UHGV virus genome: UHGV-0026213
Length of the DNA stretch: 64,000 bases
Source of the DNA: a virus
Direction: 5' to 3' (one strand)
Shown here: piece after piece, positions 1-64,000 of the stretch
Numbering within the stretch: the first letter of the stretch is position 1
Layout of the letters: every line of letters starts with the position of its first letter
Notes under the pieces: generated by a model
What the model saw: only the letters and a program-made list of their open reading frames with translations
Database searches by the model: none
Told to the model about the DNA's origin: nothing
Made by a program: the position numbers and the translations under genes

Positions 1-1589
1 TCTTTTGCGAACAACCACCCTTGACGCGACGTGACAGCTTTGTCGTTCGTGGCATCAATCGCATCCCACAGCTGTAAGATACCATCCACGGTCGCACTAC
101 CAATCGGGACATTATCCAAATCGGCGGTAGTGTGCGTGTGCTCCTTCACACTTTTATTTTTCAGCACATTCGCTAACGCTTTTGTTACCGGTTTAGCGAT
201 CGGCATGGTGTTATCCATCTTATCGATACCGAAATCGGTTTTCGTTAAGGTTAACACCATTTTATCGCCCGTCTTAACAAACCCTTTACCGTTAACCGTG
301 TAGTCATCGTCAACGTACAGGTCCAAGCGGTCTTTTAATTCGGTCACCGCCTTTTGGGAAATAGCAGTGCCTAGTGCTACGGAGGTTGCGATATTCGTAA
401 TCGAAAACACCCCATAAACCGACTCAGTTGCTGTGGGAATATTCGCGTTCAACGTTAGCGGATTAGACTGCTTCGCTGTACCGTATGGTTTTACGGTGTC
501 TGATGGTTTGAAATAGGCATTTGCTTCAAGTAACGTTACAGACGTCAGGTACATGTTCACCATTTCTGGTGTAACCAAATACACAGAGTTGTAAACCGGC
601 GCTAATACATCCTGTTCTGTCCCAGAGTGTACCCAAAGCGTATTCAGTCCCGCACTAAATTCAACCGCCAAACCCGATTCGTTGTTGTCCTGGTCTGCTT
701 TAATCACCAACGGTTGTGGTGAGGTAATTAACCACTTATCACCACGGATGCTGATAATGTGTCCGCCTGCTGTTTTAAACGTCAGTTCGTTACCGTTCGT
801 GCTACCCCAACGACCGTAAACGGTACCAAGGGCTTCACCCATTAACTGATCAACGTCTGATTGCTCAATACCCGCCGAACCCATCAGCGTAGCCAATTCG
901 TCAATCGTCAGTCCAAACGCTTTTGTAGCGTCGACAGCACGTCCCAAAACCGGAAGGGCACCAACATCAGTGGTCGTATACTGGTGTGCGTTAGGATTAA
1001 GGTGGTGTTGGTATAACTCCTCGTCGAAAACCTTTTTACCGTTCTCGTAAATCAGGTTAGTGACTTCGGTAAACGCTGCATCTAACTCTGTTGAACGTTG
1101 AATGATTTTCTTACGGATGTCGTTTAACGCTTTAACAACCTCATCCCTCAGAATAGCTTCTTCTAAGTTAGCAGGAGGATCGATGGGTTGAATAACTGGC
1201 GCATACGCCATTAACTCTGACCAGTCCACGTTACGTGGGTCTTTCAGGTCAGTACGAACTAAGAACTTTCCGATTTCAGATTGTGGTACACGATACTGGC
1301 GTGCTACCCCTAAAATCTCATATTCTATTTCTGTTGCGGTCAGCAACATGAACCCGCCGTAAATCTGATCTTGCTCAGCTTCTGCGAGTTCTTTAAAGTA
1401 ATAGCCTAAATAGTAGTCCAACCCCTCAATCAGAGTACGACGTCCGTTAGGCGCGGTATCGTCGGCTACTGTGAGTTTTAATCCGATACGATAAAAAGGT
1501 CCTTCGGGCGGAATGACCACATTAAATCGGTTAGGGTACGTCGCTGTGCTTAACGTACCGTTAAACTGCGCCGCGTCTTCTCTCGGCAT
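1..1589 (-). CDS. Tail fibre protein, N-terminal part (C-terminus lies beyond the window start)
   Basis: Hand translation of the minus strand from an ATG near 1589 with AGGAG SD gives an open frame to position 1 (MPREDAAQFNGTLSTATYPNRF...). Position after two other fibre genes and a His-rich stretch (EHTHTT) support a fibre call. Not in the ORF track because there is no stop in the window. Confidence 0.45.
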   Translation of the reverse strand, partial: MPREDAAQFNGTLSTATYPNRFNVVIPPEGPFYRIGLKLTVADDTAPNGRRTLIEGLDYYLGYYFKELAEAEQDQIYGGFMLLTATEIEYEILGVARQYRVPQSEIGKFLVRTDLKDPRNVDWSELMAYAPVIQPIDPPANLEEAILRDEVVKALNDIRKKIIQRSTELDAAFTEVTNLIYENGKKVFDEELYQHHLNPNAHQYTTTDVGALPVLGRAVDATKAFGLTIDELATLMGSAGIEQSDVDQLMGEALGTVYGRWGSTNGNELTFKTAGGHIISIRGDKWLITSPQPLVIKADQDNNESGLAVEFSAGLNTLWVHSGTEQDVLAPVYNSVYLVTPEMVNMYLTSVTLLEANAYFKPSDTVKPYGTAKQSNPLTLNANIPTATESVYGVFSITNIATSVALGTAISQKAVTELKDRLDLYVDDDYTVNGKGFVKTGDKMVLTLTKTDFGIDKMDNTMPIAKPVTKALANVLKNKSVKEHTHTTADLDNVPIGSATVDGILQLWDAIDATNDKAVTSRQGWLFAK

Positions 1590-1683
1590 CGTAAAGACTC
1601 CTACTTTTAAATAAAATGGATACCCCTCCCCGTTACAGGGAGGGGTTACCTACGGACACACAACTGCCCGTAGGCAGCCTGTC

Positions 1684-4600
1684 CTAAGTACGATCCCCTA
1701 ACTGCTTCCCGTTAAGTTCTCGTTTCAGTACAGCCAAAATCCACTTCCACGCTTTACTCGTGATGTGGTACGGATTGCGTTTCTCCATTAAGAACTGACT
1801 TTCGCCGCTACGGAGTTCGAAGCTCTGCGCATTGAGTTGGTCTTGGCGAACACCGTTCTCGTCAGTGACATCTAACGAACAGGTAAAGTTAAGCTCGTAG
1901 CCTTCAGGATTATTACCCGGTGGTTCTAAGACAATATAAATATCCTGCCCTACACGTAGATCCTTTGGCGTAAGGGTAACTGCTTTACCTGTGTCGGCGC
2001 TGGTCGAAAGCGCAAACGGCACGCTATCAATAGCTGATACATACGCGTCCTTCCCAGCATCGCCGATAATCACCTTACCCGGCCAGTTACACTTCACCGT
2101 TCCTGTCACTTTTGCAATACGGTACTGCTGTTTATCAGTACCTTGTGCAAAGCGTAAAATGAGTTTATGCCGATACCGGTTTGCGGCAGCTTTGGATGTA
2201 CTCCACTCATTGTTCCAGGAGGTATGAAGTTCACCTTTCTTGGCCATCAAAGCACCACGAGACAGCTTACGTGGGAAGAATTGTGCCGGAAGTTGCCCAT
2301 CGTGGGAGATCGCTACACTCCCTTGTCCGGTTGGAAGTGCTATTGTTTCCGTAGGGCAATAATTTAACTCACTCACGTATGATGTAGGATCGATCAATTT
2401 CTGATAGTAATCACCGTCCTTACTGTCCGCTAACCAACCAACGGAAGAGTCCGTATACGATTCAAACAGTGAACGTAAATAGTGATACTTATCGATATCG
2501 ATGTTACCCGTTTTTGGATCGATCAGAGCATGGTTAATAGTGAGGAAACACTTCTCACTCAAACCATTAAACGCCAAACCCACACCGTCACCAGTAAAAT
2601 AGTCTACCAGGTCAAATGGAAGCGTCATTTCTATTTGTCGCAAGTTGATAGTCGTTGAACCAAACTGCGAAAAAGATAGCGCTAAACGAAGTACACGAGT
2701 ATTAACATTATAACGATAACGTATCATCCCACGCGGCGCGTGGTTCGCGGAGATCTTATCACCGTTTGCGCCCCACCCAATTAAATCGAGTATTTCAGCG
2801 TTTGTTACTTCACCGTTAAACAAAACGTCTTTAGTCGTGATTTCAACTGACGTTTCCCTTCCGGCATCCATTAACATCGAACCGTTATTCAACTCGAAGC
2901 TCTTGTGCCAAACTTCTGAAGTCGAGCCAGCACCTACACCCACCTTACAAGTTTTACTAGTAAGGTTAATACGCACATAACGGCGTCCCACTGTACCGCC
3001 CTGCGAGCTTGCACACAAAATAAGATCAGGTGCCGCAGACAGTGCCTTGGTCCCTGCAATGTCATCAACATCGAAAACGAATGAGCCTTCGAACGTTGGT
3101 GCGTTATTTTCCTTCGGGTTAAATGGTGTAAACCAACAATAAGGCATCGCGCCCTCGGTTGAGAAAATCAACTCTAAGTCAGATTTAACATTTAATCCGT
3201 GGGAATAAGAAAAAAGACCGCGACTTAAGGTACAAAGCGTACCACCACTTCCAGCACCTAACAATTTTCGATATATTAAGGCACGGGGTTCTGGGATAGC
3301 ACGGTTTAATAACGGCAACCGTGGGTTATCCGTTAACGTCCAATCTACAGAACTGAGTCCGTGTGCCTTACGAGTGCTAATGTGCTCACTAACCTCGGCA
3401 CTTTTCCCGAAATCAAATGTGGTTTCAAAACTCACGGTTTTATTCGAGTAGGATTCACCACCTGCAACAATATCAACGTAACCGATATAACCGCGCTCAG
3501 GATCGACTGCAATACTCTGAATTGGCTCAGTACGCGAATACAGAGAGCCTGTGAGCATGTTAACGTACAGATAATGACGAATCCCTACGTGTGTTGTAAC
3601 AAACTCTTGGAGAAGCTCTACGTGCGTTTCAGGCCCACTGAAATAAACGGGGTAGTCACCGTCGTAAATTTCGAATTGCACCGCTGCGGATTTAGCCGTG
3701 TCGCTACACTCAGCTTTAACCGCTACGGTGTAGTTTTCAACGTCCGCTGATGTTTCGTACACTGCAACGAGCGGAGACTGGCCTGTGGCTGCCTGGATAC
3801 CGTTAATGTAAACTGTAACCGGGCCACCCCCTGCGGCATAAACCCAAAGCTTCGGCTGGCGTGCCCTTACCCGCGTTTTTGCCAACACAGTAACAACTGA
3901 CTGGTCGCCCATCTGTGAGGCGGTTTTACCTACCGGAACAGATTGGAAACCCATTAGTGGTGGTTCTTCAATACCTGTCCAGTTAATGCCCTTACCAGCG
4001 CTCACTTTCCCCGTAGGCCAGGTCGTCTCAATTTGGTTGTTCGGTGAGAACCAGTTAAACATCGGCGTAGTTTGCAGGTCAATCGAACCTGTAACGGCGC
4101 TATCAGCTTTCGCGCCGTTCAGCAAATAGAAATACTTCAAATCTTGGACGGAGATTGCCGTACCCTGACTATTAAAGCGCCAGTCTGCGCCTTTTACCGC
4201 AGCGAAATCCGTTACCGACCCTTCTTTCGCGTTTGCAATCGCCGCAGCAACCACATCTAAACGCGCCGAAAGTTCTTTTAAGACGTTCGGCACCACTGCA
4301 CGGTTTTCAACCAAACCGTTCTGGTTAGTTGCGTAACGACCGATACCGTAAACGGTTTGCGAGGCTTTATAAATGCCTAGTTCCGACCAATCGTGGTGGT
4401 GACCTGCATCCGCTAAACCACTAAGCGCCGTATTTAACTCGGTAGACAACGGCTTGTCAACGTCTGCGGTGTTATCCGCTTGCCCTAACCCCAGATCAGC
4501 TTTCGTGATTGTCCTGGAGCCGTCATTCATCGGCTTACCGTTAATCATGGTCGTTTTAGCCACATACCCCGATAGGTCAGTTGAGTATGGTGCTAACGAA

Positions 4601-5892
4601 GCCGGTGTTGCAGCAACCCCAGTCGTTTCTGTACCTTTACCTGTTTTAAGTTTAGCGACGCCTTTTTCGGCGGTTGTCGCTTTTGTTGGGTCGATAGTCC
4701 CCACGATAGGGTCGGCGCGAGAACCTTTACCGGTAAAGCTAATCCCATTACGACCTTCAATGTACACCTTCGAGTCATCAGGGTCGCCACCGCCACCAGA
4801 ACCCGCATCTGGATCTTGTTGGTATTCCATCAACGCCGTGGTAGTCAGTAACGGGTTACCGTTCAGGGTGAGTTTGTTCATCCCTAAAGCATCGCCTGTT
4901 GACTCGATGCGTAATGTGTTTTTACCGGCACGCCAGTTGATATAACGTCCTGCACCCGTACCTTCCAGATGCCCTACCGCTAATACCACAGAACCGTTGG
5001 ATTTTAACGTAAAACCATCGTTGGCAAAAATGATTTCGGACTCACCGTTTTTCGAACGGAACTGTGCGCGGTTTCCTGACACCGTACAGTTAAACACGCC
5101 CCGCACTTCCGAAGAAATCCAGTGAGAGATATACGTATCGATAACCGACTGCGGTAAACGAAACGCTTTCAGCTCATCCGTCAGTGCTTTCAACTTTAAC
5201 CCGTACGCCATAAAGGTGTCGGGTGTTTTCAAGTTAACAGGATGCGCGTTAATCTGCGCGGATGTGGTTTCGTGCGGGTTCTTCGCTGCGATATGTGCTG
5301 GGTAATTAAATGCTTCGATTTCTTTACCCAACGCAGTCACTAACGCTTTAACTTCAGCTAATTTGTCTTTAATTAGCTGGTTAGCGTCGTCGGTTTTCAA
5401 TTCAATATCGTGAACTGCCGACGCTAAATATTTTTTGTTCAGCAAATCCGCCCAGGACGTTGCTGCTGGCGTCGCTGGATATAACGATGGTCTACCGTCT
5501 AATAACAGCCAGTCAGCACTGACTGGGTTATTCAAATATTTCACCAGTTCATCGAGAATATCAACAAACGGGTCGTAGAACGTACCGCCGAGCATTTGTC
5601 CTTCAAAGGTTACGATACCCTTGATGGATGGGTTGATAAGGTGTACCCCACAATACACGTTGGCTGCTACCGAGTCATCCAGTTCCGTCAGCTGATATTG
5701 CAGTTCGTAGTCCACCCCACGACTCAGTGGGGTGGTTGAACCTGGTTGTCTGACGACCAAATCTTCAAAGAACGGGCGGTGGTCTAAAATCACCACCCGA
5801 TCGTTGTTGTTCTCTGACCCGATGATACGCTCCTCTAAGAAGTGATTCTCGGCTTTCGTCCCCCGAGGATCGTAAGGATACGCTTTCATCAA
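1684..5892 (-). CDS. Large tail fibre protein (1402 aa)
   Basis: Contains the fibre-type repeat ITKADLGLGQADNTADVDKPLSTEL, a Gly-rich linker (GGGGDPDD) and an HHH motif; adjacent to another giant fibre gene. Confidence 0.6.
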   Translation of the reverse strand: MMKAYPYDPRGTKAENHFLEERIIGSENNNDRVVILDHRPFFEDLVVRQPGSTTPLSRGVDYELQYQLTELDDSVAANVYCGVHLINPSIKGIVTFEGQMLGGTFYDPFVDILDELVKYLNNPVSADWLLLDGRPSLYPATPAATSWADLLNKKYLASAVHDIELKTDDANQLIKDKLAEVKALVTALGKEIEAFNYPAHIAAKNPHETTSAQINAHPVNLKTPDTFMAYGLKLKALTDELKAFRLPQSVIDTYISHWISSEVRGVFNCTVSGNRAQFRSKNGESEIIFANDGFTLKSNGSVVLAVGHLEGTGAGRYINWRAGKNTLRIESTGDALGMNKLTLNGNPLLTTTALMEYQQDPDAGSGGGGDPDDSKVYIEGRNGISFTGKGSRADPIVGTIDPTKATTAEKGVAKLKTGKGTETTGVAATPASLAPYSTDLSGYVAKTTMINGKPMNDGSRTITKADLGLGQADNTADVDKPLSTELNTALSGLADAGHHHDWSELGIYKASQTVYGIGRYATNQNGLVENRAVVPNVLKELSARLDVVAAAIANAKEGSVTDFAAVKGADWRFNSQGTAISVQDLKYFYLLNGAKADSAVTGSIDLQTTPMFNWFSPNNQIETTWPTGKVSAGKGINWTGIEEPPLMGFQSVPVGKTASQMGDQSVVTVLAKTRVRARQPKLWVYAAGGGPVTVYINGIQAATGQSPLVAVYETSADVENYTVAVKAECSDTAKSAAVQFEIYDGDYPVYFSGPETHVELLQEFVTTHVGIRHYLYVNMLTGSLYSRTEPIQSIAVDPERGYIGYVDIVAGGESYSNKTVSFETTFDFGKSAEVSEHISTRKAHGLSSVDWTLTDNPRLPLLNRAIPEPRALIYRKLLGAGSGGTLCTLSRGLFSYSHGLNVKSDLELIFSTEGAMPYCWFTPFNPKENNAPTFEGSFVFDVDDIAGTKALSAAPDLILCASSQGGTVGRRYVRINLTSKTCKVGVGAGSTSEVWHKSFELNNGSMLMDAGRETSVEITTKDVLFNGEVTNAEILDLIGWGANGDKISANHAPRGMIRYRYNVNTRVLRLALSFSQFGSTTINLRQIEMTLPFDLVDYFTGDGVGLAFNGLSEKCFLTINHALIDPKTGNIDIDKYHYLRSLFESYTDSSVGWLADSKDGDYYQKLIDPTSYVSELNYCPTETIALPTGQGSVAISHDGQLPAQFFPRKLSRGALMAKKGELHTSWNNEWSTSKAAANRYRHKLILRFAQGTDKQQYRIAKVTGTVKCNWPGKVIIGDAGKDAYVSAIDSVPFALSTSADTGKAVTLTPKDLRVGQDIYIVLEPPGNNPEGYELNFTCSLDVTDENGVRQDQLNAQSFELRSGESQFLMEKRNPYHITSKAWKWILAVLKRELNGKQLGDRT

Positions 5893-5902
5893 AAAATTCT
5901 CC

Positions 5903-8900
5903 TTAATCGCGAATGATTACCGCCTGCACTTTATTGTTGGTGTCGATAAACGACATTACGCGCTCCTTGTTAAGATAAGGAGGTATCGGTAACGCAGCGT
6001 AATCCACCAGGTTGTTATTAAATTCAGTTGCCACTAACGCATTAAGCGTTTCGGGGTCTGAACTGACACCGGTCAATTCCATAACGCGCACACGATTTAA
6101 TGAGGAATAGTTGCTAATATAGTCTAACAACGTACCATAGACTTTATTCGCGGTTGCGCTATCTGCCGTAGAACGGATGTTGGCACGAACTTCATCCTCA
6201 TAAAGTCCCCCTAAACCGTAGTAAATAGGGGTATACGGATCGTTAACGATAGGTTCGATATTGAACCCTGTTAAACGGTCGGTTAATGGGATTTTCTGCG
6301 TAGTTCCCCCTGCCGCCGTACAACTTACATATTTGTCCGTCGCAGATAAATGCACCGCGACAGTATACGTAGTCCCCGCTAAGGTCAGTCTTGCACTAAA
6401 CGTTATTGCGTTGGTTGCACTACGGTTGTGGGTAAACGATACTTCAGGTTGTAATGAACTCCACGGTGCTGGCGTGACACGTTTCGTTGGTGTGAAACCC
6501 ACCACTACCGATTTCCCGCTACCGAAGTTCAAACCGAACCCTGCGTAACAATATTCACCGTTACTGTCGGTTAAACGATACCCGCGAGTGATAAGTAACG
6601 ACAACCGCATAAACTCGCCGTCGGTGTTTTTCCAACAACCTAAAACAGTTTCTAACACCGTGCCGGTTTTTGCGTTGCTTTCTGTTTCCCAACTGACTCG
6701 CATTCCTGCGTTCTTAAAAGCTGGGAACATGTTGTGGATAAACCCGTGTAGGTTATCGCTTACCCCTTTCGCGTCAAAAATCCACTTGGATGCGAGCTGG
6801 TCGTATTTCACCCCGTCTAAAGCTTTATACTGCCCACCGGCAACATAACGCCAATCTGCTTCACCGCGTACTACTGCCTGGAGTCCAGAAGCCCAGCAAG
6901 GCGCACCTACTGTTAAGTTAGCTAACCCAAGCGCTGCACGTGACGCGGAGCGCTGAATGTGTGCGTTGTCATCGGCTTTATGATCTTTCAGTTCACGGAA
7001 ATCGCCCAACCGTGTGACATTACGCATCTCCGTAACGAACACCTCAGAAATGTCGTTAACACCAATCAACCCTACACGCGTCATGGTATCCGTTTCAGCC
7101 TGACTGTAGCTGTCGTGGACAATATACTTCGCTTTGTTGTCAACAATATCAACAAAAATCCCTGCGTAGATTTCTGTATTCAATTTCGGAAAACGTTCAC
7201 TGACGTTAATCGTCATCAACGGAACGTCGTATGTTTCACCACCGATAAAATACGTTGAAGCTGGAAGCGTGACCAGAATTTTGTCTTTGACCGTAAGGTC
7301 TATTAAGTCGTTACCAGACTCACCAAAACGTATAATGTCAAGACGTGCCTCCGAGTCAACACCGCTGACAGCGCGCTCCAATTTTTCAATCTGGGATGTC
7401 TGCGCCATTACCACACTCCCATCGAGTGCTAAAGTCACATCATCCACATCCAGACCAAATTTAATCAGACCACGTTGCGCTGTGGTTGCGTTCCCTGTAC
7501 CAAAAGCGGTAAACGGGTGTTGGTGAACTTTAGGCGAGTATTTATCTAACTCCGCACGCTGTGCTGTAGAAATCGGTAAATCGGCATCGGGCGTATTCGC
7601 AACATTACCTAAACCAAAGGTAATCTTATCGATAGTAACCGAGCTGGTAAGTTGCATGTCGTTAATGTACGATTTAACTGCAACTAACTTACCGGTGAAC
7701 TCCGCATCGAGTTTTTCAATCAGTGCTGGCGTTGCTGCAAGGTTTTCAGCGGTACCGAACTCATCGGTCAACTGCCAAGCTGCCAGAGCTGTTGTATCGG
7801 TCGCGGTAGGAAGAATAAAGGTCGCTACGAACGGCGAGGCTTTTATCCCGCTACCGGTGATCGTAACCGTTGTTGTCGAACTTGCGTAGAATAAACCTGT
7901 GCCACCTGCGGTATTGCCTGGCAGATACGGGGCTACGGTGGTGGGGTCTAAGAGTTTTTTACCACGCCACAACAATCCTCGGTCATCGGGGTATAGCACA
8001 AGCTGGTTAGTACCTGCTTGGAACGTTACGGGGTTGTTACCCACGTTAACATCAGTTGAACCTTGGCCAATAAACTTGATGGATTTCGGATCAACAACAA
8101 ACTGGGCACCTAAACGTGTCTCGTCAACAACATCCGGTGCTTTCTTAATGGTAACCGTGTTACCTTTGTTTTGCGAACTAATGGTAACGGCGTCGGCAAC
8201 ATTATTGATCAGCGATTTAAAGTGGTGCTGATTCTCTAATGCTTCTAACGCAGCGTCCATGTTATCGAAGTTAATCCGACCGCTATACGTTTTACCGTTT
8301 ACGGTAATAACGACGTCAAACACGTTCCCTGTACGCTTCAGTTGAAAACGTAGCGTAAAATCCCCATCCGGTATTGCCGGATTAGGAGCTTGAGAAATAT
8401 AACGTACCGACGGTAACGGACTCCCGTAACCGTTCAATGTCAGACTGATAGTAAGGGTACCACCCCAGATTTGACCAGTAATCTCTACGAACTTACCGGA
8501 GTTACTACCCGGGTTTTCGTAGAAACGTAAACCAACCCTACCGACCGCTTCATTACCAGACGCTGTTTTACGTCCAGTAACAATAAAGTCAATATCTTGC
8601 AGGTTGGCAGGCACTGCATTAAAGTTAGCAATGAAACCGCTTTTCGCTCCTGTATAACGAAGCGCGCCGTGATATCTGTGACCACTACTAACATAGCTTT
8701 CGCTAAAATAAGGACTCACGTATTTCGACATCGAGACCGGATCAACTTCCGTCGTGAACGAAGTAAAACCCGGAAGTGTGGTAATCGTGCCGTTAACGTT
8801 CTTGCTCGGCGATTCACGAAGCAGTTTTTTCTGTGCGGTTAACGTTGCTTGTGTTGGGTACTTAGCATTAACATAATCCGTTAACTGCTGTTTCGTCTTC

Positions 8901-10225
8901 CCGTAAGCTAACGCGGCATCTGTCGCAATACCATTCAGCTCTAACGCACGGATCGGACCCCACGTATCGGTGTGCGGGTTGTCCTTACGTGTAACGTGTT
9001 CGTGTGCAGGCGCGTTACGATACAGCTGCTCAACTAACTGATGGTATTTGACTATTAACTGGTAAACATCGTTATCGATGTCAGGTTCTGGTGCGCCGGG
9101 TAAAGAACGAATTTGAATATAATCGTTTTCGGCCGCATACCAGTTTAAATTAATGTTCGTTTTAAACTTCAACCATTTAGCAACATCCGTTTTCGAATAC
9201 CCTGCCGAGAACTCATCAGGCGGCGTATCGACATTGAATGTGTAATCCATGGTCTGTTTATTTGTTTTTACTACGATGACGTAAACACCGTTTCCGGGTT
9301 GACGGGTTACACTAAAATCGATATCGTTTTTTAACTCATCGTCAGTTAAACCGTTGATTAACGTATAATCGTAGTTTGTTGAACCGCTACCAATAGCGAC
9401 CGTTAAGACCAGTGAGATTTTGCGCTGTTTTAGCTGCAGCCGTAGAATACTTGCACCGCCGTTAGCATAACAGAGCATCCAATCGATCTGTTCGTTTGGA
9501 TTCAATTTCGTCATGTCTGGCAGAATAGCAGGAATTATGTGTTTCACTGACAGGGCGTAGTCGTTAAAGGTTGCAGTTTTATAACTCAAGCTATAACGAT
9601 GACGGGCAGTGTTGTAGGTGAAGCCACCTTTATTGTCGTATACGGCATACTGCTCGGAAGTGATAACCTTGCTATTAGCACGGTATTCTAAATCCAGGGT
9701 ATTGCGTGCGATGGGGTTAAGCCGACTCACGACTTCCCCTAACGAATCGCCTAATCCAGCAATAGCCTGCATTAATTCCAGTTCACCTTTCCAATTCTCC
9801 CAATCGAACTGAATATCGACCGGCGGAAAGTAAACGTCCCCGATGACGGTGTCCCACTGACACGCAGACGGGTATTTATCTTTATTGAGTTCGCGTTCTG
9901 CGCTAATCTGTTGTTGGGTAGCCTGACCACAACCAACGGCGTGGTAATCTACCGTAAAATTCGATTTGTATTTGTCATTAACAATCCAAATCATCCCGTG
10001 AATGAGATAGGCTGTGCGCAACATACCGGTCTCGTACGGGTGTGTAATAACGTAATCGTCGCCTAAGGTCAGTGTTTTGCCGCCGCTCTTGACCACCAGG
10101 GATGTGGTGAAAAAAGGGGCGTGGGCAGGTACCAACATTCGGTATTTCGTACCAATGACGGCGACCGCTTCACCGGTTATTTTATTCCCCGGTTTTTTGA
10201 AGTGTGGGTCTAAGACGACAGCCAT
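5903..10225 (-). CDS. Large tail fibre protein (1440 aa)
   Basis: Contains the repeat KITFGLGNVANTPDADLPISTAQRAEL, matching the motif in the neighbouring fibre; 10-nt gap to the downstream gene suggests co-transcription. Confidence 0.6.
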   Translation of the reverse strand: MAVVLDPHFKKPGNKITGEAVAVIGTKYRMLVPAHAPFFTTSLVVKSGGKTLTLGDDYVITHPYETGMLRTAYLIHGMIWIVNDKYKSNFTVDYHAVGCGQATQQQISAERELNKDKYPSACQWDTVIGDVYFPPVDIQFDWENWKGELELMQAIAGLGDSLGEVVSRLNPIARNTLDLEYRANSKVITSEQYAVYDNKGGFTYNTARHRYSLSYKTATFNDYALSVKHIIPAILPDMTKLNPNEQIDWMLCYANGGASILRLQLKQRKISLVLTVAIGSGSTNYDYTLINGLTDDELKNDIDFSVTRQPGNGVYVIVVKTNKQTMDYTFNVDTPPDEFSAGYSKTDVAKWLKFKTNINLNWYAAENDYIQIRSLPGAPEPDIDNDVYQLIVKYHQLVEQLYRNAPAHEHVTRKDNPHTDTWGPIRALELNGIATDAALAYGKTKQQLTDYVNAKYPTQATLTAQKKLLRESPSKNVNGTITTLPGFTSFTTEVDPVSMSKYVSPYFSESYVSSGHRYHGALRYTGAKSGFIANFNAVPANLQDIDFIVTGRKTASGNEAVGRVGLRFYENPGSNSGKFVEITGQIWGGTLTISLTLNGYGSPLPSVRYISQAPNPAIPDGDFTLRFQLKRTGNVFDVVITVNGKTYSGRINFDNMDAALEALENQHHFKSLINNVADAVTISSQNKGNTVTIKKAPDVVDETRLGAQFVVDPKSIKFIGQGSTDVNVGNNPVTFQAGTNQLVLYPDDRGLLWRGKKLLDPTTVAPYLPGNTAGGTGLFYASSTTTVTITGSGIKASPFVATFILPTATDTTALAAWQLTDEFGTAENLAATPALIEKLDAEFTGKLVAVKSYINDMQLTSSVTIDKITFGLGNVANTPDADLPISTAQRAELDKYSPKVHQHPFTAFGTGNATTAQRGLIKFGLDVDDVTLALDGSVVMAQTSQIEKLERAVSGVDSEARLDIIRFGESGNDLIDLTVKDKILVTLPASTYFIGGETYDVPLMTINVSERFPKLNTEIYAGIFVDIVDNKAKYIVHDSYSQAETDTMTRVGLIGVNDISEVFVTEMRNVTRLGDFRELKDHKADDNAHIQRSASRAALGLANLTVGAPCWASGLQAVVRGEADWRYVAGGQYKALDGVKYDQLASKWIFDAKGVSDNLHGFIHNMFPAFKNAGMRVSWETESNAKTGTVLETVLGCWKNTDGEFMRLSLLITRGYRLTDSNGEYCYAGFGLNFGSGKSVVVGFTPTKRVTPAPWSSLQPEVSFTHNRSATNAITFSARLTLAGTTYTVAVHLSATDKYVSCTAAGGTTQKIPLTDRLTGFNIEPIVNDPYTPIYYGLGGLYEDEVRANIRSTADSATANKVYGTLLDYISNYSSLNRVRVMELTGVSSDPETLNALVATEFNNNLVDYAALPIPPYLNKERVMSFIDTNNKVQAVIIRD

Positions 10226-10293
10226 TCTCTACTCCTATAGTCCGTGGGCGTCGAAGTTCATACTATGACTTGAATCTATAGAGGAAAAGAGCT

Positions 10294-11556
10294 GTGACTA
10301 CTGCTTATCAAGTGCGGCCCGACAGCGCTTTTGGCTTCTCTCGAGAGTCCCGTACCTGGGGAGCCATCGATGTCACGCAACCCTTAAATACGTTGTGTTC
10401 AGACTACCACACCTTTGAGATCGGTTTAAGTGCACTTGGTAAAGACTATACGTTAGTCAGCCAATACCATCTTGCCGAGCTACAAAACCGAACAGACACT
10501 TTACAAGATTGGTTAAATGAAAAGGCCGGAAACGTCATCCCCACTCTAAAGGCCGGATTGCCGAAACTCGAATTCAGTTGGGCGCATTACCAATCGATTA
10601 ATGCTGACGTGCCCGTTGAAACGTACCTGTGTCCGCCGGGGTACCACCACAGTCAAGATTTCAGCTTAGACGATGCTGACGACGTTGTCATCGTTTGTGA
10701 GGACAAGTGGAAGGACAAATACCGTAATAGCGTTCTGTACAACATTAACGGTCAGTGGGTACCGCATCAGACGGATACCGTAGGTGTCCGATTACCCGGG
10801 GCCGGTAAAATTGTACGAAGGGCCTGTACGCCAGATATCGGCTGTATGGTTTTTGGTCAGTTAGGGAATGTTAAAACTTACCCCATCGCCAACCTTACCC
10901 TAAACAAGCTCGACACTACACGTGACTATTACTCCACGTTAATGATTTCACTGCCCGAATCTATTACGGGGAAAACGGTGGGTTTCGTCATCGGTGGTCT
11001 GTTACGTTGGTTGCCCCCAGGCGGTTATTTCTCCGACCGTGCGATCATGATTTCTTTACCGAATTTTGATCTTGCGCGGACCGTTCTGGAAACCCGTCGC
11101 TATTACGACTGGGACGCCATCGGTGTAGGGGATTTATCAACGCCTACTAATGTCCAACGTATTCGCAACCCCGAAACATTAAAGGCACTTTTACTCCACG
11201 AGTCTTCGTTTATCTTTACGGTAGATAACCCGTATTTAGAAGAAGAGGTTGTGGGTGTATCGCATAACGCAGTTTGGGGACGTTGTTATCTCAAGGACCC
11301 TAGCGATCCTGATTCTGAAAAACCATTAGGGTACTTAAATAATCGTTTCGGAAAGACGGTGGGCTATTGGCCTACATGGGAGGAGGGTGAGTGGGTATTT
11401 AACACCACGGAGTTCGACAGTCAAAACTACGTCTTTCGTGAAGCCCGGTGGTATAATCAGAAGAAGATTAACGACGCGCAAGCAATCGTCGGTCCATTCG
11501 GTCCCTGGGAAAAAGTGTATTTAGAAATGCATCGCTTTAGAGCACGAAAAAAATAA
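10294..11556 (+). CDS. Hypothetical protein (420 aa), rightward gene inside the leftward fibre cluster
   Basis: Long ORF with GTG start, followed by a hairpin plus T-run terminator; no recognisable motif. Confidence 0.5.
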   Translation: MTTAYQVRPDSAFGFSRESRTWGAIDVTQPLNTLCSDYHTFEIGLSALGKDYTLVSQYHLAELQNRTDTLQDWLNEKAGNVIPTLKAGLPKLEFSWAHYQSINADVPVETYLCPPGYHHSQDFSLDDADDVVIVCEDKWKDKYRNSVLYNINGQWVPHQTDTVGVRLPGAGKIVRRACTPDIGCMVFGQLGNVKTYPIANLTLNKLDTTRDYYSTLMISLPESITGKTVGFVIGGLLRWLPPGGYFSDRAIMISLPNFDLARTVLETRRYYDWDAIGVGDLSTPTNVQRIRNPETLKALLLHESSFIFTVDNPYLEEEVVGVSHNAVWGRCYLKDPSDPDSEKPLGYLNNRFGKTVGYWPTWEEGEWVFNTTEFDSQNYVFREARWYNQKKINDAQAIVGPFGPWEKVYLEMHRFRARKK

Positions 11557-11559
11557 AGT

Positions 11560-11606
11560 AACCTCCTACCCTCTAAGAGGGTAGGAGTAGCACGTTTTTT
11601 TTTTCG
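11560..11606. terminator. Bidirectional intrinsic terminator between convergent genes
   Basis: Inverted repeat CCTACCCTC..GAGGGTAGG followed by a T10 run, between a plus-strand stop and a minus-strand stop. Confidence 0.6.
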
Positions 11607-11607
11607 C

Positions 11608-11817
11608 TTAGTCTTTTTTGTAGACAATTGCGTTACCGTGCAGTTTGTTGTTGCCGGAAATACCGATAACTTTGAATGCGTCGCCGCCAATTTTTTCAGC
11701 TTCAGCAGCCAGCTTACCCGTTACATGATCAACGGTGTCGCCGAAAGCGCTAACGTTACCGATTTTCTTAAACTCTTCTGGAATATGCTCAGCAGAAGAG
11801 AACTCTTTAATAGACAT
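11608..11817 (-). CDS. DUF1471 (YdgH/BhsA/McbA-like) domain protein without signal peptide
   Basis: C-terminus VIGISGNNKLHGNAIVYKKD and upstream GDTVDHVTGKLAAEAEKIGGDAF match the enterobacterial DUF1471 signature. Likely start is the internal ATG (MSIKEF, GGAGAG SD); the ORF-track start at 11835 is TTG. Confidence 0.55.
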   Translation of the reverse strand: MSIKEFSSAEHIPEEFKKIGNVSAFGDTVDHVTGKLAAEAEKIGGDAFKVIGISGNNKLHGNAIVYKKD

Positions 11818-12023
11818 AACAGCTCTCCATTTCAAAAGGAAGGTGGTCTAAGACCGACGTGTGTTACAACCGAAGCATAAGATAGCTCCTCCCCGTAGGG
11901 AGGAGTAGAGTGCGCGAAAAAAGTGGCCTGCTTAACTAAACGATGGGTTTAAGAAAAGTGTTGATAAAAAGCTTTACCAACGTCAGGTCACAATATATAA
12001 ACACAACGTAAGAAAAAGGGGAA

Positions 12024-12989
12024 TTATTGCGGAGGTGATGTCGGACCATGTTTACCTTGGTGAATGTGAACGCTAAAGGTAATACCGGAAATAATGGCAT
12101 CTTTAACCGTAAAGACACCCACACCTTCACCCGTACCACCGTATTTGAAGTTCTTAGCAACTTCCAAATTACCGGTGAACATCGCTTCCTTCCCTTCTTG
12201 TTTAAAGTTCGGCGTTTTAAACGTTGTCGAACTGCCCGCTTCTGTTAACCAGGTTTGTGTTTTAAACGTAACGGAACTCGCTGCTTCCGTATTGCGGACT
12301 TCGCATTTTTCATTAATCGTTTTCGTTTCCAGGTTAATAGAACGCTTTGAATAAATGAACGCATCTTCTTTGTTGATGTTCACTTTTGAAAGCATCGCAT
12401 TCTCAAACCCGAGATCATCTTCAACCGAGTTAATGTAATACTTGTTTCCTTTATGGTCAACGCACTGCCACGTACCGTTTGCATTATCAAACTGAAACAA
12501 CCACGCCGCTTTCTCGCCATTCACCATACTCGTTCTTAGCGTGATATGTTTGTCAATCGTCGAAACGTTCAACACATACGCATTGGACAAGTCATCCGCC
12601 ATTTGGTTTTCAGGGTCAGCCGACCACGCATAAACCGCATCTTCTAATCGCTTAACGTTAGCGAAGTTCAGATCAATCCAAAAATAAATATCGGTTTTCC
12701 CCAAACGTAACAAGATAACGTAATCTTCTCGTTTAACGTCAGGGGAATTAATTCGGTTGGAGTTAAACTTCCACCACTTTGCTGTTATCGTGTTACCCGT
12801 CTTAATGGTTAGGTTATCTGTTGCACCAGATGTTTCGTGCGTCTTTTCAGTTGCTGAAGAAACAGATTGCACCACGGTAGGGTTAGCAAAGTTGGTTTCA
12901 ATTGGTATCACTTTTACCCGATCTGTACCACGGGGTTTGTCTTCCGCGACGATACCAATTGAGAAAAAATCAACACTGGATTTCTCCAT
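12024..12989 (-). CDS. Putative tail or baseplate protein (321 aa)
   Basis: Long minus-strand ORF heading the leftward cluster; beta-rich Ser/Thr/Asn composition and C-terminal VHIHQGKHG His motif. Function is inferred from context only. Confidence 0.4.
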   Translation of the reverse strand: MEKSSVDFFSIGIVAEDKPRGTDRVKVIPIETNFANPTVVQSVSSATEKTHETSGATDNLTIKTGNTITAKWWKFNSNRINSPDVKREDYVILLRLGKTDIYFWIDLNFANVKRLEDAVYAWSADPENQMADDLSNAYVLNVSTIDKHITLRTSMVNGEKAAWLFQFDNANGTWQCVDHKGNKYYINSVEDDLGFENAMLSKVNINKEDAFIYSKRSINLETKTINEKCEVRNTEAASSVTFKTQTWLTEAGSSTTFKTPNFKQEGKEAMFTGNLEVAKNFKYGGTGEGVGVFTVKDAIISGITFSVHIHQGKHGPTSPPQ

Positions 12990-13017
12990 CGGGACGTTCC
13001 TTAGATCGGAATTGAAT

Positions 13018-13041
13018 TCAGATATATATTACTTAAGTGAA
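13018..13041 (+). promoter_or_regulatory. Promoter-like motif TTCAGATATATATTACTTAAGTGA (copy 1)
   Basis: Near-identical 24-mer recurs at about 17405; preceded by TTGAAT; lies in the 370-nt divergent intergenic region. Confidence 0.4.
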
Positions 13042-13410
13042 TAGGGGCTGAAGTGCCAGTTCAGCCACTACGGACACGTTTCATTCGAAACGGATTGATT
13101 AAACCATTTGGGGAGACAGATCATGTCTACTAAAAAGAAAGAAAGTCTCAATGAGCTGCTCAAACGGCTTAAAGACTACACTCCATTTAGTACCTTCCGA
13201 TAACAGGTACTAAAATTTTACAGTCTGTCCCTTTATTCTGCTACTCGGGATACCGGTAGGGGGTAGGGGGCATTATGTATACGGATATAAATAGCGGAGG
13301 TATACGGAGTATACCGACATACTCTTCCCAGAGGAACGTAGTGACTTCCTTATACCTCTTTTACAATCCATAATAATAGCCTTCCCTTCATTGGGATTAG
13401 CGAGTAAATC

Positions 13411-14148
13411 ATGAGAGAATTATTAGACGATATCTTTACCAACACCAGTTTAGAACTTTCTTCTACGGTGGTTAACGAACTAATAGGGCAAACCCAACCT
13501 GCTAAGTTAATCGATGTTGGAACAATTAAACCTGAAGATTATCCAGACAGTGACGTTATCGACTGTATGATTGACGAATACGTGATAGGAAGTTACGCCA
13601 ACCGCGTCTTCTTTGTTATTAATACCGAAACCAGTGTCATGTTAATCTATAAGTTGATCAGTGATGCCGAACTTGAAGTTGTGGCTGACCACATTCGTCT
13701 TCTTGCGAACACACCTACTAGTATCGCTGATGTGCTTATTGGGAACGGTTGGGCTTTACCACCACTATTCTCTTACTTCCCTCTGTTTAGAAATGGGATA
13801 GGGTTACTCCGAAATGCAGAAAATCTTCCCGATAACGTCGAGTTATCACTGCTTGGACCCGGCATCGATCTTTGTCCATTAGAAGACGAGGGCACGCTAT
13901 ATGGTTTGCGCATCTATGTTTCTGTGTTAAACGGATACCGCGTTATTGAACTAATTGCATCCGACTTAGCAAAACAGATCCCAGATGTGGAAACGATTTC
14001 TAAAGCCACCCACCTGGTTGAGATTAACTCAGATGATCCCTTATTGAAATATCACGAGAAAATTGATCTTCGTAAAATCGCCACGATGAGAGGGTGGGGT
14101 TGTGCTGAGATTACGAAGGACTATCTGCTGTTAATTAAAACCGCGTAA
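13411..14148 (+). CDS. Hypothetical protein, member A of a tandem paralog array
   Basis: C-terminus MRGWGCAEITKDYLLLIKTA weakly resembles the GW..QLLF tail of the next three genes. Confidence 0.5.
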   Translation: MRELLDDIFTNTSLELSSTVVNELIGQTQPAKLIDVGTIKPEDYPDSDVIDCMIDEYVIGSYANRVFFVINTETSVMLIYKLISDAELEVVADHIRLLANTPTSIADVLIGNGWALPPLFSYFPLFRNGIGLLRNAENLPDNVELSLLGPGIDLCPLEDEGTLYGLRIYVSVLNGYRVIELIASDLAKQIPDVETISKATHLVEINSDDPLLKYHEKIDLRKIATMRGWGCAEITKDYLLLIKTA

Positions 14149-14177
14149 TTAAGAAAACCGAAAAAGGAGAATATACC

Positions 14178-14732
14178 ATGTTTCAAACTGAACTGAAAAA
14201 TGAAATTATCCAAACCCTTGAAAAGGGCGTAGGCGAACATTTCTTTGTCCGTCCTTATACCGTACTGACCAATACCATTATTCAGCCTGGTGCGATGATA
14301 GTAGGGGTAAGTGTACAAGCTGTAGAGGAAACCCCGCTGCGTCGTAACATCACACGTAAAACCCATATCCCATTTAAAACAGGTTTTACAGATTACCTTC
14401 AGAGCTTACTGGGGGATAGCGCTTGGAAAACAGGCAGCTTCTTCCACGAAGGGAAGACTTCCACGCTGGTTTATAAAGAGAGCACCAAGTATCTGGTTGA
14501 TTTTCTCTTAGCGCGTCAGTATACTTTCTTTCCAACCCCTACTGACTGCACCCCAGACAACCCAGGTAAGTTATTAAACCAAAGCGAAGCCGAGGCACTC
14601 TTTACAAGACTTCGGAATGAACAGTGCGATGTTGACGACTGGGAAACGTTGATCGCGGTCGCTAAAGCCCACGGTTGGTATACCGTACGTAAAATCGGCC
14701 AGCAGCTGTTGTTCTTAGCTTACCCTGCTTAA
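14178..14732 (+). CDS. Hypothetical protein, paralog family member B
   Basis: SD AAGGAG upstream; C-terminal HGWYTVRKIGQQLLFLAYPA. Confidence 0.6.
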   Translation: MFQTELKNEIIQTLEKGVGEHFFVRPYTVLTNTIIQPGAMIVGVSVQAVEETPLRRNITRKTHIPFKTGFTDYLQSLLGDSAWKTGSFFHEGKTSTLVYKESTKYLVDFLLARQYTFFPTPTDCTPDNPGKLLNQSEAEALFTRLRNEQCDVDDWETLIAVAKAHGWYTVRKIGQQLLFLAYPA

Positions 14733-14761
14733 GTAACGAAAAAACCTAAAGGAGAGTAAAA

Positions 14762-15913
14762 ATGCGAAATATTATTTCTAAACCAGGACATGCCAAGATC
14801 CTAAAAGAACTGATGGACAGATGCTATAATCGGACTTGGTCACTACCAAGCTTAACCATCGAATCTTCATTACAACGTGAGTTGTTTGGTTATAACTTGG
14901 GCTGCTGTGTACTTACTGAATACAATGAGATTATCGCACCTGTCGATGTCTGTACTTACGATGAAGAAATTGAAGGTTACAAGTTCGCGGTTTACACAAA
15001 TTGTGGACTAAATTACCGTAAACTCGTTGTTAGGGAAAAGAGTAGCAACCGGAAGATTATGTTTAAGGTCTTCCCAAGTGGTAAAGTCAGTAATTTATGT
15101 CTTCAGCTTGAGAAAGTGCCCTTTCACGGTGCAGCCATTTTAACTAAACCAGAACTCCTGTTATTAAGCGGGTTAATTGGCTTTGAAGTAAAAACCATCA
15201 AAGTTGAGCAGGAACTTACACGAAACGATTTCGGCTCAACTTGGTACGAAAGTTTCTTCCGCTACGAAATGTTAAGTGATAAAGCTATCAAACTCACTTA
15301 CCGTTCTACCGACGATATCGTTTACCACATTTTAATTAGCGGCGAACCCCACCAGATTATTGAAGACGAAGGAGAAAAATCAGTGTGCACCTTAAAAGAT
15401 GAATTAACTGATTTTGTTAACAAAATTGATAACGTGGGTATCAGTGAATTATTGTTCCCGATACAGCATCCAGAGTTGCTTGACGAGAAATCTGAAAACG
15501 TGGTTATGGGTGTGCATTTACTTCCTGACCATCTTGCTATCTACCGTACACTTTCTAAAAATCAACTTAAAGTGTGGTGCCTGTTAAAAGACCTTTTAAC
15601 AGAGGCGGGGTGGTCGTGTAGTGTAGATGTTAACTGTGAAGGAGTTGCGTTCTTCATCACAATAGGCAATCGTAGTTTTTCTGTCGATTTACCTACTCGC
15701 AGCTATTACAATTTCTTCCCGACCGCAGAAGGACGTACTGAAAAAGAACCCGCATTACTGCTCAGTGCTGAGGAGTCCAATGCGTTAATGACGAAACTAA
15801 AAGCGAAAGACGAGAAGCTGGATGCTTTACATCTACCTATAATCGGGAAAGACTACGGTTGGGCTGACGTGCAAAAATACGGCAGCCAACTGTTGTTTGT
15901 TGCCAACATTTAA
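14762..15913 (+). CDS. Hypothetical protein, paralog family member C
   Basis: SD AAAGGAG upstream; C-terminal YGWADVQKYGSQLLFVANI. Confidence 0.6.
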   Translation: MRNIISKPGHAKILKELMDRCYNRTWSLPSLTIESSLQRELFGYNLGCCVLTEYNEIIAPVDVCTYDEEIEGYKFAVYTNCGLNYRKLVVREKSSNRKIMFKVFPSGKVSNLCLQLEKVPFHGAAILTKPELLLLSGLIGFEVKTIKVEQELTRNDFGSTWYESFFRYEMLSDKAIKLTYRSTDDIVYHILISGEPHQIIEDEGEKSVCTLKDELTDFVNKIDNVGISELLFPIQHPELLDEKSENVVMGVHLLPDHLAIYRTLSKNQLKVWCLLKDLLTEAGWSCSVDVNCEGVAFFITIGNRSFSVDLPTRSYYNFFPTAEGRTEKEPALLLSAEESNALMTKLKAKDEKLDALHLPIIGKDYGWADVQKYGSQLLFVANI

Positions 15914-15980
15914 TAAGTGAAACTACACTTTCTCTAACTGCCGCGCTTTAGTCGCGGCTTTTGTTAAGAAGGAAATAGAA

Positions 15981-16754
15981 ATGAAAGTCCATTTAGACGA
16001 TATCTTTAAAACCGAACCGTATATGATCGAAGGCCCGCTATCATCACTACTATTTGCCGATAGATTAGATCGTACGCTGCAATTACAATCGGTCGAATCT
16101 GCACCCGTTGATGATGTAGAGCGTTACGAGCGCATCAACCATACGCGGGGTGAGTATCGTCGCTATAAGCCAAATTCACTAAGCATCAAGCTCTGGCAAG
16201 TGAGCACAGGTAAAGTATTAACTTATCGCGCTGTTGGTAGTTATTACATTCAACAAGCCAAGGAATGGCTAGAGAAAGTTAAAGAACTGAACTTCGATCT
16301 ACTGAGCAAAAAACTGCGCGATCATAACGCCAGTTTGCCGATACGTAATTATTTCTCCACGATTGAAAATAGTCGTTGTTTCGTTTCTCGTGAATCCACG
16401 ATATTACCTGGGGATGATGTTCAGACGACACTAAAAGATGTGGTTGTGAAGAAAATCTTTCATGAATCTGAACACGTTGGGTTCCGTATCTACTTAACAC
16501 ACAAGAGACCATTTACCGTTATTCACGTTGATACCGCACCCGAAGGCTCAGCGGTTATTCGAGAACTTCCTGATGCTCGAGACCGTTGCCCTAATGAGCC
16601 GCTTTATTTAATGTCAGGAACAAAATCAACCGCGTTGATGTCCCGTTACAGCATGTTAGATGTTGTTGACGCTGCTATGAAACTAGGTTGGAAAGAAGTG
16701 CAGCAACATGGTAAACAATTGCTGTTTATTGCCGATGTAAAACTTAATCAATAG
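15981..16754 (+). CDS. Hypothetical protein, paralog family member D
   Basis: C-terminal LGWKEVQQHGKQLLFIADV. Confidence 0.6.
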   Translation: MKVHLDDIFKTEPYMIEGPLSSLLFADRLDRTLQLQSVESAPVDDVERYERINHTRGEYRRYKPNSLSIKLWQVSTGKVLTYRAVGSYYIQQAKEWLEKVKELNFDLLSKKLRDHNASLPIRNYFSTIENSRCFVSRESTILPGDDVQTTLKDVVVKKIFHESEHVGFRIYLTHKRPFTVIHVDTAPEGSAVIRELPDARDRCPNEPLYLMSGTKSTALMSRYSMLDVVDAAMKLGWKEVQQHGKQLLFIADVKLNQ

Positions 16755-16766
16755 TGAGGTGGTACC

Positions 16767-17345
16767 GTGTACCGATTAATAGAAATGCGAAAAGACGTTT
16801 GGTTGGAAAACCTCGTCGATGGGGAGCTTGAGGGAATAGAGCTTTCCTTACCAGAAAGAGCGGACACGGTATTGGTCTTTCTGATAAAACAGGCAGCGAA
16901 TGAACCGGTAGGAATCTTCAGCGTGGACTATAAAGACCCACGAGGGATTCATTTACGGAACATTTGCAGTGGTTTAGAAAGCTTACCGGCTAATCCGTTC
17001 TTAAACTACGCAAAACGTAAACTCCAGCCTGGACAACATCTCTGGGTAGTTCTAGCGCCTGATACACGCATTATACGTGACGACCTGACTGCGTTTGTCC
17101 AAGCAACGAAAGTCAGTTTGTACAATCCTAATGCGGATCGTACCGATATGCCGTTTACAATCACCTTAGAAGACGATGGAACGCAAGAGGGTATTGAGGC
17201 AATTACGGAATTAGTAAACTCTTATCCGGTAGCGTCTATTGAGTTAGAAAACCCAAACCGATTACCGTTGGGTGATTTACTCGAATGGATTGAGCTGAAT
17301 ACCGAGTTCCTCATTAACTCCCGGCAGTACCGGTTCGATGTATAA
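16767..17345 (+). CDS. Hypothetical protein (192 aa)
   Basis: GTG start with GAGGTGG SD; followed by terminator hairpin GGTGGGGG..CCCCCCACC plus T-run. Confidence 0.5.
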   Translation: MYRLIEMRKDVWLENLVDGELEGIELSLPERADTVLVFLIKQAANEPVGIFSVDYKDPRGIHLRNICSGLESLPANPFLNYAKRKLQPGQHLWVVLAPDTRIIRDDLTAFVQATKVSLYNPNADRTDMPFTITLEDDGTQEGIEAITELVNSYPVASIELENPNRLPLGDLLEWIELNTEFLINSRQYRFDV

Positions 17346-17348
17346 CAT

Positions 17349-17385
17349 CGGTGGGGGTTTACCCCCCACCTTTTATTTTTTTGTT
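17349..17385 (+). terminator. Intrinsic terminator
   Basis: GGTGGGGGTTTACCCCCCACC hairpin followed by TTTTATTTTTTT. Confidence 0.6.
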
Positions 17386-17404
17386 CGTTAATATTAAAAA
17401 TAAT

Positions 17405-17428
17405 TTCAGATATATATTACTTAGGTGA
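17405..17428 (+). promoter_or_regulatory. Promoter-like motif TTCAGATATATATTACTTAGGTGA (copy 2)
   Basis: Second copy of the 13018 motif, preceded by an AT-rich tract and about 50 nt upstream of the 17477 gene. Confidence 0.45.
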
Positions 17429-17476
17429 GAGTTACGATTAACTCTTTATACATTAACGCCATGAAGGAGCAAAACA

Positions 17477-17938
17477 ATGAAAATCTTCACTTCCTTTTTA
17501 ATCGCCCTTTTCGTAATCGGTTTCAATACTGCACACGCCGCTATCAATAACTGGGAACAAATACAAAACCCTGGCCAGGCAGTTTACGAAATTGAAGACA
17601 CCGCCGGAAACGGACTGTCTATCAACTGTGACACAGAAACTGCGAATCGCAAATTTTACGGTCGCATGGTTTGGTATTACGGTGAACCCGTAGGTGCAAC
17701 TAACGCGGAAGATAACACGTTGGATATTGTCGTAAACGGCAAGACCTATAACATCCCTACCGTGGACGGTAGTGACAAAGCAGAACACGCTTGGGTTGCT
17801 TTCGTTAATGCTATCGGTAATGCCAAAACTTTCAGTGTGAGTATCAATGGTAACGACACCGCTAACTTTACCGTAGAAGGCGAACGTCTGTCTGAAACTT
17901 TCTTCCAGAACTGTGGACACACCCGTCCTAACAAATAA
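17477..17938 (+). CDS. Small secreted protein (153 aa)
   Basis: N-terminal signal peptide MKIFTSFLIALFVIGFNTAHA; SD GAAGGAG. Confidence 0.55.
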   Translation: MKIFTSFLIALFVIGFNTAHAAINNWEQIQNPGQAVYEIEDTAGNGLSINCDTETANRKFYGRMVWYYGEPVGATNAEDNTLDIVVNGKTYNIPTVDGSDKAEHAWVAFVNAIGNAKTFSVSINGNDTANFTVEGERLSETFFQNCGHTRPNK

Positions 17939-17960
17939 CTATTAGTCTTTTTTAGAGTGC

Positions 17961-18353
17961 GTGAAAATGAATATCAGAACTATACTTTATATCATCATTA
18001 TTTTCTGTGCGGTCGGAATTACTGGCACTTATGCTTTCGGTGATTCGGATGTCCGCTATTACGAACCGGCTCCTGACTCACCGATTATCAACCCGGATGA
18101 GACGCCTGCGTTAATGCGCAGTTTCGGTAAACTGCAAGTTTATCGTTTAGTGCGTGGTGAAACCTGTACGGGTTTACTCATTGCTGACACCCGTGCACAA
18201 GTCTACCAACGTCTAACCGATATCGCCTGCGAACAACCAAAAGTCATGTCGGTTAGTATCCATCCGCTATCAGTTGGTAACTATACCGCTGTGGACTTCT
18301 TTCACAACGCCGAATTAATCGGGCGCGTTACCTTAAATCGTCCTGCCGAATAA
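17961..18353 (+). CDS. Small secreted or membrane-anchored protein (130 aa)
   Basis: Hydrophobic N-terminus ILYIIIIFCAVGITGTYA. Confidence 0.5.
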   Translation: MKMNIRTILYIIIIFCAVGITGTYAFGDSDVRYYEPAPDSPIINPDETPALMRSFGKLQVYRLVRGETCTGLLIADTRAQVYQRLTDIACEQPKVMSVSIHPLSVGNYTAVDFFHNAELIGRVTLNRPAE

Positions 18354-18371
18354 TCTAAAGGAGTAGTTATA

Positions 18372-18857
18372 ATGAAACGTTTACACACATTGATGTTCTT
18401 TCTGGTTTTCTTGTTTATCGGTACCACGCCAACTGTAGATGCGGCCTCCGTAGACGAATTGCTTACCTGCGATGGAAACGCTTGGGAAGGTCAGCCAAAT
18501 GCGTGCCCAAACATCAACGACTTGTACGATACCGATAAGTCGTTTAAAGCCGTTGTTGATAAAACATTAGACCCTGTGGGGCTGGATGGTATGTTCGGCT
18601 CTAAAGGTTACATGGATGGTCCTGGCGGTAACATGTATCCGGTAAACATCAACAACAAAATCTGGATTGAAAGTGGCGGTTGTAAAGCTAACGCTTGTGG
18701 TTGGGAATACATCGTAACGCTATACAACCCACACACCAAGAAACTCGTCGGCTATTACTACAACATCGACCCCGGTTATCTGATTTGGTTCGGTGATATC
18801 GGTGTTGCTGAATTCGCTTACCTGGTTAAGAAGTACGTAGAACAATCTAAATACTAA
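18372..18857 (+). CDS. Small secreted Cys-containing protein (161 aa)
   Basis: Signal peptide MKRLHTLMFFLVFLFIGTTPTVDA; SD AAAGGAG. Confidence 0.55.
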   Translation: MKRLHTLMFFLVFLFIGTTPTVDAASVDELLTCDGNAWEGQPNACPNINDLYDTDKSFKAVVDKTLDPVGLDGMFGSKGYMDGPGGNMYPVNINNKIWIESGGCKANACGWEYIVTLYNPHTKKLVGYYYNIDPGYLIWFGDIGVAEFAYLVKKYVEQSKY

Positions 18858-18868
18858 GGACTTTTATC

Positions 18869-19279
18869 ATGAAAACTATCATTAATACTCTTCTCATTGC
18901 AATTGCTGTTCTGTTCTCTGTCAACGCTACAGCAAAGACAATACAGTTGCCAGACAATATTAAGTACGTCAATAGCACCGATGATTTCTATTGTACGGAA
19001 ATTGACGGCTTGTACTGTCAGGCAAAGAGCCTGTTTAAATACAAAGGTAGCAGATACGTATTCATCGTTGAGCAAGGTGGTGCCTGGTGCTACGACAGCC
19101 CAATGTCCGTACTCAACCTCGAAACGTGGAAGGCTCAGCGTCTCGAATACAACGACAAACGTCTGTGCTCTGGTAATAACAAACCATTCTTCAAAGTCGT
19201 AGATGGTGTGCCAATGGTAGGGATATTAGACACTTCGGAAAAACCTATCGTTGTAGCTATGGATAAACTTAAAATTTAA
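18869..19279 (+). CDS. Small secreted Cys-containing protein (136 aa)
   Basis: Signal peptide MKTIINTLLIAIAVLFSVNATA. Confidence 0.55.
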   Translation: MKTIINTLLIAIAVLFSVNATAKTIQLPDNIKYVNSTDDFYCTEIDGLYCQAKSLFKYKGSRYVFIVEQGGAWCYDSPMSVLNLETWKAQRLEYNDKRLCSGNNKPFFKVVDGVPMVGILDTSEKPIVVAMDKLKI

Positions 19280-19289
19280 GGAGTAACTC

Positions 19290-19679
19290 ATGCGTCTCGT
19301 CTGCGTTTTAGCATTCTTCTTCTCCCTGAGTGTAGCAGCATCTACTCAAGTTAACGATTTACTGCTAACCCCAAACAACAATACCGATTACCAGTACAAT
19401 CCTCCTGGGTTTGAAGTTTGTGAAGTCGGTGAAACAATCTGCCAAGAAGTCGGCGCAGACGGGCGCTATATTCTGGTAAAAGCTGATGGTGGCACAATGT
19501 GTCCCGCAGGTTATTACTTTCTGCTCGATTCCGTCGCAAGAGAGGTTCTTCCTATCACCACAAAAACGTGCGACCCTACTGTTGTCTTAACTCTCGCTAA
19601 AAGCAAATCTCGCGACCGTTATCTGATTGTTATCGAAGAACGGGGCAAGATGGCTGGTGCTATCGAATTAGATCATTGA
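19290..19679 (+). CDS. Small secreted Cys-containing protein (129 aa)
   Basis: Signal peptide MRLVCVLAFFFSLSVAAS; followed by terminator hairpin. Confidence 0.55.
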   Translation: MRLVCVLAFFFSLSVAASTQVNDLLLTPNNNTDYQYNPPGFEVCEVGETICQEVGADGRYILVKADGGTMCPAGYYFLLDSVAREVLPITTKTCDPTVVLTLAKSKSRDRYLIVIEERGKMAGAIELDH

Positions 19680-19745
19680 GTGTAGTCTTGGCCCCGATAC
19701 GTTCGGGGTCCTTTTTACGACATGTTTACCTAAAGGAGTATTAAA

Positions 19746-20222
19746 ATGCAATTATCTAACGTTTACCAAGCTGCGCAATTTCATCATGACCTGTCGGCTA
19801 AACCTGAACAAATTCGCCACAACTTAACGGTGGCCTGGAAACTGCTGCGTATCGCCGAAGCCTCCCGCCTTAACGATCAGTCGACGATTATCGAGACGGT
19901 GCGCACACTACATCCAGTCGACCTGGAAACAATCTGGACCTTTGATTTAACCCGAATTTATCACCGTCGTTTTAATGCGGCAGTTGATGCAATCCGTCCT
20001 TACTTTCATCACCTGCGAACAACACGCGAAAATGACACCGCACTTGAGTGGGTATTGGTACAAAGCGTATGGAGCGACTACATTTATCTCCTTTCTTTAG
20101 AGACGGGTGAATGTATCGTTGCTAACGAAGTTTTTTCAAGTAACGCAGAAATGTATCGTTCCTTCGCGACGATTAAAGGTGAAACACAACCTATTTTATC
20201 ACTCACGCACTTAGGGCTGTAA
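19746..20222 (+). CDS. Hypothetical protein (158 aa)
   Basis: SD cassette TAAAGGAGTATTAAAATG; terminator downstream. Confidence 0.5.
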   Translation: MQLSNVYQAAQFHHDLSAKPEQIRHNLTVAWKLLRIAEASRLNDQSTIIETVRTLHPVDLETIWTFDLTRIYHRRFNAAVDAIRPYFHHLRTTRENDTALEWVLVQSVWSDYIYLLSLETGECIVANEVFSSNAEMYRSFATIKGETQPILSLTHLGL

Positions 20223-20278
20223 TTAGCCCGGCCCCGTTTACTCGGGGCTTCTTTTTTTGATCTAAAAGGAAAGACCAG

Positions 20279-20887
20279 ATGAACGAAATTACATTAGTTC
20301 GTTTTCTTGAAGCGATGCAAAATGCAGAGCGCTTTTCACATACGCCTTTATTCATTGACTTAATGGAAGAAGAAGTAGAGGGCTTCCTGGCGTACCCTCG
20401 CTTACGGGAATATTTTAAACGCAAAACACCGACTGCTTACGAAAAGTTGGTTTACGCGCTTGAGAACAGTACAACATTGTTAACGTCACCTTTTAAGGCG
20501 TTGGAGGCTTTAGACCCGGCTGGTACCACAAGTATCCCACAACGTGTTGTGTTCTACTATATCGACCACGATCGAATTAAAGCCGATGTTGTTAACTGGA
20601 TCTCTGAAAACGCAGTTCCTGAAACACGCACTTTTAATCTCTGTCCTGTAGAAGAAGGGTGGAAGGTCGGTAGCCACTATTCTTACCCGTACCAATCCAT
20701 TAAATCGCCGTTTTTATATCCGGTTTATCTGGATGATGTTACACCTGGAAATTGTATCCCGGTAACAAATCTGATCTGTACATTGACAATGGAAGTCTTA
20801 GCCACAAAGGCGGGACAGGTTTGGGTAGAAAACACGAAGAACGTCGATTATTGGACTTCAATGGGTTATCACCTGTACACCAAATAA
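20279..20887 (+). CDS. Hypothetical protein (202 aa)
   Basis: ORF bounded by terminator hairpins; no recognisable motif. Confidence 0.5.
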   Translation: MNEITLVRFLEAMQNAERFSHTPLFIDLMEEEVEGFLAYPRLREYFKRKTPTAYEKLVYALENSTTLLTSPFKALEALDPAGTTSIPQRVVFYYIDHDRIKADVVNWISENAVPETRTFNLCPVEEGWKVGSHYSYPYQSIKSPFLYPVYLDDVTPGNCIPVTNLICTLTMEVLATKAGQVWVENTKNVDYWTSMGYHLYTK

Positions 20888-20965
20888 CGTTTGGGAGAAC
20901 CTTCGGGTTCTCCCTTTCTTTATTTTTTTCTTTTTACACCACACTCCGTCTTTATGGAGGTGGGT

Positions 20966-23470
20966 ATGCTAAAAGTTGAACGCATTATACTCAAAGGTTT
21001 TACGGGGATGGGGTTACATGAAATTGAAACCTTCGATTTCACTATCCAGTCTCCGACAACAATTATCCTGGGTGGGAACGGCTGCGGGAAAACCAGTCTA
21101 CTGTCTGTGTTCTTACCCTTAGCACCGGCTAAAACAGAATTTAGGGACGGCGGTTCTTACACAAACTACTGTTTAGTTGGCGATCAACGCTATCGTTTCA
21201 AAGTTGCTCGTAAAGGCAACTCATTGGTTTGCGATATTGAGAACTTGACTACGGGGGCAAAGATCGTCGAGCAAGGTAATGCGAAAGTCTACAACTCCCG
21301 TGTTGAAGAAATCACAGGTATTACGAAAGAGATTAAAGAATTATTAAATGGTGAGGTGTTGTTAACCGATGCGGGAACTGAATTACGCCGCAAATGGTTT
21401 TACCGTTTAAGTACCTCTGACCTCACTTACGCGTTAGGGTTTTATCAACGTTTACGTAAAAACCTTACTGCCTTAAATGGGGGTATTGAAATCACCAGCC
21501 GTAAAATCGCCGAATTGCGGACGCGTGTTATTGAGAACGAGGAAGAACGGCAGCAGTTGGCGACGAGATTAAAAGGTTTGGAATCGGATTTACGTGAACT
21601 GAACCGAGAAATCGAACAGTTGCCAGGATTAAATCGTGCCGTCACCATCGAAACAATCCAAGCGTTATTAAACAGCTTGGGCCCAACCATCGACGCAATA
21701 TTACAACATCGTGGTGGACTGCCTACTGATGAACAGATACTGGCCGCGCGACAAAACGAAGCGACGGCCCGCGAAGCTGTCGTGTCTACTGAAACAGAGG
21801 TATCGATGTTGAATAAAGACTTGTCGTTATTGATGGATGAGTCGACACGACAGGACTACCTGATGCGGAATCACGAAGGTCTCAAGAATACGCTGGCACG
21901 TTTACGTGAGTTACTTACCAAATGGGACACTGAACATCTCTTTCCGGGTCTATTTAACGATAACGTCAATTTAGACCAACTTCGTGCGGCTACCGACGCG
22001 CGTGTTTGGGGACAACGGTTAGGAACAACGCTGGACGCAATTCATTCGACCGAAAAACTCAATGTTTTGGAAGAACGGCTTCTGGTGATGGATCAAAAAA
22101 CCGCCGGGTTGCGGGATAGACTCCAGCGAGTGGAGAACGTTTTACAGAATTTAAATCACGAACGTAACCACTACTTAGAAACAGCGGAAGTGGATTGTCC
22201 GCAGTGTCGGTTTAAGTTTCGACCAGGCGTTACGCGTTCTTTGCCTGAACTTGAGTCTTCGATTCGTGGACAGCAACAGCAGCGCACGGAACTGCAAACG
22301 CAGTTAGAGACCTTATTACGCGATCGTGTTGAATTAGAATCTGATGTAACTTATATGCGGCAGGTTCGTGAGATTGTACTGACGTATTCAAAGGACCCGG
22401 TATTGAGCATGTTCTTTAAGCGTTTGCAAGAACGTAACGTTTTCACAGAATCACGCGAACAGTTCGGGAGTCTATGCGCAGCGTTTGACAGCGAGTTGTA
22501 CTCTGCTATTGAGTACCATGAAACCCGTCAACGGTTAGTGAAGGCGGAAAAAGAATGGCAGGATGCCGTGGCGACCGTTGGTAACGTCGATGGTGCTTTA
22601 CAACAGAAAATCGCCTTCCAACAGTCACGATTAGGTAAAGCCACAGAAATGCTCTCAATGCGTCGTAGAGAGCACGAACTGGCTAACACGACACTTACCT
22701 ATCTGGTGAATGTTAAACGTGCTGTAGATGATTTCAGTGCGTTATTCGAACGGTTAGAGAGTGATGTTAAGGTTACGTTGACAAATACGGTCGTCGAGGA
22801 ACTCTTACGTGCACGAGAAGGGAAGCTGGATGCTTTTACAACCGCACGCGAACGTTATCGTCAGATGGAAAATGAATTGAATCAGCTCAACAGTTTGGAA
22901 CGCGAACTTGCTGACTTACAAGCCCAGCAGTTCAATAACAAACTGATGATTCAAGCCTTCTCTCCAGAAAAGGGTGTACTTAGAAAGTATTTTTACAACG
23001 CTATCGTTAGAATCACAGAGTTAATGACGCGTTATATCGAACAAGTCTGGACGTACCCCATGCGCGTTATGCCTTGTGACCTCACTGACGGTGATTTGGA
23101 TTATACTTTTCCTGTCCAGCTAAAAACGCATCCTGAGCCTGTTCCTGACGTGCGTAAAGGGTCTAAGGCGCAGCGTGCGATATTTAATCTGATGTTCAGG
23201 CTGACTGCGTACAAAGCGCTGATGTTGCATCAGTTTCCATTGCTTTTGGATGAGCCTTCGGAAGGCATGGATGAGGAGCACCGTAACAACCTGGTCGGCT
23301 TTATTAAAACGTTAGCAAACTCGGGAGAATTTTCTCAACTGTTGGTAGTCTCCCACGAAGCCGAGGTTCATTCTAAACTTAATGAAGCATCGTACTGTGT
23401 CATCGAACCGGAAGGGGTGACATTGCCTGCGGTGTATAACGAAGGAGTAAAAATTGTTTATGCAAACTGA
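20966..23470 (+). CDS. SbcC/Rad50/SMC-family ATPase
   Basis: N-terminal Walker A ILGGNGCGKTSLL, long central coiled-coil region, C-terminal Walker B-like PLLLDEPSEGMD then VVSHE. Start refined to an internal ATG with GGAGG SD; the ORF-track start at 20891 overlaps the upstream terminator. Confidence 0.6.
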   Translation: MLKVERIILKGFTGMGLHEIETFDFTIQSPTTIILGGNGCGKTSLLSVFLPLAPAKTEFRDGGSYTNYCLVGDQRYRFKVARKGNSLVCDIENLTTGAKIVEQGNAKVYNSRVEEITGITKEIKELLNGEVLLTDAGTELRRKWFYRLSTSDLTYALGFYQRLRKNLTALNGGIEITSRKIAELRTRVIENEEERQQLATRLKGLESDLRELNREIEQLPGLNRAVTIETIQALLNSLGPTIDAILQHRGGLPTDEQILAARQNEATAREAVVSTETEVSMLNKDLSLLMDESTRQDYLMRNHEGLKNTLARLRELLTKWDTEHLFPGLFNDNVNLDQLRAATDARVWGQRLGTTLDAIHSTEKLNVLEERLLVMDQKTAGLRDRLQRVENVLQNLNHERNHYLETAEVDCPQCRFKFRPGVTRSLPELESSIRGQQQQRTELQTQLETLLRDRVELESDVTYMRQVREIVLTYSKDPVLSMFFKRLQERNVFTESREQFGSLCAAFDSELYSAIEYHETRQRLVKAEKEWQDAVATVGNVDGALQQKIAFQQSRLGKATEMLSMRRREHELANTTLTYLVNVKRAVDDFSALFERLESDVKVTLTNTVVEELLRAREGKLDAFTTARERYRQMENELNQLNSLERELADLQAQQFNNKLMIQAFSPEKGVLRKYFYNAIVRITELMTRYIEQVWTYPMRVMPCDLTDGDLDYTFPVQLKTHPEPVPDVRKGSKAQRAIFNLMFRLTAYKALMLHQFPLLLDEPSEGMDEEHRNNLVGFIKTLANSGEFSQLLVVSHEAEVHSKLNEASYCVIEPEGVTLPAVYNEGVKIVYAN

Positions 23471-23639
23471 TTGGTTCCGTCGTATTGTGGATGCGGCAGG
23501 GTTTGGCTTCATGTCCATTCTAGCGGTTCTTTATGTCATGTTTTGTGTGGTGATGATTTTATGGGTAGTTTCATCTTATCTGATTAAACTATCGTGGGGT
23601 TCAATTTGGCGTCAACGCGAATGCGAATGGCGGAATTAG
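23460..23639 (+). CDS. Small hydrophobic membrane peptide
   Basis: One predicted transmembrane helix (FGFMSILAVLYVMFCVVMILWVV); overlaps the 3' end of the ATPase gene. Confidence 0.35.
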   Translation: MQTDWFRRIVDAAGFGFMSILAVLYVMFCVVMILWVVSSYLIKLSWGSIWRQRECEWRN

Positions 23640-23959
23640 GAGAGGGAATATGGTTGTAGGGGTTCTGTTAACACTTGGCTCGTTGTGGTTAATTGGTAAA
23701 GGTTTAAACTTGCTGATTAAACGTCACCGTTGGGCGTTTGAAGATTAACCACCCAAATAATCCAGAAGATACCCTCCGGTGTGAGGGTATTGACAGGAGC
23801 AGAAAATGACCACGATAAACGCTACGAATGTAGCGATATCCGCACTATACGACGCGGAACTTTCATGGGGTGGATTGATAATCACCACAGCCATATTAGC
23901 CGCTGCGGCTTTCGTCATCGCGCGTTGGTTTTAATTTTACTTTTTTGCGTCTCTAAGGT

Positions 23960-24439
23960 TTGCAAATGGAAATTTATTTGTTGAACGCATCTTCTAAAGT
24001 CGGTGAGCGTCAAGCTGCCGATTTACTCAAACTACACTACCGTTACTTAGACCACCAGGCCACGTTACTGAAAATCAAAATGTCGGTGCCGAAGTTAAAT
24101 GCGCGACAGCTGATCGAAGGTAACTGCATAGTTCTGGTGTATCAGGATGATGTCGCGGTAGGATACTGTAGTTATCGGAATCGTAACGGTTCACTTAAGA
24201 TACGTTCGGTATACGTGCTCCCAGACTATCGTCAACGGGGTGTAATGAAAGAGATTTTCAAAGCAATTGCAGCTATGCGAAATGTAAAGAAGCAAAAGAG
24301 TATTTCATCCGACGCGGCTATCAGGCGGTTTACTCACGCGATCGTGAGTGGGTCGATTTTAGCAAAACATTCTAAAAACAATAAAGCTCTCTTGGCGTAC
24401 CTCACTATGAGTGTGAGAAATTTACGTCAGGAGAGCTAA
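23960..24439 (+). CDS. GNAT-like acetyltransferase fold protein (tentative)
   Basis: VGYCSY...VYVLPDYRQRGVMKEIF resembles GNAT motif A; weak. Confidence 0.35.
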   Translation: MQMEIYLLNASSKVGERQAADLLKLHYRYLDHQATLLKIKMSVPKLNARQLIEGNCIVLVYQDDVAVGYCSYRNRNGSLKIRSVYVLPDYRQRGVMKEIFKAIAAMRNVKKQKSISSDAAIRRFTHAIVSGSILAKHSKNNKALLAYLTMSVRNLRQES

Positions 24440-24441
24440 TT

Positions 24442-24687
24442 ATGTTAAAATCGTGCGGAGTGGGTGGTTTGGATACGAGTATTTGTTGGAAGGAATACGA
24501 ACGTGCGAAAGCGTTCTTACAACATCCCAATGTGGGGACAATAGGTAAGGTCTGTTTCGGCAAACCTTCACTGACGGCCTGTATCCAAGGGGCTTTAGGG
24601 ACGTTGCCACCCGAATCACATTTCGAGCCTGAGGAGAATATGAATGTTCACAGAGAACCCATCAATTTACGGCATACCGTTGAATGA
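24442..24687 (+). CDS. Hypothetical protein (81 aa)
   Basis: SD CAGGAGAG upstream of ATG. Confidence 0.35.
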   Translation: MLKSCGVGGLDTSICWKEYERAKAFLQHPNVGTIGKVCFGKPSLTACIQGALGTLPPESHFEPEENMNVHREPINLRHTVE

Positions 24688-25012
24688 AATTGATATTCTG
24701 CAAATTTGTTATCAGTGTGGCGACTTCGGTAAGACGCAGGTAACGCCGTTAGTTAATCTTTTAGGTTACTTGCCTGAAATCGAGCTACCTTTTGTTAAAC
24801 CTAGCTTAGTTCGTCGCGCATCGTGTCGTGAAGCTTATTTGCTCTGGAAACACAATATTTCAGTAGAGAAGGTCTGGGACCGTATGAACGATCATCAGTT
24901 CCGTGAGCAGGTCGTGCACACGCTTAACTTGGCACTGACTATGCAACGCCTGGGCTTACAACACGAGGGTTTAGAAGCGGCGGTCAAGCAATGGATTACG
25001 AAAAATCGATAA
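24644..25012 (+). CDS. Hypothetical protein (122 aa)
   Basis: SD GAGGAG 7 nt upstream; overlaps the previous ORF in another frame. Confidence 0.4.
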   Translation: MFTENPSIYGIPLNEIDILQICYQCGDFGKTQVTPLVNLLGYLPEIELPFVKPSLVRRASCREAYLLWKHNISVEKVWDRMNDHQFREQVVHTLNLALTMQRLGLQHEGLEAAVKQWITKNR

Positions 25013-25036
25013 TGGGTAAAACATATATCGCTATAC

Positions 25037-25597
25037 TTGTCGAGCTATCAATCGGCGGTACACGTTTTAATACTACACATCAACTCCGGGCGTTTCGTTA
25101 TGTTAACGGTACGTAAAGAATCTGAAATTGGTAACGATCTTTTTAATGCGCCCGAAGACTATAAAGTCGTTACCATTAACTGCGTAGGAGCGATGGGACG
25201 TGGCATTGCACTCGCGTGTCGTGAACGCTACCCCAACCTTTATCAAGATTACCGTAAGCGGTGTCGTGAAGACGAAATTAAGATTGGAAGCGTTTACGTT
25301 TACTCTGACGAAAAGTGTATCTTGCTCCCCACGAAAACACATTGGCGTTTAAAATCCCAGGTTTCTTATGTTACTGCGGGCATTACCGCACTAGCGGATT
25401 GTGCTGAGGATCTGGATACCAGCGTTGCTATCCCTCCATTGGGAATGGCAAACGGGTGGTTAGATTCCTGGGAAAGACAAGAAATCTTTTTGTGGCTTTA
25501 CAAAAAACTTGAACCGAGGAGGCAACGCTACACGTTATACTTACCTGTTAAGTTGTATCAAGAAGCAGAGTCATTAATTCCAAACTCTTTTAAATAG
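25037..25597 (+). CDS. Macro-domain protein, TARG1/DarG/Poa1p-like (predicted ADP-ribose hydrolase)
   Basis: VVTINCVGAMGRGIALACRERYP and AIPPLGMANGWLDSWE resemble the two signature segments of TARG1-type macro domains. Confidence 0.5.
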   Translation: MSSYQSAVHVLILHINSGRFVMLTVRKESEIGNDLFNAPEDYKVVTINCVGAMGRGIALACRERYPNLYQDYRKRCREDEIKIGSVYVYSDEKCILLPTKTHWRLKSQVSYVTAGITALADCAEDLDTSVAIPPLGMANGWLDSWERQEIFLWLYKKLEPRRQRYTLYLPVKLYQEAESLIPNSFK

Positions 25598-25606
25598 ATA
25601 TTATCA
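25590..25606 (+). promoter_or_regulatory. Promoter-like motif AAATAGATATTATCA
   Basis: One of three copies of AGATATTATC, each 35-70 nt upstream of a gene start (see also 35085 and 44203). Confidence 0.35.
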
Positions 25607-25670
25607 TTAGGGCACACAACAAAGGAGTATTAGCTGTCCGCGCCGTCATTTCGTCTTACGGAATACGGAA

Positions 25671-26396
25671 ATGTATAAATCCAACTGGAGAAACAAAATG
25701 TTTCGTATCTTCTTTCTTTTACTGGTAACACTTTTCGCGTTTAACGCACAGGCGTCAACGTCAACGCCACATTCTAAGCATCAGCGTGAGTTTGCACAAA
25801 TCCAACATCGGTTCGAAAAAGTCAGCCCGTTAATTGTGGAAATCTCACGAAAGCAGGGCGTTGATCCCAAGCTGATGATTACGCTGATTTATCGTGAATC
25901 GCGTTTTGATCCCAAGGCTTACAACAAAAGCTCACGAGCACATAGCCTGGTACAGATGCTTCCAAGTACCAAGCGTAATCTGCTAAAGCTTTATGGAAAA
26001 GAATTAGGTCTTAGTCAGAACGCTGATTTGTATAATCCGCGTAATGCTGTTTTGCTGGCTACCGCGTATGTTAAACATCTTGAGAAGGGGTTAACCAAAC
26101 GACTCAAACGCAAGCCCACCATGGCTGAAATTGCGTTAGCTTACCACTGGGGTGAAAGTGGCGCTCACACGCGAATCAAAAGCAAATCTCGAGCAGCACA
26201 ACGAGAAATGGCAGGCTTTATGAAAGACGCCGCGTTCTATAGCGCGAAAATCGATGTGCCTGTTGTTGTGGGCTCGGCCCCACGTCAGCTTGCGTTTGCG
26301 AAGAAAACACCACGTCAGATTCAACTGGCGGAAGTTAGTAGAATTTGGGATACGATAAACACGAGTTTTCCAATCAATAGAGGAGTTACCCTTTGA
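25671..26396 (+). CDS. Secreted lytic transglycosylase (SLT domain)
   Basis: Signal peptide MFRIFFLLLVTLFAFNAQA (probable true start at the internal ATG near 25698) and catalytic-region motif IYRESRFDPKAYNKSSRAHSLVQMLPST. Confidence 0.6.
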   Translation: MYKSNWRNKMFRIFFLLLVTLFAFNAQASTSTPHSKHQREFAQIQHRFEKVSPLIVEISRKQGVDPKLMITLIYRESRFDPKAYNKSSRAHSLVQMLPSTKRNLLKLYGKELGLSQNADLYNPRNAVLLATAYVKHLEKGLTKRLKRKPTMAEIALAYHWGESGAHTRIKSKSRAAQREMAGFMKDAAFYSAKIDVPVVVGSAPRQLAFAKKTPRQIQLAEVSRIWDTINTSFPINRGVTL

Positions 26397-26902
26397 GCAT
26401 CGTAGTAACCGATTGGTATAAAGGCATTACAAAAGCCGCACAATTGACCGCGAAAGACGTTTACAGTATCGTCCGAAGCAGTATCGAAGACGAGATTAAG
26501 TCGGATGAAGAATTCGCTGAGAAACACGAATTTTACGATGCTTTACCCACAGCATTCGGTGATGACGAAGAAGAAGGTTTAGAGTTTGACTGGAACGTCA
26601 ACCTTGCCTTGTTGTGGATTTGTGGTTTACGACCAACGGTAAAAGAAACCGAAGAAGGGAAAGTCTTGCTTTGGAATTTTACCGGGCAGTATAACCGTAA
26701 TTTAGTCTTTAAACAGGCGTATATGGACGCTACTGTAGAACTTCAAAATCTACTGCTTGGTGAAAACACATACTGCCAGCGTAGTTTTCTAACGATTCTG
26801 GAAAAACTTGTGTCGACACACAAGGTCTGGCGTAAAGAAGACGCCCCAGAACACATGTTCATTTTAGAGTACGCTGTCATTCCAAATCAGCCGTTCTTCT
26901 AA
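26393..26902 (+). CDS. Hypothetical acidic protein (169 aa)
   Basis: ORF followed by a terminator hairpin. Confidence 0.45.
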   Translation: MSIVVTDWYKGITKAAQLTAKDVYSIVRSSIEDEIKSDEEFAEKHEFYDALPTAFGDDEEEGLEFDWNVNLALLWICGLRPTVKETEEGKVLLWNFTGQYNRNLVFKQAYMDATVELQNLLLGENTYCQRSFLTILEKLVSTHKVWRKEDAPEHMFILEYAVIPNQPFF

Positions 26903-26968
26903 TCCCTACCCCTTACCCTTTGTGGAGTAAGGGGTACTTTTATTTTCATTCCCTAAAGGAGCAGAGTT

Positions 26969-27448
26969 ATGATAAAGTTCATTTGGCGTTATCCAACGCG
27001 TTTTTGGTTTGTGGTACTTGAATTGTTTATGGTCCTTGTGGCGATTACTTTTGTCGAAGCGCCCGCCTCGCAGTTGGCTATTTTCTGCCTTTTCGTGACT
27101 GTCCCTGTATGGGTGATTGCGAAGGCTATTAAGTTCGTCATGGTGTGTTGGGCGAATTATACCTGTCCGTATAAACCTAAACAAATCATGAACTGGCTGA
27201 TGTATATTGAAGAACGTTTACCGGCGCAGCATAAATTACTGGGCTGGTCGTCAATGTTGGATATTGCGCTAGAAACCAATGCAAAGTTTCCCGGTGCGAA
27301 AAACCCTTATTTGTTGATGGCAGTAATTGTTGCACAACAAAAACTGGTAGGTGACCGTTGGTTGCCAGAAGAAGCGAAAGCGTATATCCGTAAACATCCA
27401 AAAGCTTTTTACTCGGTAGGACAATGGCGTAACTTGCCATTATTTTAA
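26969..27448 (+). CDS. Membrane protein (about 3 TM helices)
   Basis: SD AAAGGAG; hydrophobic segments FWFVVLELFMVLVAITFV and AIFCLFVTVPVWVIA. Confidence 0.5.
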   Translation: MIKFIWRYPTRFWFVVLELFMVLVAITFVEAPASQLAIFCLFVTVPVWVIAKAIKFVMVCWANYTCPYKPKQIMNWLMYIEERLPAQHKLLGWSSMLDIALETNAKFPGAKNPYLLMAVIVAQQKLVGDRWLPEEAKAYIRKHPKAFYSVGQWRNLPLF

Positions 27449-27501
27449 CTTTTTACATAACCCTTAGTTGATTTGAACAAACCTAAAAGAGGACTATTAA
27501 A

Positions 27502-28434
27502 ATGACTTTTCCATCAGAAGTAATTTACGAACTGGCTAACACACTGCGTCGTCGTTATAACCACCATATACTGCAAACCAGCGTAGACCAAACCGCTGCT
27601 TTTCTGCGTAATCACTTCCTAGGCAGTAATCAGCCTTCAATTACGCAGAAAGAGATTTTCTCTATTGATCGTACCACCAAAATTCTTCCGATTGACGGTG
27701 CAATTGCGGTTCTAAATGGGGATACGTTCAACTTCTCCATGGGAATGCGCCATACATCCGTTACTGTTGACCCAGGCGTAGGGAACGAACTTTCTTTCAT
27801 GCGCAACCCGTATCCTCTCCCGGATAACTGGTTCGTTGTTGTAGAACAAGGGGTGAATCAGTACGAAGTTGTTGCGGCACGCGACGAGTCTTTCTTTGAC
27901 TTGGGGCAGATTTCACGCCGCCTGGAAATTGCTCTCGAACTTCGCCAGGGCAATATCGGATTAAATGGGGGTGTTGTCTACTTCATCCTGAGCAATTGGT
28001 CGCATGTGAGCTACGTCCTGAGAAAAGCTGACGCAACATTCCACGCAACAGAAGTAAGTTACCTCTCCGCTGAGAATGAAGATCAAGACGAAGAAGAAAC
28101 GGTACCTGGCACAGAAGTCGCCGTTTGTGAAAACTACGATGATCTGAAATCTGTGCTCGTTAAGCGTGATGTTTTCGAATCGTTAAACCTGGATTTCCCT
28201 GGTGACGAAAATGAAATATCCGTAGCTGACCTGGTAGAAGCATTGTGTCAGAAAGACCAAGCTAATGAAATCAGTGACGAAGAAGCAGAACTCTTCCAAG
28301 TTCAACAACTCGTCAGCAAGGTTATCGGTGGGCAGGGAATCGTTGACACCCTTATGGCTTTACCGCCGAAGAAACGTACTCAGAAGTACATTCGTGAACT
28401 GGTTCTTGAAAACCTGGGTCAAACCAAAAAGTAA
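27502..28434 (+). CDS. Hypothetical acidic protein (310 aa)
   Basis: SD cassette AGAGGACTATTAAAATG; terminator downstream. Confidence 0.5.
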   Translation: MTFPSEVIYELANTLRRRYNHHILQTSVDQTAAFLRNHFLGSNQPSITQKEIFSIDRTTKILPIDGAIAVLNGDTFNFSMGMRHTSVTVDPGVGNELSFMRNPYPLPDNWFVVVEQGVNQYEVVAARDESFFDLGQISRRLEIALELRQGNIGLNGGVVYFILSNWSHVSYVLRKADATFHATEVSYLSAENEDQDEEETVPGTEVAVCENYDDLKSVLVKRDVFESLNLDFPGDENEISVADLVEALCQKDQANEISDEEAELFQVQQLVSKVIGGQGIVDTLMALPPKKRTQKYIRELVLENLGQTKK

Positions 28435-28439
28435 TTTAA

Positions 28440-28470
28440 ATCCCCTACTCCTCCGGGAGTAGGGTTAATT
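28440..28470 (+). terminator. Intrinsic terminator (CCCTACTCC/GGAGTAGGG family)
   Basis: CCCCTACTCCTCCGGGAGTAGGG hairpin followed by a T-run. Confidence 0.6.
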
Positions 28471-28495
28471 CTTTTTCCATCTTAGGAGTATTAAA

Positions 28496-29047
28496 ATGTT
28501 TCCATCGTCTGAATATTTAACTCATCTGGCTTACGGTATTCGTCGTGGTTCTGTTTTCCGCACACGTTTAAAGGATATAAATTTCCTGGCTAATTTCTTA
28601 TTTGATCGTTTGTGGGATGGCGATAGTGTTTACAAAAAGATCACCGTAACGCAACTTTATTCCCTTATAGCAGCATCTGAAATTGTGCCTACAGATATTC
28701 ATCGATTCAAACGACAACATAACGGGGAGGTTACAATCAGCTTTCTTGATCGTTCTCCTATTACCGTTGAAATCGACGATCGTATTGACGCTAATAGTGA
28801 AATGTCTGGTTGGAAGATTCTTTTTGATTGTGGCAATCGTTATGCGGTACTTGGTTCCTCTGATGAGCGCGACTTCCCTTTCGACAAACCCTACTACTAC
28901 CTCAGCGAAGACGATTTCCCGGATAAAGAATCTAACATCTTTTTAAACGGAGACACAGTTTACTTCATTTTTCGTACCTGGAACGATGTTGCTGCTATGA
29001 TTGCTCAAGGCGTCATCGATTACCGTAAACTAGAAGTCGACATTTAA
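28496..29047 (+). CDS. Hypothetical protein (183 aa)
   Basis: SD cassette TTAGGAGTATTAAAATG. Confidence 0.5.
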   Translation: MFPSSEYLTHLAYGIRRGSVFRTRLKDINFLANFLFDRLWDGDSVYKKITVTQLYSLIAASEIVPTDIHRFKRQHNGEVTISFLDRSPITVEIDDRIDANSEMSGWKILFDCGNRYAVLGSSDERDFPFDKPYYYLSEDDFPDKESNIFLNGDTVYFIFRTWNDVAAMIAQGVIDYRKLEVDI

Positions 29048-29048
29048 A

Positions 29049-29090
29049 ATAAAAGCTACCCTACTCCCGAAGGAGTAGGGTAATCTTTTT
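29049..29090. terminator. Bidirectional terminator between convergent genes
   Basis: CCCTACTCCCGAAGGAGTAGGG hairpin flanked by A-run and T-run. Confidence 0.6.
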
Positions 29091-29712
29091 AGTTAACTAA
29101 CCCGTTAGCTTTAAGAATCTCTAACATTTGGTTGTTTAACTCTTTTAATTTTTTGTTTTCTTCTGTCAACGCAGCAACTTTCTCACCTAATGGAATAGAT
29201 TCACGAATTTTATTTTTTCGTGCCGCTTCCATCTGCAAGTGTTGTTCCTCCGTTACCTTCCCCTCATACTCGAGCGTTGTAATTTCAACTTTCGGCTCAA
29301 TCCCCAGTGTATGCGTGAGAATATCTGAAACGTCTTTTGTTATAGACGACACTTTCACGTAATCCGGTACCAGTGCCAAATCTACCACTAACACATTTCG
29401 TTGATACGTGATCCCGGATAAACCTGGGTATGATTCCAGGTAGGTGTCAGGTATATATACAACTTGACCGTCCCGAGATTTAAATGTCAGAATCGACGCA
29501 CTAACATTCGCATCTGCTAAATATTCTTCACGTCCTAGCCCTACTGGCTGGTAATACGAGTTATAAACGTCAATATTCTGACGTACTAAATCTGGGAAGG
29601 TACGTGACGCTTCTACCGTATAAATGACGGTCTCGGCTAAAGTAAATGGTGTTTTTACTTTAAACAGTCCCGTGGTGTTGACCGGTACCTGGAGTGGTAA
29701 ACGCGTAGCCAT
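29089..29712 (-). CDS. Hypothetical protein with C-terminal coiled coil (207 aa)
   Basis: Minus-strand ORF; 4-nt gap to the upstream minus gene; C-terminal heptad-like EKVAALTEENKKLKELNNQMLEIL. Confidence 0.5.
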   Translation of the reverse strand: MATRLPLQVPVNTTGLFKVKTPFTLAETVIYTVEASRTFPDLVRQNIDVYNSYYQPVGLGREEYLADANVSASILTFKSRDGQVVYIPDTYLESYPGLSGITYQRNVLVVDLALVPDYVKVSSITKDVSDILTHTLGIEPKVEITTLEYEGKVTEEQHLQMEAARKNKIRESIPLGEKVAALTEENKKLKELNNQMLEILKANGLVN

Positions 29713-29715
29713 TCA

Positions 29716-31089
29716 TTACTCCTCGTCTAACTCGGTGTACCATTTCGCTTTCCGAGACAGGATACGATATTCTACGTTGTCGTATTCAAACACCCAGAAG
29801 TAGTTATCAGGGTCGGCCTCATCGACCAGTTTTACAACATCTAAGCTGGTTTGATACGGGTGGTATTCTTCCGCAGCAATAAGTGCCTGGAAGAATAACG
29901 CCAACCATTCGGTCGTTGTTTTCGACATACGCGCAATATCAGGGTTAGTCGTCGCAATTAACGCATAATCCGGGATAGTTTCGTGTAAGGTCGCTTTCCG
30001 TGTATCGTTTTCCGGCCCACTGATTACAACGCAGTTTAATGATTTATAAACTGTTGGTAAGTCAGTTACGTCTGTTGTAGGTTTACTGATCGTTTTAGTA
30101 TTTCTTTCTGCTACCGTCTGGTCTGCCCATTCTCCAAACCGACTGATAGCTTTGACCCAGAAATCATATGGAAGGATGGGGGAATAAAGCGCCGCCACAT
30201 CTTCCTCATTGGGTATCCCACGAATTTTCCATCCAGGGACAATTGTAAATTTCGTGGTAGTGAAAATTTCGGGAAATACTTTTACCCCGATAGGGACAGT
30301 AAAGCTAGAATTAGCGAGAATATGTTCTCGCAACGCTTGCTTTATTTTCGTTGGGTTTTTTCCCGCACGTCCGTAGATAATAACCGACATTGGGACAACT
30401 AGGGTAGACTCGTAGTTTTCTTGATCGTGCCAAGTATAGTAGTTGGTTTGGATAGCGGTATAAGGAAACCCTGCCATTAACTCATTGATTTTCTTATGGT
30501 GTTCGGTAAGGTTAAACCCTTCCATCGCCTTTTCAACGACTGACTTGGTCGACAAAAATGTGTCGATTGGCGAAATCGGCATCTGTACTTCGATTTCGAA
30601 CCCTGTGTAATCTTGATCGAAGTCTTCATCCGAGAACCAAACAATGATCTGATTATCTACATCAGTGTCATCTTGTACTTGATCTGCCGTTACTTCATAT
30701 TTCCAGCTCACCCAACGTGGGAACCAGTTACTGTTCGTCTGTATCATCGCACCAGACTGAACACCAGAAATGGTTGATTGGAATTGGCCTAATAACAGGC
30801 GCTGGAATTCGAGTTCGTCATTTCTCAGATTCCCCAAGATGGCTTGCTGGTAAATCCATTGAGAAACGGTTAGAATATGATCAGAAAATTCGGCTGGTAC
30901 AACAACCGTCTGTTTTTCTCGTTTAGACGTAAAAGTCACCAATTGAACTTGCAGATTGGTTTTAGTAAACGTCTGTTTACTCTTCGCGTACGAGAGTGTC
31001 AAATCCGACAGCTCGCCCACCGGAGCGGTGACGCCGTCCTGATTGTCAAACAGTGCCGGTATCTGAATAAAACCTTGTAAGTCTAACAT
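29716..31089 (-). CDS. Hypothetical protein (457 aa), first gene of a leftward two-gene island
   Basis: Long minus-strand ORF diverging from the 31115 plus gene. Confidence 0.5.
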   Translation of the reverse strand: MLDLQGFIQIPALFDNQDGVTAPVGELSDLTLSYAKSKQTFTKTNLQVQLVTFTSKREKQTVVVPAEFSDHILTVSQWIYQQAILGNLRNDELEFQRLLLGQFQSTISGVQSGAMIQTNSNWFPRWVSWKYEVTADQVQDDTDVDNQIIVWFSDEDFDQDYTGFEIEVQMPISPIDTFLSTKSVVEKAMEGFNLTEHHKKINELMAGFPYTAIQTNYYTWHDQENYESTLVVPMSVIIYGRAGKNPTKIKQALREHILANSSFTVPIGVKVFPEIFTTTKFTIVPGWKIRGIPNEEDVAALYSPILPYDFWVKAISRFGEWADQTVAERNTKTISKPTTDVTDLPTVYKSLNCVVISGPENDTRKATLHETIPDYALIATTNPDIARMSKTTTEWLALFFQALIAAEEYHPYQTSLDVVKLVDEADPDNYFWVFEYDNVEYRILSRKAKWYTELDEE

Positions 31090-31114
31090 AATTAAAAATA
31101 CTCCGAGGTGAGCA

Positions 31115-31618
31115 ATGGGTTCATTTTTTAAAGTGCTTCCGTTCTTCCTTCAGATGTTAATGGAAGCATTTAAACCAGGAGAAGGAGAAAACGTATCAAG
31201 AGCAAGCAAGATAATGACTTTAATCATCACGATCTTGTTGTCGTATTCTGGCTTCGTCTCCTACGCCTATGTACAACAGTTTCACGCGCTCGTTGCAGTG
31301 CAGTCTCATGACACGTATATGTCGCAGTCTTACCAAGAGATGAAACAAGATCGAGATAAACTAAAAGAAGATAATGGGAAGTTATACGACAGGCTCTTCG
31401 TTTGCCTCGGCCAGAAACCGCCATATGAAAGCACGTTTAATTCATCGAAAGCGAGCGGTACGGCGAAGGATCTGTCTTCGACAAAACCAGAAACTCCTGT
31501 TAATCCAGCTTCAACACCAGAACAACGTAAAGAGGCTTCGGCGAGACCTGTTGGCAATTTAAATGCGAACAGCTTTCGACAGGAGATCATAAAGACGCTA
31601 ACGTCTTCTAAGGAGTGA
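31115..31618 (+). CDS. Membrane-anchored coiled-coil protein (i-spanin-like architecture, tentative)
   Basis: One TM segment IMTLIITILLSYSGFVSYAYV followed by a charged helical region. Confidence 0.35.
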   Translation: MGSFFKVLPFFLQMLMEAFKPGEGENVSRASKIMTLIITILLSYSGFVSYAYVQQFHALVAVQSHDTYMSQSYQEMKQDRDKLKEDNGKLYDRLFVCLGQKPPYESTFNSSKASGTAKDLSSTKPETPVNPASTPEQRKEASARPVGNLNANSFRQEIIKTLTSSKE

Positions 31619-32077
31619 TTGATGAAAATGCTGTTATTCATCATGATGGTGTTCGTGGGGTTGGTGAGTAATAGCTACGGCGACGAAGTTAAACGTCCAG
31701 CTTATAGGCCACTGGAACTTCCTCCTACACCGCCAATAATGGTGAATTGGAAAATTGACAATAATGCAATGCGTGAGTATGTTGCGGATGTCAACACCTA
31801 TGCTTACTACGTTTATGTCTACACCCGAAATTTAAACCAACAAGCCGTTAAACGTGGCTGGAGCCCACCAATGCTGGCTCCACTTTGTGAACGTTATGAG
31901 TTACCGAAGTTACATGTTGTACCTGAACGCTTATCTCTTGATGAAAGTTCTTTAACGCCCCAAGAGATTAGCCGTGATTTATCGCGTAAACTCAATAATT
32001 TGTTGTGGAATTACCGTTCCGACCGTCAGACACTGCTCGATTCGTATAACCAATACTTGACATCGTGTTTGTACTGA
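31619..32077 (+). CDS. Secreted Pro-rich protein (152 aa)
   Basis: Signal peptide MMKMLLFIMMVFVGLVSNSYG with no lipobox Cys; PAYRPLELPPTPP. Confidence 0.4.
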   Translation: MMKMLLFIMMVFVGLVSNSYGDEVKRPAYRPLELPPTPPIMVNWKIDNNAMREYVADVNTYAYYVYVYTRNLNQQAVKRGWSPPMLAPLCERYELPKLHVVPERLSLDESSLTPQEISRDLSRKLNNLLWNYRSDRQTLLDSYNQYLTSCLY

Positions 32078-32167
32078 CACTCCCTCCTGTACCCTTTCGT
32101 GGTACAGGAGGGTCTTTCTTTTTAACGTTTACGACTATTTTAATGTAGACTAACAGGAGAATTCAAC

Positions 32168-32902
32168 ATGACCTACCCAAAAATTGTCACCCCGTACACA
32201 CCGACGCTGGTTATTGGCGCTGATGCTGAAACCAAATCATTACGTCCCGATGCTTATCTGTTAAGTGCAGGTTTAGTGGCTTTTGACGTCCCTACATTGA
32301 AAATGGTCGGTTCCTCATACATCCGTATTGATCCTAACGATCCTAAAGCAAAAGCCATTTTCCACGAAGACCCACAAACCGTCGGTTGGTGGGAAGGTAA
32401 AGGCGAACCCGAATACGCACCGTCTCGTGAAGCCTATGCGGAAGCATGGGGTGGGACGACAGCATTGCCAGACGCGCTGTGGGCGATGCAAAAATGGCTC
32501 GGGGAGATTACCGCAAAACATGAGTTTGTGATTACCATGCGTGGTCCTGACTTTGATGCACCGATTTTCATGAACGCGTTCGCACAATGTGATATTCCGC
32601 CAGGGAAATTCCGTAAATTTAGTGCACTGGATAGCGATCGTACCGCAGAACGGTTAGCCTTTGCATTTGGTTTCGAGCCTGACTTAACCGTAGAGCAAAT
32701 TTACTGGACACGCGGCAAGCCCGCTTTTGAGCACCACGCAATGTGGGATGCAGCAAAAGAAGCCTACACCACGGCACGTATTTACCACCTCGCTTTGGTC
32801 ACACGCCAATACGGGTTTGAACGCGCCAAAGCCTGTCACGAAGAACTGAAAACAGGCGAGTATGTTGCGCCGCAGATTCGTGATCAATTAACCAGGGATT
32901 AA
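32168..32902 (+). CDS. DEDDh-type 3'-5' exonuclease (DnaQ-like), putative
   Basis: LVIGADAET (D-x-E), MRGPDFDAPIF and HHAMWDAAKEAY (H-x4-D) resemble Exo motifs I-III. Confidence 0.5.
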   Translation: MTYPKIVTPYTPTLVIGADAETKSLRPDAYLLSAGLVAFDVPTLKMVGSSYIRIDPNDPKAKAIFHEDPQTVGWWEGKGEPEYAPSREAYAEAWGGTTALPDALWAMQKWLGEITAKHEFVITMRGPDFDAPIFMNAFAQCDIPPGKFRKFSALDSDRTAERLAFAFGFEPDLTVEQIYWTRGKPAFEHHAMWDAAKEAYTTARIYHLALVTRQYGFERAKACHEELKTGEYVAPQIRDQLTRD

Positions 32903-32904
32903 GA

Positions 32905-34425
32905 ATGAAGAACGTTGATGTTGCAGTAATTTACACGGATGGTAGCCATTTGACCTCCCCGCTCGGTACAGGAGCGGGGATTCATGGATACTTATTTAAT
33001 CGTGAAACGATTGAGGATGGTCGGGTTTATCGCCATCCCTCTATTCCCGAGGGGATTACGACGTCAGGATACCGCCAGATAAACAAGGATGAAAAACTTC
33101 CGCCTTTACCAGAAACCGTGGAGTTTATTGACGGTGTTGTGCCTGTACCAAAAATGTCGCACTCCGACGTTGCAGAACTCGTGGCTTTCCTGACCGTTTT
33201 CGAACATGCACCTTTCGTTGCCAAAAACTATGTTATCTATATCGACGCATCTTACGTTGTCAACACGTATAACGATTGGATTGATGGTTGGGCTGCACGA
33301 GGATGGCGACGTGCAGACGGTACGCCCATTGCGAACTTGGAATTAATCCAACGGATGTGGGAGGTTAAACAGCGGTTAAAGAAAGAAGGGAAAGGTGTTC
33401 GTGTCCTTAAAATTAAAGGGCACTCAGGACGCTATGGAAACGAACGTGCCGACGAGTTAGCACGGAAGGGTTCAAGTATCTCGGCACGAGGCGATGGGCT
33501 AGACTATACACCGTATTGGTCAAAAGACGAGATGCCTGAGGAAGATCAGCAACCAGAAGTTGTTGGTGAGGGTGTCAATTTGTCTGCCTTTCCCGATATC
33601 TGTGTTACGAAGTTCTGTTACCCGATGGTGAACGAACCCCATCCCACGGTTACGGTTAACGGTAATAAACTTTATTACATGTTCGGTGGGAACCATGCAA
33701 AACAGAAGGACGATATCGTCTTCGTTGGTAAGTACATTCCAGACGCACAATTCTGCGTAATGTTTACCAAAGAACCGTGGGATAACGTATACGAGTTGGT
33801 AAATACCCACTCTGCGAAAGCGTGGGAAGGGGTGCCCCGTTTACGTCGATTTGATCCCATCGCCGTTGTATTTAACTTATTCGTAAAGCGTAAAAAGTTC
33901 GCAGAAGCCGCAGCTAACGGTATTCCTATCGATCGGATGCATTTTAGCGAAGACAAAAACCTGTGGATGTTTGAAGATCTTTCGATTACACGAATTCTTC
34001 GTCCCGCGTTATTGTCTTATCGCTGCATTACGATTCGTGATGAGCTTGCAGGTTGGTTACGCGATGCCATGGAGGGGAAAAACTCAGTCGTAATGAACGA
34101 CATTACTGACCTGCTTTACGATGAGAAAGGTAAGCCGAAGAAAGACTTTTATCGTAACGTAGATAAAGGTTTTGACGTAACCATCCATATCCCTGGTAGC
34201 AAAAACAAGGTTAAAACCATCCTTACTCGTGGTATCGACATACCGACGCGTACGGAAATCAACCGTATGAAAGAACCAGAAGGACGATTCTACGTGGCGG
34301 TACGCCGTCCAGAACGGCAGTATATCGAATATGCGTTGGTTTATATCGGGGAAAAATATCATGGGTTGTGGTGCGGTTATTATTCAAACAAACGAATATT
34401 GACGGATAAGGAGCTTGAATGCTGA
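32905..34425 (+). CDS. RNase H-like protein with long C-terminal extension (506 aa)
   Basis: VAVIYTDGS, VAELVAF and KIKGHSGRYGNERADELARKG resemble the RNase HI catalytic motifs in the first ~190 aa. Confidence 0.6.
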   Translation: MKNVDVAVIYTDGSHLTSPLGTGAGIHGYLFNRETIEDGRVYRHPSIPEGITTSGYRQINKDEKLPPLPETVEFIDGVVPVPKMSHSDVAELVAFLTVFEHAPFVAKNYVIYIDASYVVNTYNDWIDGWAARGWRRADGTPIANLELIQRMWEVKQRLKKEGKGVRVLKIKGHSGRYGNERADELARKGSSISARGDGLDYTPYWSKDEMPEEDQQPEVVGEGVNLSAFPDICVTKFCYPMVNEPHPTVTVNGNKLYYMFGGNHAKQKDDIVFVGKYIPDAQFCVMFTKEPWDNVYELVNTHSAKAWEGVPRLRRFDPIAVVFNLFVKRKKFAEAAANGIPIDRMHFSEDKNLWMFEDLSITRILRPALLSYRCITIRDELAGWLRDAMEGKNSVVMNDITDLLYDEKGKPKKDFYRNVDKGFDVTIHIPGSKNKVKTILTRGIDIPTRTEINRMKEPEGRFYVAVRRPERQYIEYALVYIGEKYHGLWCGYYSNKRILTDKELEC

Positions 34426-35087
34426 TCGTTTATAGTGAGGTCTTGTCAAAAGCCCCTCGGTTTTTACAAACTCACTTTATGTATAACGCACGGCAGTATT
34501 GGGGCTTTAAAGCCCCTTACTCCGAAGATTGGGAAGTGGTGGAAAAGTTAGCATTTGTATTTTCTCTTTCGTTGTTGTGGGAGATCATTGCACTATACAA
34601 CGCAGGTTGTGATATCCCGGAGAACGGCTTTTTCCAACAACACCTATTCCAAAAATTCGCAGCAACGGTAGAAAATCATGAAGTACGCAAGGAGTGTATC
34701 GGCTACGCAGAGCATTCTGAAGAATTGAGAAAGATTTCCAAATTAGTTATCACGCGGACATGGGCTGAATTCGAAACTTACCCCGAAAAAATAATTTGGT
34801 TTAATCGTGAACAGTTTATTAAAGAGGCAGTCAGTCAACATCCCGTTCGATTAATCGTATTAAAGCCGACCGATCTTGCCTTACGCCACATCTATTCGTC
34901 TCCAGAGGAAATCGTTTTTTCCGCAGGAACAACAGATTATGGTATTTTTAAACAGGGGGATTCTTGGATTCTTCCACACGATTTAGACGGGTATTTGCTC
35001 AGTAGCGATCAGATACATTCGGGTTATGACTCACAGGTGAAGGAGTTTACAGTCGATCCTTTTTTCGCTAAAAATATTCTTAGATAG
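34419..35087 (+). CDS. Hypothetical protein (222 aa)
   Basis: ORF overlapping the upstream stop by 7 nt. Confidence 0.45.
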   Translation: MLIVYSEVLSKAPRFLQTHFMYNARQYWGFKAPYSEDWEVVEKLAFVFSLSLLWEIIALYNAGCDIPENGFFQQHLFQKFAATVENHEVRKECIGYAEHSEELRKISKLVITRTWAEFETYPEKIIWFNREQFIKEAVSQHPVRLIVLKPTDLALRHIYSSPEEIVFSAGTTDYGIFKQGDSWILPHDLDGYLLSSDQIHSGYDSQVKEFTVDPFFAKNILR

Positions 35088-35100
35088 ATATTATCCAGGT
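35085..35100 (+). promoter_or_regulatory. Promoter-like motif TAGATAGATATTATCC
   Basis: Second copy of the AGATATTATC motif, about 35 nt upstream of the 35124 gene. Confidence 0.35.
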
Positions 35101-35123
35101 GTAACACCATTGGAGTTATTAAA

Positions 35124-35867
35124 ATGTTAAAAGTTTATGTCCCTCAATTACAACGTATCAATCCCTCGTTGTTCGAGGGAATCTTTTATAAAATTTGGCC
35201 ACAATACTTCAATGAACACTTGAAGGACCCGAAGTGGTCAACCGTACAAGGAGAATTCTTTTATACCGCACAGACGGCTTGCACAATCGTCTTTACTCGT
35301 CTCATCTCCGAAGTTATCGAGGCTGTCAATACCAACCGAAACTTTGACCTTCGCGGCGTAGTCGAAATAGATCTCTCAGGGATCTTCGATAACTACGATT
35401 GCGATGACGCTGTATTCGAACATTTCTCTTCTGAAGATGTCTGGGAGGCCGTTTATCAATGGCTAGAATACTACATGAATTTTCTATTCTCTCCAGAGAT
35501 GTTAGAAAGTTTCAATAAAGCACTCTTCCCCATTTATAACGACTTGCTCAACGTTAAACAAACAAAGAACCTCGTTGGTTTCTGGTTTTCGATTTACGAC
35601 GCCGAATGTACGTTGTGGGAAAAAGAATTGATTGCTTACGGGATAGAACGTGGAGACTATGTTGAGCTTCACTGTGGTTTCTGGCCATTCAGTGACTACG
35701 AGAACGCACGGCTTGGTATCTCACGATTGTGGTCGTTTTATCTCTGTGAAGCTACGGGCGTTATTTACCTTGAAGACAGCGGAGCACAAATCCCTAATGG
35801 TGCTGTTGTAACTTACTGCCAGATTCGAGAAGATCGGGGTCGGGCAATTTATCAGGAATATGCATAA
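35124..35867 (+). CDS. Hypothetical protein (247 aa)
   Basis: SD cassette TTGGAGTTATTAAAATG. Confidence 0.5.
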   Translation: MLKVYVPQLQRINPSLFEGIFYKIWPQYFNEHLKDPKWSTVQGEFFYTAQTACTIVFTRLISEVIEAVNTNRNFDLRGVVEIDLSGIFDNYDCDDAVFEHFSSEDVWEAVYQWLEYYMNFLFSPEMLESFNKALFPIYNDLLNVKQTKNLVGFWFSIYDAECTLWEKELIAYGIERGDYVELHCGFWPFSDYENARLGISRLWSFYLCEATGVIYLEDSGAQIPNGAVVTYCQIREDRGRAIYQEYA

Positions 35868-36409
35868 TGAAAATACTTATCGATTTCTCACTCAGCGAGT
35901 CACGGGGTAAATTAAACAAACTGTTAAGTGGGATGCGTAGCCGCGTTGCGTTTGAACTGCACGACGCGATAGCAGTACATGAGAACAAGATTTCTGAAGA
36001 ACACAGTGGGGTCGAAATTACTATCCTGGATTCAGAAGCGATGGTGAATAATCTCATTGAACAGTTAGAGCGAAAAATCCATTCGGCCATGACATACCCA
36101 CATTTGGTGCGGGTAACTGATCCCGATACGGATATTCACCTGATTCTTGAGAAAGCCTTTCTACATGCCGCGCATTACTTACAGAATAATGCTCCAGATA
36201 CCCTCGACGAAGTGTATGTCGCCATATTGCAGCGGCAATCTTCAACGACGGATATAATAGACACAACGTGTTGGAGCGATATTCTTACCAACGAAACAAT
36301 GTCCCGTATCCGGGATATTTTCATTGAGACACTCGGGTTAGTTGAGAAAATCTGCCATGCTGAACTCATCTACCTATCGTCAAAATACGGAAAACCTAAG
36401 GAGGTATAA
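35867..36409 (+). CDS. Hypothetical protein (180 aa)
   Basis: Start overlaps the upstream stop (TAATG coupling). Confidence 0.5.
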   Translation: MKILIDFSLSESRGKLNKLLSGMRSRVAFELHDAIAVHENKISEEHSGVEITILDSEAMVNNLIEQLERKIHSAMTYPHLVRVTDPDTDIHLILEKAFLHAAHYLQNNAPDTLDEVYVAILQRQSSTTDIIDTTCWSDILTNETMSRIRDIFIETLGLVEKICHAELIYLSSKYGKPKEV

Positions 36410-36411
36410 CC

Positions 36412-36936
36412 ATGGATATTTTAATTCAGCTTCGTAAGAAAACAACCATTGCCACACCGATAGCGCTAGAGGAGAAAATCTCTGGCGCGGTTGCACGCAA
36501 GCTCTGTGGTGCTCACGGCTTTAGCGACCATCAGGAGCGGGTCGTTACTGTCGCCACATTACACAACTTACGACACACAGTGCATTACTGTTTAGTTGAC
36601 AACGTCACCATCACTCTTGATGATAACGTAAATGTCGACCAACTGCGACGCGAAATTGTCCACAAGATCGAGGCTTACAATAGACGTTTCGATCGGGCGT
36701 GTGCACGTTTAACTGATGACGAAGCACTACGGAAACGTTTGAAACTTGAAATTGAGTATGCGGCGCAACGTTACGGGATTGGCGGTACCGAACCGTGCCT
36801 GACTGAACAAGAAATCGCGTTAGCAATCGAGGTTTATACCACTCTCTGCTGCGTCATCCTAAAAGAGACCAACCACGAAATTACAAAAGCGTTGTTAAAC
36901 ACCGCAGACAAACTCTCCCCAATTTTAGGACAATAA
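36412..36936 (+). CDS. Hypothetical protein (174 aa)
   Basis: SD GGAGGT upstream. Confidence 0.5.
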   Translation: MDILIQLRKKTTIATPIALEEKISGAVARKLCGAHGFSDHQERVVTVATLHNLRHTVHYCLVDNVTITLDDNVNVDQLRREIVHKIEAYNRRFDRACARLTDDEALRKRLKLEIEYAAQRYGIGGTEPCLTEQEIALAIEVYTTLCCVILKETNHEITKALLNTADKLSPILGQ

Positions 36937-36937
36937 A

Positions 36938-37426
36938 ATGAACGTAAATGATATTATCAATCTTAGTAAAAGTGATATTGTGCATGAATTTCTCAATCAC
37001 GGTGCGCGTGTAAGAAAAGAAATTGAAGAGAAGTTGACCCCAATGGTTGCTTCCACTCCTTGGATGGCAGGATACGCTGCTGCCTACTTCAGTTTCCAGA
37101 GCGGAAAAGCATACATAGCTAACCTGTTTGATTTCTTCAATCCATCAAACGACCACATAACAGAAACAGACGTTCGACAACGCCTTCGCGATTGCCGGTA
37201 TCAGTTCTTAAGAAATGTTACTGATGCGTACAATTTAGAGGAATTTCCTACACCGATTGTTCCCTATACAGAACCGGAATGGGAAAATTTTTATAGACGA
37301 ATTTGGATTGGTGGGTCTTACGTGGCAGATATAATGGAAATCATCGAACGTAGTGAAAACCAACTTGCTCTGCAACTATGGGAGTGGTTAAAAGCCAATT
37401 ATCCGAACTACGTCCAAATAGATTAA
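36938..37426 (+). CDS. Hypothetical protein (162 aa)
   Basis: ORF followed by terminator hairpin CCCTAGC..GCTAGGG. Confidence 0.5.
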   Translation: MNVNDIINLSKSDIVHEFLNHGARVRKEIEEKLTPMVASTPWMAGYAAAYFSFQSGKAYIANLFDFFNPSNDHITETDVRQRLRDCRYQFLRNVTDAYNLEEFPTPIVPYTEPEWENFYRRIWIGGSYVADIMEIIERSENQLALQLWEWLKANYPNYVQID

Positions 37427-37485
37427 TAGACACCCTAGCTTCGGCTAGGGTTACTTTATTTTTAACCATTTTAGGAGAATAAACC

Positions 37486-38412
37486 ATGTATTTGTACAAA
37501 AGTAAAAAAGTAAAAGGTATTAAAGACTGCCTTAGACAAATGGGGAGTCAGCATCTAGAAAATGTCATGGAAGAAAACCAAACAAAAGAAAATCCCGTCT
37601 CGAAATGGATAAAAAAGAATCGTAAGCATTTAACTAATGCCTTTATACCCTACGATGCTGAGTTAGGTCTCAAAGATCCCCGTCCCCTTCACGCACAAAC
37701 GTTGGCAATCGGGTGGCTATATGGCGGAGTTTCCTTAATATCCAACCAAGCACTTAGAGAACTTGTTTTCGAGACTGAGATGCCCAGTAAATTCCCTGAA
37801 GAATGGTTGGACTTTATACCCGCATGGACTGTGGCAATCGATGTAGGTAAAGAGGATGAGACTTTCTTTCTCGGCTATCGAAAAAATGGGAAGAGAAGGT
37901 TTATTATAATCGCTACAAATACGGATTACGGGTTAACAGAAGGCGTTACCACAATTGCCACTTGTTCGTTAGAGCTTCGTAGTGCAGGGAACGGGCTTGT
38001 GGAAATCGACTATGCCGACGGCGTGGAGAACGAACAAGAAAGGATGTTATGGTTATCTCTGGCCAAAGCCGCCACATCGATGATATTTCTGTGCACGCTA
38101 ATCCCACCTAATTACAGGGAGTCTTTTAATGATATTAAGTTCAGGGAAATCAAAAAGAACGGTAGTATTAGTTACGACGTTAAACCTCGTGAACGTGATG
38201 TTAAGGTAGATATCACACCAGGACAAGTGAATTATCTAAAAGGGTTTAACACTGACTTGAAAACCATGCAGGGTATCAAACATGCTAAGGCTGCCCACAT
38301 CCGTCGCGCACACTGGCGTAGATATTGGGTCGGCCCAAGAAATGGTGAAAGAAAGAGAAAACTTTGTTGGATTCCACCAACATTTGTCCGTGGCTACGTA
38401 CCCCACAATTAA
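37486..38412 (+). CDS. Hypothetical basic protein, paralog 1 with C-terminal AAHIRRAHWRRYW motif
   Basis: Shares LAIGWLYGGV / FIPAWTVAIDV and the C-terminal motif with the next gene. Confidence 0.55.
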   Translation: MYLYKSKKVKGIKDCLRQMGSQHLENVMEENQTKENPVSKWIKKNRKHLTNAFIPYDAELGLKDPRPLHAQTLAIGWLYGGVSLISNQALRELVFETEMPSKFPEEWLDFIPAWTVAIDVGKEDETFFLGYRKNGKRRFIIIATNTDYGLTEGVTTIATCSLELRSAGNGLVEIDYADGVENEQERMLWLSLAKAATSMIFLCTLIPPNYRESFNDIKFREIKKNGSISYDVKPRERDVKVDITPGQVNYLKGFNTDLKTMQGIKHAKAAHIRRAHWRRYWVGPRNGERKRKLCWIPPTFVRGYVPHN

Positions 38413-38436
38413 GCTAAAGTGTTTAGGAGTATTAAA

Positions 38437-39336
38437 ATGACAACGAATAATAGACTTTACGGGAAAGCGCTAAGACGCATGAGCGAACAAATAGAAAAGG
38501 CACACCAAACAATTCACGGATTAGATCAGTGTCGTTTTATTCGGTTCATTAACGAGCATAAACGTCAAATACCCGTAACGTTTATGCCAGTTAAAGATCC
38601 GACCTATCGTGAGTATGGTGTTACCGAACAGATTCCCAGACTGATTAAGCAGTCTCTGGGACTAGGATGGCAATACGCTGCTGTTGAAATCATCTCGGAT
38701 GAAGAACTGATGGCGCTCTTAGCAAAAACTGAGAGACTAAAAAATATCCCGTACTTCTGGATAGAAACCATCCCATCATTTACTTTCTCGGTTACCGTAA
38801 ATCTCGACGAAACCCCAATCACGTTATTTATCGGAAGACGTCTTTACGAAGGCGAAGAAGTTCTCTTTGTGATGTCATGCGAAGAACATGACGAGTCGGT
38901 ATACATGGAGTTTGAGATTTACACGATCGATAAAAGTAATGATGATTTCGTGGAGTTAAAGCCGATCCTTACTTCGGTTAAGGAGAATCAACGACTACTC
39001 GACGCGGTCTACATCGGGCTATATCTTTCATCACGAATTAAACGAACTGAACGTGAGAAGAAAGAATTTCGCGGAAGGTCCATTCGTTATGTTCCTGATA
39101 CAGAAATTCGCCCACGTAGTGAAGCAGTCGTTTTAGATGTAAGTCCGGTACAATGGGAAGATATAGAGCAGCAACGCAAGGAAGGACACGAGGTTTGTTT
39201 GGCGATTTATTGCGCCGCACATATCCGTCGTGCGCATTGGAAGCGTGTATGGTGTGGTAAAATGACAGAAATGCGCTGGCGCGAATGGCGATGGATAGCG
39301 CCGAGTTACATTTCTGGATTTTATCGTGGGAAATAA
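38437..39336 (+). CDS. Hypothetical basic protein, paralog 2 with C-terminal AAHIRRAHWKRVW motif
   Basis: Start refined to ATG after the SD cassette TTAGGAGTATTAAAATG (ORF-track start 38419 is GTG). Trp/Arg-rich C-terminus. Confidence 0.55.
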   Translation: MTTNNRLYGKALRRMSEQIEKAHQTIHGLDQCRFIRFINEHKRQIPVTFMPVKDPTYREYGVTEQIPRLIKQSLGLGWQYAAVEIISDEELMALLAKTERLKNIPYFWIETIPSFTFSVTVNLDETPITLFIGRRLYEGEEVLFVMSCEEHDESVYMEFEIYTIDKSNDDFVELKPILTSVKENQRLLDAVYIGLYLSSRIKRTEREKKEFRGRSIRYVPDTEIRPRSEAVVLDVSPVQWEDIEQQRKEGHEVCLAIYCAAHIRRAHWKRVWCGKMTEMRWREWRWIAPSYISGFYRGK

Positions 39337-39337
39337 A

Positions 39338-39380
39338 TAGTTTACCCCTAGACCGTGTGGTCTAGGGGTAACTTTACTTT
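39338..39380. terminator. Bidirectional terminator between convergent genes
   Basis: CCCCTAGACCGTGTGGTCTAGGGG hairpin flanked by T-runs. Confidence 0.6.
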
Positions 39381-39381
39381 T

Positions 39382-40137
39382 TTATTTTTTGTTTGCCTTA
39401 AGCGCTTTTAAGCGTTCGGCAGTAACGTTCAGGCATTCGATTAACTCGTTAACCTGTTTCATGAACAGACCAAACAGCTCCACCCAATCGGATGCAAAAT
39501 CTAACATCATCGTCAGTTCTTTTGCTACATTCGGATGAATGTTTTGTTCGGACAAGATTTCTGACGTAGTGCGAATGGACTCGATTGACTTGTCAATGTT
39601 CGTCCGTAAACGTTTCGTAATTTCAACGTTCAGGGCTTTAGCACGATTGAACGCAACGTCAATCTCAGACGCGCTGTGGTACGTCTTCTCAATTGGACGC
39701 TGGTCAATAACGTTGTTAGTGTACGATTTCGCTAATAAGTTAACCAGGTCTTTCGGGTTAACATTACGTAGCGGTAAATTAACGTTTTTGTAACGGAAAC
39801 CAATCGGTAATGACAGTACCCCCACATCATGTGTAAGGGCCGAAAGTTGTTTATCGACCGGCACCAGAATACCCGTATAGATGTTTTGTAGTGAACTCCA
39901 TACGGATTCTAAGCGGTTCAAGTGATCCATCACGTAGGTATTAAACCCAGGTGGAACGATAACCAACATTCCCGCAAAGTGTAGGAATTTTTCTTGTTGC
40001 ATCCACTTGGAAACGTCCGACATCTCGTCATAAGTGGTTAATGCAATCTCTTGTTGAGGGCCACTAAACCCTTTCGGTAAGATTGCAGACGCTTTAGCGG
40101 CGAAGCTAGATAACGCTGCAAGTGGATTTACATTCAT
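39382..40137 (-). CDS. Hypothetical protein (251 aa)
   Basis: Minus-strand ORF convergent with the upstream paralog. Confidence 0.5.
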   Translation of the reverse strand: MNVNPLAALSSFAAKASAILPKGFSGPQQEIALTTYDEMSDVSKWMQQEKFLHFAGMLVIVPPGFNTYVMDHLNRLESVWSSLQNIYTGILVPVDKQLSALTHDVGVLSLPIGFRYKNVNLPLRNVNPKDLVNLLAKSYTNNVIDQRPIEKTYHSASEIDVAFNRAKALNVEITKRLRTNIDKSIESIRTTSEILSEQNIHPNVAKELTMMLDFASDWVELFGLFMKQVNELIECLNVTAERLKALKANKK

Positions 40138-40235
40138 TCTAAAACCTCGGATTATAAGTCAGGGTTACATAGTAAAGTCTTTTTACAGTTCACCCAAACC
40201 TTATGACCGAGACTCTTCCATAAAGGTAAAGCTCG

Positions 40236-40535
40236 ATGAAAATCAAATTACTGACTCGAAACACCACACCGCGTTTAGAACCGGAAATTTATCTGACCCC
40301 TGTTAAAAAAGGTCAGAACGGTAAACCTATTCAAGTTGGAAAAGTCTTGAGCGTAACGTCGTGCCCGAGCGGTAAACGTGTTATGGAACTGGAAATTGAC
40401 GAGCGTAACAAACGCCGTTTCGAGTCTATTGAAAACCCTTATCCTGAAAATGCGGAAGAAGTTACTGAGTGGGTAGAGACCTACTTTGAATTCTGGCACA
40501 ACCGCCGTCTCCTTCTTCCGACCAAGAATCGTTAA
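40236..40535 (+). CDS. Hypothetical small protein (99 aa)
   Basis: ORF immediately upstream of the recombinase-like gene. Confidence 0.4.
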   Translation: MKIKLLTRNTTPRLEPEIYLTPVKKGQNGKPIQVGKVLSVTSCPSGKRVMELEIDERNKRRFESIENPYPENAEEVTEWVETYFEFWHNRRLLLPTKNR

Positions 40536-40550
40536 TTATCGGAGCGCTAA

Positions 40551-42047
40551 ATGGCAGGCCCAACTAAGCAAGTTATCGGTGAAGTAATTCGTCCACGTTT
40601 TAACGTTTACACCATCATGGATCATGCCTTAGGTAACTACGAAAAAGGTGAAGATGGTTTGTACTACCTTAACGGTGGTTTTGCCCACATCATGGGTTTC
40701 GCAGGTCGCGGTAACACTTTTAAATCCACCTTGTTAGATTTCTGTATCTTCCAAATCCTGCAACGTTATAAAGCAGAGTGGGGTTCTAAGTACGATACAG
40801 AAGTGTCCGCTGCCCTCGATCGTTTAGAAACTGGGTACATCTCTGCCATGAACGCCAACGGTATCGACGACGGAACATCCGTACTGGAACTTATCCACGA
40901 AGGTCGTTATAACCTGGTCGGTTCTGACGTAATGCCTGGGGAACAGTATTACAGTGATTATATTCGTGATGAAGTTGAAAAACGCTTCAAACAGTATATG
41001 TCTGGTAAAACCCGCGTAACACCGTTCCCCGATCCGGTTCGTCGTAAGTTAAAAGAAATCCTGGACCCCTGGCTTTATTCTATCGACTCCCTGTCAGAGT
41101 GGCATTCCAGTTCGCTGGAAGACAAACACGCAAAAACTGATATTGGAGATTCTGATCAGAACATCCTGAACGCCCACGACGCGCTGCAAAAATCGAATAT
41201 GATGAGCCGCTGGCCGTCTGCGTTTGCACGCGGCGGTTTTTACATGGGCTTCGTGGCACAGATGGCCGATGACTCTGGGAAAGCGATGGCAGGTGGCCGA
41301 CAGGCACAAAAAGCAAATGCGAAAATTCTCGACGACGCCAACGACGATCTAAAGTTCGCAGGTATTCCTCGCCGTCAGCTTAGCTTCTTAACAAACTCTT
41401 TTATCGTCGCGACGAAATCAGGGGAACTGAAGAAAGACCAGAGCTATAACGCACAGACCGGTGTTAACGAAGAACTTTATCCGACGTCACGTTCTAAGGC
41501 GATGAATGCGTCGGTAAACGACTTGAAGATTATCACATTTACCCAGTATCGTGCGAAGGGTGGTCACACCGGTGTGAAATTTCAGATGATCTTCTCTCAG
41601 GAAATGGGCCTGTTATATCACTTGAGCCTGTGGCACTATTTAAGTGACACGCTGAAGAAGTCAGACTTTGGTTTCACATCAAGCGGTAGTGGCGGTTCCA
41701 TCAAAGAACTGGATATTCTACCTGGTGTGAAATTCCAACGCACGACGATCCGTGATATGATTTCTGATAACGCACGCTTACGTCGCGCTTTAGAAATCAC
41801 TGCGGCAATTGCGTATATGCAAAACAACTACCATCGTCTTGAAATGAAGTATCATCTCAGCATGAGTGAGATTTACAAACTGATTGACGAGAAGTGGGAC
41901 TGGAATGAAATTCTGGATAACACGGTAGAATACTGGATGTTTAAAGACCAGGAAACCAAAGGCGGTAAACGTACACTGACTGCACGTACCATTCTGGGTA
42001 TGGCTGTCGATGGACTAGAACCGAAGTTCCTGACGAAAAAGAAATAA
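40551..42047 (+). CDS. UvsX/RecA-like recombinase (putative)
   Basis: Atypical Walker A MGFAGRGNTFKST resembling the T4 UvsX AGPSKSFKS loop, and Walker B-like LYSIDSLSEW resembling UvsX FIDSLGNL. Confidence 0.4.
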   Translation: MAGPTKQVIGEVIRPRFNVYTIMDHALGNYEKGEDGLYYLNGGFAHIMGFAGRGNTFKSTLLDFCIFQILQRYKAEWGSKYDTEVSAALDRLETGYISAMNANGIDDGTSVLELIHEGRYNLVGSDVMPGEQYYSDYIRDEVEKRFKQYMSGKTRVTPFPDPVRRKLKEILDPWLYSIDSLSEWHSSSLEDKHAKTDIGDSDQNILNAHDALQKSNMMSRWPSAFARGGFYMGFVAQMADDSGKAMAGGRQAQKANAKILDDANDDLKFAGIPRRQLSFLTNSFIVATKSGELKKDQSYNAQTGVNEELYPTSRSKAMNASVNDLKIITFTQYRAKGGHTGVKFQMIFSQEMGLLYHLSLWHYLSDTLKKSDFGFTSSGSGGSIKELDILPGVKFQRTTIRDMISDNARLRRALEITAAIAYMQNNYHRLEMKYHLSMSEIYKLIDEKWDWNEILDNTVEYWMFKDQETKGGKRTLTARTILGMAVDGLEPKFLTKKK

Positions 42048-42091
42048 ATAGGCTCGGGTAGGGTAAACCCTACCCGACCTAAGGAGTCATC

Positions 42092-42391
42092 ATGCGTTAT
42101 CAAACGGAGATTGTGGAACGCTTAAGTGAAGGATTGGCAAGTGTTAATTTAGAAACAGCGGCCGAATTTCGTGAAGCCTTCACTCACCCGTTTCCCGATC
42201 TGGAATCCTTTTGTTTAAAGGTCGCTGAGTATTACTCGAATCTATTAGTACGTTACGGGTATGCGCCAGTACATTCCGAACTTCCTGAAAACACGGAAGC
42301 TATCAGCTACTGGATTGACCTGCTTGAAGCAGAAACGTTATCCAATTTACGTAAGGCGGTAGACAATGAAACTCGAACCAGCGCGGCGTAA
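42092..42391 (+). CDS. Hypothetical protein (99 aa)
   Basis: SD CTAAGGAG upstream. Confidence 0.45.
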   Translation: MRYQTEIVERLSEGLASVNLETAAEFREAFTHPFPDLESFCLKVAEYYSNLLVRYGYAPVHSELPENTEAISYWIDLLEAETLSNLRKAVDNETRTSAA

Positions 42392-43034
42392 AAAGGCGGA
42401 AGCCTACGCCTTACAAATCTTAAAGTTGGTAGACCCATCTGGCATTAATGCCGAAGCCGCGAAGAAAGCCTTCGCTCGAATGACCGATGAACAGTTTAAT
42501 CGACTTCGTAACGGTTTACCTATTTACAACCCGGTGGGAAGTAAAGTCGAAATTGACCACCTGCGCAATATCGAGGTGTGCAAAATTCTCGGGGTAAATC
42601 TGGAGCAACGACTCTGGTTAACAGAACCAAAAACAGGTGTCTATCACCGTACTCGTTACCCTCACTTAGTCTTACGCTTGCCTGTCCGTCGTCAGACACA
42701 GATGCAAGAAAAGAAAATGGCGGTTGCGAAAAACGACAAAGTCCGCGATAAGCTCTCCGGTCAAGTCGTCGGTCCTTCTAAAGCCTCCGGGGTGTCCTTC
42801 CCAGAGGCATACATCATGTACTCCGATGGTCACGACTGGACACTGAAAGAGTTCTTGTGGGCGCGTGGTGGTAACGACGCACTACAACGTGCTTTCTATC
42901 AATCACTGCGCCAAACCGGTAAAGGGCGTATTGATTTGCCTGGAGCGGAGCGAACGAGTTCTAAAGCAACGCGTACGTGGTCAGCGTACCTGAAAGCGAT
43001 GCATATCGGTAACAACATAGGCCATCCGTCATGA
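42366..43034 (+). CDS. Hypothetical basic protein (222 aa)
   Basis: ORF overlapping neighbours at both ends. Confidence 0.45.
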   Translation: MKLEPARRKKAEAYALQILKLVDPSGINAEAAKKAFARMTDEQFNRLRNGLPIYNPVGSKVEIDHLRNIEVCKILGVNLEQRLWLTEPKTGVYHRTRYPHLVLRLPVRRQTQMQEKKMAVAKNDKVRDKLSGQVVGPSKASGVSFPEAYIMYSDGHDWTLKEFLWARGGNDALQRAFYQSLRQTGKGRIDLPGAERTSSKATRTWSAYLKAMHIGNNIGHPS

Positions 43035-43753
43035 GATTATCTCGGCGTTTCTTAATCGATATTGATACGTTATTTGATACGCGTTTAGGTTGGGTAAAAG
43101 CCGTTAAGCCTGAAAGCTTAGCATTGCTAGACTACGATGTTTATCGTCGTCGCTATACAGAAGCTTGGGCTGGCGTACTCGGATTTGAAAAATGGGATGA
43201 AGAGTGGCGGAAGCGGGATAAGCGCGCGTTGATTAATGCGCAGCCTACTGAATTATTGGCAACAATGAAAAACGAATTCGAGTGTATGTTGCTTGAAATC
43301 GAAATGCATTCGCCGATTGAAAAACCCACTCTGACCATCAATACGTGGCCTTATACGGATTTAACGGGCGAAGAACTTCAAGCCTTTTTGAATCTGTTTC
43401 GGATGTACTACAATAACGTACAAGTTGAATTGGTGTCTTGGTCGTTAGAAGATCTCACACCGGGGAGATTATCATTGGCTTGGGATTGCTGGATAATGTA
43501 CGATTGGTTCGAGTGGATTAAGCTTAACGCCTCACACTTGAAAAAACCGATTCCAAGCTTTACCATCACACACCCTGCCATGCTCACACCAGAACTGACC
43601 GGAGTGTTGGTTGAACAAATCAAACAAGACGGCGTTAACCCGTTTAAGGAACATATCCGGTTTATGGCAGAGTGGGTCGGTGTCGACCCACGAGATGCCG
43701 CTTTATTTAGTCTTGCTCGCCCTGTTCAGGACGTGCAAACGCCGCCGTCATAA
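43031..43753 (+). CDS. Hypothetical protein (240 aa)
   Basis: Start overlaps the upstream stop. Confidence 0.45.
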   Translation: MRLSRRFLIDIDTLFDTRLGWVKAVKPESLALLDYDVYRRRYTEAWAGVLGFEKWDEEWRKRDKRALINAQPTELLATMKNEFECMLLEIEMHSPIEKPTLTINTWPYTDLTGEELQAFLNLFRMYYNNVQVELVSWSLEDLTPGRLSLAWDCWIMYDWFEWIKLNASHLKKPIPSFTITHPAMLTPELTGVLVEQIKQDGVNPFKEHIRFMAEWVGVDPRDAALFSLARPVQDVQTPPS

Positions 43754-44171
43754 TGGACTTAACGTCGATTTGTTCACCTACTGGTGCCAGCTCCCCTTCT
43801 GTTACTTCAACATCAGGAATAACAGGAACGGGGGGCTGGTAGCCCTGGGTTTCTTCGATTTCCTCATCGTGACGACGTATTTTGATATTGCCACGTTGCA
43901 TGAGGATGCTATTAAGTGCATTCGCCAAATCTTGGTTAGCTTCGCTGTTTTTCTGTGCAGCAGCGACGCGACGTTTGGAAATGATTTGTTTGTCAACGTC
44001 GTTAAGCAAAGACCCCAGCCGGTCTACCGTTTTCAAGTCTTTGTGTGCTTGTGGATCGTCTAAGATGAGATTCACAATCCGTACACGGGCTTGTTGCGTT
44101 TGGCGGAGAAGCGATTCTTCGTCGTCCACATCTCCATCAAACGCCTGATATTTCACTTCTTCGTCAGCCAT
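43707..44171 (-). CDS. Hypothetical highly acidic protein (154 aa)
   Basis: Minus-strand ORF with GAGGTAG SD before the ATG; N-terminus MADEEVKYQAFDGDVDDEE. Confidence 0.5.
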   Translation of the reverse strand: MADEEVKYQAFDGDVDDEESLLRQTQQARVRIVNLILDDPQAHKDLKTVDRLGSLLNDVDKQIISKRRVAAAQKNSEANQDLANALNSILMQRGNIKIRRHDEEIEETQGYQPPVPVIPDVEVTEGELAPVGEQIDVKSIMTAAFARPEQGEQD

Positions 44172-44202
44172 TCTTACTACCTCAATTTCAAAAAGAAGTC
44201 AG

Positions 44203-44219
44203 ACAGATATTATCTACGT
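44203..44219 (+). promoter_or_regulatory. Promoter-like motif CAGACAGATATTATCTA
   Basis: Third copy of AGATATTATC, preceded by TTTCAA about 16 nt upstream; in the divergent region between the 44171 minus gene and the 44243 plus gene. Confidence 0.4.
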
Positions 44220-44242
44220 GAGACATTCTTTAGGAGTGAATT

Positions 44243-44791
44243 ATGTTAACAGGAATAATAACTCGTTTTAAACAACGGTTAGAGAATAATCGTTTAAAAG
44301 CCCTCAGAGAGTCTCTGAAGCAGGAGTTCCATAAGAACACCCACAACCCCTATGTCAGAGTCTTTACCGGCTTACAATTGCTTACGTTGCCTTTAAACAT
44401 AAATGAAGAACCTTTTCGTCCCAGCCTTCGCGGTTTCCTCGAATTGCGTATTAATAACATTGATCTCGTTTATCAACGTTTGGCATTTCTCATTAATGAA
44501 TACCAACGAGCAATTAACAGGAGTTCAATCGAATGGCTACCATTACCTGACGCTTTAAATAAACGAAACGACTTGGCGGAATACCGATGGCTAGACACTT
44601 ATTTTGGGACGTCTAGTCCTGAGGTTGCCGCTTATAAGCTGGGTAAATTACTCGCGCTAATTCAACCTTATGAATCAGCGTTCCTTAAACCGGAGTCCGA
44701 CGAAGACAAAGCGCTGGTAAATCAAACTGCGCATTTATTCCGGGAGTTGGAAACGTTGATTGAACACTACCTTTTAGAACGTCCCATTTAA
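44243..44791 (+). CDS. Hypothetical protein (182 aa)
   Basis: SD TTAGGAGTGAATTATG. Confidence 0.5.
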   Translation: MLTGIITRFKQRLENNRLKALRESLKQEFHKNTHNPYVRVFTGLQLLTLPLNINEEPFRPSLRGFLELRINNIDLVYQRLAFLINEYQRAINRSSIEWLPLPDALNKRNDLAEYRWLDTYFGTSSPEVAAYKLGKLLALIQPYESAFLKPESDEDKALVNQTAHLFRELETLIEHYLLERPI

Positions 44792-44821
44792 TAAACCAGT
44801 AACCCCTTGTAACAAGGTGAT

Positions 44822-45667
44822 GTGATGGATAGCAAAAAAGTAAGTGTGGTCGTGGACGCTGAAGACGAACGTGCAGGCGGACCACTTCAAACACTATATT
44901 GGAATTATAAAGAATTGATCGGATGGAAGCCTTCGGATTATAAACTCGCCGTCGCCAAACATATTCTGTCTCCAGAATTTAAAACACGTTCAAAAGCAAC
45001 GATGGACGATCGAATACAACGTATCTCCACGAAGCTGAGTTCAGGTAACATCCCTGCACTACCTGTCGATCTTACCTGGCGAGGTTTTACAGAAGGGTTG
45101 GTGATTACCGGAGTGGAGACACTGCGGATTTGTGTAACCACTTACCGAGGACACTTCAAAACAAAAACCGTATCTGAAATTACCACACGCGTGCGTGAAG
45201 ATCTCGCTCGGGATTTGTTCGAAGATAACGACGAACGACCTAAAGAGTCTGCAACTGCGCAATTGAACCGTTATTTCCAGAACTGTGGTGAGACCGCAAA
45301 GATGATGGTGCATCCGTTATCTCGGCTAACTTGGACTATCTTCGCAAACATGAAAATGAATGCGGATTGGTGGTATCGTCTTTCCACAAACTTCGTTAAC
45401 GATCCTGCTAACTGTGAGCAAACGCCGTCGAAACGAAATGATTTGCGGCACAACATGCAGCACAATCTAAGGTTAAAAAAGAAGTTTTCCTGGAAATGGT
45501 TTATGAGGGTACTCAAGGCAATTGATGTTCGTAGCTTCGAAATCCTTCTGACCTTAAGGCGTCAGAAAGACAATAAAATCTACGAAGTTCAGGTCACGGT
45601 AAACCTTGACGAATACCAAATTGGAGACCAGAATGAAAATCGACCAAATAACCAGTCAGATAAATAA
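44822..45667 (+). CDS. Hypothetical protein (281 aa)
   Basis: GTG/ATG start region after the upstream stop. Confidence 0.45.
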   Translation: MMDSKKVSVVVDAEDERAGGPLQTLYWNYKELIGWKPSDYKLAVAKHILSPEFKTRSKATMDDRIQRISTKLSSGNIPALPVDLTWRGFTEGLVITGVETLRICVTTYRGHFKTKTVSEITTRVREDLARDLFEDNDERPKESATAQLNRYFQNCGETAKMMVHPLSRLTWTIFANMKMNADWWYRLSTNFVNDPANCEQTPSKRNDLRHNMQHNLRLKKKFSWKWFMRVLKAIDVRSFEILLTLRRQKDNKIYEVQVTVNLDEYQIGDQNENRPNNQSDK

Positions 45668-46907
45668 AGGTCAGTCAGCAATCGATAATTCCGTTAATAC
45701 GGCAAAGAACGCCGCAAACCGCGTACAAACAACGGTGGAAAATGCGGAGCGTGGTATTAAAAACACGGTCGATAGCGTCAACCGATTATCAGAACGTGCT
45801 GGTGAAACATTCAACAAACTGATTGGCGGTGGTAACGAACTGACCAGCAAAATTGGTAACCTTTTTGGCGGTAGTGATACCGCCAGTGTTGGAGGAAGTA
45901 AGACTGCGGGGAGTTCAGCCTCGGGGGTGTCGCCAGGACAAAAGGTTCCCGGTTTTGCATCTAACACCAAAGAAACGCTTCCTGTCCTCGACCCACAAAA
46001 GCGTGACGTTTCTGAACCCTTTAAGAAAAAGGATGAAGATGGCCTAAAAGCGCTAGACTACCTAAGTCCAGGCGGGATGGGGAAACTGTTAAATAAAGGG
46101 TGGGACAGCATCGGCAGCTTAACCGACTCTGTTTTATCAGGTATCGGCACCGACTTTAACTCAGTGAAAAAACGTCTCGAAGGGACGATGAACATTGCTG
46201 GGCAACTGGCTAAACTCCCCTCGGAAGTTAGTCAAGAAGTCAACGGCTTTATGTCCGAAGTCAACAGTATGCGTTATCAAATCACCTCGATCGTTGATGA
46301 CGTACAGCATACTTTCGACAGCTACAAAGACTTAGACGACTTCTTAGCCATCGATAACCTGATTAACAGCTTTAAAGGCAGCAACAGTTTCTCCACGTTA
46401 GATATTAATACCTCTTCGGCGTTGATTTATGGCCTGTCTACCAAACTGAACAGTTATGGTTTACCGGCTAAAATCGAACCGATGCTTCAAGCGATTACCG
46501 ATGCGCAAGCGAAAGAGGTACTGTACGGCGAGCTGATGATTCAGGCAGCAGCGACAGGTAATCTGGATTCAACGGAATACTATCTGGATAAACTCCAACC
46601 GGGGCAAGGGACTCAGATCGCAACCACCGTTATCCAGAACCTTATGGCTAACCTTCGGGTTGAACCCGGTGTCAGTTTCAAAACGTATGGCACTCGTCTA
46701 TTAACGTTATTTAAAGGATTAGATGCAAAATGGGACAAAGCGAAAAACATCACGCCAGAAATGACTGAACTTAAACTTTACACCTATGCAGGCGTAAATG
46801 CGATTCAGGCGCTACTAACCACCGAGAAACGTAATTACGTGATTGCTGCAGGCAGTGTAAGTTACCAGTCTACCGATAAAATCGTGGAAGACTATTTTGC
46901 AATTTAA
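45633..46907 (+). CDS. Hypothetical Ser/Gly/Thr-rich protein (about 424 aa)
   Basis: Start refined to the internal ATG with GGAGACC SD; the ORF-track start at 45606 overlaps the upstream gene. Confidence 0.45.
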   Translation: MKIDQITSQINKGQSAIDNSVNTAKNAANRVQTTVENAERGIKNTVDSVNRLSERAGETFNKLIGGGNELTSKIGNLFGGSDTASVGGSKTAGSSASGVSPGQKVPGFASNTKETLPVLDPQKRDVSEPFKKKDEDGLKALDYLSPGGMGKLLNKGWDSIGSLTDSVLSGIGTDFNSVKKRLEGTMNIAGQLAKLPSEVSQEVNGFMSEVNSMRYQITSIVDDVQHTFDSYKDLDDFLAIDNLINSFKGSNSFSTLDINTSSALIYGLSTKLNSYGLPAKIEPMLQAITDAQAKEVLYGELMIQAAATGNLDSTEYYLDKLQPGQGTQIATTVIQNLMANLRVEPGVSFKTYGTRLLTLFKGLDAKWDKAKNITPEMTELKLYTYAGVNAIQALLTTEKRNYVIAAGSVSYQSTDKIVEDYFAI

Positions 46908-47739
46908 GAGGCCGGTTATGTCCGAACCACAATTACTGCGTTCCGTATTAAAGAAGATCAAAAGCCAGGGTGAAGACAATCAAGCTTTGGCATTAACGCT
47001 GGGTTATCAACCTGGGCGAAATAATCCTAATGGATACGTTAACGCGTCAAACATCGTGCTTACTCCTGATGAGCGCTTTGTTTATGTCCTATACCTTCGT
47101 CGTTTAGGCTACGTTTGTGCGTTACCCGAAAAACTCCCTTTTACCGATGGTATCAACCATCTTAACCTTTACTCTAACGGTCGTACTACCGTAGGGAAAA
47201 TGATCAGTAACTTCTACGCGCAACCTAACGGTGCGAAATTCGACACAATTCACGGTCAGTTTTTAACGTTAGAAGGCTACTATCATTATTTAAGGATCGT
47301 AGACTATCTGTTCTACAAAGGCTACGGAATAAACGCTTTGGGTCGTTTGGAAACTGAATATCCTGACATCCGTTTATTACGCACCCTGACTGGGGCTGAA
47401 TGTATACAACGCGGTCGGCGATTAAAGGCGAGCATTTACGGGGGCACGGATTATCGGCCTGGCGAGTTTAGCGATTACGCGAACGGTGCATTTCAAAACG
47501 CATTACTGCGTAAACTCCGACTCTTGAAGTTTGACGGAAGCTGCTTAGGTAATGTGTTATCGTACTGTCATTCGATGGGATTACCGTTCTTGCATTACTA
47601 CGTTATGAACGGCCGGGTTATTACACCACCCCATTCGGAATGGCTTCCTAATCTGGTGGTTTCTATTGTAGAAAACATCGATTTTAACGACACAACGTTC
47701 GACATTACGAGCGTCAGTGAAAGTATGGGATTAATCTAA
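46897..47739 (+). CDS. NADAR/YbiA (DUF1768)-like protein, putative N-glycosidase or ADP-ribosyl hydrolase
   Basis: KMISNFYAQPNGAKFDTIHGQFLTLEGYYHYL resembles the YbiA core FSNF..P...DG..YPT.EHYFQ. Confidence 0.4.
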   Translation: MQFKRPVMSEPQLLRSVLKKIKSQGEDNQALALTLGYQPGRNNPNGYVNASNIVLTPDERFVYVLYLRRLGYVCALPEKLPFTDGINHLNLYSNGRTTVGKMISNFYAQPNGAKFDTIHGQFLTLEGYYHYLRIVDYLFYKGYGINALGRLETEYPDIRLLRTLTGAECIQRGRRLKASIYGGTDYRPGEFSDYANGAFQNALLRKLRLLKFDGSCLGNVLSYCHSMGLPFLHYYVMNGRVITPPHSEWLPNLVVSIVENIDFNDTTFDITSVSESMGLI

Positions 47740-48398
47740 TGGGATTATTCGATACCCTTGCGCAATTGGAAAAAGCGCAGGAAGAAGAGGTTATTCGCGT
47801 TGCGGGCGAATCCATTAAACGCGAAGTGGAAAAGGAATATTGCGTCTGGGTTAAACCTACGCAAGCGGGATGGGATTGGCTGCACGCACAGTCCACTAAG
47901 ATGTTCATGGACATTCTCATGCCGATAGAAGGTGGGCGTCGCCGTATCCGTATTAAAGAAGACGGTACAGCACAGCTAACGCTTAAGCGTAAATTCCTGG
48001 ACGGAAAGGTTGAAGAGAATTCGGATATCGGGATTAGTTCTGCACTCTCTTTTTACAAGGACGGTTATTTGGCGCACCTGGTGAAACGTATTCACTTAGA
48101 ACCGGGTGAATTAGCCGATAAGGGTGCTAAGCATTGGGATATTGATATTTTCACGATCACCACCGGACACCCCGCAATTGAAGTTTCGGGTGACTTTAAC
48201 GATCTCCTCACTGAGATGCGTAGCAGTACCAGCGTCGGTGACTGGGTGAAAGTTGAACTGGAAGTCGAACGTTACGAGATTGCGGATGTTCTGTCTGTGA
48301 TTCCGTTTGAGTTTGACGGCCATATTCCGGCTACGCCAAAAGATCCTGAAGACCAAGAATATCTTCGTGATTACTGGGATTCAGTTACCCGCATGTAA
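47739..48398 (+). CDS. Hypothetical protein (219 aa)
   Basis: ORF followed by a CCCTACTCC-type terminator. Confidence 0.5.
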   Translation: MGLFDTLAQLEKAQEEEVIRVAGESIKREVEKEYCVWVKPTQAGWDWLHAQSTKMFMDILMPIEGGRRRIRIKEDGTAQLTLKRKFLDGKVEENSDIGISSALSFYKDGYLAHLVKRIHLEPGELADKGAKHWDIDIFTITTGHPAIEVSGDFNDLLTEMRSSTSVGDWVKVELEVERYEIADVLSVIPFEFDGHIPATPKDPEDQEYLRDYWDSVTRM

Positions 48399-48436
48399 CA
48401 CCTACCCTACTCCTGACTAGGAGTAGGGTATTTTCA
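48399..48436 (+). terminator. Intrinsic terminator (CCCTACTCC/GGAGTAGGG family)
   Basis: CCTACCCTACTCCTGACTAGGAGTAGGG followed by TATTTTCATTTTT. Confidence 0.6.
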
Positions 48437-48460
48437 TTTTTACCCTAAAGGAGAATTATC

Positions 48461-48829
48461 ATGCAAGCTCAGTTTTTTAGTACACCCAAAGGTTTCGGTT
48501 TTAAATTCCCTGAATTTGTTTTACCAAAACAAGTTATTGAGGTACCCTTCCCCCGTTATGTGCAATTAGGACTGCGCACTGTACTTGCCAACTTTTCGGG
48601 AAAGACTGTGGAATTTCGTGTGTGGGAAGGTTCGGGAAGTCCTGGTGGTGTTATGTTTGTTGATTACAATTGGATTAAAAGAACAGGTTTTCCGCTTGTA
48701 CGAACAGTTGAGGCTGCTCGTGGATTACCCTTCCACGCTATACTGGGAGATATAACGTTACCTGTAACTGGCGATTATTCTTCTCCTGCGGATGACGAAT
48801 ACCAAATTCATCTTGTTTTGTTGAAATGA
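48461..48829 (+). CDS. Hypothetical protein (122 aa)
   Basis: SD CTAAAGGAG. Confidence 0.45.
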   Translation: MQAQFFSTPKGFGFKFPEFVLPKQVIEVPFPRYVQLGLRTVLANFSGKTVEFRVWEGSGSPGGVMFVDYNWIKRTGFPLVRTVEAARGLPFHAILGDITLPVTGDYSSPADDEYQIHLVLLK

Positions 48830-48889
48830 TTTTTACAGTTGGGAACAGACTTATGTCTCCCAAGACTGCGTTTAAGCGGAGAAACAATT

Positions 48890-49354
48890 ATGCGTGGATA
48901 TATTCTCGATCTTGCAATTTCTGTAGAAGAACTTGTGGAAAAACTCGGCGGTACCGGTCATGGGCTTCATGGGAAGACCAAAAGCATAGCTCATCTTCTC
49001 GAACCAAAATACGAACGGAAACTCCACATGATTGCTTCCGTTCGCAACAAAGCCGCTCACAGGAGAGTTCTTCCCGATCGCATAGACGTCTATGAACAAG
49101 CTGTGGAAGAAACGAGGCTCTATTTAGAAGAACTGATTGGGGAAGAAGAACGGAAACGTCGTTGTGAAGAGGAAATAAATCCCAGCTGTCTGGAACGCGA
49201 AGCGACGTGGAGAGAACGGGCAGAAGAGGCCAAACGACGTAACGAAGAGAAAAGATGGGACGATATGAGTGTAATAGAAAAGATAGGTTGGGGTGCCGGG
49301 ATTGCAATCGTGGGAGCTGCGGTTGCGTACCTTAAAATAAAGTCTCGTGACTAA
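48890..49354 (+). CDS. HEPN-motif protein with C-terminal transmembrane helix (candidate RNase)
   Basis: IASVRNKAAHRR fits the HEPN R-x4-H motif; C-terminal IGWGAGIAIVGAAVAYL is hydrophobic. Start refined to the internal ATG (MRGYILD) with GGAG SD. Confidence 0.35.
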   Translation: MRGYILDLAISVEELVEKLGGTGHGLHGKTKSIAHLLEPKYERKLHMIASVRNKAAHRRVLPDRIDVYEQAVEETRLYLEELIGEEERKRRCEEEINPSCLEREATWRERAEEAKRRNEEKRWDDMSVIEKIGWGAGIAIVGAAVAYLKIKSRD

Positions 49355-49368
49355 ATCGGGTATCGGAA

Positions 49369-49914
49369 ATGAAACAAATACAGTTAACTGATCACGTTAA
49401 TGCGTTTAAACACTTTCTGGATAACGCGGGTATAAAACCTGGCGAACAGTCGGACGCATGGACTGCACATGTTTATGGAAGTATTGGCAAAGTCTGTGAA
49501 TCCGCGACAACACACGACGGGTTGTTTGTTGCTAAAGCGGTGGGTATCGCCTTGTGGGATATTGCTGCTCTAGTTTACGTGATGAATAACGGGGATTTAC
49601 GTCCCCTTGAAAAATCGCTACACCGACTACTAGCCATTAAGAAATGGAAAAACGAACATCCTGAGTCAATCGCGGTTACGTTGATGCCAGAAGCGGTACT
49701 TGCTATCAAAGCGGTACGAAGTTGTACCGCACGCGCACAAATGGAGCGGCGTCTACATCTCGCGACGCTCTTTTATCAATTGGCCAGAATTGTAAAGATG
49801 AACGGCCTAATCTTCGACCGGGTTCTACAGAACGGACGTATAAGTTGGACAGAAGAACTAAGTAGTTCTCCGTTCTATACAAAACTAAAACTTAAAGACA
49901 TTTTGAAGGATTAA
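49369..49914 (+). CDS. Hypothetical protein (181 aa)
   Basis: ORF in the gene-dense plus block. Confidence 0.45.
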   Translation: MKQIQLTDHVNAFKHFLDNAGIKPGEQSDAWTAHVYGSIGKVCESATTHDGLFVAKAVGIALWDIAALVYVMNNGDLRPLEKSLHRLLAIKKWKNEHPESIAVTLMPEAVLAIKAVRSCTARAQMERRLHLATLFYQLARIVKMNGLIFDRVLQNGRISWTEELSSSPFYTKLKLKDILKD

Positions 49915-49915
49915 C

Positions 49916-50224
49916 ATGGAAAACTATTCGGGTTGGGCAATTTCGCAGTGCATTGGCTATTCTTTACGTTCTTTAGTGCGTACAATTTATAACAAAAACT
50001 CGGGTGAAACCATTTCACCACAGTTACTGGGTAAATTGGAAGTCGATGTTAACCACAAATTAAAACAGTTACTCGACAGCCACGTAAGAACAATGCGTTG
50101 GGAGTTCTTACTACGTGGTAAGAAGCCTTCAATTACCGTTGTAGCAGAAGGCAGTGAAATCGTACTGCAATCCAACGCAGACCTGTTTGAAATTTTAACT
50201 GAACTCGAAAAGGACAAAATCTGA
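49916..50224 (+). CDS. Hypothetical protein (102 aa)
   Basis: ORF tightly abutting neighbours. Confidence 0.4.
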   Translation: MENYSGWAISQCIGYSLRSLVRTIYNKNSGETISPQLLGKLEVDVNHKLKQLLDSHVRTMRWEFLLRGKKPSITVVAEGSEIVLQSNADLFEILTELEKDKI

Positions 50225-50544
50225 TGACTGTGAACGACAATATAAAGAAAAAGATTGACGAAATCATAAGCGTCAGTTTAGATAGAATCGAATTAATTCC
50301 CGAAACTAAGGAGATCAAATATTACGTTCCTGCGGACGAACTATTTCCAGGTCTTCTTAGAATCTCACCAAAAAAGGTTGAAGAGGCTAAACGGCAATTC
50401 GAAGTTCGTGGCCTTAAGGTTGACATTGTTAACAAAAAACATTTCCAAGTAACGTATAGTCAGGAAAACATTATATTTAGTCCTGAACAAGCGCAACGTA
50501 ATTTAGATATTTTAACGAAACGAATGGGGAATAATAACAAATGA
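50224..50544 (+). CDS. Hypothetical protein (106 aa)
   Basis: Start overlaps the upstream stop; its stop overlaps the thyA start. Confidence 0.4.
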   Translation: MTVNDNIKKKIDEIISVSLDRIELIPETKEIKYYVPADELFPGLLRISPKKVEEAKRQFEVRGLKVDIVNKKHFQVTYSQENIIFSPEQAQRNLDILTKRMGNNNK

Positions 50545-52076
50545 AACAGTATTTAGCGTTAATGCAAGACATTCTGGATAACGGTGTTGTCAAGAAAGAC
50601 CGCACAGGTGTAGGGACACTATCTGTATTTGGTCGTCAACTACGTTTTGACCTGAAAGAAGGTTTCCCATTAGTTACTACGAAGAAGGTTCACCTGAAAA
50701 GTATCATTCATGAACTGTTGTGGTTCTTAAACGGTGACACTAACGTGAAGTACCTGCAAGAGAACGGGGTAAAAATTTGGGATTCATGGAGGCGGCCATA
50801 CGTAGGTTTTACTGGTAAAGTCATTCGCATTCCACGATTGAAAAAAGAATACGTCCCTTTTAATGGAACTTTTCCTTTGGCCATTCCTAGTTTCGATTCA
50901 ATAGAAGATAAAAAATTGGCATACGCCTGGAAACGAATGATGCATCGCTGTTATGATAAAACAGCACATAACTACCGACATTATGGTGCAAAGGGTGTAA
51001 GCGTTGCTTTACGTTGGCACGACGTAACTAATTTTGTTAACGATGTTAAAAAACTGCAAAATTGGTTTTATAAAAGTAAGAACTGGAATGACTTCGAACT
51101 CGATAAAGATTATTACGGCTCCAATCAATATTGCCCCGACGGATGTGTATGGCTCAGTAGAGGAGAAAACGTCCATCATGCGTGGGTACGCATTATTAAA
51201 GGTGACGGAACACAATACATTTGCCGAACGTATAAACATGCATCCCAATTAACTGGTTTAAGCAAAACATCCATCCACAGATTCGTTAAGGAAGGCATTA
51301 CCCCACATCTTAAAGGAAATAACAGAATCAAAGGTGTAAAAAATTGGATTATGCAAAAAGCTACTACTGAAGACTACCTCTATCGCAACGAAATTAACGA
51401 CGACGGAGATTTAGGCCCAGTCTACGGTAAACAATGGCGAGATTGGGTAGGTCCAGACGGTCGCCACCACGACCAGATCAGCAAAGTTATCCAACAACTT
51501 CGTGAAGACCCTGACTCCCGCCGTATTATCGTTAGCGCCTGGAATGTAGGTGACCTGGACGATATGGCACTTAATCCATGCCACAACTATTTCCAATTCT
51601 ACACAACAGAAATGACGTTGCTTGAACGACTGGATTGGTACGAAGCAAATGAACCGGAAAAATTTGCGAACGCGCCACTTATTAATCACGAAGATATTGA
51701 TGATGAAGAACGACTTCATGAAACTTTAGATCGTGAAGGTATCCCTCGTCGTAAGCTTTCATGTTTTTACATGATGCGGAGCAACGATTACCTACTCGGC
51801 GCGCCATTTAACGTCGCTTCGTACGCGTTGTTAACTCACATGATTGCACAGCAGTTGAACATGGTTCCAGACGAGTTGGTTTATAGTGGTGTAGATGTTC
51901 ATCTTTACTCTAACCATCTGGAGCAGGCAAAACTACAACTTACTCGCGAACCTTACCCGCTACCTAAACTGGTTATCAAACGTAAACCTGATTCCATCTT
52001 CGATTACAAATACGAAGACTTCGAATTAGTTGGTTATCAATCGCACGACACAATTAAAGCTCCCATAGCTGTCTAA
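50541..52076 (+). CDS. thyA: Thymidylate synthase with two in-frame insertions (511 aa)
   Basis: N-terminus MKQYLALMQDILDNGVVKKDRTGVGTLSVFG, and GDLGPVYGKQWR, DSRRIIVSAWNVGDLDDMALNPCH, PFNVASYALLTHMIAQQ, PLPKLVIKRKPDSIFDY all align with ThyA; catalytic Cys retained. About 205 extra aa after IWDSW and about 46 extra aa after QFYTT. Confidence 0.85.
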   Translation: MKQYLALMQDILDNGVVKKDRTGVGTLSVFGRQLRFDLKEGFPLVTTKKVHLKSIIHELLWFLNGDTNVKYLQENGVKIWDSWRRPYVGFTGKVIRIPRLKKEYVPFNGTFPLAIPSFDSIEDKKLAYAWKRMMHRCYDKTAHNYRHYGAKGVSVALRWHDVTNFVNDVKKLQNWFYKSKNWNDFELDKDYYGSNQYCPDGCVWLSRGENVHHAWVRIIKGDGTQYICRTYKHASQLTGLSKTSIHRFVKEGITPHLKGNNRIKGVKNWIMQKATTEDYLYRNEINDDGDLGPVYGKQWRDWVGPDGRHHDQISKVIQQLREDPDSRRIIVSAWNVGDLDDMALNPCHNYFQFYTTEMTLLERLDWYEANEPEKFANAPLINHEDIDDEERLHETLDREGIPRRKLSCFYMMRSNDYLLGAPFNVASYALLTHMIAQQLNMVPDELVYSGVDVHLYSNHLEQAKLQLTREPYPLPKLVIKRKPDSIFDYKYEDFELVGYQSHDTIKAPIAV

Positions 52077-52083
52077 GGGGTAC

Positions 52084-52380
52084 ATGATGATTAATGAGAA
52101 ATCGTACGTGGAGTTAACTTCTTTCGGCATTAGTCGATTAGCTGAGCTAAAAACTGTTACTGAGCGTGCTGGGATAGCATTACAGACTAAAGGTAAGTTT
52201 GATCAAGCTGATATCGAAATCTTAGAGAAGATTTCGGCAACGTTAAAAGACTTACGTGTATTGAATATTCTTGTTGGTAAATTGGGTGGCCTAAGTAACA
52301 AGAAATTGGCCGAAATACACGGAGTGACGCCAAGCAGAATATCTCAAATCATCAGCAAAGCCAAACGCGATTTTCAGTAA
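52084..52380 (+). CDS. Small HTH protein resembling sigma-70 region 4 / LuxR-type DNA-binding domain
   Basis: C-terminal LSNKKLAEIHGVTPSRISQIISKAKRDF is an HTH pattern typical of sigma region 4. Confidence 0.45.
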   Translation: MMINEKSYVELTSFGISRLAELKTVTERAGIALQTKGKFDQADIEILEKISATLKDLRVLNILVGKLGGLSNKKLAEIHGVTPSRISQIISKAKRDFQ

Positions 52381-52437
52381 AGTTGTTTCACATGCAATCT
52401 ATATCTGAACCACCTCGAAACTAAAAGGAACATTGAA

Positions 52438-52884
52438 ATGTCTAAAACTCATGTTAACTATAACATCGTAGTAGAAGAATTATCAAAAGGTTTAACTGAT
52501 CTGGATTCTAAAGATAATCCGTTTACCGATCGTTATGGTCCCAATGCCTTATCTGAATTTCGTACTATCCGCTACGGTACAGGCAGGCAGACAGGACTTA
52601 CAGACTTCGGTGTCGAGTTAGCTAAGAACCATAAAGGGAAGGTATTATTCGTTAACCCAAAAGGGTTCTTAGAGGACGATGTGCTATTCCGTTTGGGTCT
52701 CGAAGACTTACCGGAGAATATCACGCAAATCATTGGTTATCAGATGGGTACAGAAAAAGAAAAATACAGCCTTGTTATTGTAGACGACGCTGGGGTTTTC
52801 TTTAGCATTTTCCGTTACATGAAGTTTTTCCGCTTACTAGCAAACTCAGTAACTAAAGACGTTGTAATACATTTAATGGGTTAA
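52438..52884 (+). CDS. Hypothetical protein (148 aa)
   Basis: SD AAAAGGAAC upstream. Confidence 0.45.
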   Translation: MSKTHVNYNIVVEELSKGLTDLDSKDNPFTDRYGPNALSEFRTIRYGTGRQTGLTDFGVELAKNHKGKVLFVNPKGFLEDDVLFRLGLEDLPENITQIIGYQMGTEKEKYSLVIVDDAGVFFSIFRYMKFFRLLANSVTKDVVIHLMG

Positions 52885-53028
52885 TCAGTGGGGTTAGTTC
52901 TATGGAAGAATTAGAGGCGGTTCCCTGTTACATTCCTAGAAGACGTGTTATAAAAGAATGTTACATCGATCGTATTTTGATCTCTCGTATCAAGAAAGGT
53001 CCAAGAAAACATCAAAACAAGAAGGTAT

Positions 53029-53062
53029 TTATTTATAAATACTTCGAAAAGGTTATAATCCG
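53029..53062 (+). promoter_or_regulatory. Sigma-70-like promoter candidate (TTTATA-N16-TATAAT)
   Basis: GGTATTTATTTATAAATACTTCGAAAAGGTTATAATCC about 40 nt upstream of the 53101 gene; also contains TATAAATA. Confidence 0.35.
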
Positions 53063-53100
53063 ACCTTACTGATTAAATTAACTCAGGGAGTAAATTCATT

Positions 53101-53490
53101 ATGTCAATCGATATCTACGTTTATTCATACTCAAAATCCGCTGTAAAAGAATCCGTGCGTCAGGCTTGGGAGCACCAATATTACGTCGATCATGTTGACG
53201 ACATACTCGGAGAAATATTCGATCAGGGTGAATTAATGTGGACGGAAAGGCTGTCGTTTTGTTGGAACGCATTTAACAAACTTAAATCCGAATTCAATAT
53301 AACGACGGTATGCGGTAGCAGTGAATTCGCAATCAATAAAGAACAACTCACCGCTTTTAAACAATATATTGAAGAATTGGATCAGCTCATTCCACGCGAT
53401 GAATGGAAACAGCGCGCGTTGGAAGAATTGCAAAAGCTAATCGAAACTTTCGATTTTGAAAGTAATTATCTCACTTTGCACACCGATTAA
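53101..53490 (+). CDS. Hypothetical protein (129 aa)
   Basis: SD GGGAG upstream. Confidence 0.45.
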   Translation: MSIDIYVYSYSKSAVKESVRQAWEHQYYVDHVDDILGEIFDQGELMWTERLSFCWNAFNKLKSEFNITTVCGSSEFAINKEQLTAFKQYIEELDQLIPRDEWKQRALEELQKLIETFDFESNYLTLHTD

Positions 53491-53498
53491 GGTGAACT

Positions 53499-53684
53499 AT
53501 GGGGGCTAATATGTTAGACGATGTTCTTAATTTCACGATAACGTATTTCGAGCCGAAGAAGTTCCGTACCATTGTTACACGTTGGTGCAAAGGGCCACGT
53601 AAAGGACGTAAACGTTTCCAAGTAATCCAATTTGATTATTCCAAGTTCCTTGAATCTAACCCATTCGAGAAGGAGGAACAATGA
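53499..53684 (+). CDS. Hypothetical small basic protein (61 aa)
   Basis: Short ORF; weak. Confidence 0.3.
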   Translation: MGANMLDDVLNFTITYFEPKKFRTIVTRWCKGPRKGRKRFQVIQFDYSKFLESNPFEKEEQ

Positions 53685-53906
53685 AGAAGCCATATTTTCA
53701 TAACCTCAGATTCTTTACAGGTACTCTATATTTTATTGGTTACAACCGTGTACGTAAGGGACCTGGTAAATCGAAAGTACGCACTGTGCAATATAAAAAG
53801 GCAATGACCGCGTCAGTTCCATTACGGATGGGCCTGCTTCTGTCTCACATTCGCCATCGTTAAATCAAAACTGTTAACACCTTTGTAAGAAATTTGGGAA
53901 CTAAAA

Positions 53907-54050
53907 TGACTGAAGAAGTTAAAGTAGAAACCGTTAAAGAAACTGATGAATTTGCAATCCCTGGGTTAGACCCGGAAGCAACCGTAGAGAAGGGAGCCGA
54001 CCCGACCACGGAAGACGATAACTGCTCAGGCGGGGCTTGCAAAATTTAAC
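53907..54050 (+). CDS. Small acidic protein (about 47 aa), below ORF-track size cutoff
   Basis: Hand-read ATG with upstream GGGAAC..AAA; MTEEVKVETVKETDEFAIPGLDPEATVEKGADPTTEDDNCSGGACKI; followed by hairpin GGGGTGCT..AGCACCCC and T-run. Coordinates approximate. Confidence 0.3.
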
Positions 54051-54118
54051 AGTTCCTGGGGTGCTTATGTAGCACCCCTAATCCTTATTCTTTTTGTTTA
54101 AACTAATGGAGTTTTAAA

Positions 54119-54952
54119 ATGGGCGAACGTTTTGACATCAACACTATTTACAACATCGTGGTTAATCCTGGTCAGCACCTGGAAGAAGTTAACGCACAAC
54201 TGCGCGCTCTGAATGAGAATGCAGTACAGTTCGATGCTATTTACACAATTGGTGTAAACCCTGGTACCAACCGTATTCGTGTAGAAGGTAAACGCCACAC
54301 CGGTAATCAAGAACTGGACATCGAAACAATTGTAGCACCTATTAAGCTTACCGATGCTGTTTACAACGGCACGGTAATGCATACAGAATCTGTTCTAGTT
54401 TGCACGATCGCAAAATGTGTAAAACTCGTTAAAGGTTGGTCTAAAGAACGTGGGATTCTCGATAACGGTAAACTGGAAACCCAAATCACGAAGTTCTTTG
54501 AAGAGTTAGGTGAAATTGCGGCGGGTATCAGTAAAAACAAACCTGAACTGATCATGGATGGTATTGGTGATGCGTTGGTGGTTCTGGTAAACATCATCGA
54601 ATTAGGGGATGCGTATTCTGGTCACCTTACAGTGGCAGAAGACTGCATCGAGTCTGGTCTACGCTTAAACGTGGAAGACGTAGCTGAAGTTGAAGAAAAT
54701 TTAAACAACGCTGGATACCCACATCAACAATACCTTCACGCTATTGAAAGTTTTGCCACAACCTTTATGGAAGGTAAAGATCATGGTTTCGATTTCGTTA
54801 GCCTGGGTTTAGCTCATCTTGCCCGTATCGCCTTGTATTACAAACTGGATATTCGCCATTGTTTCTCTTTGGCCTGGCACGAAATCAAAGACCGTAAAGG
54901 TTATCTGAACGCCGACGGTATCTTTGTAAAAGAAGCAGACCTGGCGAAATAA
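54119..54952 (+). CDS. MazG-like nucleoside triphosphate pyrophosphohydrolase (putative)
   Basis: QITKFFEELGEIAAGISKNKPELIMDGIGDALVVLVNIIELGD resembles the MazG EExxE...DxxGD helix pair. Confidence 0.5.
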   Translation: MGERFDINTIYNIVVNPGQHLEEVNAQLRALNENAVQFDAIYTIGVNPGTNRIRVEGKRHTGNQELDIETIVAPIKLTDAVYNGTVMHTESVLVCTIAKCVKLVKGWSKERGILDNGKLETQITKFFEELGEIAAGISKNKPELIMDGIGDALVVLVNIIELGDAYSGHLTVAEDCIESGLRLNVEDVAEVEENLNNAGYPHQQYLHAIESFATTFMEGKDHGFDFVSLGLAHLARIALYYKLDIRHCFSLAWHEIKDRKGYLNADGIFVKEADLAK

Positions 54953-54956
54953 ATAA

Positions 54957-55008
54957 AAGTACCTACCTCCGAAAGGAGGTAGGTAGACTTTCTTATTTTT
55001 TTCTTTTT
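54957..55008. terminator. Bidirectional terminator between the rightward block and the right-hand leftward structural genes
   Basis: CCTACCTCCGAAAGGAGGTAGG hairpin followed by a long T-run. Confidence 0.65.
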
Positions 55009-55572
55009 TTAAGCGCCTGGAACAATCCCAGAAGAGATATACGTCAAACCGTCAAGTTCAGTGACTTTAATCAACTTCGAAATATCCTTACCGTCGGACG
55101 GCAGCTCTGTTAAGTACACTTCCAGCCGCCCTGTCCACGCCAAAGACGTCCCATTCATGATAATGATGGTTTTATCTTTGCTGTCTGGTGCAGCTGTTGG
55201 GTTCTCAACTTCGTCGTCAGTAATCTGTAAATTGTACTTATTGCGGAAAAGCTGTAGTACCTCAGATACCGTAGCCGCATTAACACCCGCAACAGAAACT
55301 ACAAAGTCACCTAAGAGGTGCTCTAAATCCAAACGACGATAAATAACGTCAATTTTACCAAACGTTTTCTGTTCAATAATTCCCTGGACGCTAAGTTGGG
55401 TATTTAATCGCGTAAATTGGGTTTCTGGTGTTTCTACCGCAGGAATATGTGACGGTGTACCAAAATTCAACTTATCGATTGTAATACCTTTCTCTACCAA
55501 ACCAGGATTCTTTTTTACTAATAACTCGTAAACCAATTGTTTTCCTGATTTACCTAATAGCGTATTAGCCAT
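55009..55572 (-). CDS. Hypothetical virion-associated protein (187 aa)
   Basis: Minus-strand ORF directly downstream of the structural genes; no motif. Confidence 0.45.
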   Translation of the reverse strand: MANTLLGKSGKQLVYELLVKKNPGLVEKGITIDKLNFGTPSHIPAVETPETQFTRLNTQLSVQGIIEQKTFGKIDVIYRRLDLEHLLGDFVVSVAGVNAATVSEVLQLFRNKYNLQITDDEVENPTAAPDSKDKTIIIMNGTSLAWTGRLEVYLTELPSDGKDISKLIKVTELDGLTYISSGIVPGA

Positions 55573-55588
55573 TATTTCCTCTCAAACA

Positions 55589-57760
55589 TTAACGTGCTTG
55601 CGGCAAGAAGATGTTCGCGATCTGGCGTGCTGGAAGCACATCAAACGCAGAGTTGATAAAGCTGCCCTGTGACCATGCAGATGCCCAGTTCTGCGCCCAA
55701 ATGCTTCCTTGGATCTTGGCACGCTCTATACCGTTCGTACGTTCGTACAACGTCGCTGCGCCCAAACACGCCATAAACTCACTGAATTTATTATCGTCGT
55801 CCCAAACACCAGTGTCCGTAACGATGGGCATATACATCACACGGGACAAATCGCGGATGGTAACATTGATATCACATGACAGTGGAACAGAATCGCCTGG
55901 ACGCCAACCTAAACCACCAACACCGAATTGTAAAGACAAAGACGTTACGATAGCATTACGGAACGAGAATCGGCCTTGTGAGTAACATTCCAAATAAAAC
56001 GGATGGGTGAAAGATTGTTTGCCTGTCGCAATTGGGCATACTGCGGCGATCCAAAAGGACAACGGCACCAGAATTTCCTGGAAGATATCCAGGTCACTTC
56101 CCGACCACGCGCGTAAAGGTATTGTCAAGTTAATATCGTCACCCGAGGCATCTGAACTGTCCCACACCTCTGGGAAGTCGATGACGGATGAGTTATATAA
56201 CGACATAATCCCCGTTAAATGTAGCGTATCTGCTAACCCACGCATTACGGACTTAAAGCCTGTAATTAATGAATCGACCGCGTTGAAGCCGGTTTGCCCG
56301 CCGGACAAGTTTACTTCAAGTTGACGCGCTTTCGCCGTCATTGAGTTAACTGTACTAGAAATCTCCGGCTCTTTTGTGGAGTTAGAGAACGAACGAGAGA
56401 CGGTGTCCTTCCCATCAATTCTCCAGGTTACCCACTGAGAACCGTTGTAGATTTCGGACAGCGCCTGTGCTTTAATCCCTTCAATCTGTTCGCCAACCAC
56501 TTTAACAAAGTCGCCGAAGAACGTCTCCATGGTCGATTCTTTACCTTTATCCGCCCAGGACTGTATCGTATTCTGTTGTCCCTCGGTGAGGTTACTCGCA
56601 TCGGCATTTTCCAAATCCTCATTCATTTTGTTTTGGATTTCTGCCGCCTGCGCCTCTAGGTCGCTTGCCGTTCCTCCAGTTTGTAACCCGGAACTAAACG
56701 CATCGAGAACCCCCTTCTCCAGTTCATCAACGCTGTTAATATCTTTACCCGACGCGTCTTTCGCCGCATAACCGCCGCGTTCGGATGCGGCTAACCGTTC
56801 CATGTCTTGCAAAGAAACTTCGTAATTTCTCACATCGTCAGAATACGAAGACGCGCCATATGTGCTATCCAAATAGAAATTTCGTATCCGCTCGGCGAGA
56901 TCGTCGTCACTTGAGGACTGCTTACGAAGTTCTTTTAAACGCTGATTCTGATAGTTCGCCAAGGTTTGATAACGGTTGATCATCTTAAAGACATCGAATT
57001 CACCGTCTTTTTTCCAAACCTCCGGCAACGCTTCAAAAGCTTCATCACGTGCTTTTTTGTTCCCTTTTCCATCGCCGTCTTGACTAACCTGGAAGGTACC
57101 TAAGATACCCGTAGGAACCAAACGACGATAAACAAGCTGCGTATTCAAGATGTTCTGTACAGCACGCAAATACAGATGCATCGTCGGTTTAACGTAATAG
57201 TAACGCGACGTTTGCTTATTCAACGCTGCCGCGAGAATTCGGGGAGTAATTAAAATTACCGCAAAAGCAACAGTGCCTACAGTTGCCCATATCGCTGCCG
57301 CGCCGATATAACTTGCTATCGTGCGGATCATTCCAGGATAATCGCCCGTACGTGCTAAATACGCTAAGTTGGAATCGTACATATTCGCAAAGAACGCGGC
57401 CATACCCAGATATTTCGGCTTGCCGAAGCGACAATGTACGTAAAACGAATTTTGGTTAATGCTTTCGTAATAATACGTCCCTAAGCGATAAGAAGCGGTT
57501 GGCATACCGTTAGCCAACGCCTTTTTCTCCGCTTCACGATTACCGGGTCGTGCAAATGCCCCTGTTGATGGGGGGTCTGCAAACCACGTAAACTGCGGAG
57601 GGCTATTAATCGCTTTGCTACCGCCCATGGTCGTATCTTCAAAAGACATCATACCGTTAGAGTAGCGTCGCAAGGCCAGAAAACGTTCATCTCGGCCTTC
57701 CAACTCTCCCTTAAATAGATTTCTGACCCAGCTTGAGTCGTTAGCTGATCTAGCGTCCAC
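55589..57760 (-). CDS. Hypothetical structural protein (723 aa) downstream of the tape-measure-like gene
   Basis: GTG start with SD; one hydrophobic segment (IGAAAIWATVGTVAFAVILI). Function inferred from position only. Confidence 0.45.
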   Translation of the reverse strand: MDARSANDSSWVRNLFKGELEGRDERFLALRRYSNGMMSFEDTTMGGSKAINSPPQFTWFADPPSTGAFARPGNREAEKKALANGMPTASYRLGTYYYESINQNSFYVHCRFGKPKYLGMAAFFANMYDSNLAYLARTGDYPGMIRTIASYIGAAAIWATVGTVAFAVILITPRILAAALNKQTSRYYYVKPTMHLYLRAVQNILNTQLVYRRLVPTGILGTFQVSQDGDGKGNKKARDEAFEALPEVWKKDGEFDVFKMINRYQTLANYQNQRLKELRKQSSSDDDLAERIRNFYLDSTYGASSYSDDVRNYEVSLQDMERLAASERGGYAAKDASGKDINSVDELEKGVLDAFSSGLQTGGTASDLEAQAAEIQNKMNEDLENADASNLTEGQQNTIQSWADKGKESTMETFFGDFVKVVGEQIEGIKAQALSEIYNGSQWVTWRIDGKDTVSRSFSNSTKEPEISSTVNSMTAKARQLEVNLSGGQTGFNAVDSLITGFKSVMRGLADTLHLTGIMSLYNSSVIDFPEVWDSSDASGDDINLTIPLRAWSGSDLDIFQEILVPLSFWIAAVCPIATGKQSFTHPFYLECYSQGRFSFRNAIVTSLSLQFGVGGLGWRPGDSVPLSCDINVTIRDLSRVMYMPIVTDTGVWDDDNKFSEFMACLGAATLYERTNGIERAKIQGSIWAQNWASAWSQGSFINSAFDVLPARQIANIFLPQAR

Positions 57761-57764
57761 GTTA

Positions 57765-57805
57765 TACCTCTAAAAAACGGGGGTAGTTTCCTACCCCCTG
57801 TTGTT
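57765..57805 (-). terminator. Intrinsic terminator/attenuator after the tape-measure-like gene
   Basis: On the minus strand, GGGGGTAGGAAACTACCCCC hairpin followed by TTTTTT. Confidence 0.5.
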
Positions 57806-57806
57806 A

Positions 57807-60800
57807 TTACGCTGATTTACGACTAACGTCGAGTTGCGGCGCGGGTTGAGTTATTGACACGTTACGTGACGCCGAACCCGGAGCGGTTGACGCCGGGTTA
57901 GCCGGTCCGTTTTGCATAGCCTGTGGCCGCTGACGAAGAATTGTTACAATCTCTTTCAGATAGCCTGCAGACTCTTTTGCAACCGCCAGCTGTTGTACGC
58001 TGATCGGATCACCGCTGTTCACTGTGGAACCGGTCTGAGCATCGGAAGTCACCGTTGGTGCAGGACGGGCTGATTTCTCCAGCTGCTGTCTAGCACCTTC
58101 TTTTACTTTAGCAACATCCTCTTCGGCCAGGCCATCAGCACGTGCATTTTGACCCACCGTTTCTACAACAACTGACGCATCACTCGGTGTAACGTCACCA
58201 CCAGGGCTCGGCACAGCCGGACCACCGCCCGTCGCAGCTTTAATGTCATCAGCCCCCATTGCACCTTTGTCTGCTAAAGCGGAGTCACGATTCGCCTCGT
58301 TCGCGGCTGGCAGGTTATCTGCCGGGCCAGAAATAGACGGATCGTTAGCAGCGCCCGCAGCGATGGCTGGGGATGACGGCATTGGCGTTACGCCTGTCGT
58401 CAAGTCTTTCAGCGATGCCTGGTTAGCCGCGATCGCGTTTGTTCCTACAGCACCAATCTTACCACCCATGATGTTGAGCACTTCATCCAAACTACGCAAT
58501 TTTCCATTCTTGTAGAAAATTGTGCTGTTTGCCGCGATTTGATCGGCCGACGCACCACGCGACGATGGCCCGTTCGGATCACGCTTCCATTCTTGCAGGA
58601 ATTTCTTACCGCCACCTTGTCCTAAGAAGTGGTAGAGGTAAACAGCTGCACCTGGAGGATCGATACCACCTAAATCCTTTCTGGCTTTCTCGATATTATC
58701 ACGAATATGACGGACGCCAAGCAGAGCATTCGCCCACGGGTCATACTGGTTGGTTTGCGGGATACCATAACGTCTCGCATAAGCTTTCATCTGCGCACCC
58801 CAGGTATCGTTGATGAACTGGAACAAGCCAGCCGCAGAACTTCCTTTAGCTTTGATACCGTATCTAAGCCCAGATTCTGCTTGTGCCATTCCCAGTGCTA
58901 ACGCTGGAGGAACACCCATCATCTTCGCTACGTCTGTAATCAGTGCTGCAACCGCATTCAAGTTAGGCTTCAATCCGTCACCCAACGTTGAAATTGGATA
59001 CTTAGCCGCTAACGTTTTATAGTCACCGTCTTGCATATCGCCAAGTTTCACGCCGAAGTTACCGGTAGTAAATGCAGCGTAATTCTTAGCTCCCATCTGA
59101 CCGTAAGCACCGGCCAAATCGTTTGGTGTGCCGTAATTCCCACCGTCGTTTGCCGCTGGTTGCAATAGGTCACGATAAGAGGAGGAGGTGTTCATCTGTG
59201 GTCGAGACGGTTGCTCCTTCTCATCGTCAGTCAAGAACATCTGAGTCGCGCGATCTTTTCGCTGCCAGTTCACACGGAAACCCGCAGAAGGCGTAGCACG
59301 CAGCGTTTTACGTACTGCCAAATCAGCTTCCTTAGACAGTTCTTTCAGGTTCTCTAACTCCGTTGCAACTGAACCGGCGTCGGTGTTAGCGTCTCCCCCT
59401 AACGGGTTAAACGGTACCTCCCACACTGACTGACGAATACCCCCTTTCAGGTTGTATGCACCACGCATCATCAGTGCGATTTCATACAAGAACCCACCCG
59501 TAACACGTAGGTCCATCGGATCGGCAGCAGGAACATAACGTTTTACCCCAACGATGTACGTCATGAAGACAGGTAAGAAGCGGTTATAGAACCAGTTCTT
59601 GTACCGATCTTCTTTTGGTCCACCAATGGCGTCGGGCGCAATCACCGCAATCGCACGTTTCCAGTCGCCTTTATACGTACAACTTTTCACATCGGTGTCT
59701 TGCAACACTTGACGTTCCAAGAGCGTATAGAGGTTACGGGTTGTTTGAGTAATACTCACCGCACCATAAGCTTTCAACCTTACGGACTCCAAATCACGGA
59801 GATCGGTTTCTTTAGGTAAACTTCTCCAGTCGACTTGAACCTGAACTTGTTCGGTGCCGTCTTCCCAACCTTCGACTTTCGCAACTTCTTTGTTGCGTTC
59901 CGCATCCGCTTGAGCCAACGCTTGGGTCGATTCTGCCACAGAAGCAACTTTGTGTCCTTCGGCCACACCGCCTGTAGCATTTACATCCTTACGTTTTTCA
60001 TCACGACGCATGTTAATCGAACGAAGCACGCGTTCTTGCGCTTCAACGACTTCTTCGCCTGACAAAAACTCGGCCGGGGTAAACGTTACGAAATCCCACG
60101 CTTTAGAGAACCAACCTTGGTTAACCTTGCGGGGATCTTCTAATGCACGGAATGCAGGCGCATCTTTCGACATCTTCATTTTGTTGAAGATGTTCAGCAT
60201 GTCCGCTTTCGACACTTTCGCTGGATTACCGACGTCTGCTAACGCGATATCGTTATCCATAGATTTCAGTGCCGTAATCCAACGTAAGTAAATGGGCACA
60301 AAACGTTGTAGCATAAACGCACTAAACGCCAGCATTTCGCCTTTGTCTTCTACGTTAGTACCAAACCCTTCGGCCAGTTTCTTCACGTCGTCACCGGACA
60401 AACCACGCAACTGTGCTTGGCCATTCTCTGTATAAGAGATGTACGGTTTCAAGTTGTCTTCTAAATAACGTGCTTTTGCGCCATCGTCGGAAGACCATTC
60501 GTCGTGATCTCTAAATCCGTACTGTGCCAATCGCATGTTATCCAGATACTGGGCATTTACACGGGTTGCCGTTTTATACGCAAACCAAGACAACGCAGCG
60601 CCTGCAGCGACCAAACCGATGATCGGCCAGCCAACCGCAGTTACCACTGCAGATGCCGCTGTCGCGACAGCACTCACCGCAGGGACAGCCAAACGGGTCA
60701 CAGCAAACTTACCAACGTTCCACAACGCTTTACCTGCAAACCCAACCGGCTTAAAGATTCCCCATTTTGCAACTTTACCTAAGATTGAACCCACTGTGCC

Positions 60801-63800
60801 TAAAATACTCACAATCGGCCCTACTAACGGTAGCCCTTTAAGGAAATCCATTACCCCGCGTTTGCCGCCTTTCTTCTCAGCCTCTTTCTTAGCCTTTTCC
60901 TCTTCCTTAGAACGACGACGGCGTCGGAAGAACTGGAAGTAATCGCGTTTTTCATCACTGGCAGGCGGCTTGTTACGTTGACCGAACTTACTGAACATGG
61001 TTCTTAACAAACCATCCGAAGCACCTGCTTTTTCCGCAGAATCACGCATGGTGTTAAACCATGACATTTCTTGAAGATTAACCATTCGGTTCAGGCGTTC
61101 CAGTAAAGCCGACCCAACGCTACGGGCTTTCTGTTTCCCTTTATTAATCACACGTCCAGCGCTATCCGTTACGGTGTCTAAGTCTTCTTTTGCCGCATCG
61201 ATGATACGTGTTTTAGACACCTTGCCTCTTGCGTAGATGTGTTGACGATAAAACTCAGCAACATCGTCATCGCGTCCTGCTAAACGACTCTCCATTCGAT
61301 AACGTGTTCCAATGTCGTAACGCGGATCACGGAAGGTATCGACCATATCGCTTGCACGGCCACGGAAACGGTCAAACCAATCACGTGCTGCACCACCCCA
61401 ACGAGAAAGACGACCACCTACCGCACTACGGTAACGGGACATTCTGTCACGCATCCGACCACGCCAATCCCGGAACCCTTGAAAATGTTCACGGAACCCA
61501 TCGCGTATGTCCTTAGCACGTTGGAATAATCCTTTAACTGAACTGGCCCCCGTATTCCGCTCCATCTGTTCTGTCCAGGTGTCATCTTCAGGTTCACCTG
61601 GCAATCTCCGGTTAAGGAGTTTGTAGATACGGATTAGGATGTGGTTAGTTTTACGGCCATTCGACCACGAGAACACACTAAACCCACCACCAGAGCCCCC
61701 TTCCTTACGGTTCTGCCACCAACGTGTCAACGGATTATCAGAAGCCAACTCTTTGAGCTTCTCAAACCCACGTTTTGCATTGTTCCACAGACGAGCTGGC
61801 ATTCCCGTTACGCGGGAAATCATGCTTTGTAAACGGGTTTTCTCTGCGCCCTCTGGAACCTCATTTAACCACTCGCGTGCTTTCTCGAACAACGAAGCCG
61901 CTTTAGGCGAAATGAAACCCAGAAGTTTCTTCGGTAAAGTCACAGCTTTGTTTACCGCCGTTCCTGCTTTCCCAGAAATGTACTGGAAAAGCGCTTGAAC
62001 TTTACCGCCTTTGTAGAAGCGCAGTTTACCTGCGGCAGCCAAATCAGCAGCCGCTAAGATTAAATTACCCGCTTCGTCGACGATGTCACGTCCCAGTTTA
62101 ATATCGTCGAGAGTTTTAAGTTGAATCAGCTTCTCAGTTTTCGGGTCAGCCTGGTAATATTCCCCAGCCTCTAAACGACTTCCTTGTAATACGACGTTAC
62201 CACGTTCATCGTAGATGTCGCGAACGCCTAAAACACCTTTACCGAAAGCTACGGCAGAATTCCAACCCGTCGATAATGTACCTGTTACTAACCCTTTCAG
62301 TCGGCTAAATACGCCGGGACCTTCGGAGGAACCGCCTGAGAATTTCCCACGAATAAAACCACCTAATGCTTGTAGGCGATCTTTCCCGCGCAGGAACAGA
62401 TTCTTACCAAACCGTCCTACACCAGAACCGGTATCCCAAAGCACCCCAGCCCAGCGACGTAACAAACCTGTCTCGCCTAGTACAACACGTTTGCGCTTAC
62501 GACGACGTTTACGGCCTGATTCACCCGAACTTTCAGGTTCGTCACCGTCATCACGACTACCGCCTAAACTGGCTAGAAGAATACCTTCCTCATCCATGTT
62601 CTTAACGTGTTTGAGGATATCTTGCACTGTGCTAGATTCGGGCTGTTTACGTACAGCATCAATCAAACGGTCGAATTGTTGCTCCAATCCGGCGTTCGTG
62701 TCTGGACGACTGCTTAAAAGTTCAACAAAGTTAGTGGATTTCTCTCCATAAAGTACCGCAGCGAGTTGGCGTGCGCTTAAACCGCGACCACGACCTCCTT
62801 TTCCACCGCCACGTACATTGGACAGTTCTTTGTCTTCAAAGCTCGGCTCTGCGCCTGCACCCATCCGACGCAAGTAATCACCCAGCGCAGAACCGTTCTG
62901 CAATTTACGCTGAATCTCTTGCTCACGGGTTAACGAACGTCCAGAGCGGGTCTTACCCATCGACAGGTCATTAAATAACGTATAGGGATCGTTAATGTCC
63001 TTATCGACCTCGAAAATGTCTTTCTTCGCATCGTATTTAAAAATACCGGAATCACGAAGTGCATTCTCGCCGTAAATCACAGACGCAGCATCAACAGTGT
63101 CCTGACGTGCGCGAATCGTTGACTGGATAGCGGCGATTTTGTTTGAAATCGCGTTGCTCAGTTCATGGTGTCCACCAACCAGTTCCGCAGAACGGGCTTC
63201 TAAAACACCCTGAATCGCTTCCACAGCGTTTGCGTTCATGTACCGATACATGTGCATCGGGTCTTTCAATAAAGACCCTACGTCGAACGCTTTCCCTTCT
63301 GAGGCACGAGATTCGATGTAGTCCGCTAATGCTTGACGTGTTTTATTATCGAGCGTTTTATCTTTATCGATAAAGTCGACAGTGTCGTTGATGTAAGTCT
63401 GTAAACGTTTACGCTGATCGTCATTAGCGACCGCTTTACGGACACGATTACCAATAACTTTACGATCCACCATACCGCGCGTGGTCAGGTCATAAACCTG
63501 ATCGTGGTGTTCACCATATCCCCGACGAATAGATTTGTTAATCTCGGACAGTAACGTCGGAATAACTTCAGTGATACTAAGGTAAGCTTTACGATCGAAT
63601 TTCGCCGCCGCAGAAAGAGATTCCGCAGAGCGATCGTCTAATGCTAACGTTTCGCGACGTAGCGGGTTAACCAATCCCACGTCGTTCAACAGGCGGAAAA
63701 AGTCGGCTAACCATCCGCTCGACTCCCCCGCAATAGCTGAGTTAGAAAGTGACGATTTATTACTAACGATGTAATTCAGCTTTTCCAACCGCTTCATTAC

Positions 63801-63983
63801 TTCTGGATTTTTCTCTAACTCGCCACGAGTCCAGTTTTGGAGACGCTCGATCTGGGGTTGTAAGAACCGTTTTGCTAACCAACCACCGGCAAACCCTGCC
63901 GCTTTATTACGCGAGTTTGTGTTACGACGGTCAGGGGACAAAGATGAGCTGTCCGACATGCCAAAGTCATCTTCCTGAGCCAT
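57807..63983 (-). CDS. Tape-measure-like giant virion protein with internal lytic transglycosylase domain (2058 aa)
   Basis: Central hydrophobic/Gly-Ala-rich segments (LPLVGPIVSILGTVGSILG..., AVPAVSAVATAASAVVTAVGWPIIGLVAAGAALSWFAY), Arg/Trp-rich repeats, and an SLT motif (GMAQAESGLRYG...AAGLFQFINDTW) in the C-terminal third. Confidence 0.6.
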   Translation of the reverse strand: MAQEDDFGMSDSSSLSPDRRNTNSRNKAAGFAGGWLAKRFLQPQIERLQNWTRGELEKNPEVMKRLEKLNYIVSNKSSLSNSAIAGESSGWLADFFRLLNDVGLVNPLRRETLALDDRSAESLSAAAKFDRKAYLSITEVIPTLLSEINKSIRRGYGEHHDQVYDLTTRGMVDRKVIGNRVRKAVANDDQRKRLQTYINDTVDFIDKDKTLDNKTRQALADYIESRASEGKAFDVGSLLKDPMHMYRYMNANAVEAIQGVLEARSAELVGGHHELSNAISNKIAAIQSTIRARQDTVDAASVIYGENALRDSGIFKYDAKKDIFEVDKDINDPYTLFNDLSMGKTRSGRSLTREQEIQRKLQNGSALGDYLRRMGAGAEPSFEDKELSNVRGGGKGGRGRGLSARQLAAVLYGEKSTNFVELLSSRPDTNAGLEQQFDRLIDAVRKQPESSTVQDILKHVKNMDEEGILLASLGGSRDDGDEPESSGESGRKRRRKRKRVVLGETGLLRRWAGVLWDTGSGVGRFGKNLFLRGKDRLQALGGFIRGKFSGGSSEGPGVFSRLKGLVTGTLSTGWNSAVAFGKGVLGVRDIYDERGNVVLQGSRLEAGEYYQADPKTEKLIQLKTLDDIKLGRDIVDEAGNLILAAADLAAAGKLRFYKGGKVQALFQYISGKAGTAVNKAVTLPKKLLGFISPKAASLFEKAREWLNEVPEGAEKTRLQSMISRVTGMPARLWNNAKRGFEKLKELASDNPLTRWWQNRKEGGSGGGFSVFSWSNGRKTNHILIRIYKLLNRRLPGEPEDDTWTEQMERNTGASSVKGLFQRAKDIRDGFREHFQGFRDWRGRMRDRMSRYRSAVGGRLSRWGGAARDWFDRFRGRASDMVDTFRDPRYDIGTRYRMESRLAGRDDDVAEFYRQHIYARGKVSKTRIIDAAKEDLDTVTDSAGRVINKGKQKARSVGSALLERLNRMVNLQEMSWFNTMRDSAEKAGASDGLLRTMFSKFGQRNKPPASDEKRDYFQFFRRRRRSKEEEKAKKEAEKKGGKRGVMDFLKGLPLVGPIVSILGTVGSILGKVAKWGIFKPVGFAGKALWNVGKFAVTRLAVPAVSAVATAASAVVTAVGWPIIGLVAAGAALSWFAYKTATRVNAQYLDNMRLAQYGFRDHDEWSSDDGAKARYLEDNLKPYISYTENGQAQLRGLSGDDVKKLAEGFGTNVEDKGEMLAFSAFMLQRFVPIYLRWITALKSMDNDIALADVGNPAKVSKADMLNIFNKMKMSKDAPAFRALEDPRKVNQGWFSKAWDFVTFTPAEFLSGEEVVEAQERVLRSINMRRDEKRKDVNATGGVAEGHKVASVAESTQALAQADAERNKEVAKVEGWEDGTEQVQVQVDWRSLPKETDLRDLESVRLKAYGAVSITQTTRNLYTLLERQVLQDTDVKSCTYKGDWKRAIAVIAPDAIGGPKEDRYKNWFYNRFLPVFMTYIVGVKRYVPAADPMDLRVTGGFLYEIALMMRGAYNLKGGIRQSVWEVPFNPLGGDANTDAGSVATELENLKELSKEADLAVRKTLRATPSAGFRVNWQRKDRATQMFLTDDEKEQPSRPQMNTSSSYRDLLQPAANDGGNYGTPNDLAGAYGQMGAKNYAAFTTGNFGVKLGDMQDGDYKTLAAKYPISTLGDGLKPNLNAVAALITDVAKMMGVPPALALGMAQAESGLRYGIKAKGSSAAGLFQFINDTWGAQMKAYARRYGIPQTNQYDPWANALLGVRHIRDNIEKARKDLGGIDPPGAAVYLYHFLGQGGGKKFLQEWKRDPNGPSSRGASADQIAANSTIFYKNGKLRSLDEVLNIMGGKIGAVGTNAIAANQASLKDLTTGVTPMPSSPAIAAGAANDPSISGPADNLPAANEANRDSALADKGAMGADDIKAATGGGPAVPSPGGDVTPSDASVVVETVGQNARADGLAEEDVAKVKEGARQQLEKSARPAPTVTSDAQTGSTVNSGDPISVQQLAVAKESAGYLKEIVTILRQRPQAMQNGPANPASTAPGSASRNVSITQPAPQLDVSRKSA

Positions 63984-64000
63984 CCCTAGAACTTGTTCTA

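Follow-up and report, generated by a model that had tools for sequence, protein, structure and literature searches.

A Rad50/SbcC-like ATPase gene of a phiKZ-like jumbo phage and its unlinked SbcD-like partner

The virus genome UHGV-0026213 is represented here by a stretch of 64,000 nucleotides (the window), in which one long gene encodes a protein resembling the SbcC/Rad50 ATPases. E. coli SbcCD and archaeal and eukaryotic Mre11-Rad50 combine an ABC head, a coiled coil and a zinc hook with a calcineurin-like nuclease partner; in E. coli the two genes, sbcD and sbcC, overlap within a single operon. Does the gene in the window have such a partner elsewhere in its genome, or has the ATPase taken on another role? 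The coordinates of the features discussed are collected in Table 1.

Table 1. Features of the ATPase gene and its surroundings (positions in the window).
Feature	Position	Strand	Evidence
Upstream neighbour, 202 aa	20279..20887	+	phrog_9964 (unknown function), sole match
Terminator-like hairpin between upstream gene and ATPase gene, 9-bp stem, 6 G-C pairs, T-rich tail	20893..20924	+	consensus scan only
Shine-Dalgarno-like GGAGGTG, 3 nt 5' of ATG 20966	20956..20962	+	direct reading of sequence
Rad50/SbcC-like ABC ATPase gene, 834 aa	20966..23470	+	phrog_77, tblastn, PDB profile, Foldseek
Walker A / P-loop GGNGCGKT, residues 36-43	21071..21094	+	G36, N38, G39, G41, K42 invariant
CxxC zinc-hook motif C411-P-Q-C414, coiled-coil apex	22196..22207	+	C411, C414 invariant; model
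Signature-like motif G732-S-K-A-Q736	23159..23173	+	G732, S733, A735, Q736 invariant
Walker B LLLDE (759-763; D762-E763) and D-loop D769	23237..23275	+	P758, L759, D762, E763, D769, E770 invariant
H-loop histidine H797	23354..23356	+	S796, H797 invariant
Short hydrophobic ORF 1, 61 aa	23454-23639	+	best 19-residue Kyte-Doolittle window 2.8
Short hydrophobic ORF 2, 32 aa	23650-23748	+	best 19-residue Kyte-Doolittle window 1.8
Short hydrophobic ORF 3, 42 aa	23806-23934	+	best 19-residue Kyte-Doolittle window 2.1
Downstream neighbour, GNAT-family acetyltransferase	23960..24439	+	Pfam Acetyltransf_1 32.7 bits (cut-off 20.7); phrog_3810 E 1.6e-21

Family assignment, motifs and predicted structure

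The open reading frame runs from stop to stop over positions 20891-23470. Read from the sequence, the real start is the ATG at 20966, since 17 of 17 homologues begin at MLKVERI and a Shine-Dalgarno-like GGAGGTG lies just ahead of this codon. The predicted protein matches phrog_77, annotated 'SbcC-like', with an E-value of 2e-91. Curated family thresholds are not reached: Pfam SMC_N aligns over residues 4-808 at E 3e-8 with 33.7 bits, under its gathering score of 40, and the NCBIfam Rad50 model PRK01156 gives 41.9 bits, far under its cut-off of 847. These sub-threshold scores, set against the strong phrog_77 match, indicate a divergent phage branch and not a canonical cellular Rad50. The cellular Mre11-Rad50 and SbcCD proteins resemble it only distantly, the fold alignment showing 13% identity. 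When the ATPase alignment was compared by hhalign with E. coli SbcC, only the stretch from Walker B to the H-loop aligned, and with T4 gp46 only the N lobe did (E 8e-5).

Among solved structures, Rad50 is the best sequence match for each half of the ATPase head. Six of the eight PDB matches of the ATPase profile are Rad50 chains, the other two being an ABC transporter and colicin Ia. The AlphaFold model (pLDDT 80.7 overall) has C. thermophilum Rad50 as its top Foldseek match (7zr1, E 2e-17), followed by Smc5/6, condensin and MukB.

Motif invariance was judged across 18 homologues (Table 1). The ABC ATPase head is bipartite, with Walker A in the N-terminal part and the signature, Walker B, D-loop and H-loop in the C-terminal part. 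In the model the N lobe covers residues 1-150 and the C lobe residues 672-832, and between them two helical arms (154-405 and 426-664) of roughly 250 residues, mostly at pLDDT 70-90, form a long antiparallel coiled coil. The hook (residues 406-425) is a non-helical hairpin between the arms that carries C411 and C414 at the midpoint of the protein and is predicted to bind zinc; H402, F418, P420 and G421 around it are invariant as well. The hooks of T4 gp46 (CPTC at 288) and E. coli SbcC (CPLC at 506) likewise lie in mid-protein. One element appears to depart from the E. coli SbcCD and Mre11-Rad50 pattern. Residues 120-160 hold no Gln that is invariant among the 18 homologues, and a conserved L-T134-x-A/x-G-T138 stands where, in an alignment by eye, E. 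coli SbcC has LSQGQF and T4 gp46 has LGTAGY. The usual Q-loop Gln thus appears to be replaced by a motif resembling that of T4 gp46. Taken together, the family match, the invariant motifs and the model bear out the original prediction of an SbcC/Rad50-like ATPase with a split head and a long coiled coil. A tape-measure protein, considered for a long helical ORF that follows small genes, was dropped on the ATPase motifs and the family match.

Phage group and spread of the gene

A megablast search of positions 20000-24500 against the phage collection returned no match, so that the phage group had to be placed by protein-level search. Among isolates, this phage is closest to Asesino, Stratton and phiEaH2, all phages of Erwinia, at 71% amino acid identity (the same value for Asesino gp207 in tblastn), followed by the SPN3US group at 58%. 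Matches were found by tblastn in 290 phage records, with 99-100% coverage in Noxifer, Goslar, RP31 and Asesino. For phiKZ the matches cover residues 1-828 of PHIKZ165, at 27.5% identity over aligned pieces that make up 53% of the query. Similarity to the phiKZ orf165 orthologues of nucleus-forming jumbo phages therefore spans the full length of the protein. The source of the window is an uncultivated phiKZ-like (nucleus-forming) jumbo phage of enterobacteria, of Chimalliviridae type, with a genome of ~225 kb.

The ATPase gene belongs to the Chimalliviridae core, and its orthologues include phiKZ orf165, SPN3US gp186 and Asesino gp207. These proteins, annotated 'SbcC-like' or 'SMC domain-containing', share with it a length of ~830 aa, the motifs, the hook and an unlinked SbcD-like partner, and we found no difference of substance between them and the ATPase of the window. 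SbcC and SbcD have been described as 'practically universally conserved' in jumbo phages (PMC7824862). In phiKZ, orf165 is a conserved gene with zero Tn insertions (PMC12676376), and knock-downs of 165 and of 065 ('nuclease') both lower plaque numbers, 165 (+) more weakly than 065 (++) (PMC12571901). This known, conserved core gene of phiKZ-like phages appears to be essential.

Neighbouring genes

Neither gene flanking the ATPase gene encodes an Mre11/SbcD nuclease, as had been predicted: the 202-aa product of the upstream gene is without a family or fold match, and the downstream gene encodes a GNAT acetyltransferase. No phosphoesterase was found among the 40 scanned ORFs of the window. When the window was translated in all six frames and searched with a Chimalliviridae SbcD-like profile, the best E-value was 0.78, compared with 1e-135 to 1e-156 for the positive controls.

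Could the 202-aa protein stand in for SbcD as the partner, being a nuclease of a novel, non-calcineurin type? Its gene directly precedes the ATPase gene, shares its strand and is kept with it in Asesino and SPN3US, and the family to which the protein belongs, phrog_9964, is of unknown function. The protein has no Pfam, NCBIfam or PADLOC match, and the homologue search returned four close relatives. Modelled with medium confidence (pLDDT 71.8), the protein resembles no PDB fold at E<=0.001, so neither family nor fold points to a nuclease or to anything else. Only members of the SPN3US/Erskinevirus clade have this gene ahead of the ATPase gene, and the small genes that make up the upstream block are specific to that clade as well. 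The ATPase gene is also present in phiKZ, Goslar, Noxifer, Deimos-Minion and D3; the position upstream of it is taken there by a divergently transcribed baseplate or structural gene, and the 202-aa gene is missing from it. This restriction to one clade, the terminator-like hairpin that separates the two genes and the genuine SbcD-like gene elsewhere in the genome (see below) all count against a replacement nuclease, which we regard as very improbable.

Two more hairpins of this kind, at 19690 and 20230, come after the two preceding genes. The region holds 7 terminator-like sites, compared with 5.0 +/- 2.4 in shuffled sequence, which is no excess over expectation.

The ATPase gene is followed by the three short hydrophobic ORFs noticed in the original prediction. 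Their translations and hydropathy predict membrane-spanning segments. Gene callers call the first and the third in related contigs, and the second has an unannotated counterpart in Asesino at 55% identity.

The neighbourhood also bears on whether the protein could serve in defence or counter-defence, as an ATPase like Lamassu LmuB or another SMC-like one acting in phage-phage or phage-host conflict. The PADLOC LmuB model matches residues 2-803 at E 2.9e-18, and the fold search also brings up Lamassu LmuB chains, at E about 1e-11. A common superfamily fold, an ABC head with a long coiled coil, is shared by the ATPase with LmuB, Smc5/6, condensin, MukB and JetC. At its apex, however, the ATPase has a CxxC hook and not an SMC hinge domain, and the LmuB match is much weaker than that to the phage SbcC-like family, with Rad50 as the top fold match. 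The neighbours include no LmuA-type effector and give no other PADLOC match. Accessory defence genes differ from this one, which belongs to the strictly conserved core, keeps a conserved position and yielded no Tn insertions in phiKZ (PMC12676376). A defence role is accordingly given very little credence here, and the Rad50/SbcC assignment is retained.

The SbcD-like partner and the likely role of the ATPase

The phages related to that of the window encode a divergent Mre11/SbcD-like nuclease, of the phiKZ orf065 and SPN3US/Stratton gp42 type, in which all metal-binding motifs are present. Motifs I-V are conserved in the family, its alignment keeping D22-x-H24, G57-D58, G97-T-x-x-H101-D102, H180 and H212-x-H214; motif III reads G-T-P-S-H-D, compared with G-N-H-D in T4. 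Pfam on a single SPN3US-type protein returned nothing at E<=0.01 and a weak Metallophos match at E 0.03, and a profile built from seven sequences was needed to confirm the Mre11/SbcD identity. This profile matches Mre11/SbcD chains only in the PDB (T. maritima Mre11 at E 3e-8 over 230 residues), and the family aligns with T4 gp47 over 221 columns (E 2e-5).

By tblastn, the SPN3US-type SbcD-like gene and the ATPase gene each occur in 290 phage records, and the counts of the two by genus are near-identical: Pseudomonas 81/81, Erwinia 62/62, Serratia 21/21, Aeromonas 19/19, Klebsiella 16/16 and Ralstonia 13/13. The two genes lie 88-148 kb apart in all genomes compared (12/12). The SbcD-like locus is a conserved block, in which the gene (orf065 in phiKZ) sits beside the chmC and nvRNAP-sigma genes. 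In the lineage of the window, the SbcD-like cluster P0059 is found on contigs of 222-228 kb from Salmonella, E. coli and Shigella assemblies, as is the ATPase cluster, and one S. Braenderup assembly (locus-tag prefix E1L24) contains both genes. The longest contig of one ATPase variant and that of one SbcD-like variant also agree exactly in length, at 224,988 bp. The exact ATPase of the window is encoded at 102,564-105,068 of the 224,967-bp contig ERZ27287186:k141_659670. From such near-identical assemblies we infer that the SbcD-like gene is present in the window's own genome.

The suggestion that the partner lies elsewhere is therefore upheld by the related records, the distances and the assemblies of the lineage. 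The original prediction was right in the identity of the ATPase and in the absence of an adjacent nuclease, and of its two alternatives a distant partner is the one supported; what does not stand is the implied oddity of the missing neighbour. An SbcD-like gene that co-occurs with the ATPase gene, at a distance, in its own lineage makes the unlinked layout no anomaly. The split SbcC/SbcD arrangement has been described as a feature of phiKZ-related phages, in which gene scattering is general (PMC7823757). Unlinked SbcC and SbcD genes are thus the family norm and already known, and the two belong to different transcription units, the usual arrangement in phiKZ-like phages for genes of related function. 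E. coli, with its overlapping pair, differs from the phiKZ-like phages in this respect, and so does T4, where genes 46 and 47 share a strand and are separated by ~450 bp, compared with roughly 100-150 kb here.

A different reading separates the ATPase from the nuclease altogether: an SMC-like organiser or end tether would bridge or compact phage DNA, for example in the phage nucleus or during packaging, and the SbcD-like gene would act independently. The two genes are unlinked in every genome compared, the ATPase gene has a terminator-like hairpin of its own ahead of it, Smc5/6, condensin and MukB come next after Rad50 in the fold matches, and the knock-down strengths of phiKZ 165 and 065 differ (PMC12571901). 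Since gene scattering is general in phiKZ-like phages (PMC7823757), the absent linkage carries little weight. The CxxC hook in place of an SMC hinge is a Rad50/SbcC hallmark, the ATPase and SbcD-like genes occur in equal numbers of phage records with matching genus counts, and no kleisin- or ScpAB-like partner was seen adjoining the ATPase gene in the Pfam and phrog matches. All three points argue against an organiser without a nuclease, which we consider unlikely, and a separate role for the ATPase is not needed to explain the data.

The gene probably encodes the Rad50/SbcC subunit of a phage Mre11-Rad50 complex that processes DNA ends, like SbcCD and T4 gp46/gp47. T4 gp46/gp47 likewise pairs a phage Rad50-like ATPase bearing a CxxC hook with an Mre11-like nuclease, and its role in recombination-dependent replication is likely shared by the ATPase of the window; gp46 is shorter (560 aa, compared with 834 aa), the window's ATPase having much longer coiled coils. 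By this analogy, end processing for recombination-dependent replication is the most likely function. The steps can be sketched from E. coli SbcCD, T4 gp46/gp47 and archaeal and eukaryotic Mre11-Rad50. The zinc hook would join two ATPase chains, and on ATP binding both heads would engage on DNA ends or hairpins. The heads would then recruit and license an SbcD-like nuclease dimer for hairpin cutting and end resection, and the resulting 3' tails may pass to a UvsX-type recombinase of the phage. In this way the ~225-kb genome would be repaired and would replicate by recombination, presumably within the phage nucleus.

A milder departure from this scheme is that the Rad50-like ATPase of nucleus-forming jumbo phages has gained a job partly independent of the SbcD-like nuclease, for example SMC-like tethering or organisation of the replicating genome in the phage nucleus; we hold this to be unlikely. 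The family-wide genomic separation, the unusually long arms and the apparently altered Q-loop are possible hints of such a job.

Both the gene and its split layout were already known, and the significance of the locus beyond correct annotation is small. What is gained is an assignment: the ORF is the Rad50/SbcC subunit, and its expected partner is the SbcD-like gene of the orf065/gp42 type.

Head, coiled coil and hook of the ATPase

The open reading frame of the ATPase, an 834-aa Rad50/SbcC-like protein, extends from stop to stop over 20891-23470 (+). Its predicted start at ATG 20966 is borne out by an N-terminal MLKVERI common to 17/17 aligned homologues and by GGAGGTG directly 5' of the ATG. 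The protein matches phrog_77, "SbcC-like subunit of palindrome-specific endonuclease" (E 2e-91), and Pfam SMC_N over residues 4-808 (E 3e-8; 33.7 bits, below the gathering score of 40). A generic PADLOC match (E 3e-18) is the sole hint of a role like that of Lamassu LmuB, which we consider very improbable; the SbcC-like family match is far better and no effector adjoins the gene.

The original prediction of a split ATPase head and a long coiled coil was correct, because the motifs are invariant in an alignment of 18 homologues (30-87% identity) and the AlphaFold model (mean pLDDT 80.7) shows a lobe at each terminus, helical arms at residues 154-405 and 426-664 and, joining the arms, a non-helical hairpin that carries the CxxC. 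From motif and model, the ATPase also carries a predicted Rad50-type zinc hook. No conserved Q-loop glutamine was located in the 18-homologue alignment. Within residues 126-141 (window about 21341-21388), a conserved L-T134-D-A-G-T138 seems to lie at the Q-loop site; judged by eye, this L-T134-x-x-G-T motif resembles "LGTAGY" of T4 gp46, and it may be a phage-type Q-loop variant or else a misalignment.

For both head halves the best sequence match among solved structures is Rad50. The best fold match of the whole model is C. thermophilum Rad50 in the Mre11-Rad50-Nbs1 complex (E 2e-17), followed by Smc5/6, condensin, Lamassu LmuB, MukB and JetC. The CxxC hook, which replaces a hinge, and the matching distribution of an Mre11-like gene place the ATPase in the Rad50/SbcC branch. 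That it is an SMC-like organiser acting alone is unlikely, as both the hook and the co-occurrence of its gene with a nuclease gene speak against this.

Positions of conserved motifs, of the downstream neighbour of the ATPase gene, and of the SbcD-like and SbcC-like genes in phage genomes
Protein or genome	Feature	Position	Conservation or remark
ATPase	Walker A	G36-x-N-G-x-G-K42	invariant, 18 homologues
ATPase	mid-protein CxxC	C411-x-x-C414 with H402, F418, P420, G421	invariant, 18 homologues
ATPase	signature-like	G732-S-x-A-Q736	invariant, 18 homologues
ATPase	Walker B	D762-E763	invariant, 18 homologues
ATPase	D-loop aspartate	D769	invariant, 18 homologues
ATPase	H-loop histidine	H797	invariant, 18 homologues
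SbcD-like protein	motif I	D22-x-H24	invariant, 7 sequences
SbcD-like protein	motif II	G57-D58	invariant, 7 sequences
SbcD-like protein	motif III	G97-T-x-x-H101-D102	invariant, 7 sequences; GNHD variant with two-residue insertion
SbcD-like protein	motif IV	H180	invariant, 7 sequences
SbcD-like protein	motif V	H212-x-H214	invariant, 7 sequences
Window	GNAT acetyltransferase	23960-24439 (+)	downstream neighbour, Pfam
SPLA5c	SbcD-like; SbcC-like	33 kb; 179 kb	
Stratton	SbcD-like; SbcC-like	21.8 kb; 170.2 kb	
SPN3US	SbcD-like; SbcC-like	21.0 kb; 168.9 kb	
pEa_SNUABM_38	SbcD-like; SbcC-like	20.3 kb; 158.6 kb	
phiKZ	SbcD-like; SbcC-like	55.1 kb; 169.1 kb	orf065; orf165
Noxifer	SbcD-like; SbcC-like	46.9 kb; 153.7 kb	
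Aeromonas D3	SbcD-like; SbcC-like	40.6 kb; 128.7 kb	
pEt-SU	SbcD-like; SbcC-like	7.8 kb; 98.3 kb	
N1M2	SbcD-like; SbcC-like	28.5 kb; 116.9 kb	
phiKp_32	SbcD-like; SbcC-like	19.3 kb; 107.5 kb	
HPP-Temi	SbcD-like; SbcC-like	258 kb; 133 kb	
KpLz_1_41	SbcD-like; SbcC-like	283 kb; 181 kb	

Genes around the ATPase

As predicted, no phosphoesterase adjoins the ATPase gene: the upstream neighbour (20279-20887, +, 202 aa) has phrog_9964, of unknown function, as its sole family match, and the downstream neighbour is a GNAT acetyltransferase. The upstream protein has no match in Pfam, NCBIfam or PADLOC, and its model, of medium confidence (pLDDT 71.8) and built from just five close sequences, matches nothing in the PDB at E<=0.001. 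It accompanies the ATPase in the SPN3US/Erskinevirus clade only. Because it is clade-specific and without a recognisable fold, there is little chance that it is a substitute nuclease. At 20893-20924, between the two genes, a hairpin and the T-rich tail after it resemble a terminator (consensus match only), and terminator-like sites in the region are not more numerous than in shuffled sequence. Translations and hydropathy confirmed the three short hydrophobic ORFs that had been reported after the ATPase gene; they lie ahead of the GNAT gene and have strongly hydrophobic stretches.

The gene upstream of the ATPase in phiKZ, Goslar, Noxifer, Deimos-Minion and Aeromonas phage D3 is a divergently transcribed baseplate/structural gene. 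In the window, a run of some 12 small genes on one strand (13411-20887, +), all of unknown function, separates the ATPase gene from a divergent gene of structural or baseplate-like type (12024-12989, -); a G+C-rich hairpin and T-rich tail follow several of them (at 19690, 20230 and 20893). Since the baseplate gene directly adjoins the ATPase gene in those phages, this block looks like a clade-specific insertion.

A short way downstream of the ATPase gene, 25037-25597 (+) encodes a macro-domain protein (Pfam Macro, E 6.5e-6), the Asesino counterpart of which is annotated "Appr-1-p processing protein"; this gene and the GNAT gene may serve counter-defence or host takeover. The thymidylate synthase ORF (50541-52076, +) is 511 aa long against 266 positions in the Pfam profile, which matches in one stretch over residues 2-511 (E 3e-105). 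It has an in-frame insertion of ~210 aa, after "...KIWDSW" and before "LGPVYGKQWR", and a second of ~45 aa ahead of the "KLSC" active-site region, with no intein-like ends evident in these insertions; "W..MM.RC.......Y..YG.KG" in the first may resemble homing-endonuclease DNA-binding modules.

A distant SbcD-like gene

The suggestion that the partner may be elsewhere is supported by a distant SbcD-like gene, the Mre11/SbcD-type candidate (phiKZ orf065, SPN3US/Stratton gp42), in 12/12 genomes. Within the window, no Metallophos domain was found among 40 ORFs scanned, and the lowest E was 0.84 by tblastn and 0.78 with the family profile against all 624 stop-to-stop six-frame segments (positive controls of the profile, 1e-135 to 1e-156), so that even by profile no Mre11/SbcD is adjacent. 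This is expected if the gene is located ~100-150 kb off in a ~225-kb genome. Across the 12 genomes listed in both the SbcD-like and ATPase searches the two genes are at least 88 kb apart; in Salmonella phage SPLA5c (SPN3US group) an "SbcD-like subunit" gene occupies 33,135-34,283 and the SbcC-like gene 178,935-181,442. The SPLA5c protein retrieved exactly 290 phage records by tblastn, with genus counts almost equal to those of the ATPase.

The cluster of SbcD-like proteins from the window's phage lineage (P0059) comprises 248 proteins at 72% identity to Stratton gp42; the contigs that encode them measure 222-228 kb and come from sample types that also yielded the ATPase cluster. One S. Braenderup assembly (locus-tag prefix E1L24) has a member of each, and for one ATPase variant and one SbcD-like variant the longest contig is 224,988 bp in both cases. 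We therefore strongly infer that the SbcD-like gene is present in the window's own phage.

Pfam alone barely detects the SbcD-like protein. A profile of seven sequences (phiKZ, Noxifer, RAY, a Ralstonia phage, an Aeromonas phage, Stratton and SPLA5c) matched only Mre11/SbcD chains among 177,635 PDB sequences, with T. maritima Mre11 best (E 3e-8, ~230 residues) and P. furiosus Mre11 and E. coli SbcD next, and in its alignment with T4 gp47, 221 columns long, the motifs coincide. Judged by sequence, the protein is a divergent but intact calcineurin-like nuclease.

The SbcD-like gene has a conserved block of its own (phiKZ orf063-064-065-066-067(chmC)-068). In relatives it is always followed by a conserved gene of ~278 aa (phiKZ orf066, unknown function) and then chmC (orf067), and in several phages the SbcD-like and orf066-type genes overlap or abut. 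phiKZ orf066 was also a knock-down hit (PMC12571901), and it may be a better candidate for an extra nuclease-complex subunit than anything near the ATPase.

Relatives and predicted function

Megablast of the 4.5-kb ATPase region found no match among 50,697 phage records. By tblastn the ATPase retrieved 290 records, every one from a phiKZ-like jumbo phage. Identity is highest to Erwinia phages Asesino, Stratton and phiEaH2 (71%) and next highest to the Salmonella SPN3US group (58%). Among the more distant relatives are phiKZ (PHIKZ165, 27.5%), Goslar, Noxifer, RAY-like Erwinia phages, EL, 201phi2-1 and many phages of Aeromonas, Vibrio, Klebsiella, Serratia and Ralstonia. Around the ATPase gene the window shares its gene order with Asesino (gp205-gp206-gp207-small ORFs) and with SPN3US (gp184-gp185-gp186-small ORFs). 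A metagenome contig of 224,967 bp encodes an identical ATPase, which belongs to a 90%-identity cluster of 285 proteins; many of these come from isolate assemblies of Salmonella enterica, E. coli and Shigella. Protein clusters of this ~225-kb phage have hundreds of near-identical members from isolate assemblies and metagenomes, often on single 220-228-kb contigs. Such large, near-identical clusters, though megablast found no match, suggest a widespread uncultivated SPN3US/Erskinevirus-related phage that accompanies enterobacterial isolates, as a carrier state or contamination.

E. coli SbcCD and T4 gp46/gp47 are the established models for the predicted action of the ATPase. By analogy, it would dimerise through the hook, clamp DNA ends or hairpins upon ATP binding, and license the SbcD-like nuclease for hairpin opening and end resection, which would feed recombination-dependent replication. 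That it forms a complex, hydrolyses ATP and enters the phage nucleus is what we infer. Some relatives have a recombination gene close to the ATPase gene (UvsX in Noxifer, RuvC in Goslar). The orthologue of the ATPase in phiKZ, orf165, is counted with the conserved genes that took no transposon insertions (PMC12676376), and antisense knock-down reduced plaques for orf165 ("SbcC-like nuclease", +) and orf065 ("nuclease", ++) (PMC12571901). Elsewhere in the window, the gene for an Rv2179c-like 3'-5' exoribonuclease-domain protein (32168-32902, +, E 2.5e-11) precedes that for a 506-aa protein with an RNase H domain (32905-34425, +, E 5e-21). The latter may be the counterpart of phiKZ orf155, which is described as essential and as an "RNase HI domain protein" (PMC12571901).

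Iyer et al. (PMC7824862) describe the ATPase SbcC and its partner SbcD in jumbo phages as "practically universally conserved". The two genes are at distant positions in phiRP12/phiRP31 (SbcC, ORF69; SbcD, ORF282; PMC5468394), and the SbcD (ORF34) and SbcC (ORF189) homologues of pSal-SNUABM-04 "were placed in distance", a splitting explicitly described as a feature of phiKZ-related phages (PMC7823757). Whereas sbcD and sbcC overlap in a single operon in E. coli and T4 genes 47 and 46 are ~450 bp apart, the genes are unlinked in phiKZ-like phages. This is a real difference from the textbook systems, yet one already known and general in phiKZ-like phages, of which the ATPase gene is an already known, ordinary core gene.

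Follow-up and report, generated by a model that had tools for sequence, protein, structure and literature searches.

Which machinery, if any, reads the word AGATATTATC that recurs shortly upstream of genes in a jumbo phage that has phiEaH2 and SPN3US among its relatives? The stretch of DNA that we analysed, called the window throughout, is 64 kb of a ~225-kb genome, and window counts cover that part only. A first-pass annotation had placed copies at about 25595, 35088 and 44208, and exact copies were found within 3 nt of each (25596–25605, 35086–35095 and 44205–44214). These are the only three in the window and all lie on the + strand; the chance expectation is 0.08 copies, and none of 100 dinucleotide-preserving shuffles gave three. 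The enrichment that the annotation had named as a check was thus observed. The short distance to gene starts, put at 30–70 nt, was also borne out: the nearest downstream start codon follows the motif after 29 nt (35124), 29 nt (44243) and 66 nt (25671), the last becoming 103 nt if ATG 25708 is the true start. With one mismatch allowed, 9 matches were found against 3.8 expected, a small gain, and it is therefore the exact word, together with its flanks, that carries the signal of AGATATTATC.

The likeness among the three sites runs past the 10-mer, which is the core of a ~35-bp element composed, from 5' to 3', of an A-tract, TCAGAyAGATATTATC, 5 nt and an invariant G. The geometry of its core, ATATTAY-(6N)-G, recurs at 13020 and 17408, where the letters are AGATATATATTAC. 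The annotation had treated AGATATTATC as a separate, second motif; judged by their letters, the AGATATTATC and AGATATATATTAC sites are instead two subclasses (ATATTAT and ATATTAC) of one family. Its general form is an A-rich tract ~30 nt upstream of the predicted start, T-C-A-G-A-y-A-G/T-ATATTA-Y centred near −10, six variable bases and the G. ATATTAY-(6N)-G fits 28/28 sites, and the invariant G is the most informative column (1.8 bits). The non-coding share of the window, ~6%, contains all five sites, which are intergenic and on the + strand; in two of them the motif includes the TAG stop of the preceding gene (25595–25597 and 35085–35087).

Searching the window with a matrix built from its own five sites retrieves the same five and no others, which is circular by itself, and training was therefore crossed between the window and phiEaH2. 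When the matrix was built from phiEaH2 only, the five window sites scored 28–45 bits against a shuffle maximum of 18.5, and nothing else on the + strand of the window exceeded 6 bits. Conversely, the window-trained matrix found 24 matches on the + strand and 3 on the − strand of the complete phiEaH2 genome, with 3.8 expected from shuffles, while the pattern A[GT]ATATTA[CT] occurs there 19 times on + and never on −. At 20 of the 24 phiEaH2 sites the predicted start lies 25–136 nt upstream of an annotated start. These sites mostly precede non-structural genes, and in none of the 24 cases does the gene that follows carry a virion structural annotation. A degenerate scan of a viral collection with the extended motif returned mostly chance matches among the matches listed, and a full-text literature search for the motif words gave unrelated primer sequences only. 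Orthologues of the 35086 and 44205 sites are present in every related contig covering them, down to 67–69% identity of the anchor protein; nothing else is conserved between the diverged flanks and the Shine-Dalgarno/ATG. Direction, a short fixed distance to gene starts and conservation across genera agree with the annotation's proposal that a hexamer resembling a −10, extended by conserved letters on its 5' side, marks a promoter class of its own, possibly a temporal one.

The candidate promoter elements of the ATATTAT subclass, all on the + strand, each have a likely downstream unit. The element at 25576–25615 (core 25596–25605, predicted start G 25611; 28.5 bits with the phiEaH2-trained matrix, which also gave the scores below) has an orthologous site in relatives, and in phiEaH2 lies upstream of the transglycosylase gene gp120. 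The first gene after it in the window encodes an SLT-like transglycosylase (25671–26396, +; phrog_4067, E = 5.6e-47), whose true start is probably the conserved ATG 25708, since ATG 25671 is not conserved in the leader alignment with phiEaH2. The conserved transglycosylase leader showed no significant RNA fold (z = 0.08). An intrinsic terminator-like hairpin with a T-run at 26914–26936 (+) would end the unit starting at 25611. The element at 35066–35105 (core 35086–35095, predicted start G 35101; 32.9 bits) contains ATAGATATTAT, which is invariant in nine aligned relatives while the flanks are ~50% identical. It is followed by a gene for a conserved protein of unknown function (35124–35867, +; phrog_8219, E = 1.4e-62) with orthologues in relatives; the first terminator-like hairpin after 35101 is at 37432–37451 (+), with a stronger bidirectional one at 39342–39371. 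The element at 44185–44224 (core 44205–44214, predicted start G 44220; 39.6 bits) lies within a divergent intergenic region of 71 nt, and every relative covering that region, SPN3US and phiEaH2 included, has it in the corresponding place. The first gene after it (44243–44791, +; phrog_8650, E = 4.2e-53) again encodes a conserved protein of unknown function with orthologues in relatives, and the putative unit from 44220 would end at a terminator-like hairpin at 48403–48430 (+).

The ATATTAC subclass is represented on the + strand by candidate elements at 13004–13043 (core AGATATATATTAC 13020–13032, predicted start G 13039; 31.7 bits), in a divergent intergenic region after a baseplate gene, and at 17392–17431 (core 17408–17420, predicted start G 17427), the best site of all at 45.2 bits, located 38 nt past a strong terminator (17350–17370). 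A non-coding stretch of 370 nt follows the 13020 site. Rfam and tRNA scans of the window gave no matches.

The window, the ORF adjoining it and the contigs of its lineage show that these phages encode two sets of split multisubunit RNA polymerase (RNAP) genes, virion and non-virion. The ORF at 42366–43034 (+, 222 aa) matches phrog_3233, 'RNA polymerase beta subunit' (E = 6e-93); by size and synteny its product would correspond to SPN3US gp218, the C-terminal beta subunit of the virion RNAP, a 25.2 kDa component of that enzyme (PMC5694885). The ORF at 42092–42391 had been considered as the phiEaH2 gp140 homologue, wrongly, the RNAP subunit being the next ORF, 42366–43034. No motif was found directly upstream of this gene. 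Just past the window end, another ORF, with a match to phrog_2986, shares 85% identity with phiEaH2 gp160, the likely counterpart, again by size and synteny, of the SPN3US virion RNAP subunit gp240. No solved structure matching a virion-RNAP subunit was found.

The element also precedes the genes of the non-virion RNAP, in agreement with a promoter. The distance to the downstream ATG of the non-virion beta gene is 37–42 nt in 17/17 related contigs, the two from the window's own lineage (L183 and L196, each with a non-virion beta orthologue) among them. Among the same 17, it is the only conserved element before the beta/beta' operon, in a short intergenic region with a divergent gene upstream. 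The search with a single non-virion RNAP protein reached close relatives only, and an alignment of six orthologues was needed to reach further. The beta gene product matches chain 7OGP_C of the phiKZ non-virion RNAP structure (1e-30), and gp205 matches chain 7OGP_A (6e-37). In phiEaH2 the motif is likewise found upstream of gp204-gp205. Since the non-virion enzyme is unable to make its own first mRNA, the motif must be read by a polymerase present at infection.

In our reading, AGATATTATC is very probably the conserved core of an early-class promoter read by the virion RNAP in the phiKZ-related SPN3US/phiEaH2 group. We infer the promoter identity, the start at the G and the reading by the virion RNAP from the DNA and its relatives; it would most likely be a known kind of signal. 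A multisubunit virion RNAP packaged in the capsid would be injected with the DNA, would recognise the element without any host sigma factor and would transcribe short early-gene operons, those for the second, non-virion polymerase among them, each operon stopping at an intrinsic terminator. Transcription would begin at the invariant G, which predicts starts at 13039, 17427, 25611, 35101 and 44220. A literature search gave no transcript 5' ends, time course or in vitro transcription for this phage or its clade, and no published transcriptome is apparent for the SPN3US/phiEaH2 group. RNA-seq of Goslar was considered as a test of early timing and dropped, as this phage is too distant (28% identity of the anchor protein); the Goslar paper reports no promoter motif. 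Against the early-promoter reading, the motif-led transglycosylase is not an obvious early function.

A host polymerase is also present at infection, and it could be asked whether the sigma-70 holoenzyme reads TATTAT as an immediate-early promoter that lacks a −35, with the G at −14 helping and the start 7 nt downstream. The geometry is that of '−10 only' or extended −10 promoters: TATTAT agrees with TATAAT at 5/6 positions, in the ATATTAT subclass it is an acceptable −10 whose sequence, taken alone, would suit host RNAP as well, and the invariant G stands at the canonical start distance. However, neither subclass has TG at −15/−14, and since a −35 hexamer is absent from all five sites, a sigma-70 scan picked up none of them. 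The sigma-70 −10 element needs T at −7 (cited in PMC7598289), where the ATATTAC subclass has C. Moreover, the conserved sequence spans ~25 bp, far above what a −10 hexamer needs, extending ~15 nt further upstream and to +1 to +4, and this conservation holds alike for phages of Salmonella, Erwinia, Cronobacter and E. coli. The region is poor in sigma-70-like sites, with 23 where 35.5 would be expected and 23 where 33.3 would be. The missing −35, the C at −7 in the second subclass and the conservation well outside the −10 hexamer make the virion RNAP the likelier reader, and we regard a host promoter as quite unlikely. The virion RNAP is, besides, essential in SPN3US (PMC5694885), and host RNAP is dispensable for the development of related phages (PMC7598289). 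Independence from host RNAP has been demonstrated for phiKZ and AR9, and its extension to this clade is by analogy.

The first-pass annotation had offered an operator as the alternative to a promoter: a dimeric phage protein would bind the partly palindromic AGATA-T-TATCT (flanks TCA…TGA) and repress or activate the neighbouring genes, with the promoter elsewhere. The arms of the consensus are indeed complementary at offsets 1–6 and 9–11 around the central T, and the 44205 site matches at 19.6 bits on the opposite strand. Yet the palindrome is partial and belongs to the consensus only: within single sites, arm complementarity is no more than the column compositions predict, and the symmetry is thus not selected site by site. 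The bias of orientation (24 on + against 3 on − in phiEaH2) is strong, the upstream A-tract and downstream G are asymmetric, and the ATATTAC subclass is not palindromic. Motif-bearing intergenic regions are as short as ~70 nt and hold no other conserved block to act as promoter, which leaves the operator a weak and highly improbable reading. Just as improbable, in our judgement, is a middle or late promoter used by the non-virion phage RNAP rather than by the virion enzyme. Both phage polymerases are sigma-independent, the temporal class is here a prediction, and a transglycosylase is among the downstream genes. Against this, an enzyme that cannot first transcribe its own genes would have to use the sole conserved element before its own operon (17/17 contigs), and none of the annotated virion structural genes of phiEaH2 follows a site. 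In phiKZ, the strong AT-rich motif is the early class, and the middle and late consensus sequences are weak or 4 nt long (PMC7598289).

A virion-RNAP early promoter would place the element close to that of the Bacillus jumbo phage AR9, AAATATATATTAT-(6N)-G, for which starts were mapped experimentally (PMC5312081). Both have an AT-rich core ending in ATATTAT, six variable bases and a conserved G; both occur as dozens of co-oriented copies before early operons, have no −35 and belong to phages with split virion and non-virion multisubunit RNAPs. They differ in the upstream half (AAATAT in AR9, TCAGAyAG here), and the element occurs here as two subclasses, …AGATATTATC and …ATATATTAC, of which the second carries a 5' hairpin. 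In addition, AR9 has uracil DNA whereas this clade has a thymine-DNA genome, and starts are mapped in AR9 but predicted only here. Given how far apart the two phages are in evolution, so close a geometry suggests that virion RNAPs recognise promoters in an ancient and conserved way. In phiKZ and 201phi2-1 (Ceyssens 2014, as summarised in PMC7598289; PMC11512511), a highly conserved AT-rich motif likewise lies ~10 bp ahead of the start, and more A/T positions are conserved around −20 and −30; the motif is bioinformatically findable and stands before mostly hypothetical genes and near genes of non-virion RNAP subunits. The consensus sequences are lineage-specific, and not every non-virion RNAP gene of 201phi2-1 is near an early promoter, while the beta/beta' operon here is preceded by the motif in 17/17 contigs.

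If confirmed, the virion-RNAP promoter would provide an early-regulon map for a group of enterobacterial jumbo phages (SPN3US-like and phiEaH2-like phages, Machinavirus, Wellingtonvirus, Derbicusvirus and uncultured relatives), and would single out, among their many genes without a known function, those that the injected DNA expresses ahead of phage-nucleus formation. Biochemical studies of the virion RNA polymerase would gain a defined template, and engineering would gain host-independent promoter parts.

The ATATTAC subclass has a feature of its own downstream of the core. At the best site, a hairpin predicted for the 5' end of the transcript (GAGAGTTACGATTAACTCTT, 17427–17446, +) begins at the predicted +1 G. 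Such a +1 hairpin is found at 8/12 sites with a core ending in AC, against 8/51 in the other subclass (Fisher p = 9e-4), and at eight of the nine sites with a true ATAT[AT]TTAC core; the stem sequences differ among the sites of the ATATTAC subclass. That the hairpin starts exactly at the predicted +1 G gives independent support for the start position. We consider it doubtful that the two subclasses are functionally distinct types of early promoter as opposed to plain sequence variants. The palindromic core of the AGATATTATC type could double as a site for a phage factor shutting off early transcription, and this type could fire both ways at divergent intergenic regions such as that of 44205. 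In the ATATTAC type, the +1 hairpin is often followed by a CGACC box, and the two together could be a signal for RNA stability or export.

All three exact copies of the word AGATATTATC in the 64-kb window (25596-25605, 35086-35095 and 44205-44214) read along the + strand; the chance expectation is 0.08, and three copies were reached in 0 of 100 dinucleotide-preserving shuffles; allowing one mismatch brings only a small gain, with 9 matches vs 3.8 expected. The copies are intergenic and lie 29 nt (35086), 29 nt (44205) and 66 nt (25596) from the next start codon, which bears out the first-pass annotation in placing three copies upstream of genes (its coordinates are off by at most 3 nt) and gives the enrichment check it proposed, within the window, an outcome above chance. 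An alignment of the copies revealed that their likeness runs past the 10-mer, and a survey of all upstream regions found a related word, AGATATATATTAC, that occurs twice without mismatch (13020 and 17408). ATATTAY followed four bases on by GKG matches the window 4 times vs 0.41 expected, while the fifth site fits the looser form ATATTAY-(6N)-G. Because this ATATTAY/GKG geometry is common to all five sites, the AGATATTATC word, although real, is not the separate "second" motif it had been taken for: judged by sequence, AGATATTATC and AGATATATATTAC are two subclasses of one family, with ATATTAT and ATATTAC cores respectively. Every one of the five is a + strand site within the ~6% non-coding part of the window, and twice (25595-25597 and 35085-35087) the motif takes in the TAG with which the preceding gene stops.

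The family was then followed in the related jumbo phage phiEaH2, whose 243 kb genome was assembled from five annotated chunks. There A[GT]ATATTA[CT] has 19 + strand and 0 − strand copies, and for AGATATTATC alone the counts are 11 vs 0. Under a weight matrix trained on 16 phiEaH2 sites only, the five sites of the window attain 28-45 bits, when the best of 100 shuffles reached 18.5 and every other + strand window position stayed at or below 6 bits. Reciprocally, a matrix trained on the five window sites only gave 24 + strand and 3 − strand matches in phiEaH2, with 3.8 expected; 2 of the 3 − strand matches are palindromic + sites read in reverse. In 20 of the 24 + matches an annotated start codon follows 25-136 nt downstream of the predicted start, and no gene downstream of the 24 carries a virion structural annotation. 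The 28-site consensus reads as an A-tract, then t-T-C-A-G-A-T-A-G/T-A-T-A-T-T-A-T/C-C-T-n-n-G-T-G-A, its most informative column being the G seven bases past ATATTAY, found in 28/28 sites.

Conservation extends across genera. In 20-kb regions around two anchor genes taken from related contigs, orthologues of the 25596, 35086 and 44205 sites are found, with no change of relative position, in every contig covering them, including SPN3US, phiEaH2 and relatives at only 67-69% anchor-protein identity, in which the core is sometimes ATGTTAT. In alignments of nine lineages nothing but the motif forms a conserved block between the Shine-Dalgarno/ATG and the diverged flanks. For the transglycosylase gene the leader (25611-25708) is strongly conserved with phiEaH2, as AAACAAAGGAG, a variable 6-nt spacer and CTGTCCGCGCCGT, and no significant RNA fold was found in it. 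Since the annotated phiEaH2 start is matched in the alignment by ATG 25708, and ATG 25671 is not conserved, 25708 is probably the true start of this gene; a tiny 14-codon upstream ORF ending across 25671 could be formed by the Shine-Dalgarno-like box, also conserved, and the CTG after it.

According to a review, RNAP-encoding jumbo phages all carry an AT-rich motif of ~10 nt that is highly conserved and specific to the lineage; it is centred near −10 of early genes and is the early promoter wherever transcripts have been profiled (PMC7598289). In the Bacillus jumbo phage AR9 the mapped early-promoter consensus is AAATATATATTAT-(6N)-G (PMC5312081). All five window sites resemble it in fitting ATATTAY-(6N)-G, and this fit predicts transcription starts, which in AR9 are mapped, at 13039, 17427, 25611, 35101 and 44220. 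We found no transcriptome for the SPN3US/phiEaH2 clade in the literature, and Goslar has RNA-seq data but is too distant from the window phage for comparison; a logo of this exact motif may already exist in print for SPN3US or phiEaH2.

The predicted transcripts from AC-ending cores nearly always open with a hairpin starting exactly at the +1 G (8/12 AC-ending sites, and 8/9 with a true ATAT[AT]TTAC core), vs 8/51 sites in the ATATTAT subclass (Fisher p = 9e-4 against AC-ending). The stems vary by site (GAGAGTT/AACTCTT, GAGCATTGA/TCAATGCTT, GAGATTC/GAATCTT and others) and the structure is kept; in the window the hairpins of the ATATTAC-type sites are at 17427-17446 and 13042-13070. Their position supports the assignment of the predicted start to the G, and their distribution shows that the predicted transcripts of the two subclasses differ downstream of the promoter. 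A T-run often comes after the ATATTAC-type hairpin, and in phiEaH2 a CGACC box often lies ~25-30 nt downstream as well.

From each predicted start a run of + strand genes leads to a terminator-like hairpin (15940-15958, 19690-19710, 26914-26936, 37432-37451 followed by 39342-39371, and 48403-48430), and a strong terminator lies 38 nt before the 17408 site. This layout of genes and terminators is consistent with the motif sites opening transcription units. Besides, a recurring terminator stem, TACCCTACTCC…GGAGTAGGGTA and its variants, is present at 28443-28464, 29057-29082, 48403-48430, 26914-26936, 37432-37451, 39342-39371 and 42054-42077, and several of these hairpins read as terminators on both strands. 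After many of them the Shine-Dalgarno of the next gene (…TTTTcATTTTtaCCCTAAAGGAG) comes ~25-30 nt later without an early motif between, where another promoter class may operate.

The DNA-level similarity of the window to Erwinia and Salmonella jumbo phages is distant (~73% over 2.6 kb); the window is syntenic with phiEaH2 gp091-gp159, and near-identical uncultured contigs of 220-225 kb are found in IMG/VR. Virion and tail proteins are encoded by minus-strand genes, and a long + strand block encodes SbcC-like, RNase H-like, UvsX-like, thymidylate synthase and MazG-like proteins together with many proteins of unknown function. An RNA polymerase subunit ORF lies at 42366-43034 (phrog_3233, E = 6e-93). 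Just past the right end, an ORF read from a contig whose adjoining 723-aa protein is 100% identical to that of the window shares 85% identity with phiEaH2 gp160 and has a GDYDGD motif. In SPN3US the virion RNA polymerase is essential and has five subunits, among them, by proteomics, gp218 (25.2 kDa), gp240 (59.6 kDa) and gp241 (159 kDa) (PMC5694885); it is missing from particles of the SPN3US amber mutants 218(am101) and 244(am84). As the RNAP ORFs of the window lineage have sizes like those of gp218, gp240 and gp241, we place the phage in the phiKZ-related group, whose early genes are transcribed by a virion RNAP and whose later genes by a non-virion one (PMC7598289).

The question of which polymerase reads the motif is best approached through phiEaH2, where it immediately precedes both gp216 and gp204-gp205. 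Both gp216 (7OGP_C, E = 1e-30) and gp205 (7OGP_A, E = 6e-37) match the phiKZ non-virion RNAP structure, and the gp240-like gp160 has no match among solved structures. We predicted that the same non-virion RNAP gene would be preceded by the motif in other members, and this was borne out in six annotated phages from five genera and in 17/17 related IMG/VR contigs. In all of them a short divergent intergenic region carries the motif, 37-42 nt ahead of the ATG of the gp216-type gene; both window-lineage contigs are among the 17, and there it reads AGATATTATC. A non-virion RNAP cannot make its own first mRNA, so the motif must be read by a polymerase already present at infection, and the candidates are the host RNAP and the virion RNAP that is injected. 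A sigma-70 consensus scan called 0 of the five motif sites, because they have no −35 hexamer; sigma-70-like sites are depleted in 12000-51999 (23 vs 35.5 and 23 vs 33.3 expected from shuffles), consistent with a genome not reliant on host RNA polymerase; and the ATATTAC subclass has C where sigma-70 requires T. Together these features favour the virion RNAP over the host enzyme. On this computational evidence the best explanation, which we consider probable, is that the motif is an early promoter read by the virion RNAP of an SPN3US/phiEaH2-related jumbo phage; the promoter class proposed from the first reading is supported and sharpened. The use of the motif lies in annotation and in giving experiments a handle, but a specialist would find it unsurprising.

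The core is also symmetric, AGATA-T-TATCT being an 11-bp palindrome whose flanking TCA and TGA are complementary too, a form that would suit an operator bound by a dimeric protein. However, arm pairing within individual sites is no commoner than column compositions predict and the element is strongly oriented, which makes a dimeric operator unlikely, although the symmetric core could have a second role. Because its core is palindromic, the 44205 site (44185-44224) also scores on the − strand (19.6 bits vs a shuffle maximum of 18.5; first core A at 44213), where it faces the divergent single gene 43707-44171, and its SPN3US orthologue reaches 20.9 bits on the opposite strand; bidirectional use of this site is conceivable.

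Other features of the window were recorded. Between the strong 13020 site and the gene at 13411, ~370 nt (13039-13410) contain no ORF >32 codons and have no Rfam or tRNA match; an ORF of 26-31 codons (13108/13124-13203) comes with a plausible ribosome-binding site. The thymidylate synthase ORF (50541-52076, 511 aa) displays an HNH endonuclease domain at residues 121-271, followed by the main thymidylate synthase match (257-511), and the phiEaH2 gene is only 1029 nt, suggesting an inserted or fused homing endonuclease. Two adjacent paralogous pairs are present, 37486-38412 with 38419-39336 (both matching phrog_6160) and 14762-15913 with 15981-16754 (common C-terminal domain; phrog_26772, phrog_33648). 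Finally, the window is mosaic with respect to its two closest IMG/VR contigs: UViG_3300029126_000001 and UViG_3300045988_113438 match the 35124 protein at 99% and 82% identity, respectively, and the 723-aa protein (55589-57760) at only 71% and at 100%, a pattern that suggests recombination between co-circulating relatives.

Follow-up and report, generated by a model that had tools for sequence, protein, structure and literature searches.

Diverged tandem members of the AcrVA2/FinQ family at an accessory locus of SPN3US-like jumbo phages

RESULTS

Two adjacent paralogs lie between terminator-like hairpins

We analyzed a 64,000-nucleotide stretch of the virus genome UHGV-0026213 (here called the window), which, judged from its sequence, comes from an uncultured SPN3US-like jumbo phage (nucleus forming, of the Chimalliviridae type). 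The UvsX-like protein encoded in the window is 81% identical to its SPN3US counterpart, and a megablast search of the locus against cultured phages gave no match. A preliminary description of this DNA had claimed a tandem pair of paralogs of about 300 residues. Both ORFs are present in the window, adjacent on the plus strand and with unchanged coordinates. The features of the locus are as follows.

37432..37451, plus strand: terminator-like hairpin (8-bp stem, CTTCGG-type loop, then a T-run) adjoining the 5' side of gene A; 5' edge of the A-B unit
37473..37477, plus strand: AGGAG ribosome-binding site of gene A, 8 nt ahead of the ATG (read from the sequence)
37486..38412, plus strand: gene A, 308 aa; AcrVA2/FinQ family (PF26125, AcrVA2-like)
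37486..38118, plus strand: variable N-terminal module of A (codons 1 to ~211), spanning the predicted helical N-terminal domain and most of the predicted beta-sheet middle domain
38119..38409, plus strand: conserved C-terminal module of A, codons ~212-308; includes the predicted four-stranded C-terminal domain
38296..38316, plus strand: HIRRAHW motif of A (H271, R273, H276, W277), its H/R/H residues equivalent to AcrVA2 H286, R288, H291
38425..38429, plus strand: AGGAG ribosome-binding site of gene B, 7-nt spacer to the ATG at 38437 (read from the sequence)
38437..39336, plus strand: gene B, 299 aa from the ATG (305 aa from a GTG at 38419); divergent second family copy, clade B
39220..39240, plus strand: HIRRAHW motif of B (H262, R264, H267, W268 in the 299-aa numbering)
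39342..39371, no strand assigned: bidirectional terminator-like hairpin (13-bp stem) between B and a convergent 251-aa gene; 3' edge of the A-B unit

The start of gene B is probably the ATG at 38437 and not the GTG at 38419, because the AGGAG lies at a 7-nt spacing from the former and because a protein 97% identical to B (P0004) has the same length of 299 residues.

BLASTP aligned A and B over 278 residues with 24% identity and 46% positives (E=2e-22). By this alignment, A and B are true full-length paralogs, and a resemblance confined to a chance common motif is excluded. The C-terminal strings quoted in the preliminary description (...HAKAAHIRRAHWRRYWVGPRNGERKRKLCWIPPTFVRGY in A and ...IYCAAHIRRAHWKRVWCGKMTEMRWREWRWIAPSYISGF in B) match exactly, and they share the block AAHIRRAHW(K/R)R.W.G...W.WI.P. 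The internal blocks that it had claimed to be common to the two proteins were also found in the alignments, at G76-W77, P104, W107, P112, F128, and P234-R235. A six-frame HMM scan of the 64-kb window detected no third copy of the family.

The window holds a further tandem paralog pair, two adjacent giant ORFs on the minus strand (1684-5892 and 5903-10225; 1402 and 1440 aa) encoding paralogous virion structural proteins that cross-match phrog_8078 and phrog_7557. Elsewhere in the window, a thymidylate synthase ORF (50541-52076, plus strand; 511 aa) carries an in-frame HNH-endonuclease-like segment at about residues 120 to 271, with PHROG matches to phrog_160 plus phrog_2081/374. This segment could be an intein, a homing-endonuclease insertion, or a fusion.

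The pair occupies an accessory slot among replication and recombination genes

Genes A and B lie among replication/recombination genes (exonuclease, RNase H, UvsX-like, and SbcC-like). Upstream of A are the exonuclease, RNase H, and five small genes of unassigned function; downstream of B are the convergent minus-strand 251-aa gene, a 99-aa gene, and the UvsX-like recombinase. The same gene order was found in Asesino, EC001, and pEa_SNUABM_4, each with one homolog in the slot. Synteny in related phages, which had been proposed as a check on the pair, thus places single homologs at this very position, and gene A is the positional ortholog of Asesino gp235, EC001 MGA_211, and SNUABM_4 00243. The hosts of the cultured relatives are Salmonella, Escherichia, Erwinia, and Dickeya.

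The copy number in this slot varies. In the SPN3US type genome the slot is empty, with 62 bp between SPN3US_0213 and SPN3US_0214, and a homolog is present in 2 of the 24 Salmonella-phage records that bear the UvsX-like gene. Besides the window, four independent metagenomic contigs (L007, L010, L011, and L012) carry the tandem pair. Since it is empty in SPN3US, singly occupied in EC001 and Asesino, and doubly occupied in the window lineage, the slot is an accessory locus with zero, one, or two copies. Presence and absence are found even within one phage species: the slot is empty in SPN3US (JN641803; L013 2269-2332) and holds a 307-aa AcrVA2-like gene in EC001 (L002 6755-7678).

A hairpin followed by a T-run is found at the same position upstream of the slot in L007, L010, L011, Asesino, EC001, and SNUABM_4. 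The stem sequences differ among these relatives, and pairing is kept. The retention of this position across genera, with changed stems that still pair, suggests a conserved transcript boundary or processing signal. A scan for sigma-70 promoters, a method unsuited to phages with their own RNA polymerases, showed no enrichment (9 found versus 13.4 expected from shuffles), and no tRNAs were detected in the window.

Immediately 5' of A, a 162-aa ORF (36938-37426, plus strand) has no PHROG match and is hypervariable. Its nucleotide identity is 93.9% between the window and L010, 53.3% between the window and L011, 53.5% between L011 and L010, and 75.9% between L011 and L007. The alleles of this ORF shuffle independently of A, and the ORF is possibly another accessory gene that diversifies at this hot spot.

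A and B are diverged members of the AcrVA2/FinQ family

In the preliminary description, the C-terminal motif had not been recognized as that of any characterized family. It does belong to one: the motif is the HxRxxH(W) of AcrVA2 and FinQ, and A and B are diverged members of that family (Pfam PF26125, "AcrVA2-like"). A search of PDB sequences returned AcrVA2 (7ci1/7ci2) as its single match (E=1.4e-4), aligning HIRRGHWHGYWQG...RVRWQPAVFV with AcrVA2 HIRRAHWRRYWVG...KLCWIPPTFV. Direct BLASTP of A against the AcrVA2 sequence aligned residues 6 to 301 with 22% identity (E=1e-8), and a profile built from the jumbo-phage clade only had AcrVA2 as its sole match (E=1.6e-7, ~200 residues). Exhaustive profile searching gathered 595 cluster representatives, mostly of 300 to 380 aa, many of which align from about residue 75 through the C terminus. 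A 46-sequence family profile that included such representatives aligned with residues 9 to 318 of the 7ci1 chain (E=1.6e-38). Used as a tblastn query, AcrVA2 recovered homologs in Erwinia jumbo phages and also annotated finQ genes on ~590 mostly conjugative enterobacterial plasmids.

Precomputed PF26125 assignments were found on proteins nearly identical to those of the window, namely, P0001 (97% identical to A) and P0004 (97% identical to B), as well as on P0005 and on the A and B genes of contigs L007 and L010 to L012. Both A and B fall in phrog_6160, which has no assigned function in PHROGs. Scans of A and B with Pfam-A, NCBIfam, and PADLOC gave nothing meaningful (the Pfam-A copy evidently does not contain PF26125). 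We treated a match to AAA_19 (E=0.26) as chance and judged a PADLOC match of B to Csx19 (E=0.011, residues 103 to 192) likewise.

A confident match to a housekeeping family had been named beforehand as a result that would refute the observation. The match obtained is indeed confident, but it is to a family of conflict systems, so that the motif is explained and the observation is not refuted.

The residues that matter most in AcrVA2 are retained. Substitutions H286A, R288A, and H291A in AcrVA2 abolish down-regulation and keep target binding, and W79A and D89A cause moderate loss of function (bioRxiv 10.1101/2022.11.29.518452). The three equivalent positions (H271/R273/H276 in A and H262/R264/H267 in B) are invariant in our 13-, 20-, and 46-sequence alignments. 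The equivalent of W79 (W77 in A, W78 in B) is nearly invariant. At the D89 position, an asparagine is found in the A protein of the window (N87), P0001, and SNUABM_4. B has an aspartate, as do P0002 and P0003, which are A alleles of 70% identity. Across all members, the C-terminal module is the part of the family that is conserved in our alignments.

The membership of A is supported by sequence and apparently also by fold, AcrVA2 being the only significant structural match of the A model. For B, phmmer against the PDB gave no match, hhalign of the B clade against AcrVA2 covered only the 30-residue motif (E=5.9e-4, probability 29%), and the B model (pLDDT 72.5), which has a parallel order of structural elements, had no significant Foldseek match. 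Both models are of moderate confidence and were built on 20-sequence alignments; the AlphaFold alignments were shallow because word-indexed homolog searches returned only 3 to 16 proteins. The membership of B is thus transitive: the link from B to AcrVA2 passes through A and is not independent. It is supported by the homology of B to A over the full length, by the invariant residues of the family, and by the PF26125 assignments of near-identical proteins.

The N-terminal part of A is exchanged between lineages

Neighbor joining grouped clade A with the positional orthologs that occur in single copy and placed clade B immediately outside this group. Either B arose by an old duplication, or it evolves fast. 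Identity between the window and L007 is 71% for A and 63% for B, compared to a median of ~84% for syntenic neighbors. This divergence is unevenly spread along A, whose orthologs are ~70% identical as proteins over residues 1 to 120, 35 to 48% over residues 121 to 200, and 90 to 96% over residues 201 to 308. Quantification of dN/dS gave 0.23 for codons 1 to 200 of A and 0.07 for codons 201 to 308. For the C-terminal part of B, dN/dS was ~0.07 (pN of 0.18 versus pS of 0.74). Purifying selection acts on these genes.

These values bear on the reading that B is a decaying or functionless duplicate. B is the more divergent copy, lies outside the single-copy orthologs in the tree, and has a model without a structural match, all of which would fit decay. 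However, at least five independent contigs carry an intact B ORF, every invariant family residue is kept, the gene has its own AGGAG site, and its C-terminal part is under purifying selection. We rejected decay in view of the intact ORFs and the purifying selection.

Nucleotide comparisons revealed that A is a mosaic. L011 and L007 are 68.4% identical over codons 1 to 211 of A and 96 to 99% identical over the C-terminal part of A, B, and the 251-aa gene. Conversely, codons 1 to 211 of A in the window are 97.3% identical to those of L010/L011, whereas identity is 63% in B and 83 to 91% in the flanks. A max-chi-square analysis located the breakpoint between L011 and L007 at codon 212 (p=3e-26) and those between the window and L010 or L011 at codons 227 to 248 (p~1e-5); these data come from metagenomic assemblies that are possibly chimeric, and the pattern recurs in five independent assemblies. 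On the basis of these mosaic identities and of a breakpoint inside the gene, the ~210 N-terminal codons of A behave as a cassette that is exchanged between lineages and joined to a constant C-terminal module.

DISCUSSION

Comparison with AcrVA2, FinQ, and single-copy phage orthologs

AcrVA2 binds Cas12a by its N-terminal polypeptide (LSKT element) while this is nascent and brings about a loss of cas12a mRNA that requires translation, regardless of promoter and codon sequence (bioRxiv 10.1101/2022.11.29.518452). The same study described ~1,800 AcrVA2 orthologs on plasmids and "megaphages," mostly without Cas12a, found the C-terminal region conserved and the N terminus divergent, and identified FinQ as a homolog that lowers F tra mRNA. 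Marino et al. also proposed that the family has non-Cas12a targets (bioRxiv 10.1101/2022.11.29.518452). A 2026 review still lists the decay step that follows peptide recognition as unknown.

A and B resemble AcrVA2, the anti-CRISPR of a Moraxella bovoculi prophage (7ci1/7ci2), in length (~300 to 320 aa), in the conserved essential H-x-R-x-x-H-W motif and W79, and apparently in the order of domains (helical N-terminal, beta-sheet/helix middle, and four-stranded C-terminal). They differ from it in several respects. Similarity is limited to ~22% identity for A and to the motif for B. The host element is a virulent jumbo phage of the nucleus-forming type, unlike the temperate Moraxella prophage of AcrVA2, and the locus has no adjoining AcrVA1-like partner. 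Moreover, the genes form a tandem pair, the D89 position of A is occupied by N, and Cas12a is an unlikely target.

FinQ shares the C-terminal HIRR(G/A)HW..YW.G....W.PP module with A and B (46% identity over 39 aa and E=1e-8 against A; E=0.002 against B) and is found on conjugative plasmids of the IncI type, within the same range of enterobacterial hosts. In contrast to A and B, FinQ is plasmid borne and longer (a 363-aa ORF), BLASTP aligned its N-terminal two-thirds with neither A nor B, and its target, the F tra genes, has no obvious bearing on a lytic jumbo phage. Closest in context are the single-copy phrog_6160 orthologs (Asesino gp235, EC001 MGA_211, pEa_SNUABM_4, SaP7, and JN03), full-length homologs of 21 to 30% identity that occupy the identical genomic slot and group with clade A. 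All of them are annotated "hypothetical protein," and the window lineage differs in having the additional, more divergent B.

A and B as putative silencers of specific mRNAs

We consider it likely that A and B are polypeptide-addressed mRNA silencers of the AcrVA2/FinQ type, acting on different targets that are probably not Cas12a. The variable N-terminal and middle domains would bind a specific amino acid sequence of a nascent target protein at the ribosome, the conserved C-terminal H-x-R-x-x-H-W module would trigger destruction of the mRNA under translation, and synthesis of that single protein would be blocked. We infer that the variable module is responsible for recognition and that the C-terminal module is the effector. 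Recognition by the variable middle segment can only be proposed, because those residues of AcrVA2 in contact with the Cas12a 620-636 peptide are dispensable in vivo (bioRxiv 10.1101/2022.11.29.518452). A and B probably silence two different targets, since their recognition regions are almost unrelated (10 to 32% identity) while the effector motif is the same. As the founder of the family is an anti-CRISPR, the anti-defense or host-interaction role that the preliminary description suggested for a retained divergent phage duplicate is plausible.

Could the two proteins be genuine type V-A anti-CRISPRs that bind nascent Cas12a and shut off its synthesis? Homology to AcrVA2 and the conservation of its three essential C-terminal residues would be consistent with this, and proteins clustering with AcrVA2 have been reported from huge phages. 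We nonetheless rate it as very unlikely. Identity to AcrVA2 is low outside the effector module, with N-terminal and middle parts that can barely be aligned; most family members reside in bacteria without Cas12a, and the target of FinQ is a different one. The cultured relatives infect Salmonella, Escherichia, Erwinia, and Dickeya, genera in which type V-A systems are not known to be typical. SPN3US and Asesino build a phage nucleus and are thereby shielded from DNA-targeting CRISPR. For these reasons, Cas12a is probably not the target; the differing recognition regions of A and B argue, in addition, against one common target. A second alternative, which develops the nucleic acid binding suggested in the preliminary description, is that A and B are generic nucleic acid binders whose basic and aromatic C terminus contacts DNA or RNA with no recognition of a polypeptide. 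Arg, Lys, His, and Trp abound in the C-terminal module, and the step downstream of target recognition by AcrVA2 could well include contact with RNA or the ribosome; as an account of the pair, we find this most improbable.

Less easily dismissed, although still unlikely in our estimate, is a FinQ-like role, in which A and B silence a gene of a coresident plasmid, a prophage, a coinfecting phage, or the phage itself and do not act on host defense. FinQ provides the precedent: encoded on IncI-type plasmids that share this host range, it inhibits the transfer of F and reduces tra mRNA. The presence/absence polymorphism and allele shuffling at the slot fit any conflict function. However, such a role has the same mechanism as the polypeptide-addressed silencing that we favor and differs only in the identity of the target. 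Strictly internal regulation fits poorly, because the gene is absent from SPN3US itself.

We put forward tentatively, as a possibility somewhat short of even, a more specific form of the silencing proposal: that the pair is a two-target mRNA-silencing toolkit directed at non-Cas12a proteins, with the first ~210 residues as an exchangeable specificity cassette on a constant effector. Candidate targets would be cytoplasmic defenses at the RNA or translation level that can reach nucleus-forming phages, or proteins of rival mobile elements. If this is true, the natural allele series (A1, as in the window and L011, and A2, as in L007; B1/B2; and the single-copy orthologs of culturable Escherichia coli, Salmonella, and Erwinia phages) could lead directly to the recognition code and to the mRNA decay step of the family.

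The family, its essential motif, the Pfam model, and its presence on huge phages or "megaphages" have already been published, and A and B are an extension of that work and not a discovery of the family. What is new here is the link of phrog_6160 and of "hypothetical proteins" of nucleus-forming SPN3US-, Asesino-, and Machina-like phages to AcrVA2 and FinQ, together with the tandem pair and the exchange of modules within a gene. A gene found in many such jumbo phages thereby receives a concrete, testable annotation. A pangenome survey with a cutoff of at least 30% identity recovered no verified anti-CRISPR homolog in the nucleus-forming cluster. Since nucleus-forming phages are already shielded from DNA-targeting CRISPR, the occurrence of AcrVA2-family genes in them supports the proposal of non-Cas12a targets by Marino et al. 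The zero-, one-, or two-copy polymorphism and the module swap point to the part of the protein that likely sets specificity, and culturable relatives that infect E. coli or Salmonella (EC001, JN03, and SaP7) make the hypothesis experimentally accessible.

Family members in other Erwinia and Dickeya phages

The AcrVA2 query also matched a gene of Erwinia phage RisingSun (MF459646.1/NC_042018.1, 128488-129120) with 25% identity (E=2e-7). Its annotation there is "putative mycothiosynthase," and it is probably a misannotated AcrVA2-like gene. One family member of ~310 to 350 aa was found in each of the Alexandravirus phages pEa_SNUABM_36, Alexandra, and AD1 (L003, L004, and L006), which are non-SPN3US-like jumbo phages of Erwinia/Dickeya. 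In these phages the gene has a different context, downstream of a large RecA-like gene, and Y replaces W in the HxRxAH[W/Y] motif.

Follow-up and report, generated by a model that had tools for sequence, protein, structure and literature searches.

NADAR enzymes, the phage NADAR AdfN and the chimallivirus macrodomain protein AdfM are already published, and they are the described systems closest to the locus reported here. In phage T4, gp30.3 (AdfN) strips ADP-ribose from DarT1-modified DNA and T-even phages are thereby able to grow on DarTG1 hosts; the same holds for two unrelated phage NADARs, none counters DarTG2, and the NADARs tested as anti-DarT1 factors in phages are those of T4, Bas32 and Bas60 only (PMC11825919). 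Neither C-ADPr nor T-ADPr is removed by the T4 enzyme (PMC11125620, PMC12945103), whereas YbiA-type enzymes also take off C-ADPr (PMC12945103). We note that AdfN-T4 is effective only in a T-even context and that neither YbiA nor the T4 NADAR protected cells from DarT1 (PMC11125620, PMC11825919), and therefore that anti-DarT1 function in vivo cannot be taken for granted from the fold. Asesino is treated as a nucleus-forming chimallivirus, and phages of this kind replicate in a protein nucleus from which DarT2 is largely kept out; AdfM is localised to the phage nucleus, removes the ADP-ribose made by DarT2, and remains necessary even with this shell in place (PMC13309987).

The window, a stretch of 64,000 nucleotides from the virus genome UHGV-0026213, contains an open reading frame on the plus strand at 46897..47739 that the original prediction regarded as a YbiA-like enzyme. 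The reading frame is real, but its TTG at 46897 overlaps the preceding gene, which stops at 46907, and an ATG at 46918 lies 6 nt 3' of a putative ribosome-binding site, AAGAGG. Gene callers on public assemblies (63 blocks; contigs up to ~225 kb) predict an identical protein of 273 aa starting MSEPQLL, and because of this agreement and the ATG with its ribosome-binding site we set the gene at 46918..47739 (+, stop included). The gene is the fourth of five cistrons in a plus-strand run, 44243..48398, and a strong terminator-like hairpin with a 12-bp stem and a T-run (48403..48440, +; hairpin proper 48403-48430) is the probable end of a transcription unit beginning near 44243. Its stop codon overlaps the start of the next gene (TAATG), and therefore the two are probably translationally coupled.

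That next gene (47739..48398, +) encodes a 219-aa protein of phrog_7768, a family of unknown function, and is invariably the gene that follows the NADAR-like gene in SPN3US/Asesino-type phages. By eye the 219-aa protein is CYTH/TTM (triphosphate-tunnel)-like, with the stretches REVEKEY, RIRIKEDGTAQLTLKRK and VKVELEVE; Pfam, NCBIfam, PHROGs and the PDB gave this idea no support, and a single-sequence AlphaFold model reached a pLDDT of 33. The gene downstream of a short homologue in a distant phage was compared with the 219-aa gene and is not homologous to it. Upstream lies a gene for a 433-aa protein (45606..46907, +) of phrog_5028, also unknown, which has a coiled coil and a Gly/Ser-rich N-terminus and weak PHROG matches to tail and tape-measure families. 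In L005, an unrelated 182-kb phage contig, a short NADAR-like gene has, two genes upstream, a homologue of the 433-aa protein (22% identity, E 2e-7), with a DUF488-N3a-like gene between them; the pairing of the 433-aa gene and the NADAR-like gene may be an old linkage.

Searches of the usual kind gave no indication of a NADAR. Pfam at E<=10 returned no match, PF08719 and PF08010 included, for the protein and 31-32 close relatives; NCBIfam had no match for the protein, the PDB yielded noise only by phmmer and by profile hmmsearch, pairwise BLASTP against E. coli YbiA and T4 gp30.3 was not significant, and Foldseek of the predicted structure against the PDB found nothing significant. The original prediction was to be given up in the event that a profile search brought no hit to DUF1768/NADAR, and for want of a direct PF08719 match it would therefore have been dropped by its own rule. 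Profile-to-profile comparison leads to a different result. An alignment of 144 representatives of the wider family matched T4 gp30.3 (hhalign 95.0%, E 3.9e-8), YbiA (94.9%, E 4.4e-8) and, most strongly, a 51-member alignment of the gp30.3/PF08010 family (97.6%, E 4.4e-12, 138 columns), and this last match spans aa 80-257 of the query and aa 2-152 of the T4 protein, i.e., the whole domain. The profile of the narrower, closer family matched gp30.3 weakly (51%, E 1.5e-4).

The structural predictions agree with these alignments. AlphaFold2 with a 32-sequence alignment gave a model with a pLDDT of 92.1 and a pTM of 0.89, in which the predicted order of secondary structure (hairpin, helical core, hairpin) is that of the described NADAR fold (PMC9503650), and Foldseek against BFVD placed family members at the top, followed by NADAR-annotated viral proteins at E 0.05-3. 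The NADAR fold and the homology to NADAR/gp30.3 are directly supported by these results, and on the alignments and the model we regard the protein as a very divergent member of the NADAR family, most like T4 AdfN. It is best treated as belonging to a sister clade, and not as a gp30.3 orthologue, because it has no PF08010 match and carries an extra N-terminal module of 73 aa.

The predicted catalytic domain comprises aa 74-257 (47137..47688, +). Within it, the SNF motif that gave rise to the original prediction (aa 97-125, SNF to TLEGYYHYL; 47206..47292, +) is a genuine resemblance: its YbiA counterpart is the SNF...SEHYFQ core, and conservation within the family is highest here. In NADARs the first hairpin is followed by a catalytic Glu (Pn E43, C7 E88, T4 E36; PMC11543638, PMC11825919), and the alignments place E119 (47272..47274, +) at this position, with T4 E36, YbiA E48 and E43 of the P. 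nicotianae NADAR. A phosphate-binding Lys lies seven residues past the catalytic Glu in Pn (K50), C7 (K95) and T4 (K43) (PMC11543638); the aligned residue here, also opposite YbiA K55, is R126 (47293..47295, +). For the E. coli C7 NADAR, a K95R substitution retained activity in vitro and lost the rescue of cells (PMC11543638). G166-R167 aligns with G65 of T4 (motif G), G78-R79 of YbiA and the GR of AKKLGR in the P. nicotianae enzyme, and K199 with YbiA K104 and the Lys of the aligned ALKLKF helix of P. nicotianae. Right before the last beta-hairpin, in H226-Y227-Y228 (47593..47601, +), H226 aligns with T4 H123, where YbiA and P. nicotianae both have E125. The hallmark of the phage-NADAR subfamily is a last-strand His where YbiA has Glu and DarG1 has Asp (PMC11543638, PMC11125620, PMC12945103).

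Conservation of the active-site positions is likewise seen directly: among the 144 representatives E119 is kept in all 143 sequences aligned at that column, H226 in 139 of 142, K199 in 134 of 141 and G166 in 129 of 141. Column 126 is variable in the wider family (K33/G27/R22/L22/S16) and is Arg throughout the jumbo-phage clade. The family also has a signature of its own, made up of DGxxHxNxYS, LEGY[YW], HYYV and W242.

The N-terminal extension (aa 1-73; 46918..47136, +), delimited by secondary structure, pLDDT and the closer-family alignment, is clade-specific and is predicted to form three helices and two short strands with pLDDT 64-96. It is missing from T4 AdfN and from the stand-alone relatives of 150-190 aa, distant relatives match from about aa 74, and in many Erwinia-phage relatives it is some 55 aa longer. 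Neither Pfam nor NCBIfam gave it a family match. A distant phage has a DUF488-N3a gene directly upstream of a short homologue, which suggested that the extension could be a decayed DUF488 domain; hhalign returned a probability of 0.5%, and we rejected this origin. The extension may serve, for instance, in localisation or substrate handling.

With regard to its relatives, the protein shares 44-47% identity with “hypothetical proteins” from SPN3US, from the Erwinia phages Asesino (gp246), Stratton and phiEaH2, and from similar phages, and falls in phrog_652 (“unknown function”, E 4.6e-67). SPN3US_0224 of Salmonella phage SPN3US and Asesino gp246 are its orthologues, both annotated as hypothetical; among GenBank phages, megablast with a 3-kb query detected neither a near relative nor a near-identical phage. 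Between 43.7 and 52 kb the genes of the window run collinear with those of SPN3US, gp220-225 through thymidylate synthase, and of Asesino, gp242-247. Identity to SPN3US is 43.7% for the NADAR-like gene as against 63.6% and 58.0% for the flanking genes, a divergence that would fit an arms-race gene. The ten genes around it had no detectable Pfam or PHROG family of known function, hence no detectable ART gene.

At the far end of the collinear segment, the thymidylate synthase (50541..52076, +) has 511 aa in the window; three listed sibling metagenome contigs, whose NADAR-like protein is the identical one, have a version of 344 aa, and SPN3US one of 338 aa (1017 nt). The 511-aa protein contains an in-frame insertion of ~167 aa after about residue 90, and its sole Pfam match, Thymidylat_synt, extends over 2-511; the inserted segment may be a mobile element resembling a homing endonuclease or an intein.

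The wider family is large. An exhaustive HMMER search collected at least 373 representative clusters at 50% identity, most of them proteins of 150-190 aa that match aa 74-255 of the protein described here. Among distant members, fusions occur with Macro, YAcAr/SLOG, DprA-like, DUF4326, DUF488-N3a and UDG domains, and those with Macro, SLOG and DUF4326 are an architecture known for viral NADARs (PMC7824862, PMC9503650). Weak PF08719 matches were present in 5 of the 144 relatives and sub-threshold PF08010 matches in 12 (best E 1.9e-5). We note that the 354-kb Yersinia phage fHe-Yen9-04 (LR596615 / NC_042116) encodes both a canonical YbiA-type NADAR, g164 (at ~95.2 kb), and a member of the divergent family, g345 (at ~257.9 kb), and therefore that two NADAR lineages can coexist in one genome.

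The window also carries a macro-domain gene at 25100..25597 (+), 21 kb from the NADAR-like gene and in a different operon. Pfam Macro matches its product above cutoff (E 4.9e-6), the product is 62% identical to Asesino gp217 (AdfM), and an SLT transglycosylase gene (25671..26396, +) follows it, as in Asesino gp217-gp218; the open reading frame is listed from a TTG at 25037, and homology begins near an ATG at 25100. Co-occurrence of the NADAR-like gene with an AdfM orthologue is thus a direct observation. The two-pronged anti-DarT strategy originally proposed for the pair is reasonable in this light, with the proviso that the labour would be divided by base, the macro protein acting against DarT2 (thymine) and the NADAR against DarT1 (guanine). 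The NADAR-like protein would accordingly be expected to give a negative result in a DarT2 rescue assay.

We propose, with moderate confidence, that the gene encodes an active ADP-ribosyl N-glycohydrolase of the NADAR superfamily, from the His-type phage lineage, which reverses guanine ADP-ribosylation by DarT1-type toxins. Since T4 AdfN and the phage NADARs counter DarT1, and not C- or T-ADPr or DarTG2, a guanine-directed activity against DarT1-type toxins is the best reading of the protein; we infer its enzymatic activity, guanine specificity and DarT1 target from this analogy. During infection it would bind ADP-ribose on guanine N2 in phage DNA, and possibly RNA, with E119 and H226 holding and activating the distal ribose and R126 holding the diphosphate. 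Cleavage of the N-glycosidic bond would then undo the modification made by host ADP-ribosyltransferases of the DarT1 type (or of the ScARP/pierisin type). The AdfM orthologue would take off the thymine-ADPr made by DarT2, and the two proteins together might cover an SPN3US/Asesino-like (chimallivirus-type) jumbo phage against both DarTG classes. No mention of SPN3US gp223-225 turned up in the virion-proteome papers or their searchable supplements, which speaks neither for nor against packaging.

The main alternative is that the protein is an active NADAR with another substrate, for instance soluble immune signals or toxic by-products derived from NAD+/ADP-ribose (cADPR-type, ADPr-1''P) or ADP-ribosylated RNA, a reading we hold to be unlikely. 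Aravind's group favours such a role for most phage NADARs, and the family's fusions to SLOG/YAcAr, DUF4326 and DUF488 agree with a network of soluble signals. RNA too is de-ADP-ribosylated at G by NADARs (PMC12945103), and it is a plausible substrate in a nucleus-forming phage, whose mRNA is the nucleic acid exposed to the cytoplasm, while the shell already keeps DarT2 largely out (PMC13309987); the variable phosphate-binding position and the extra N-terminal module hint at altered substrate handling. However, all biochemically tested NADARs, the His-type T4 enzyme included, hydrolyse guanine-ADPr carried by nucleic acid (PMC11125620, PMC12945103), the NADAR literature surveyed describes none that acts on soluble signals, and the example of AdfM demonstrates that chimalliviruses need DNA de-ADP-ribosylation in spite of the shell (PMC13309987). 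A related and more speculative thought, which we would call quite unlikely, is that an extended, Arg-bearing NADAR does not simply repeat AdfN: the module might direct it to a compartment (by import into the phage nucleus, as for AdfM, or by retention in the cytoplasm) or to another substrate, e.g., ADP-ribosylated phage mRNA or tRNA, perhaps with the coupled 219-aa protein. Phage mRNA and tRNA are candidates because a nucleus-forming phage cannot shield them, and if this were true it would represent a counter-defence of a new kind, de-ADP-ribosylation specific to RNA or to a compartment.

Alternatively, the NADAR fold might be present without catalysis, in a binding or structural protein (a reader of ADPr or nucleic acid, or a partner of the 219-aa protein), or the fold match might be spurious. 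The replacement of Lys by Arg at the phosphate site, the additional N-terminal module, the tight coupling to the clade-specific downstream gene and the negative outcome of Foldseek against the PDB and of all sequence-to-profile searches point in this direction, and we consider it improbable. A metabolic N-glycosidase like YbiA, acting on riboflavin-pathway intermediates or some other ribosylated metabolite with no role in host conflict, seems to us very improbable indeed. YbiA of E. coli and its homologues in plants act as N-glycosidases on riboflavin intermediates, as cited in PMC11125620 and PMC9503650, and the hhalign match to YbiA (94.9%) is in keeping with such a role; against it, the last-strand residue is His and not the YbiA-type Glu, riboflavin or NAD-salvage genes were not detected among the ten neighbours, and the family has a phage-only distribution and links to Macro/SLOG-type domains.

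In the literature and databases searched, a scope that lies outside the NADAR classification of de Souza & Aravind 2012 and the supplements of Iyer et al. 2022, we found no statement that this family is a NADAR, and the AdfM paper (PMC13309987) does not mention it. With this assignment a conserved “hypothetical protein” (PHROG 652; SPN3US gp224, Asesino gp246) acquires a function that can be tested, and the at least 373 clusters unnamed by Pfam, NCBIfam and PHROGs are covered as well; the current NADAR and Phage_30_3 profile models overlook a large phage clade. SPN3US/Asesino-type jumbo phages are predicted to be equipped with enzymatic antidotes against both DarTG classes, with AdfM dealing with thymine-ADPr and the NADAR with guanine-ADPr, a prediction that would extend the finding that the phage nucleus by itself does not suffice against DNA ADP-ribosylation.

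Of the known systems, T4 gp30.3/AdfN (PF08010, Phage_30_3) is the closest. It shares with the protein described here the fold, with a profile match over the whole domain, the SNF motif, the L-E-G motif of the catalytic Glu (GLEGF in T4, TLEGY here), the G..A...G(R) helix and the last-strand His, and it is likewise phage-encoded. The two differ in that identity is ~20%, with no direct PF08010 match, that Arg stands here in place of K43, that the family signature is a separate one, and that the 73-aa extension is present here whereas the phage NADAR has been described as ‘solely the core domain’ (PMC12945103). The source, moreover, is an SPN3US/Asesino-like jumbo phage and not a T4-like one, and the function is predicted here from sequence. 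E. coli YbiA (PF08719, NADAR, DUF1768; structures 2B3W, 8BAU and 8BAT) is more remote, at 13-15% identity and with no PF08719 match; the His stands here in place of Glu (YbiA-type) or Asp (DarG1-type), and YbiA has no counterpart to the N-terminal extension. DarG1, the NADAR antitoxin of DarTG1, belongs to the same superfamily and would share the same predicted chemistry, hydrolysis of ADP-ribose on guanine N2, so that the protein would be an orphan ‘antitoxin’ in the manner of AdfN. Unlike DarG1, it is encoded by a gene that does not adjoin a DarT gene, has His for Asp, and in place of the DarG1-specific N-terminal helix and beta-sheet additions has its own module without detectable relatives. 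AdfM, the anti-DarT2 macrodomain of chimalliviruses (PhiKZ gp104, Asesino gp217), has an unrelated fold (macro as against NADAR) and is specific for thymine as against the guanine predicted here; it is experimentally nuclear and active, whereas the NADAR-like protein is known from sequence and model. AdfM would nevertheless be its functional analogue, in the enzymatic removal of DarT-made ADP-ribose from DNA.
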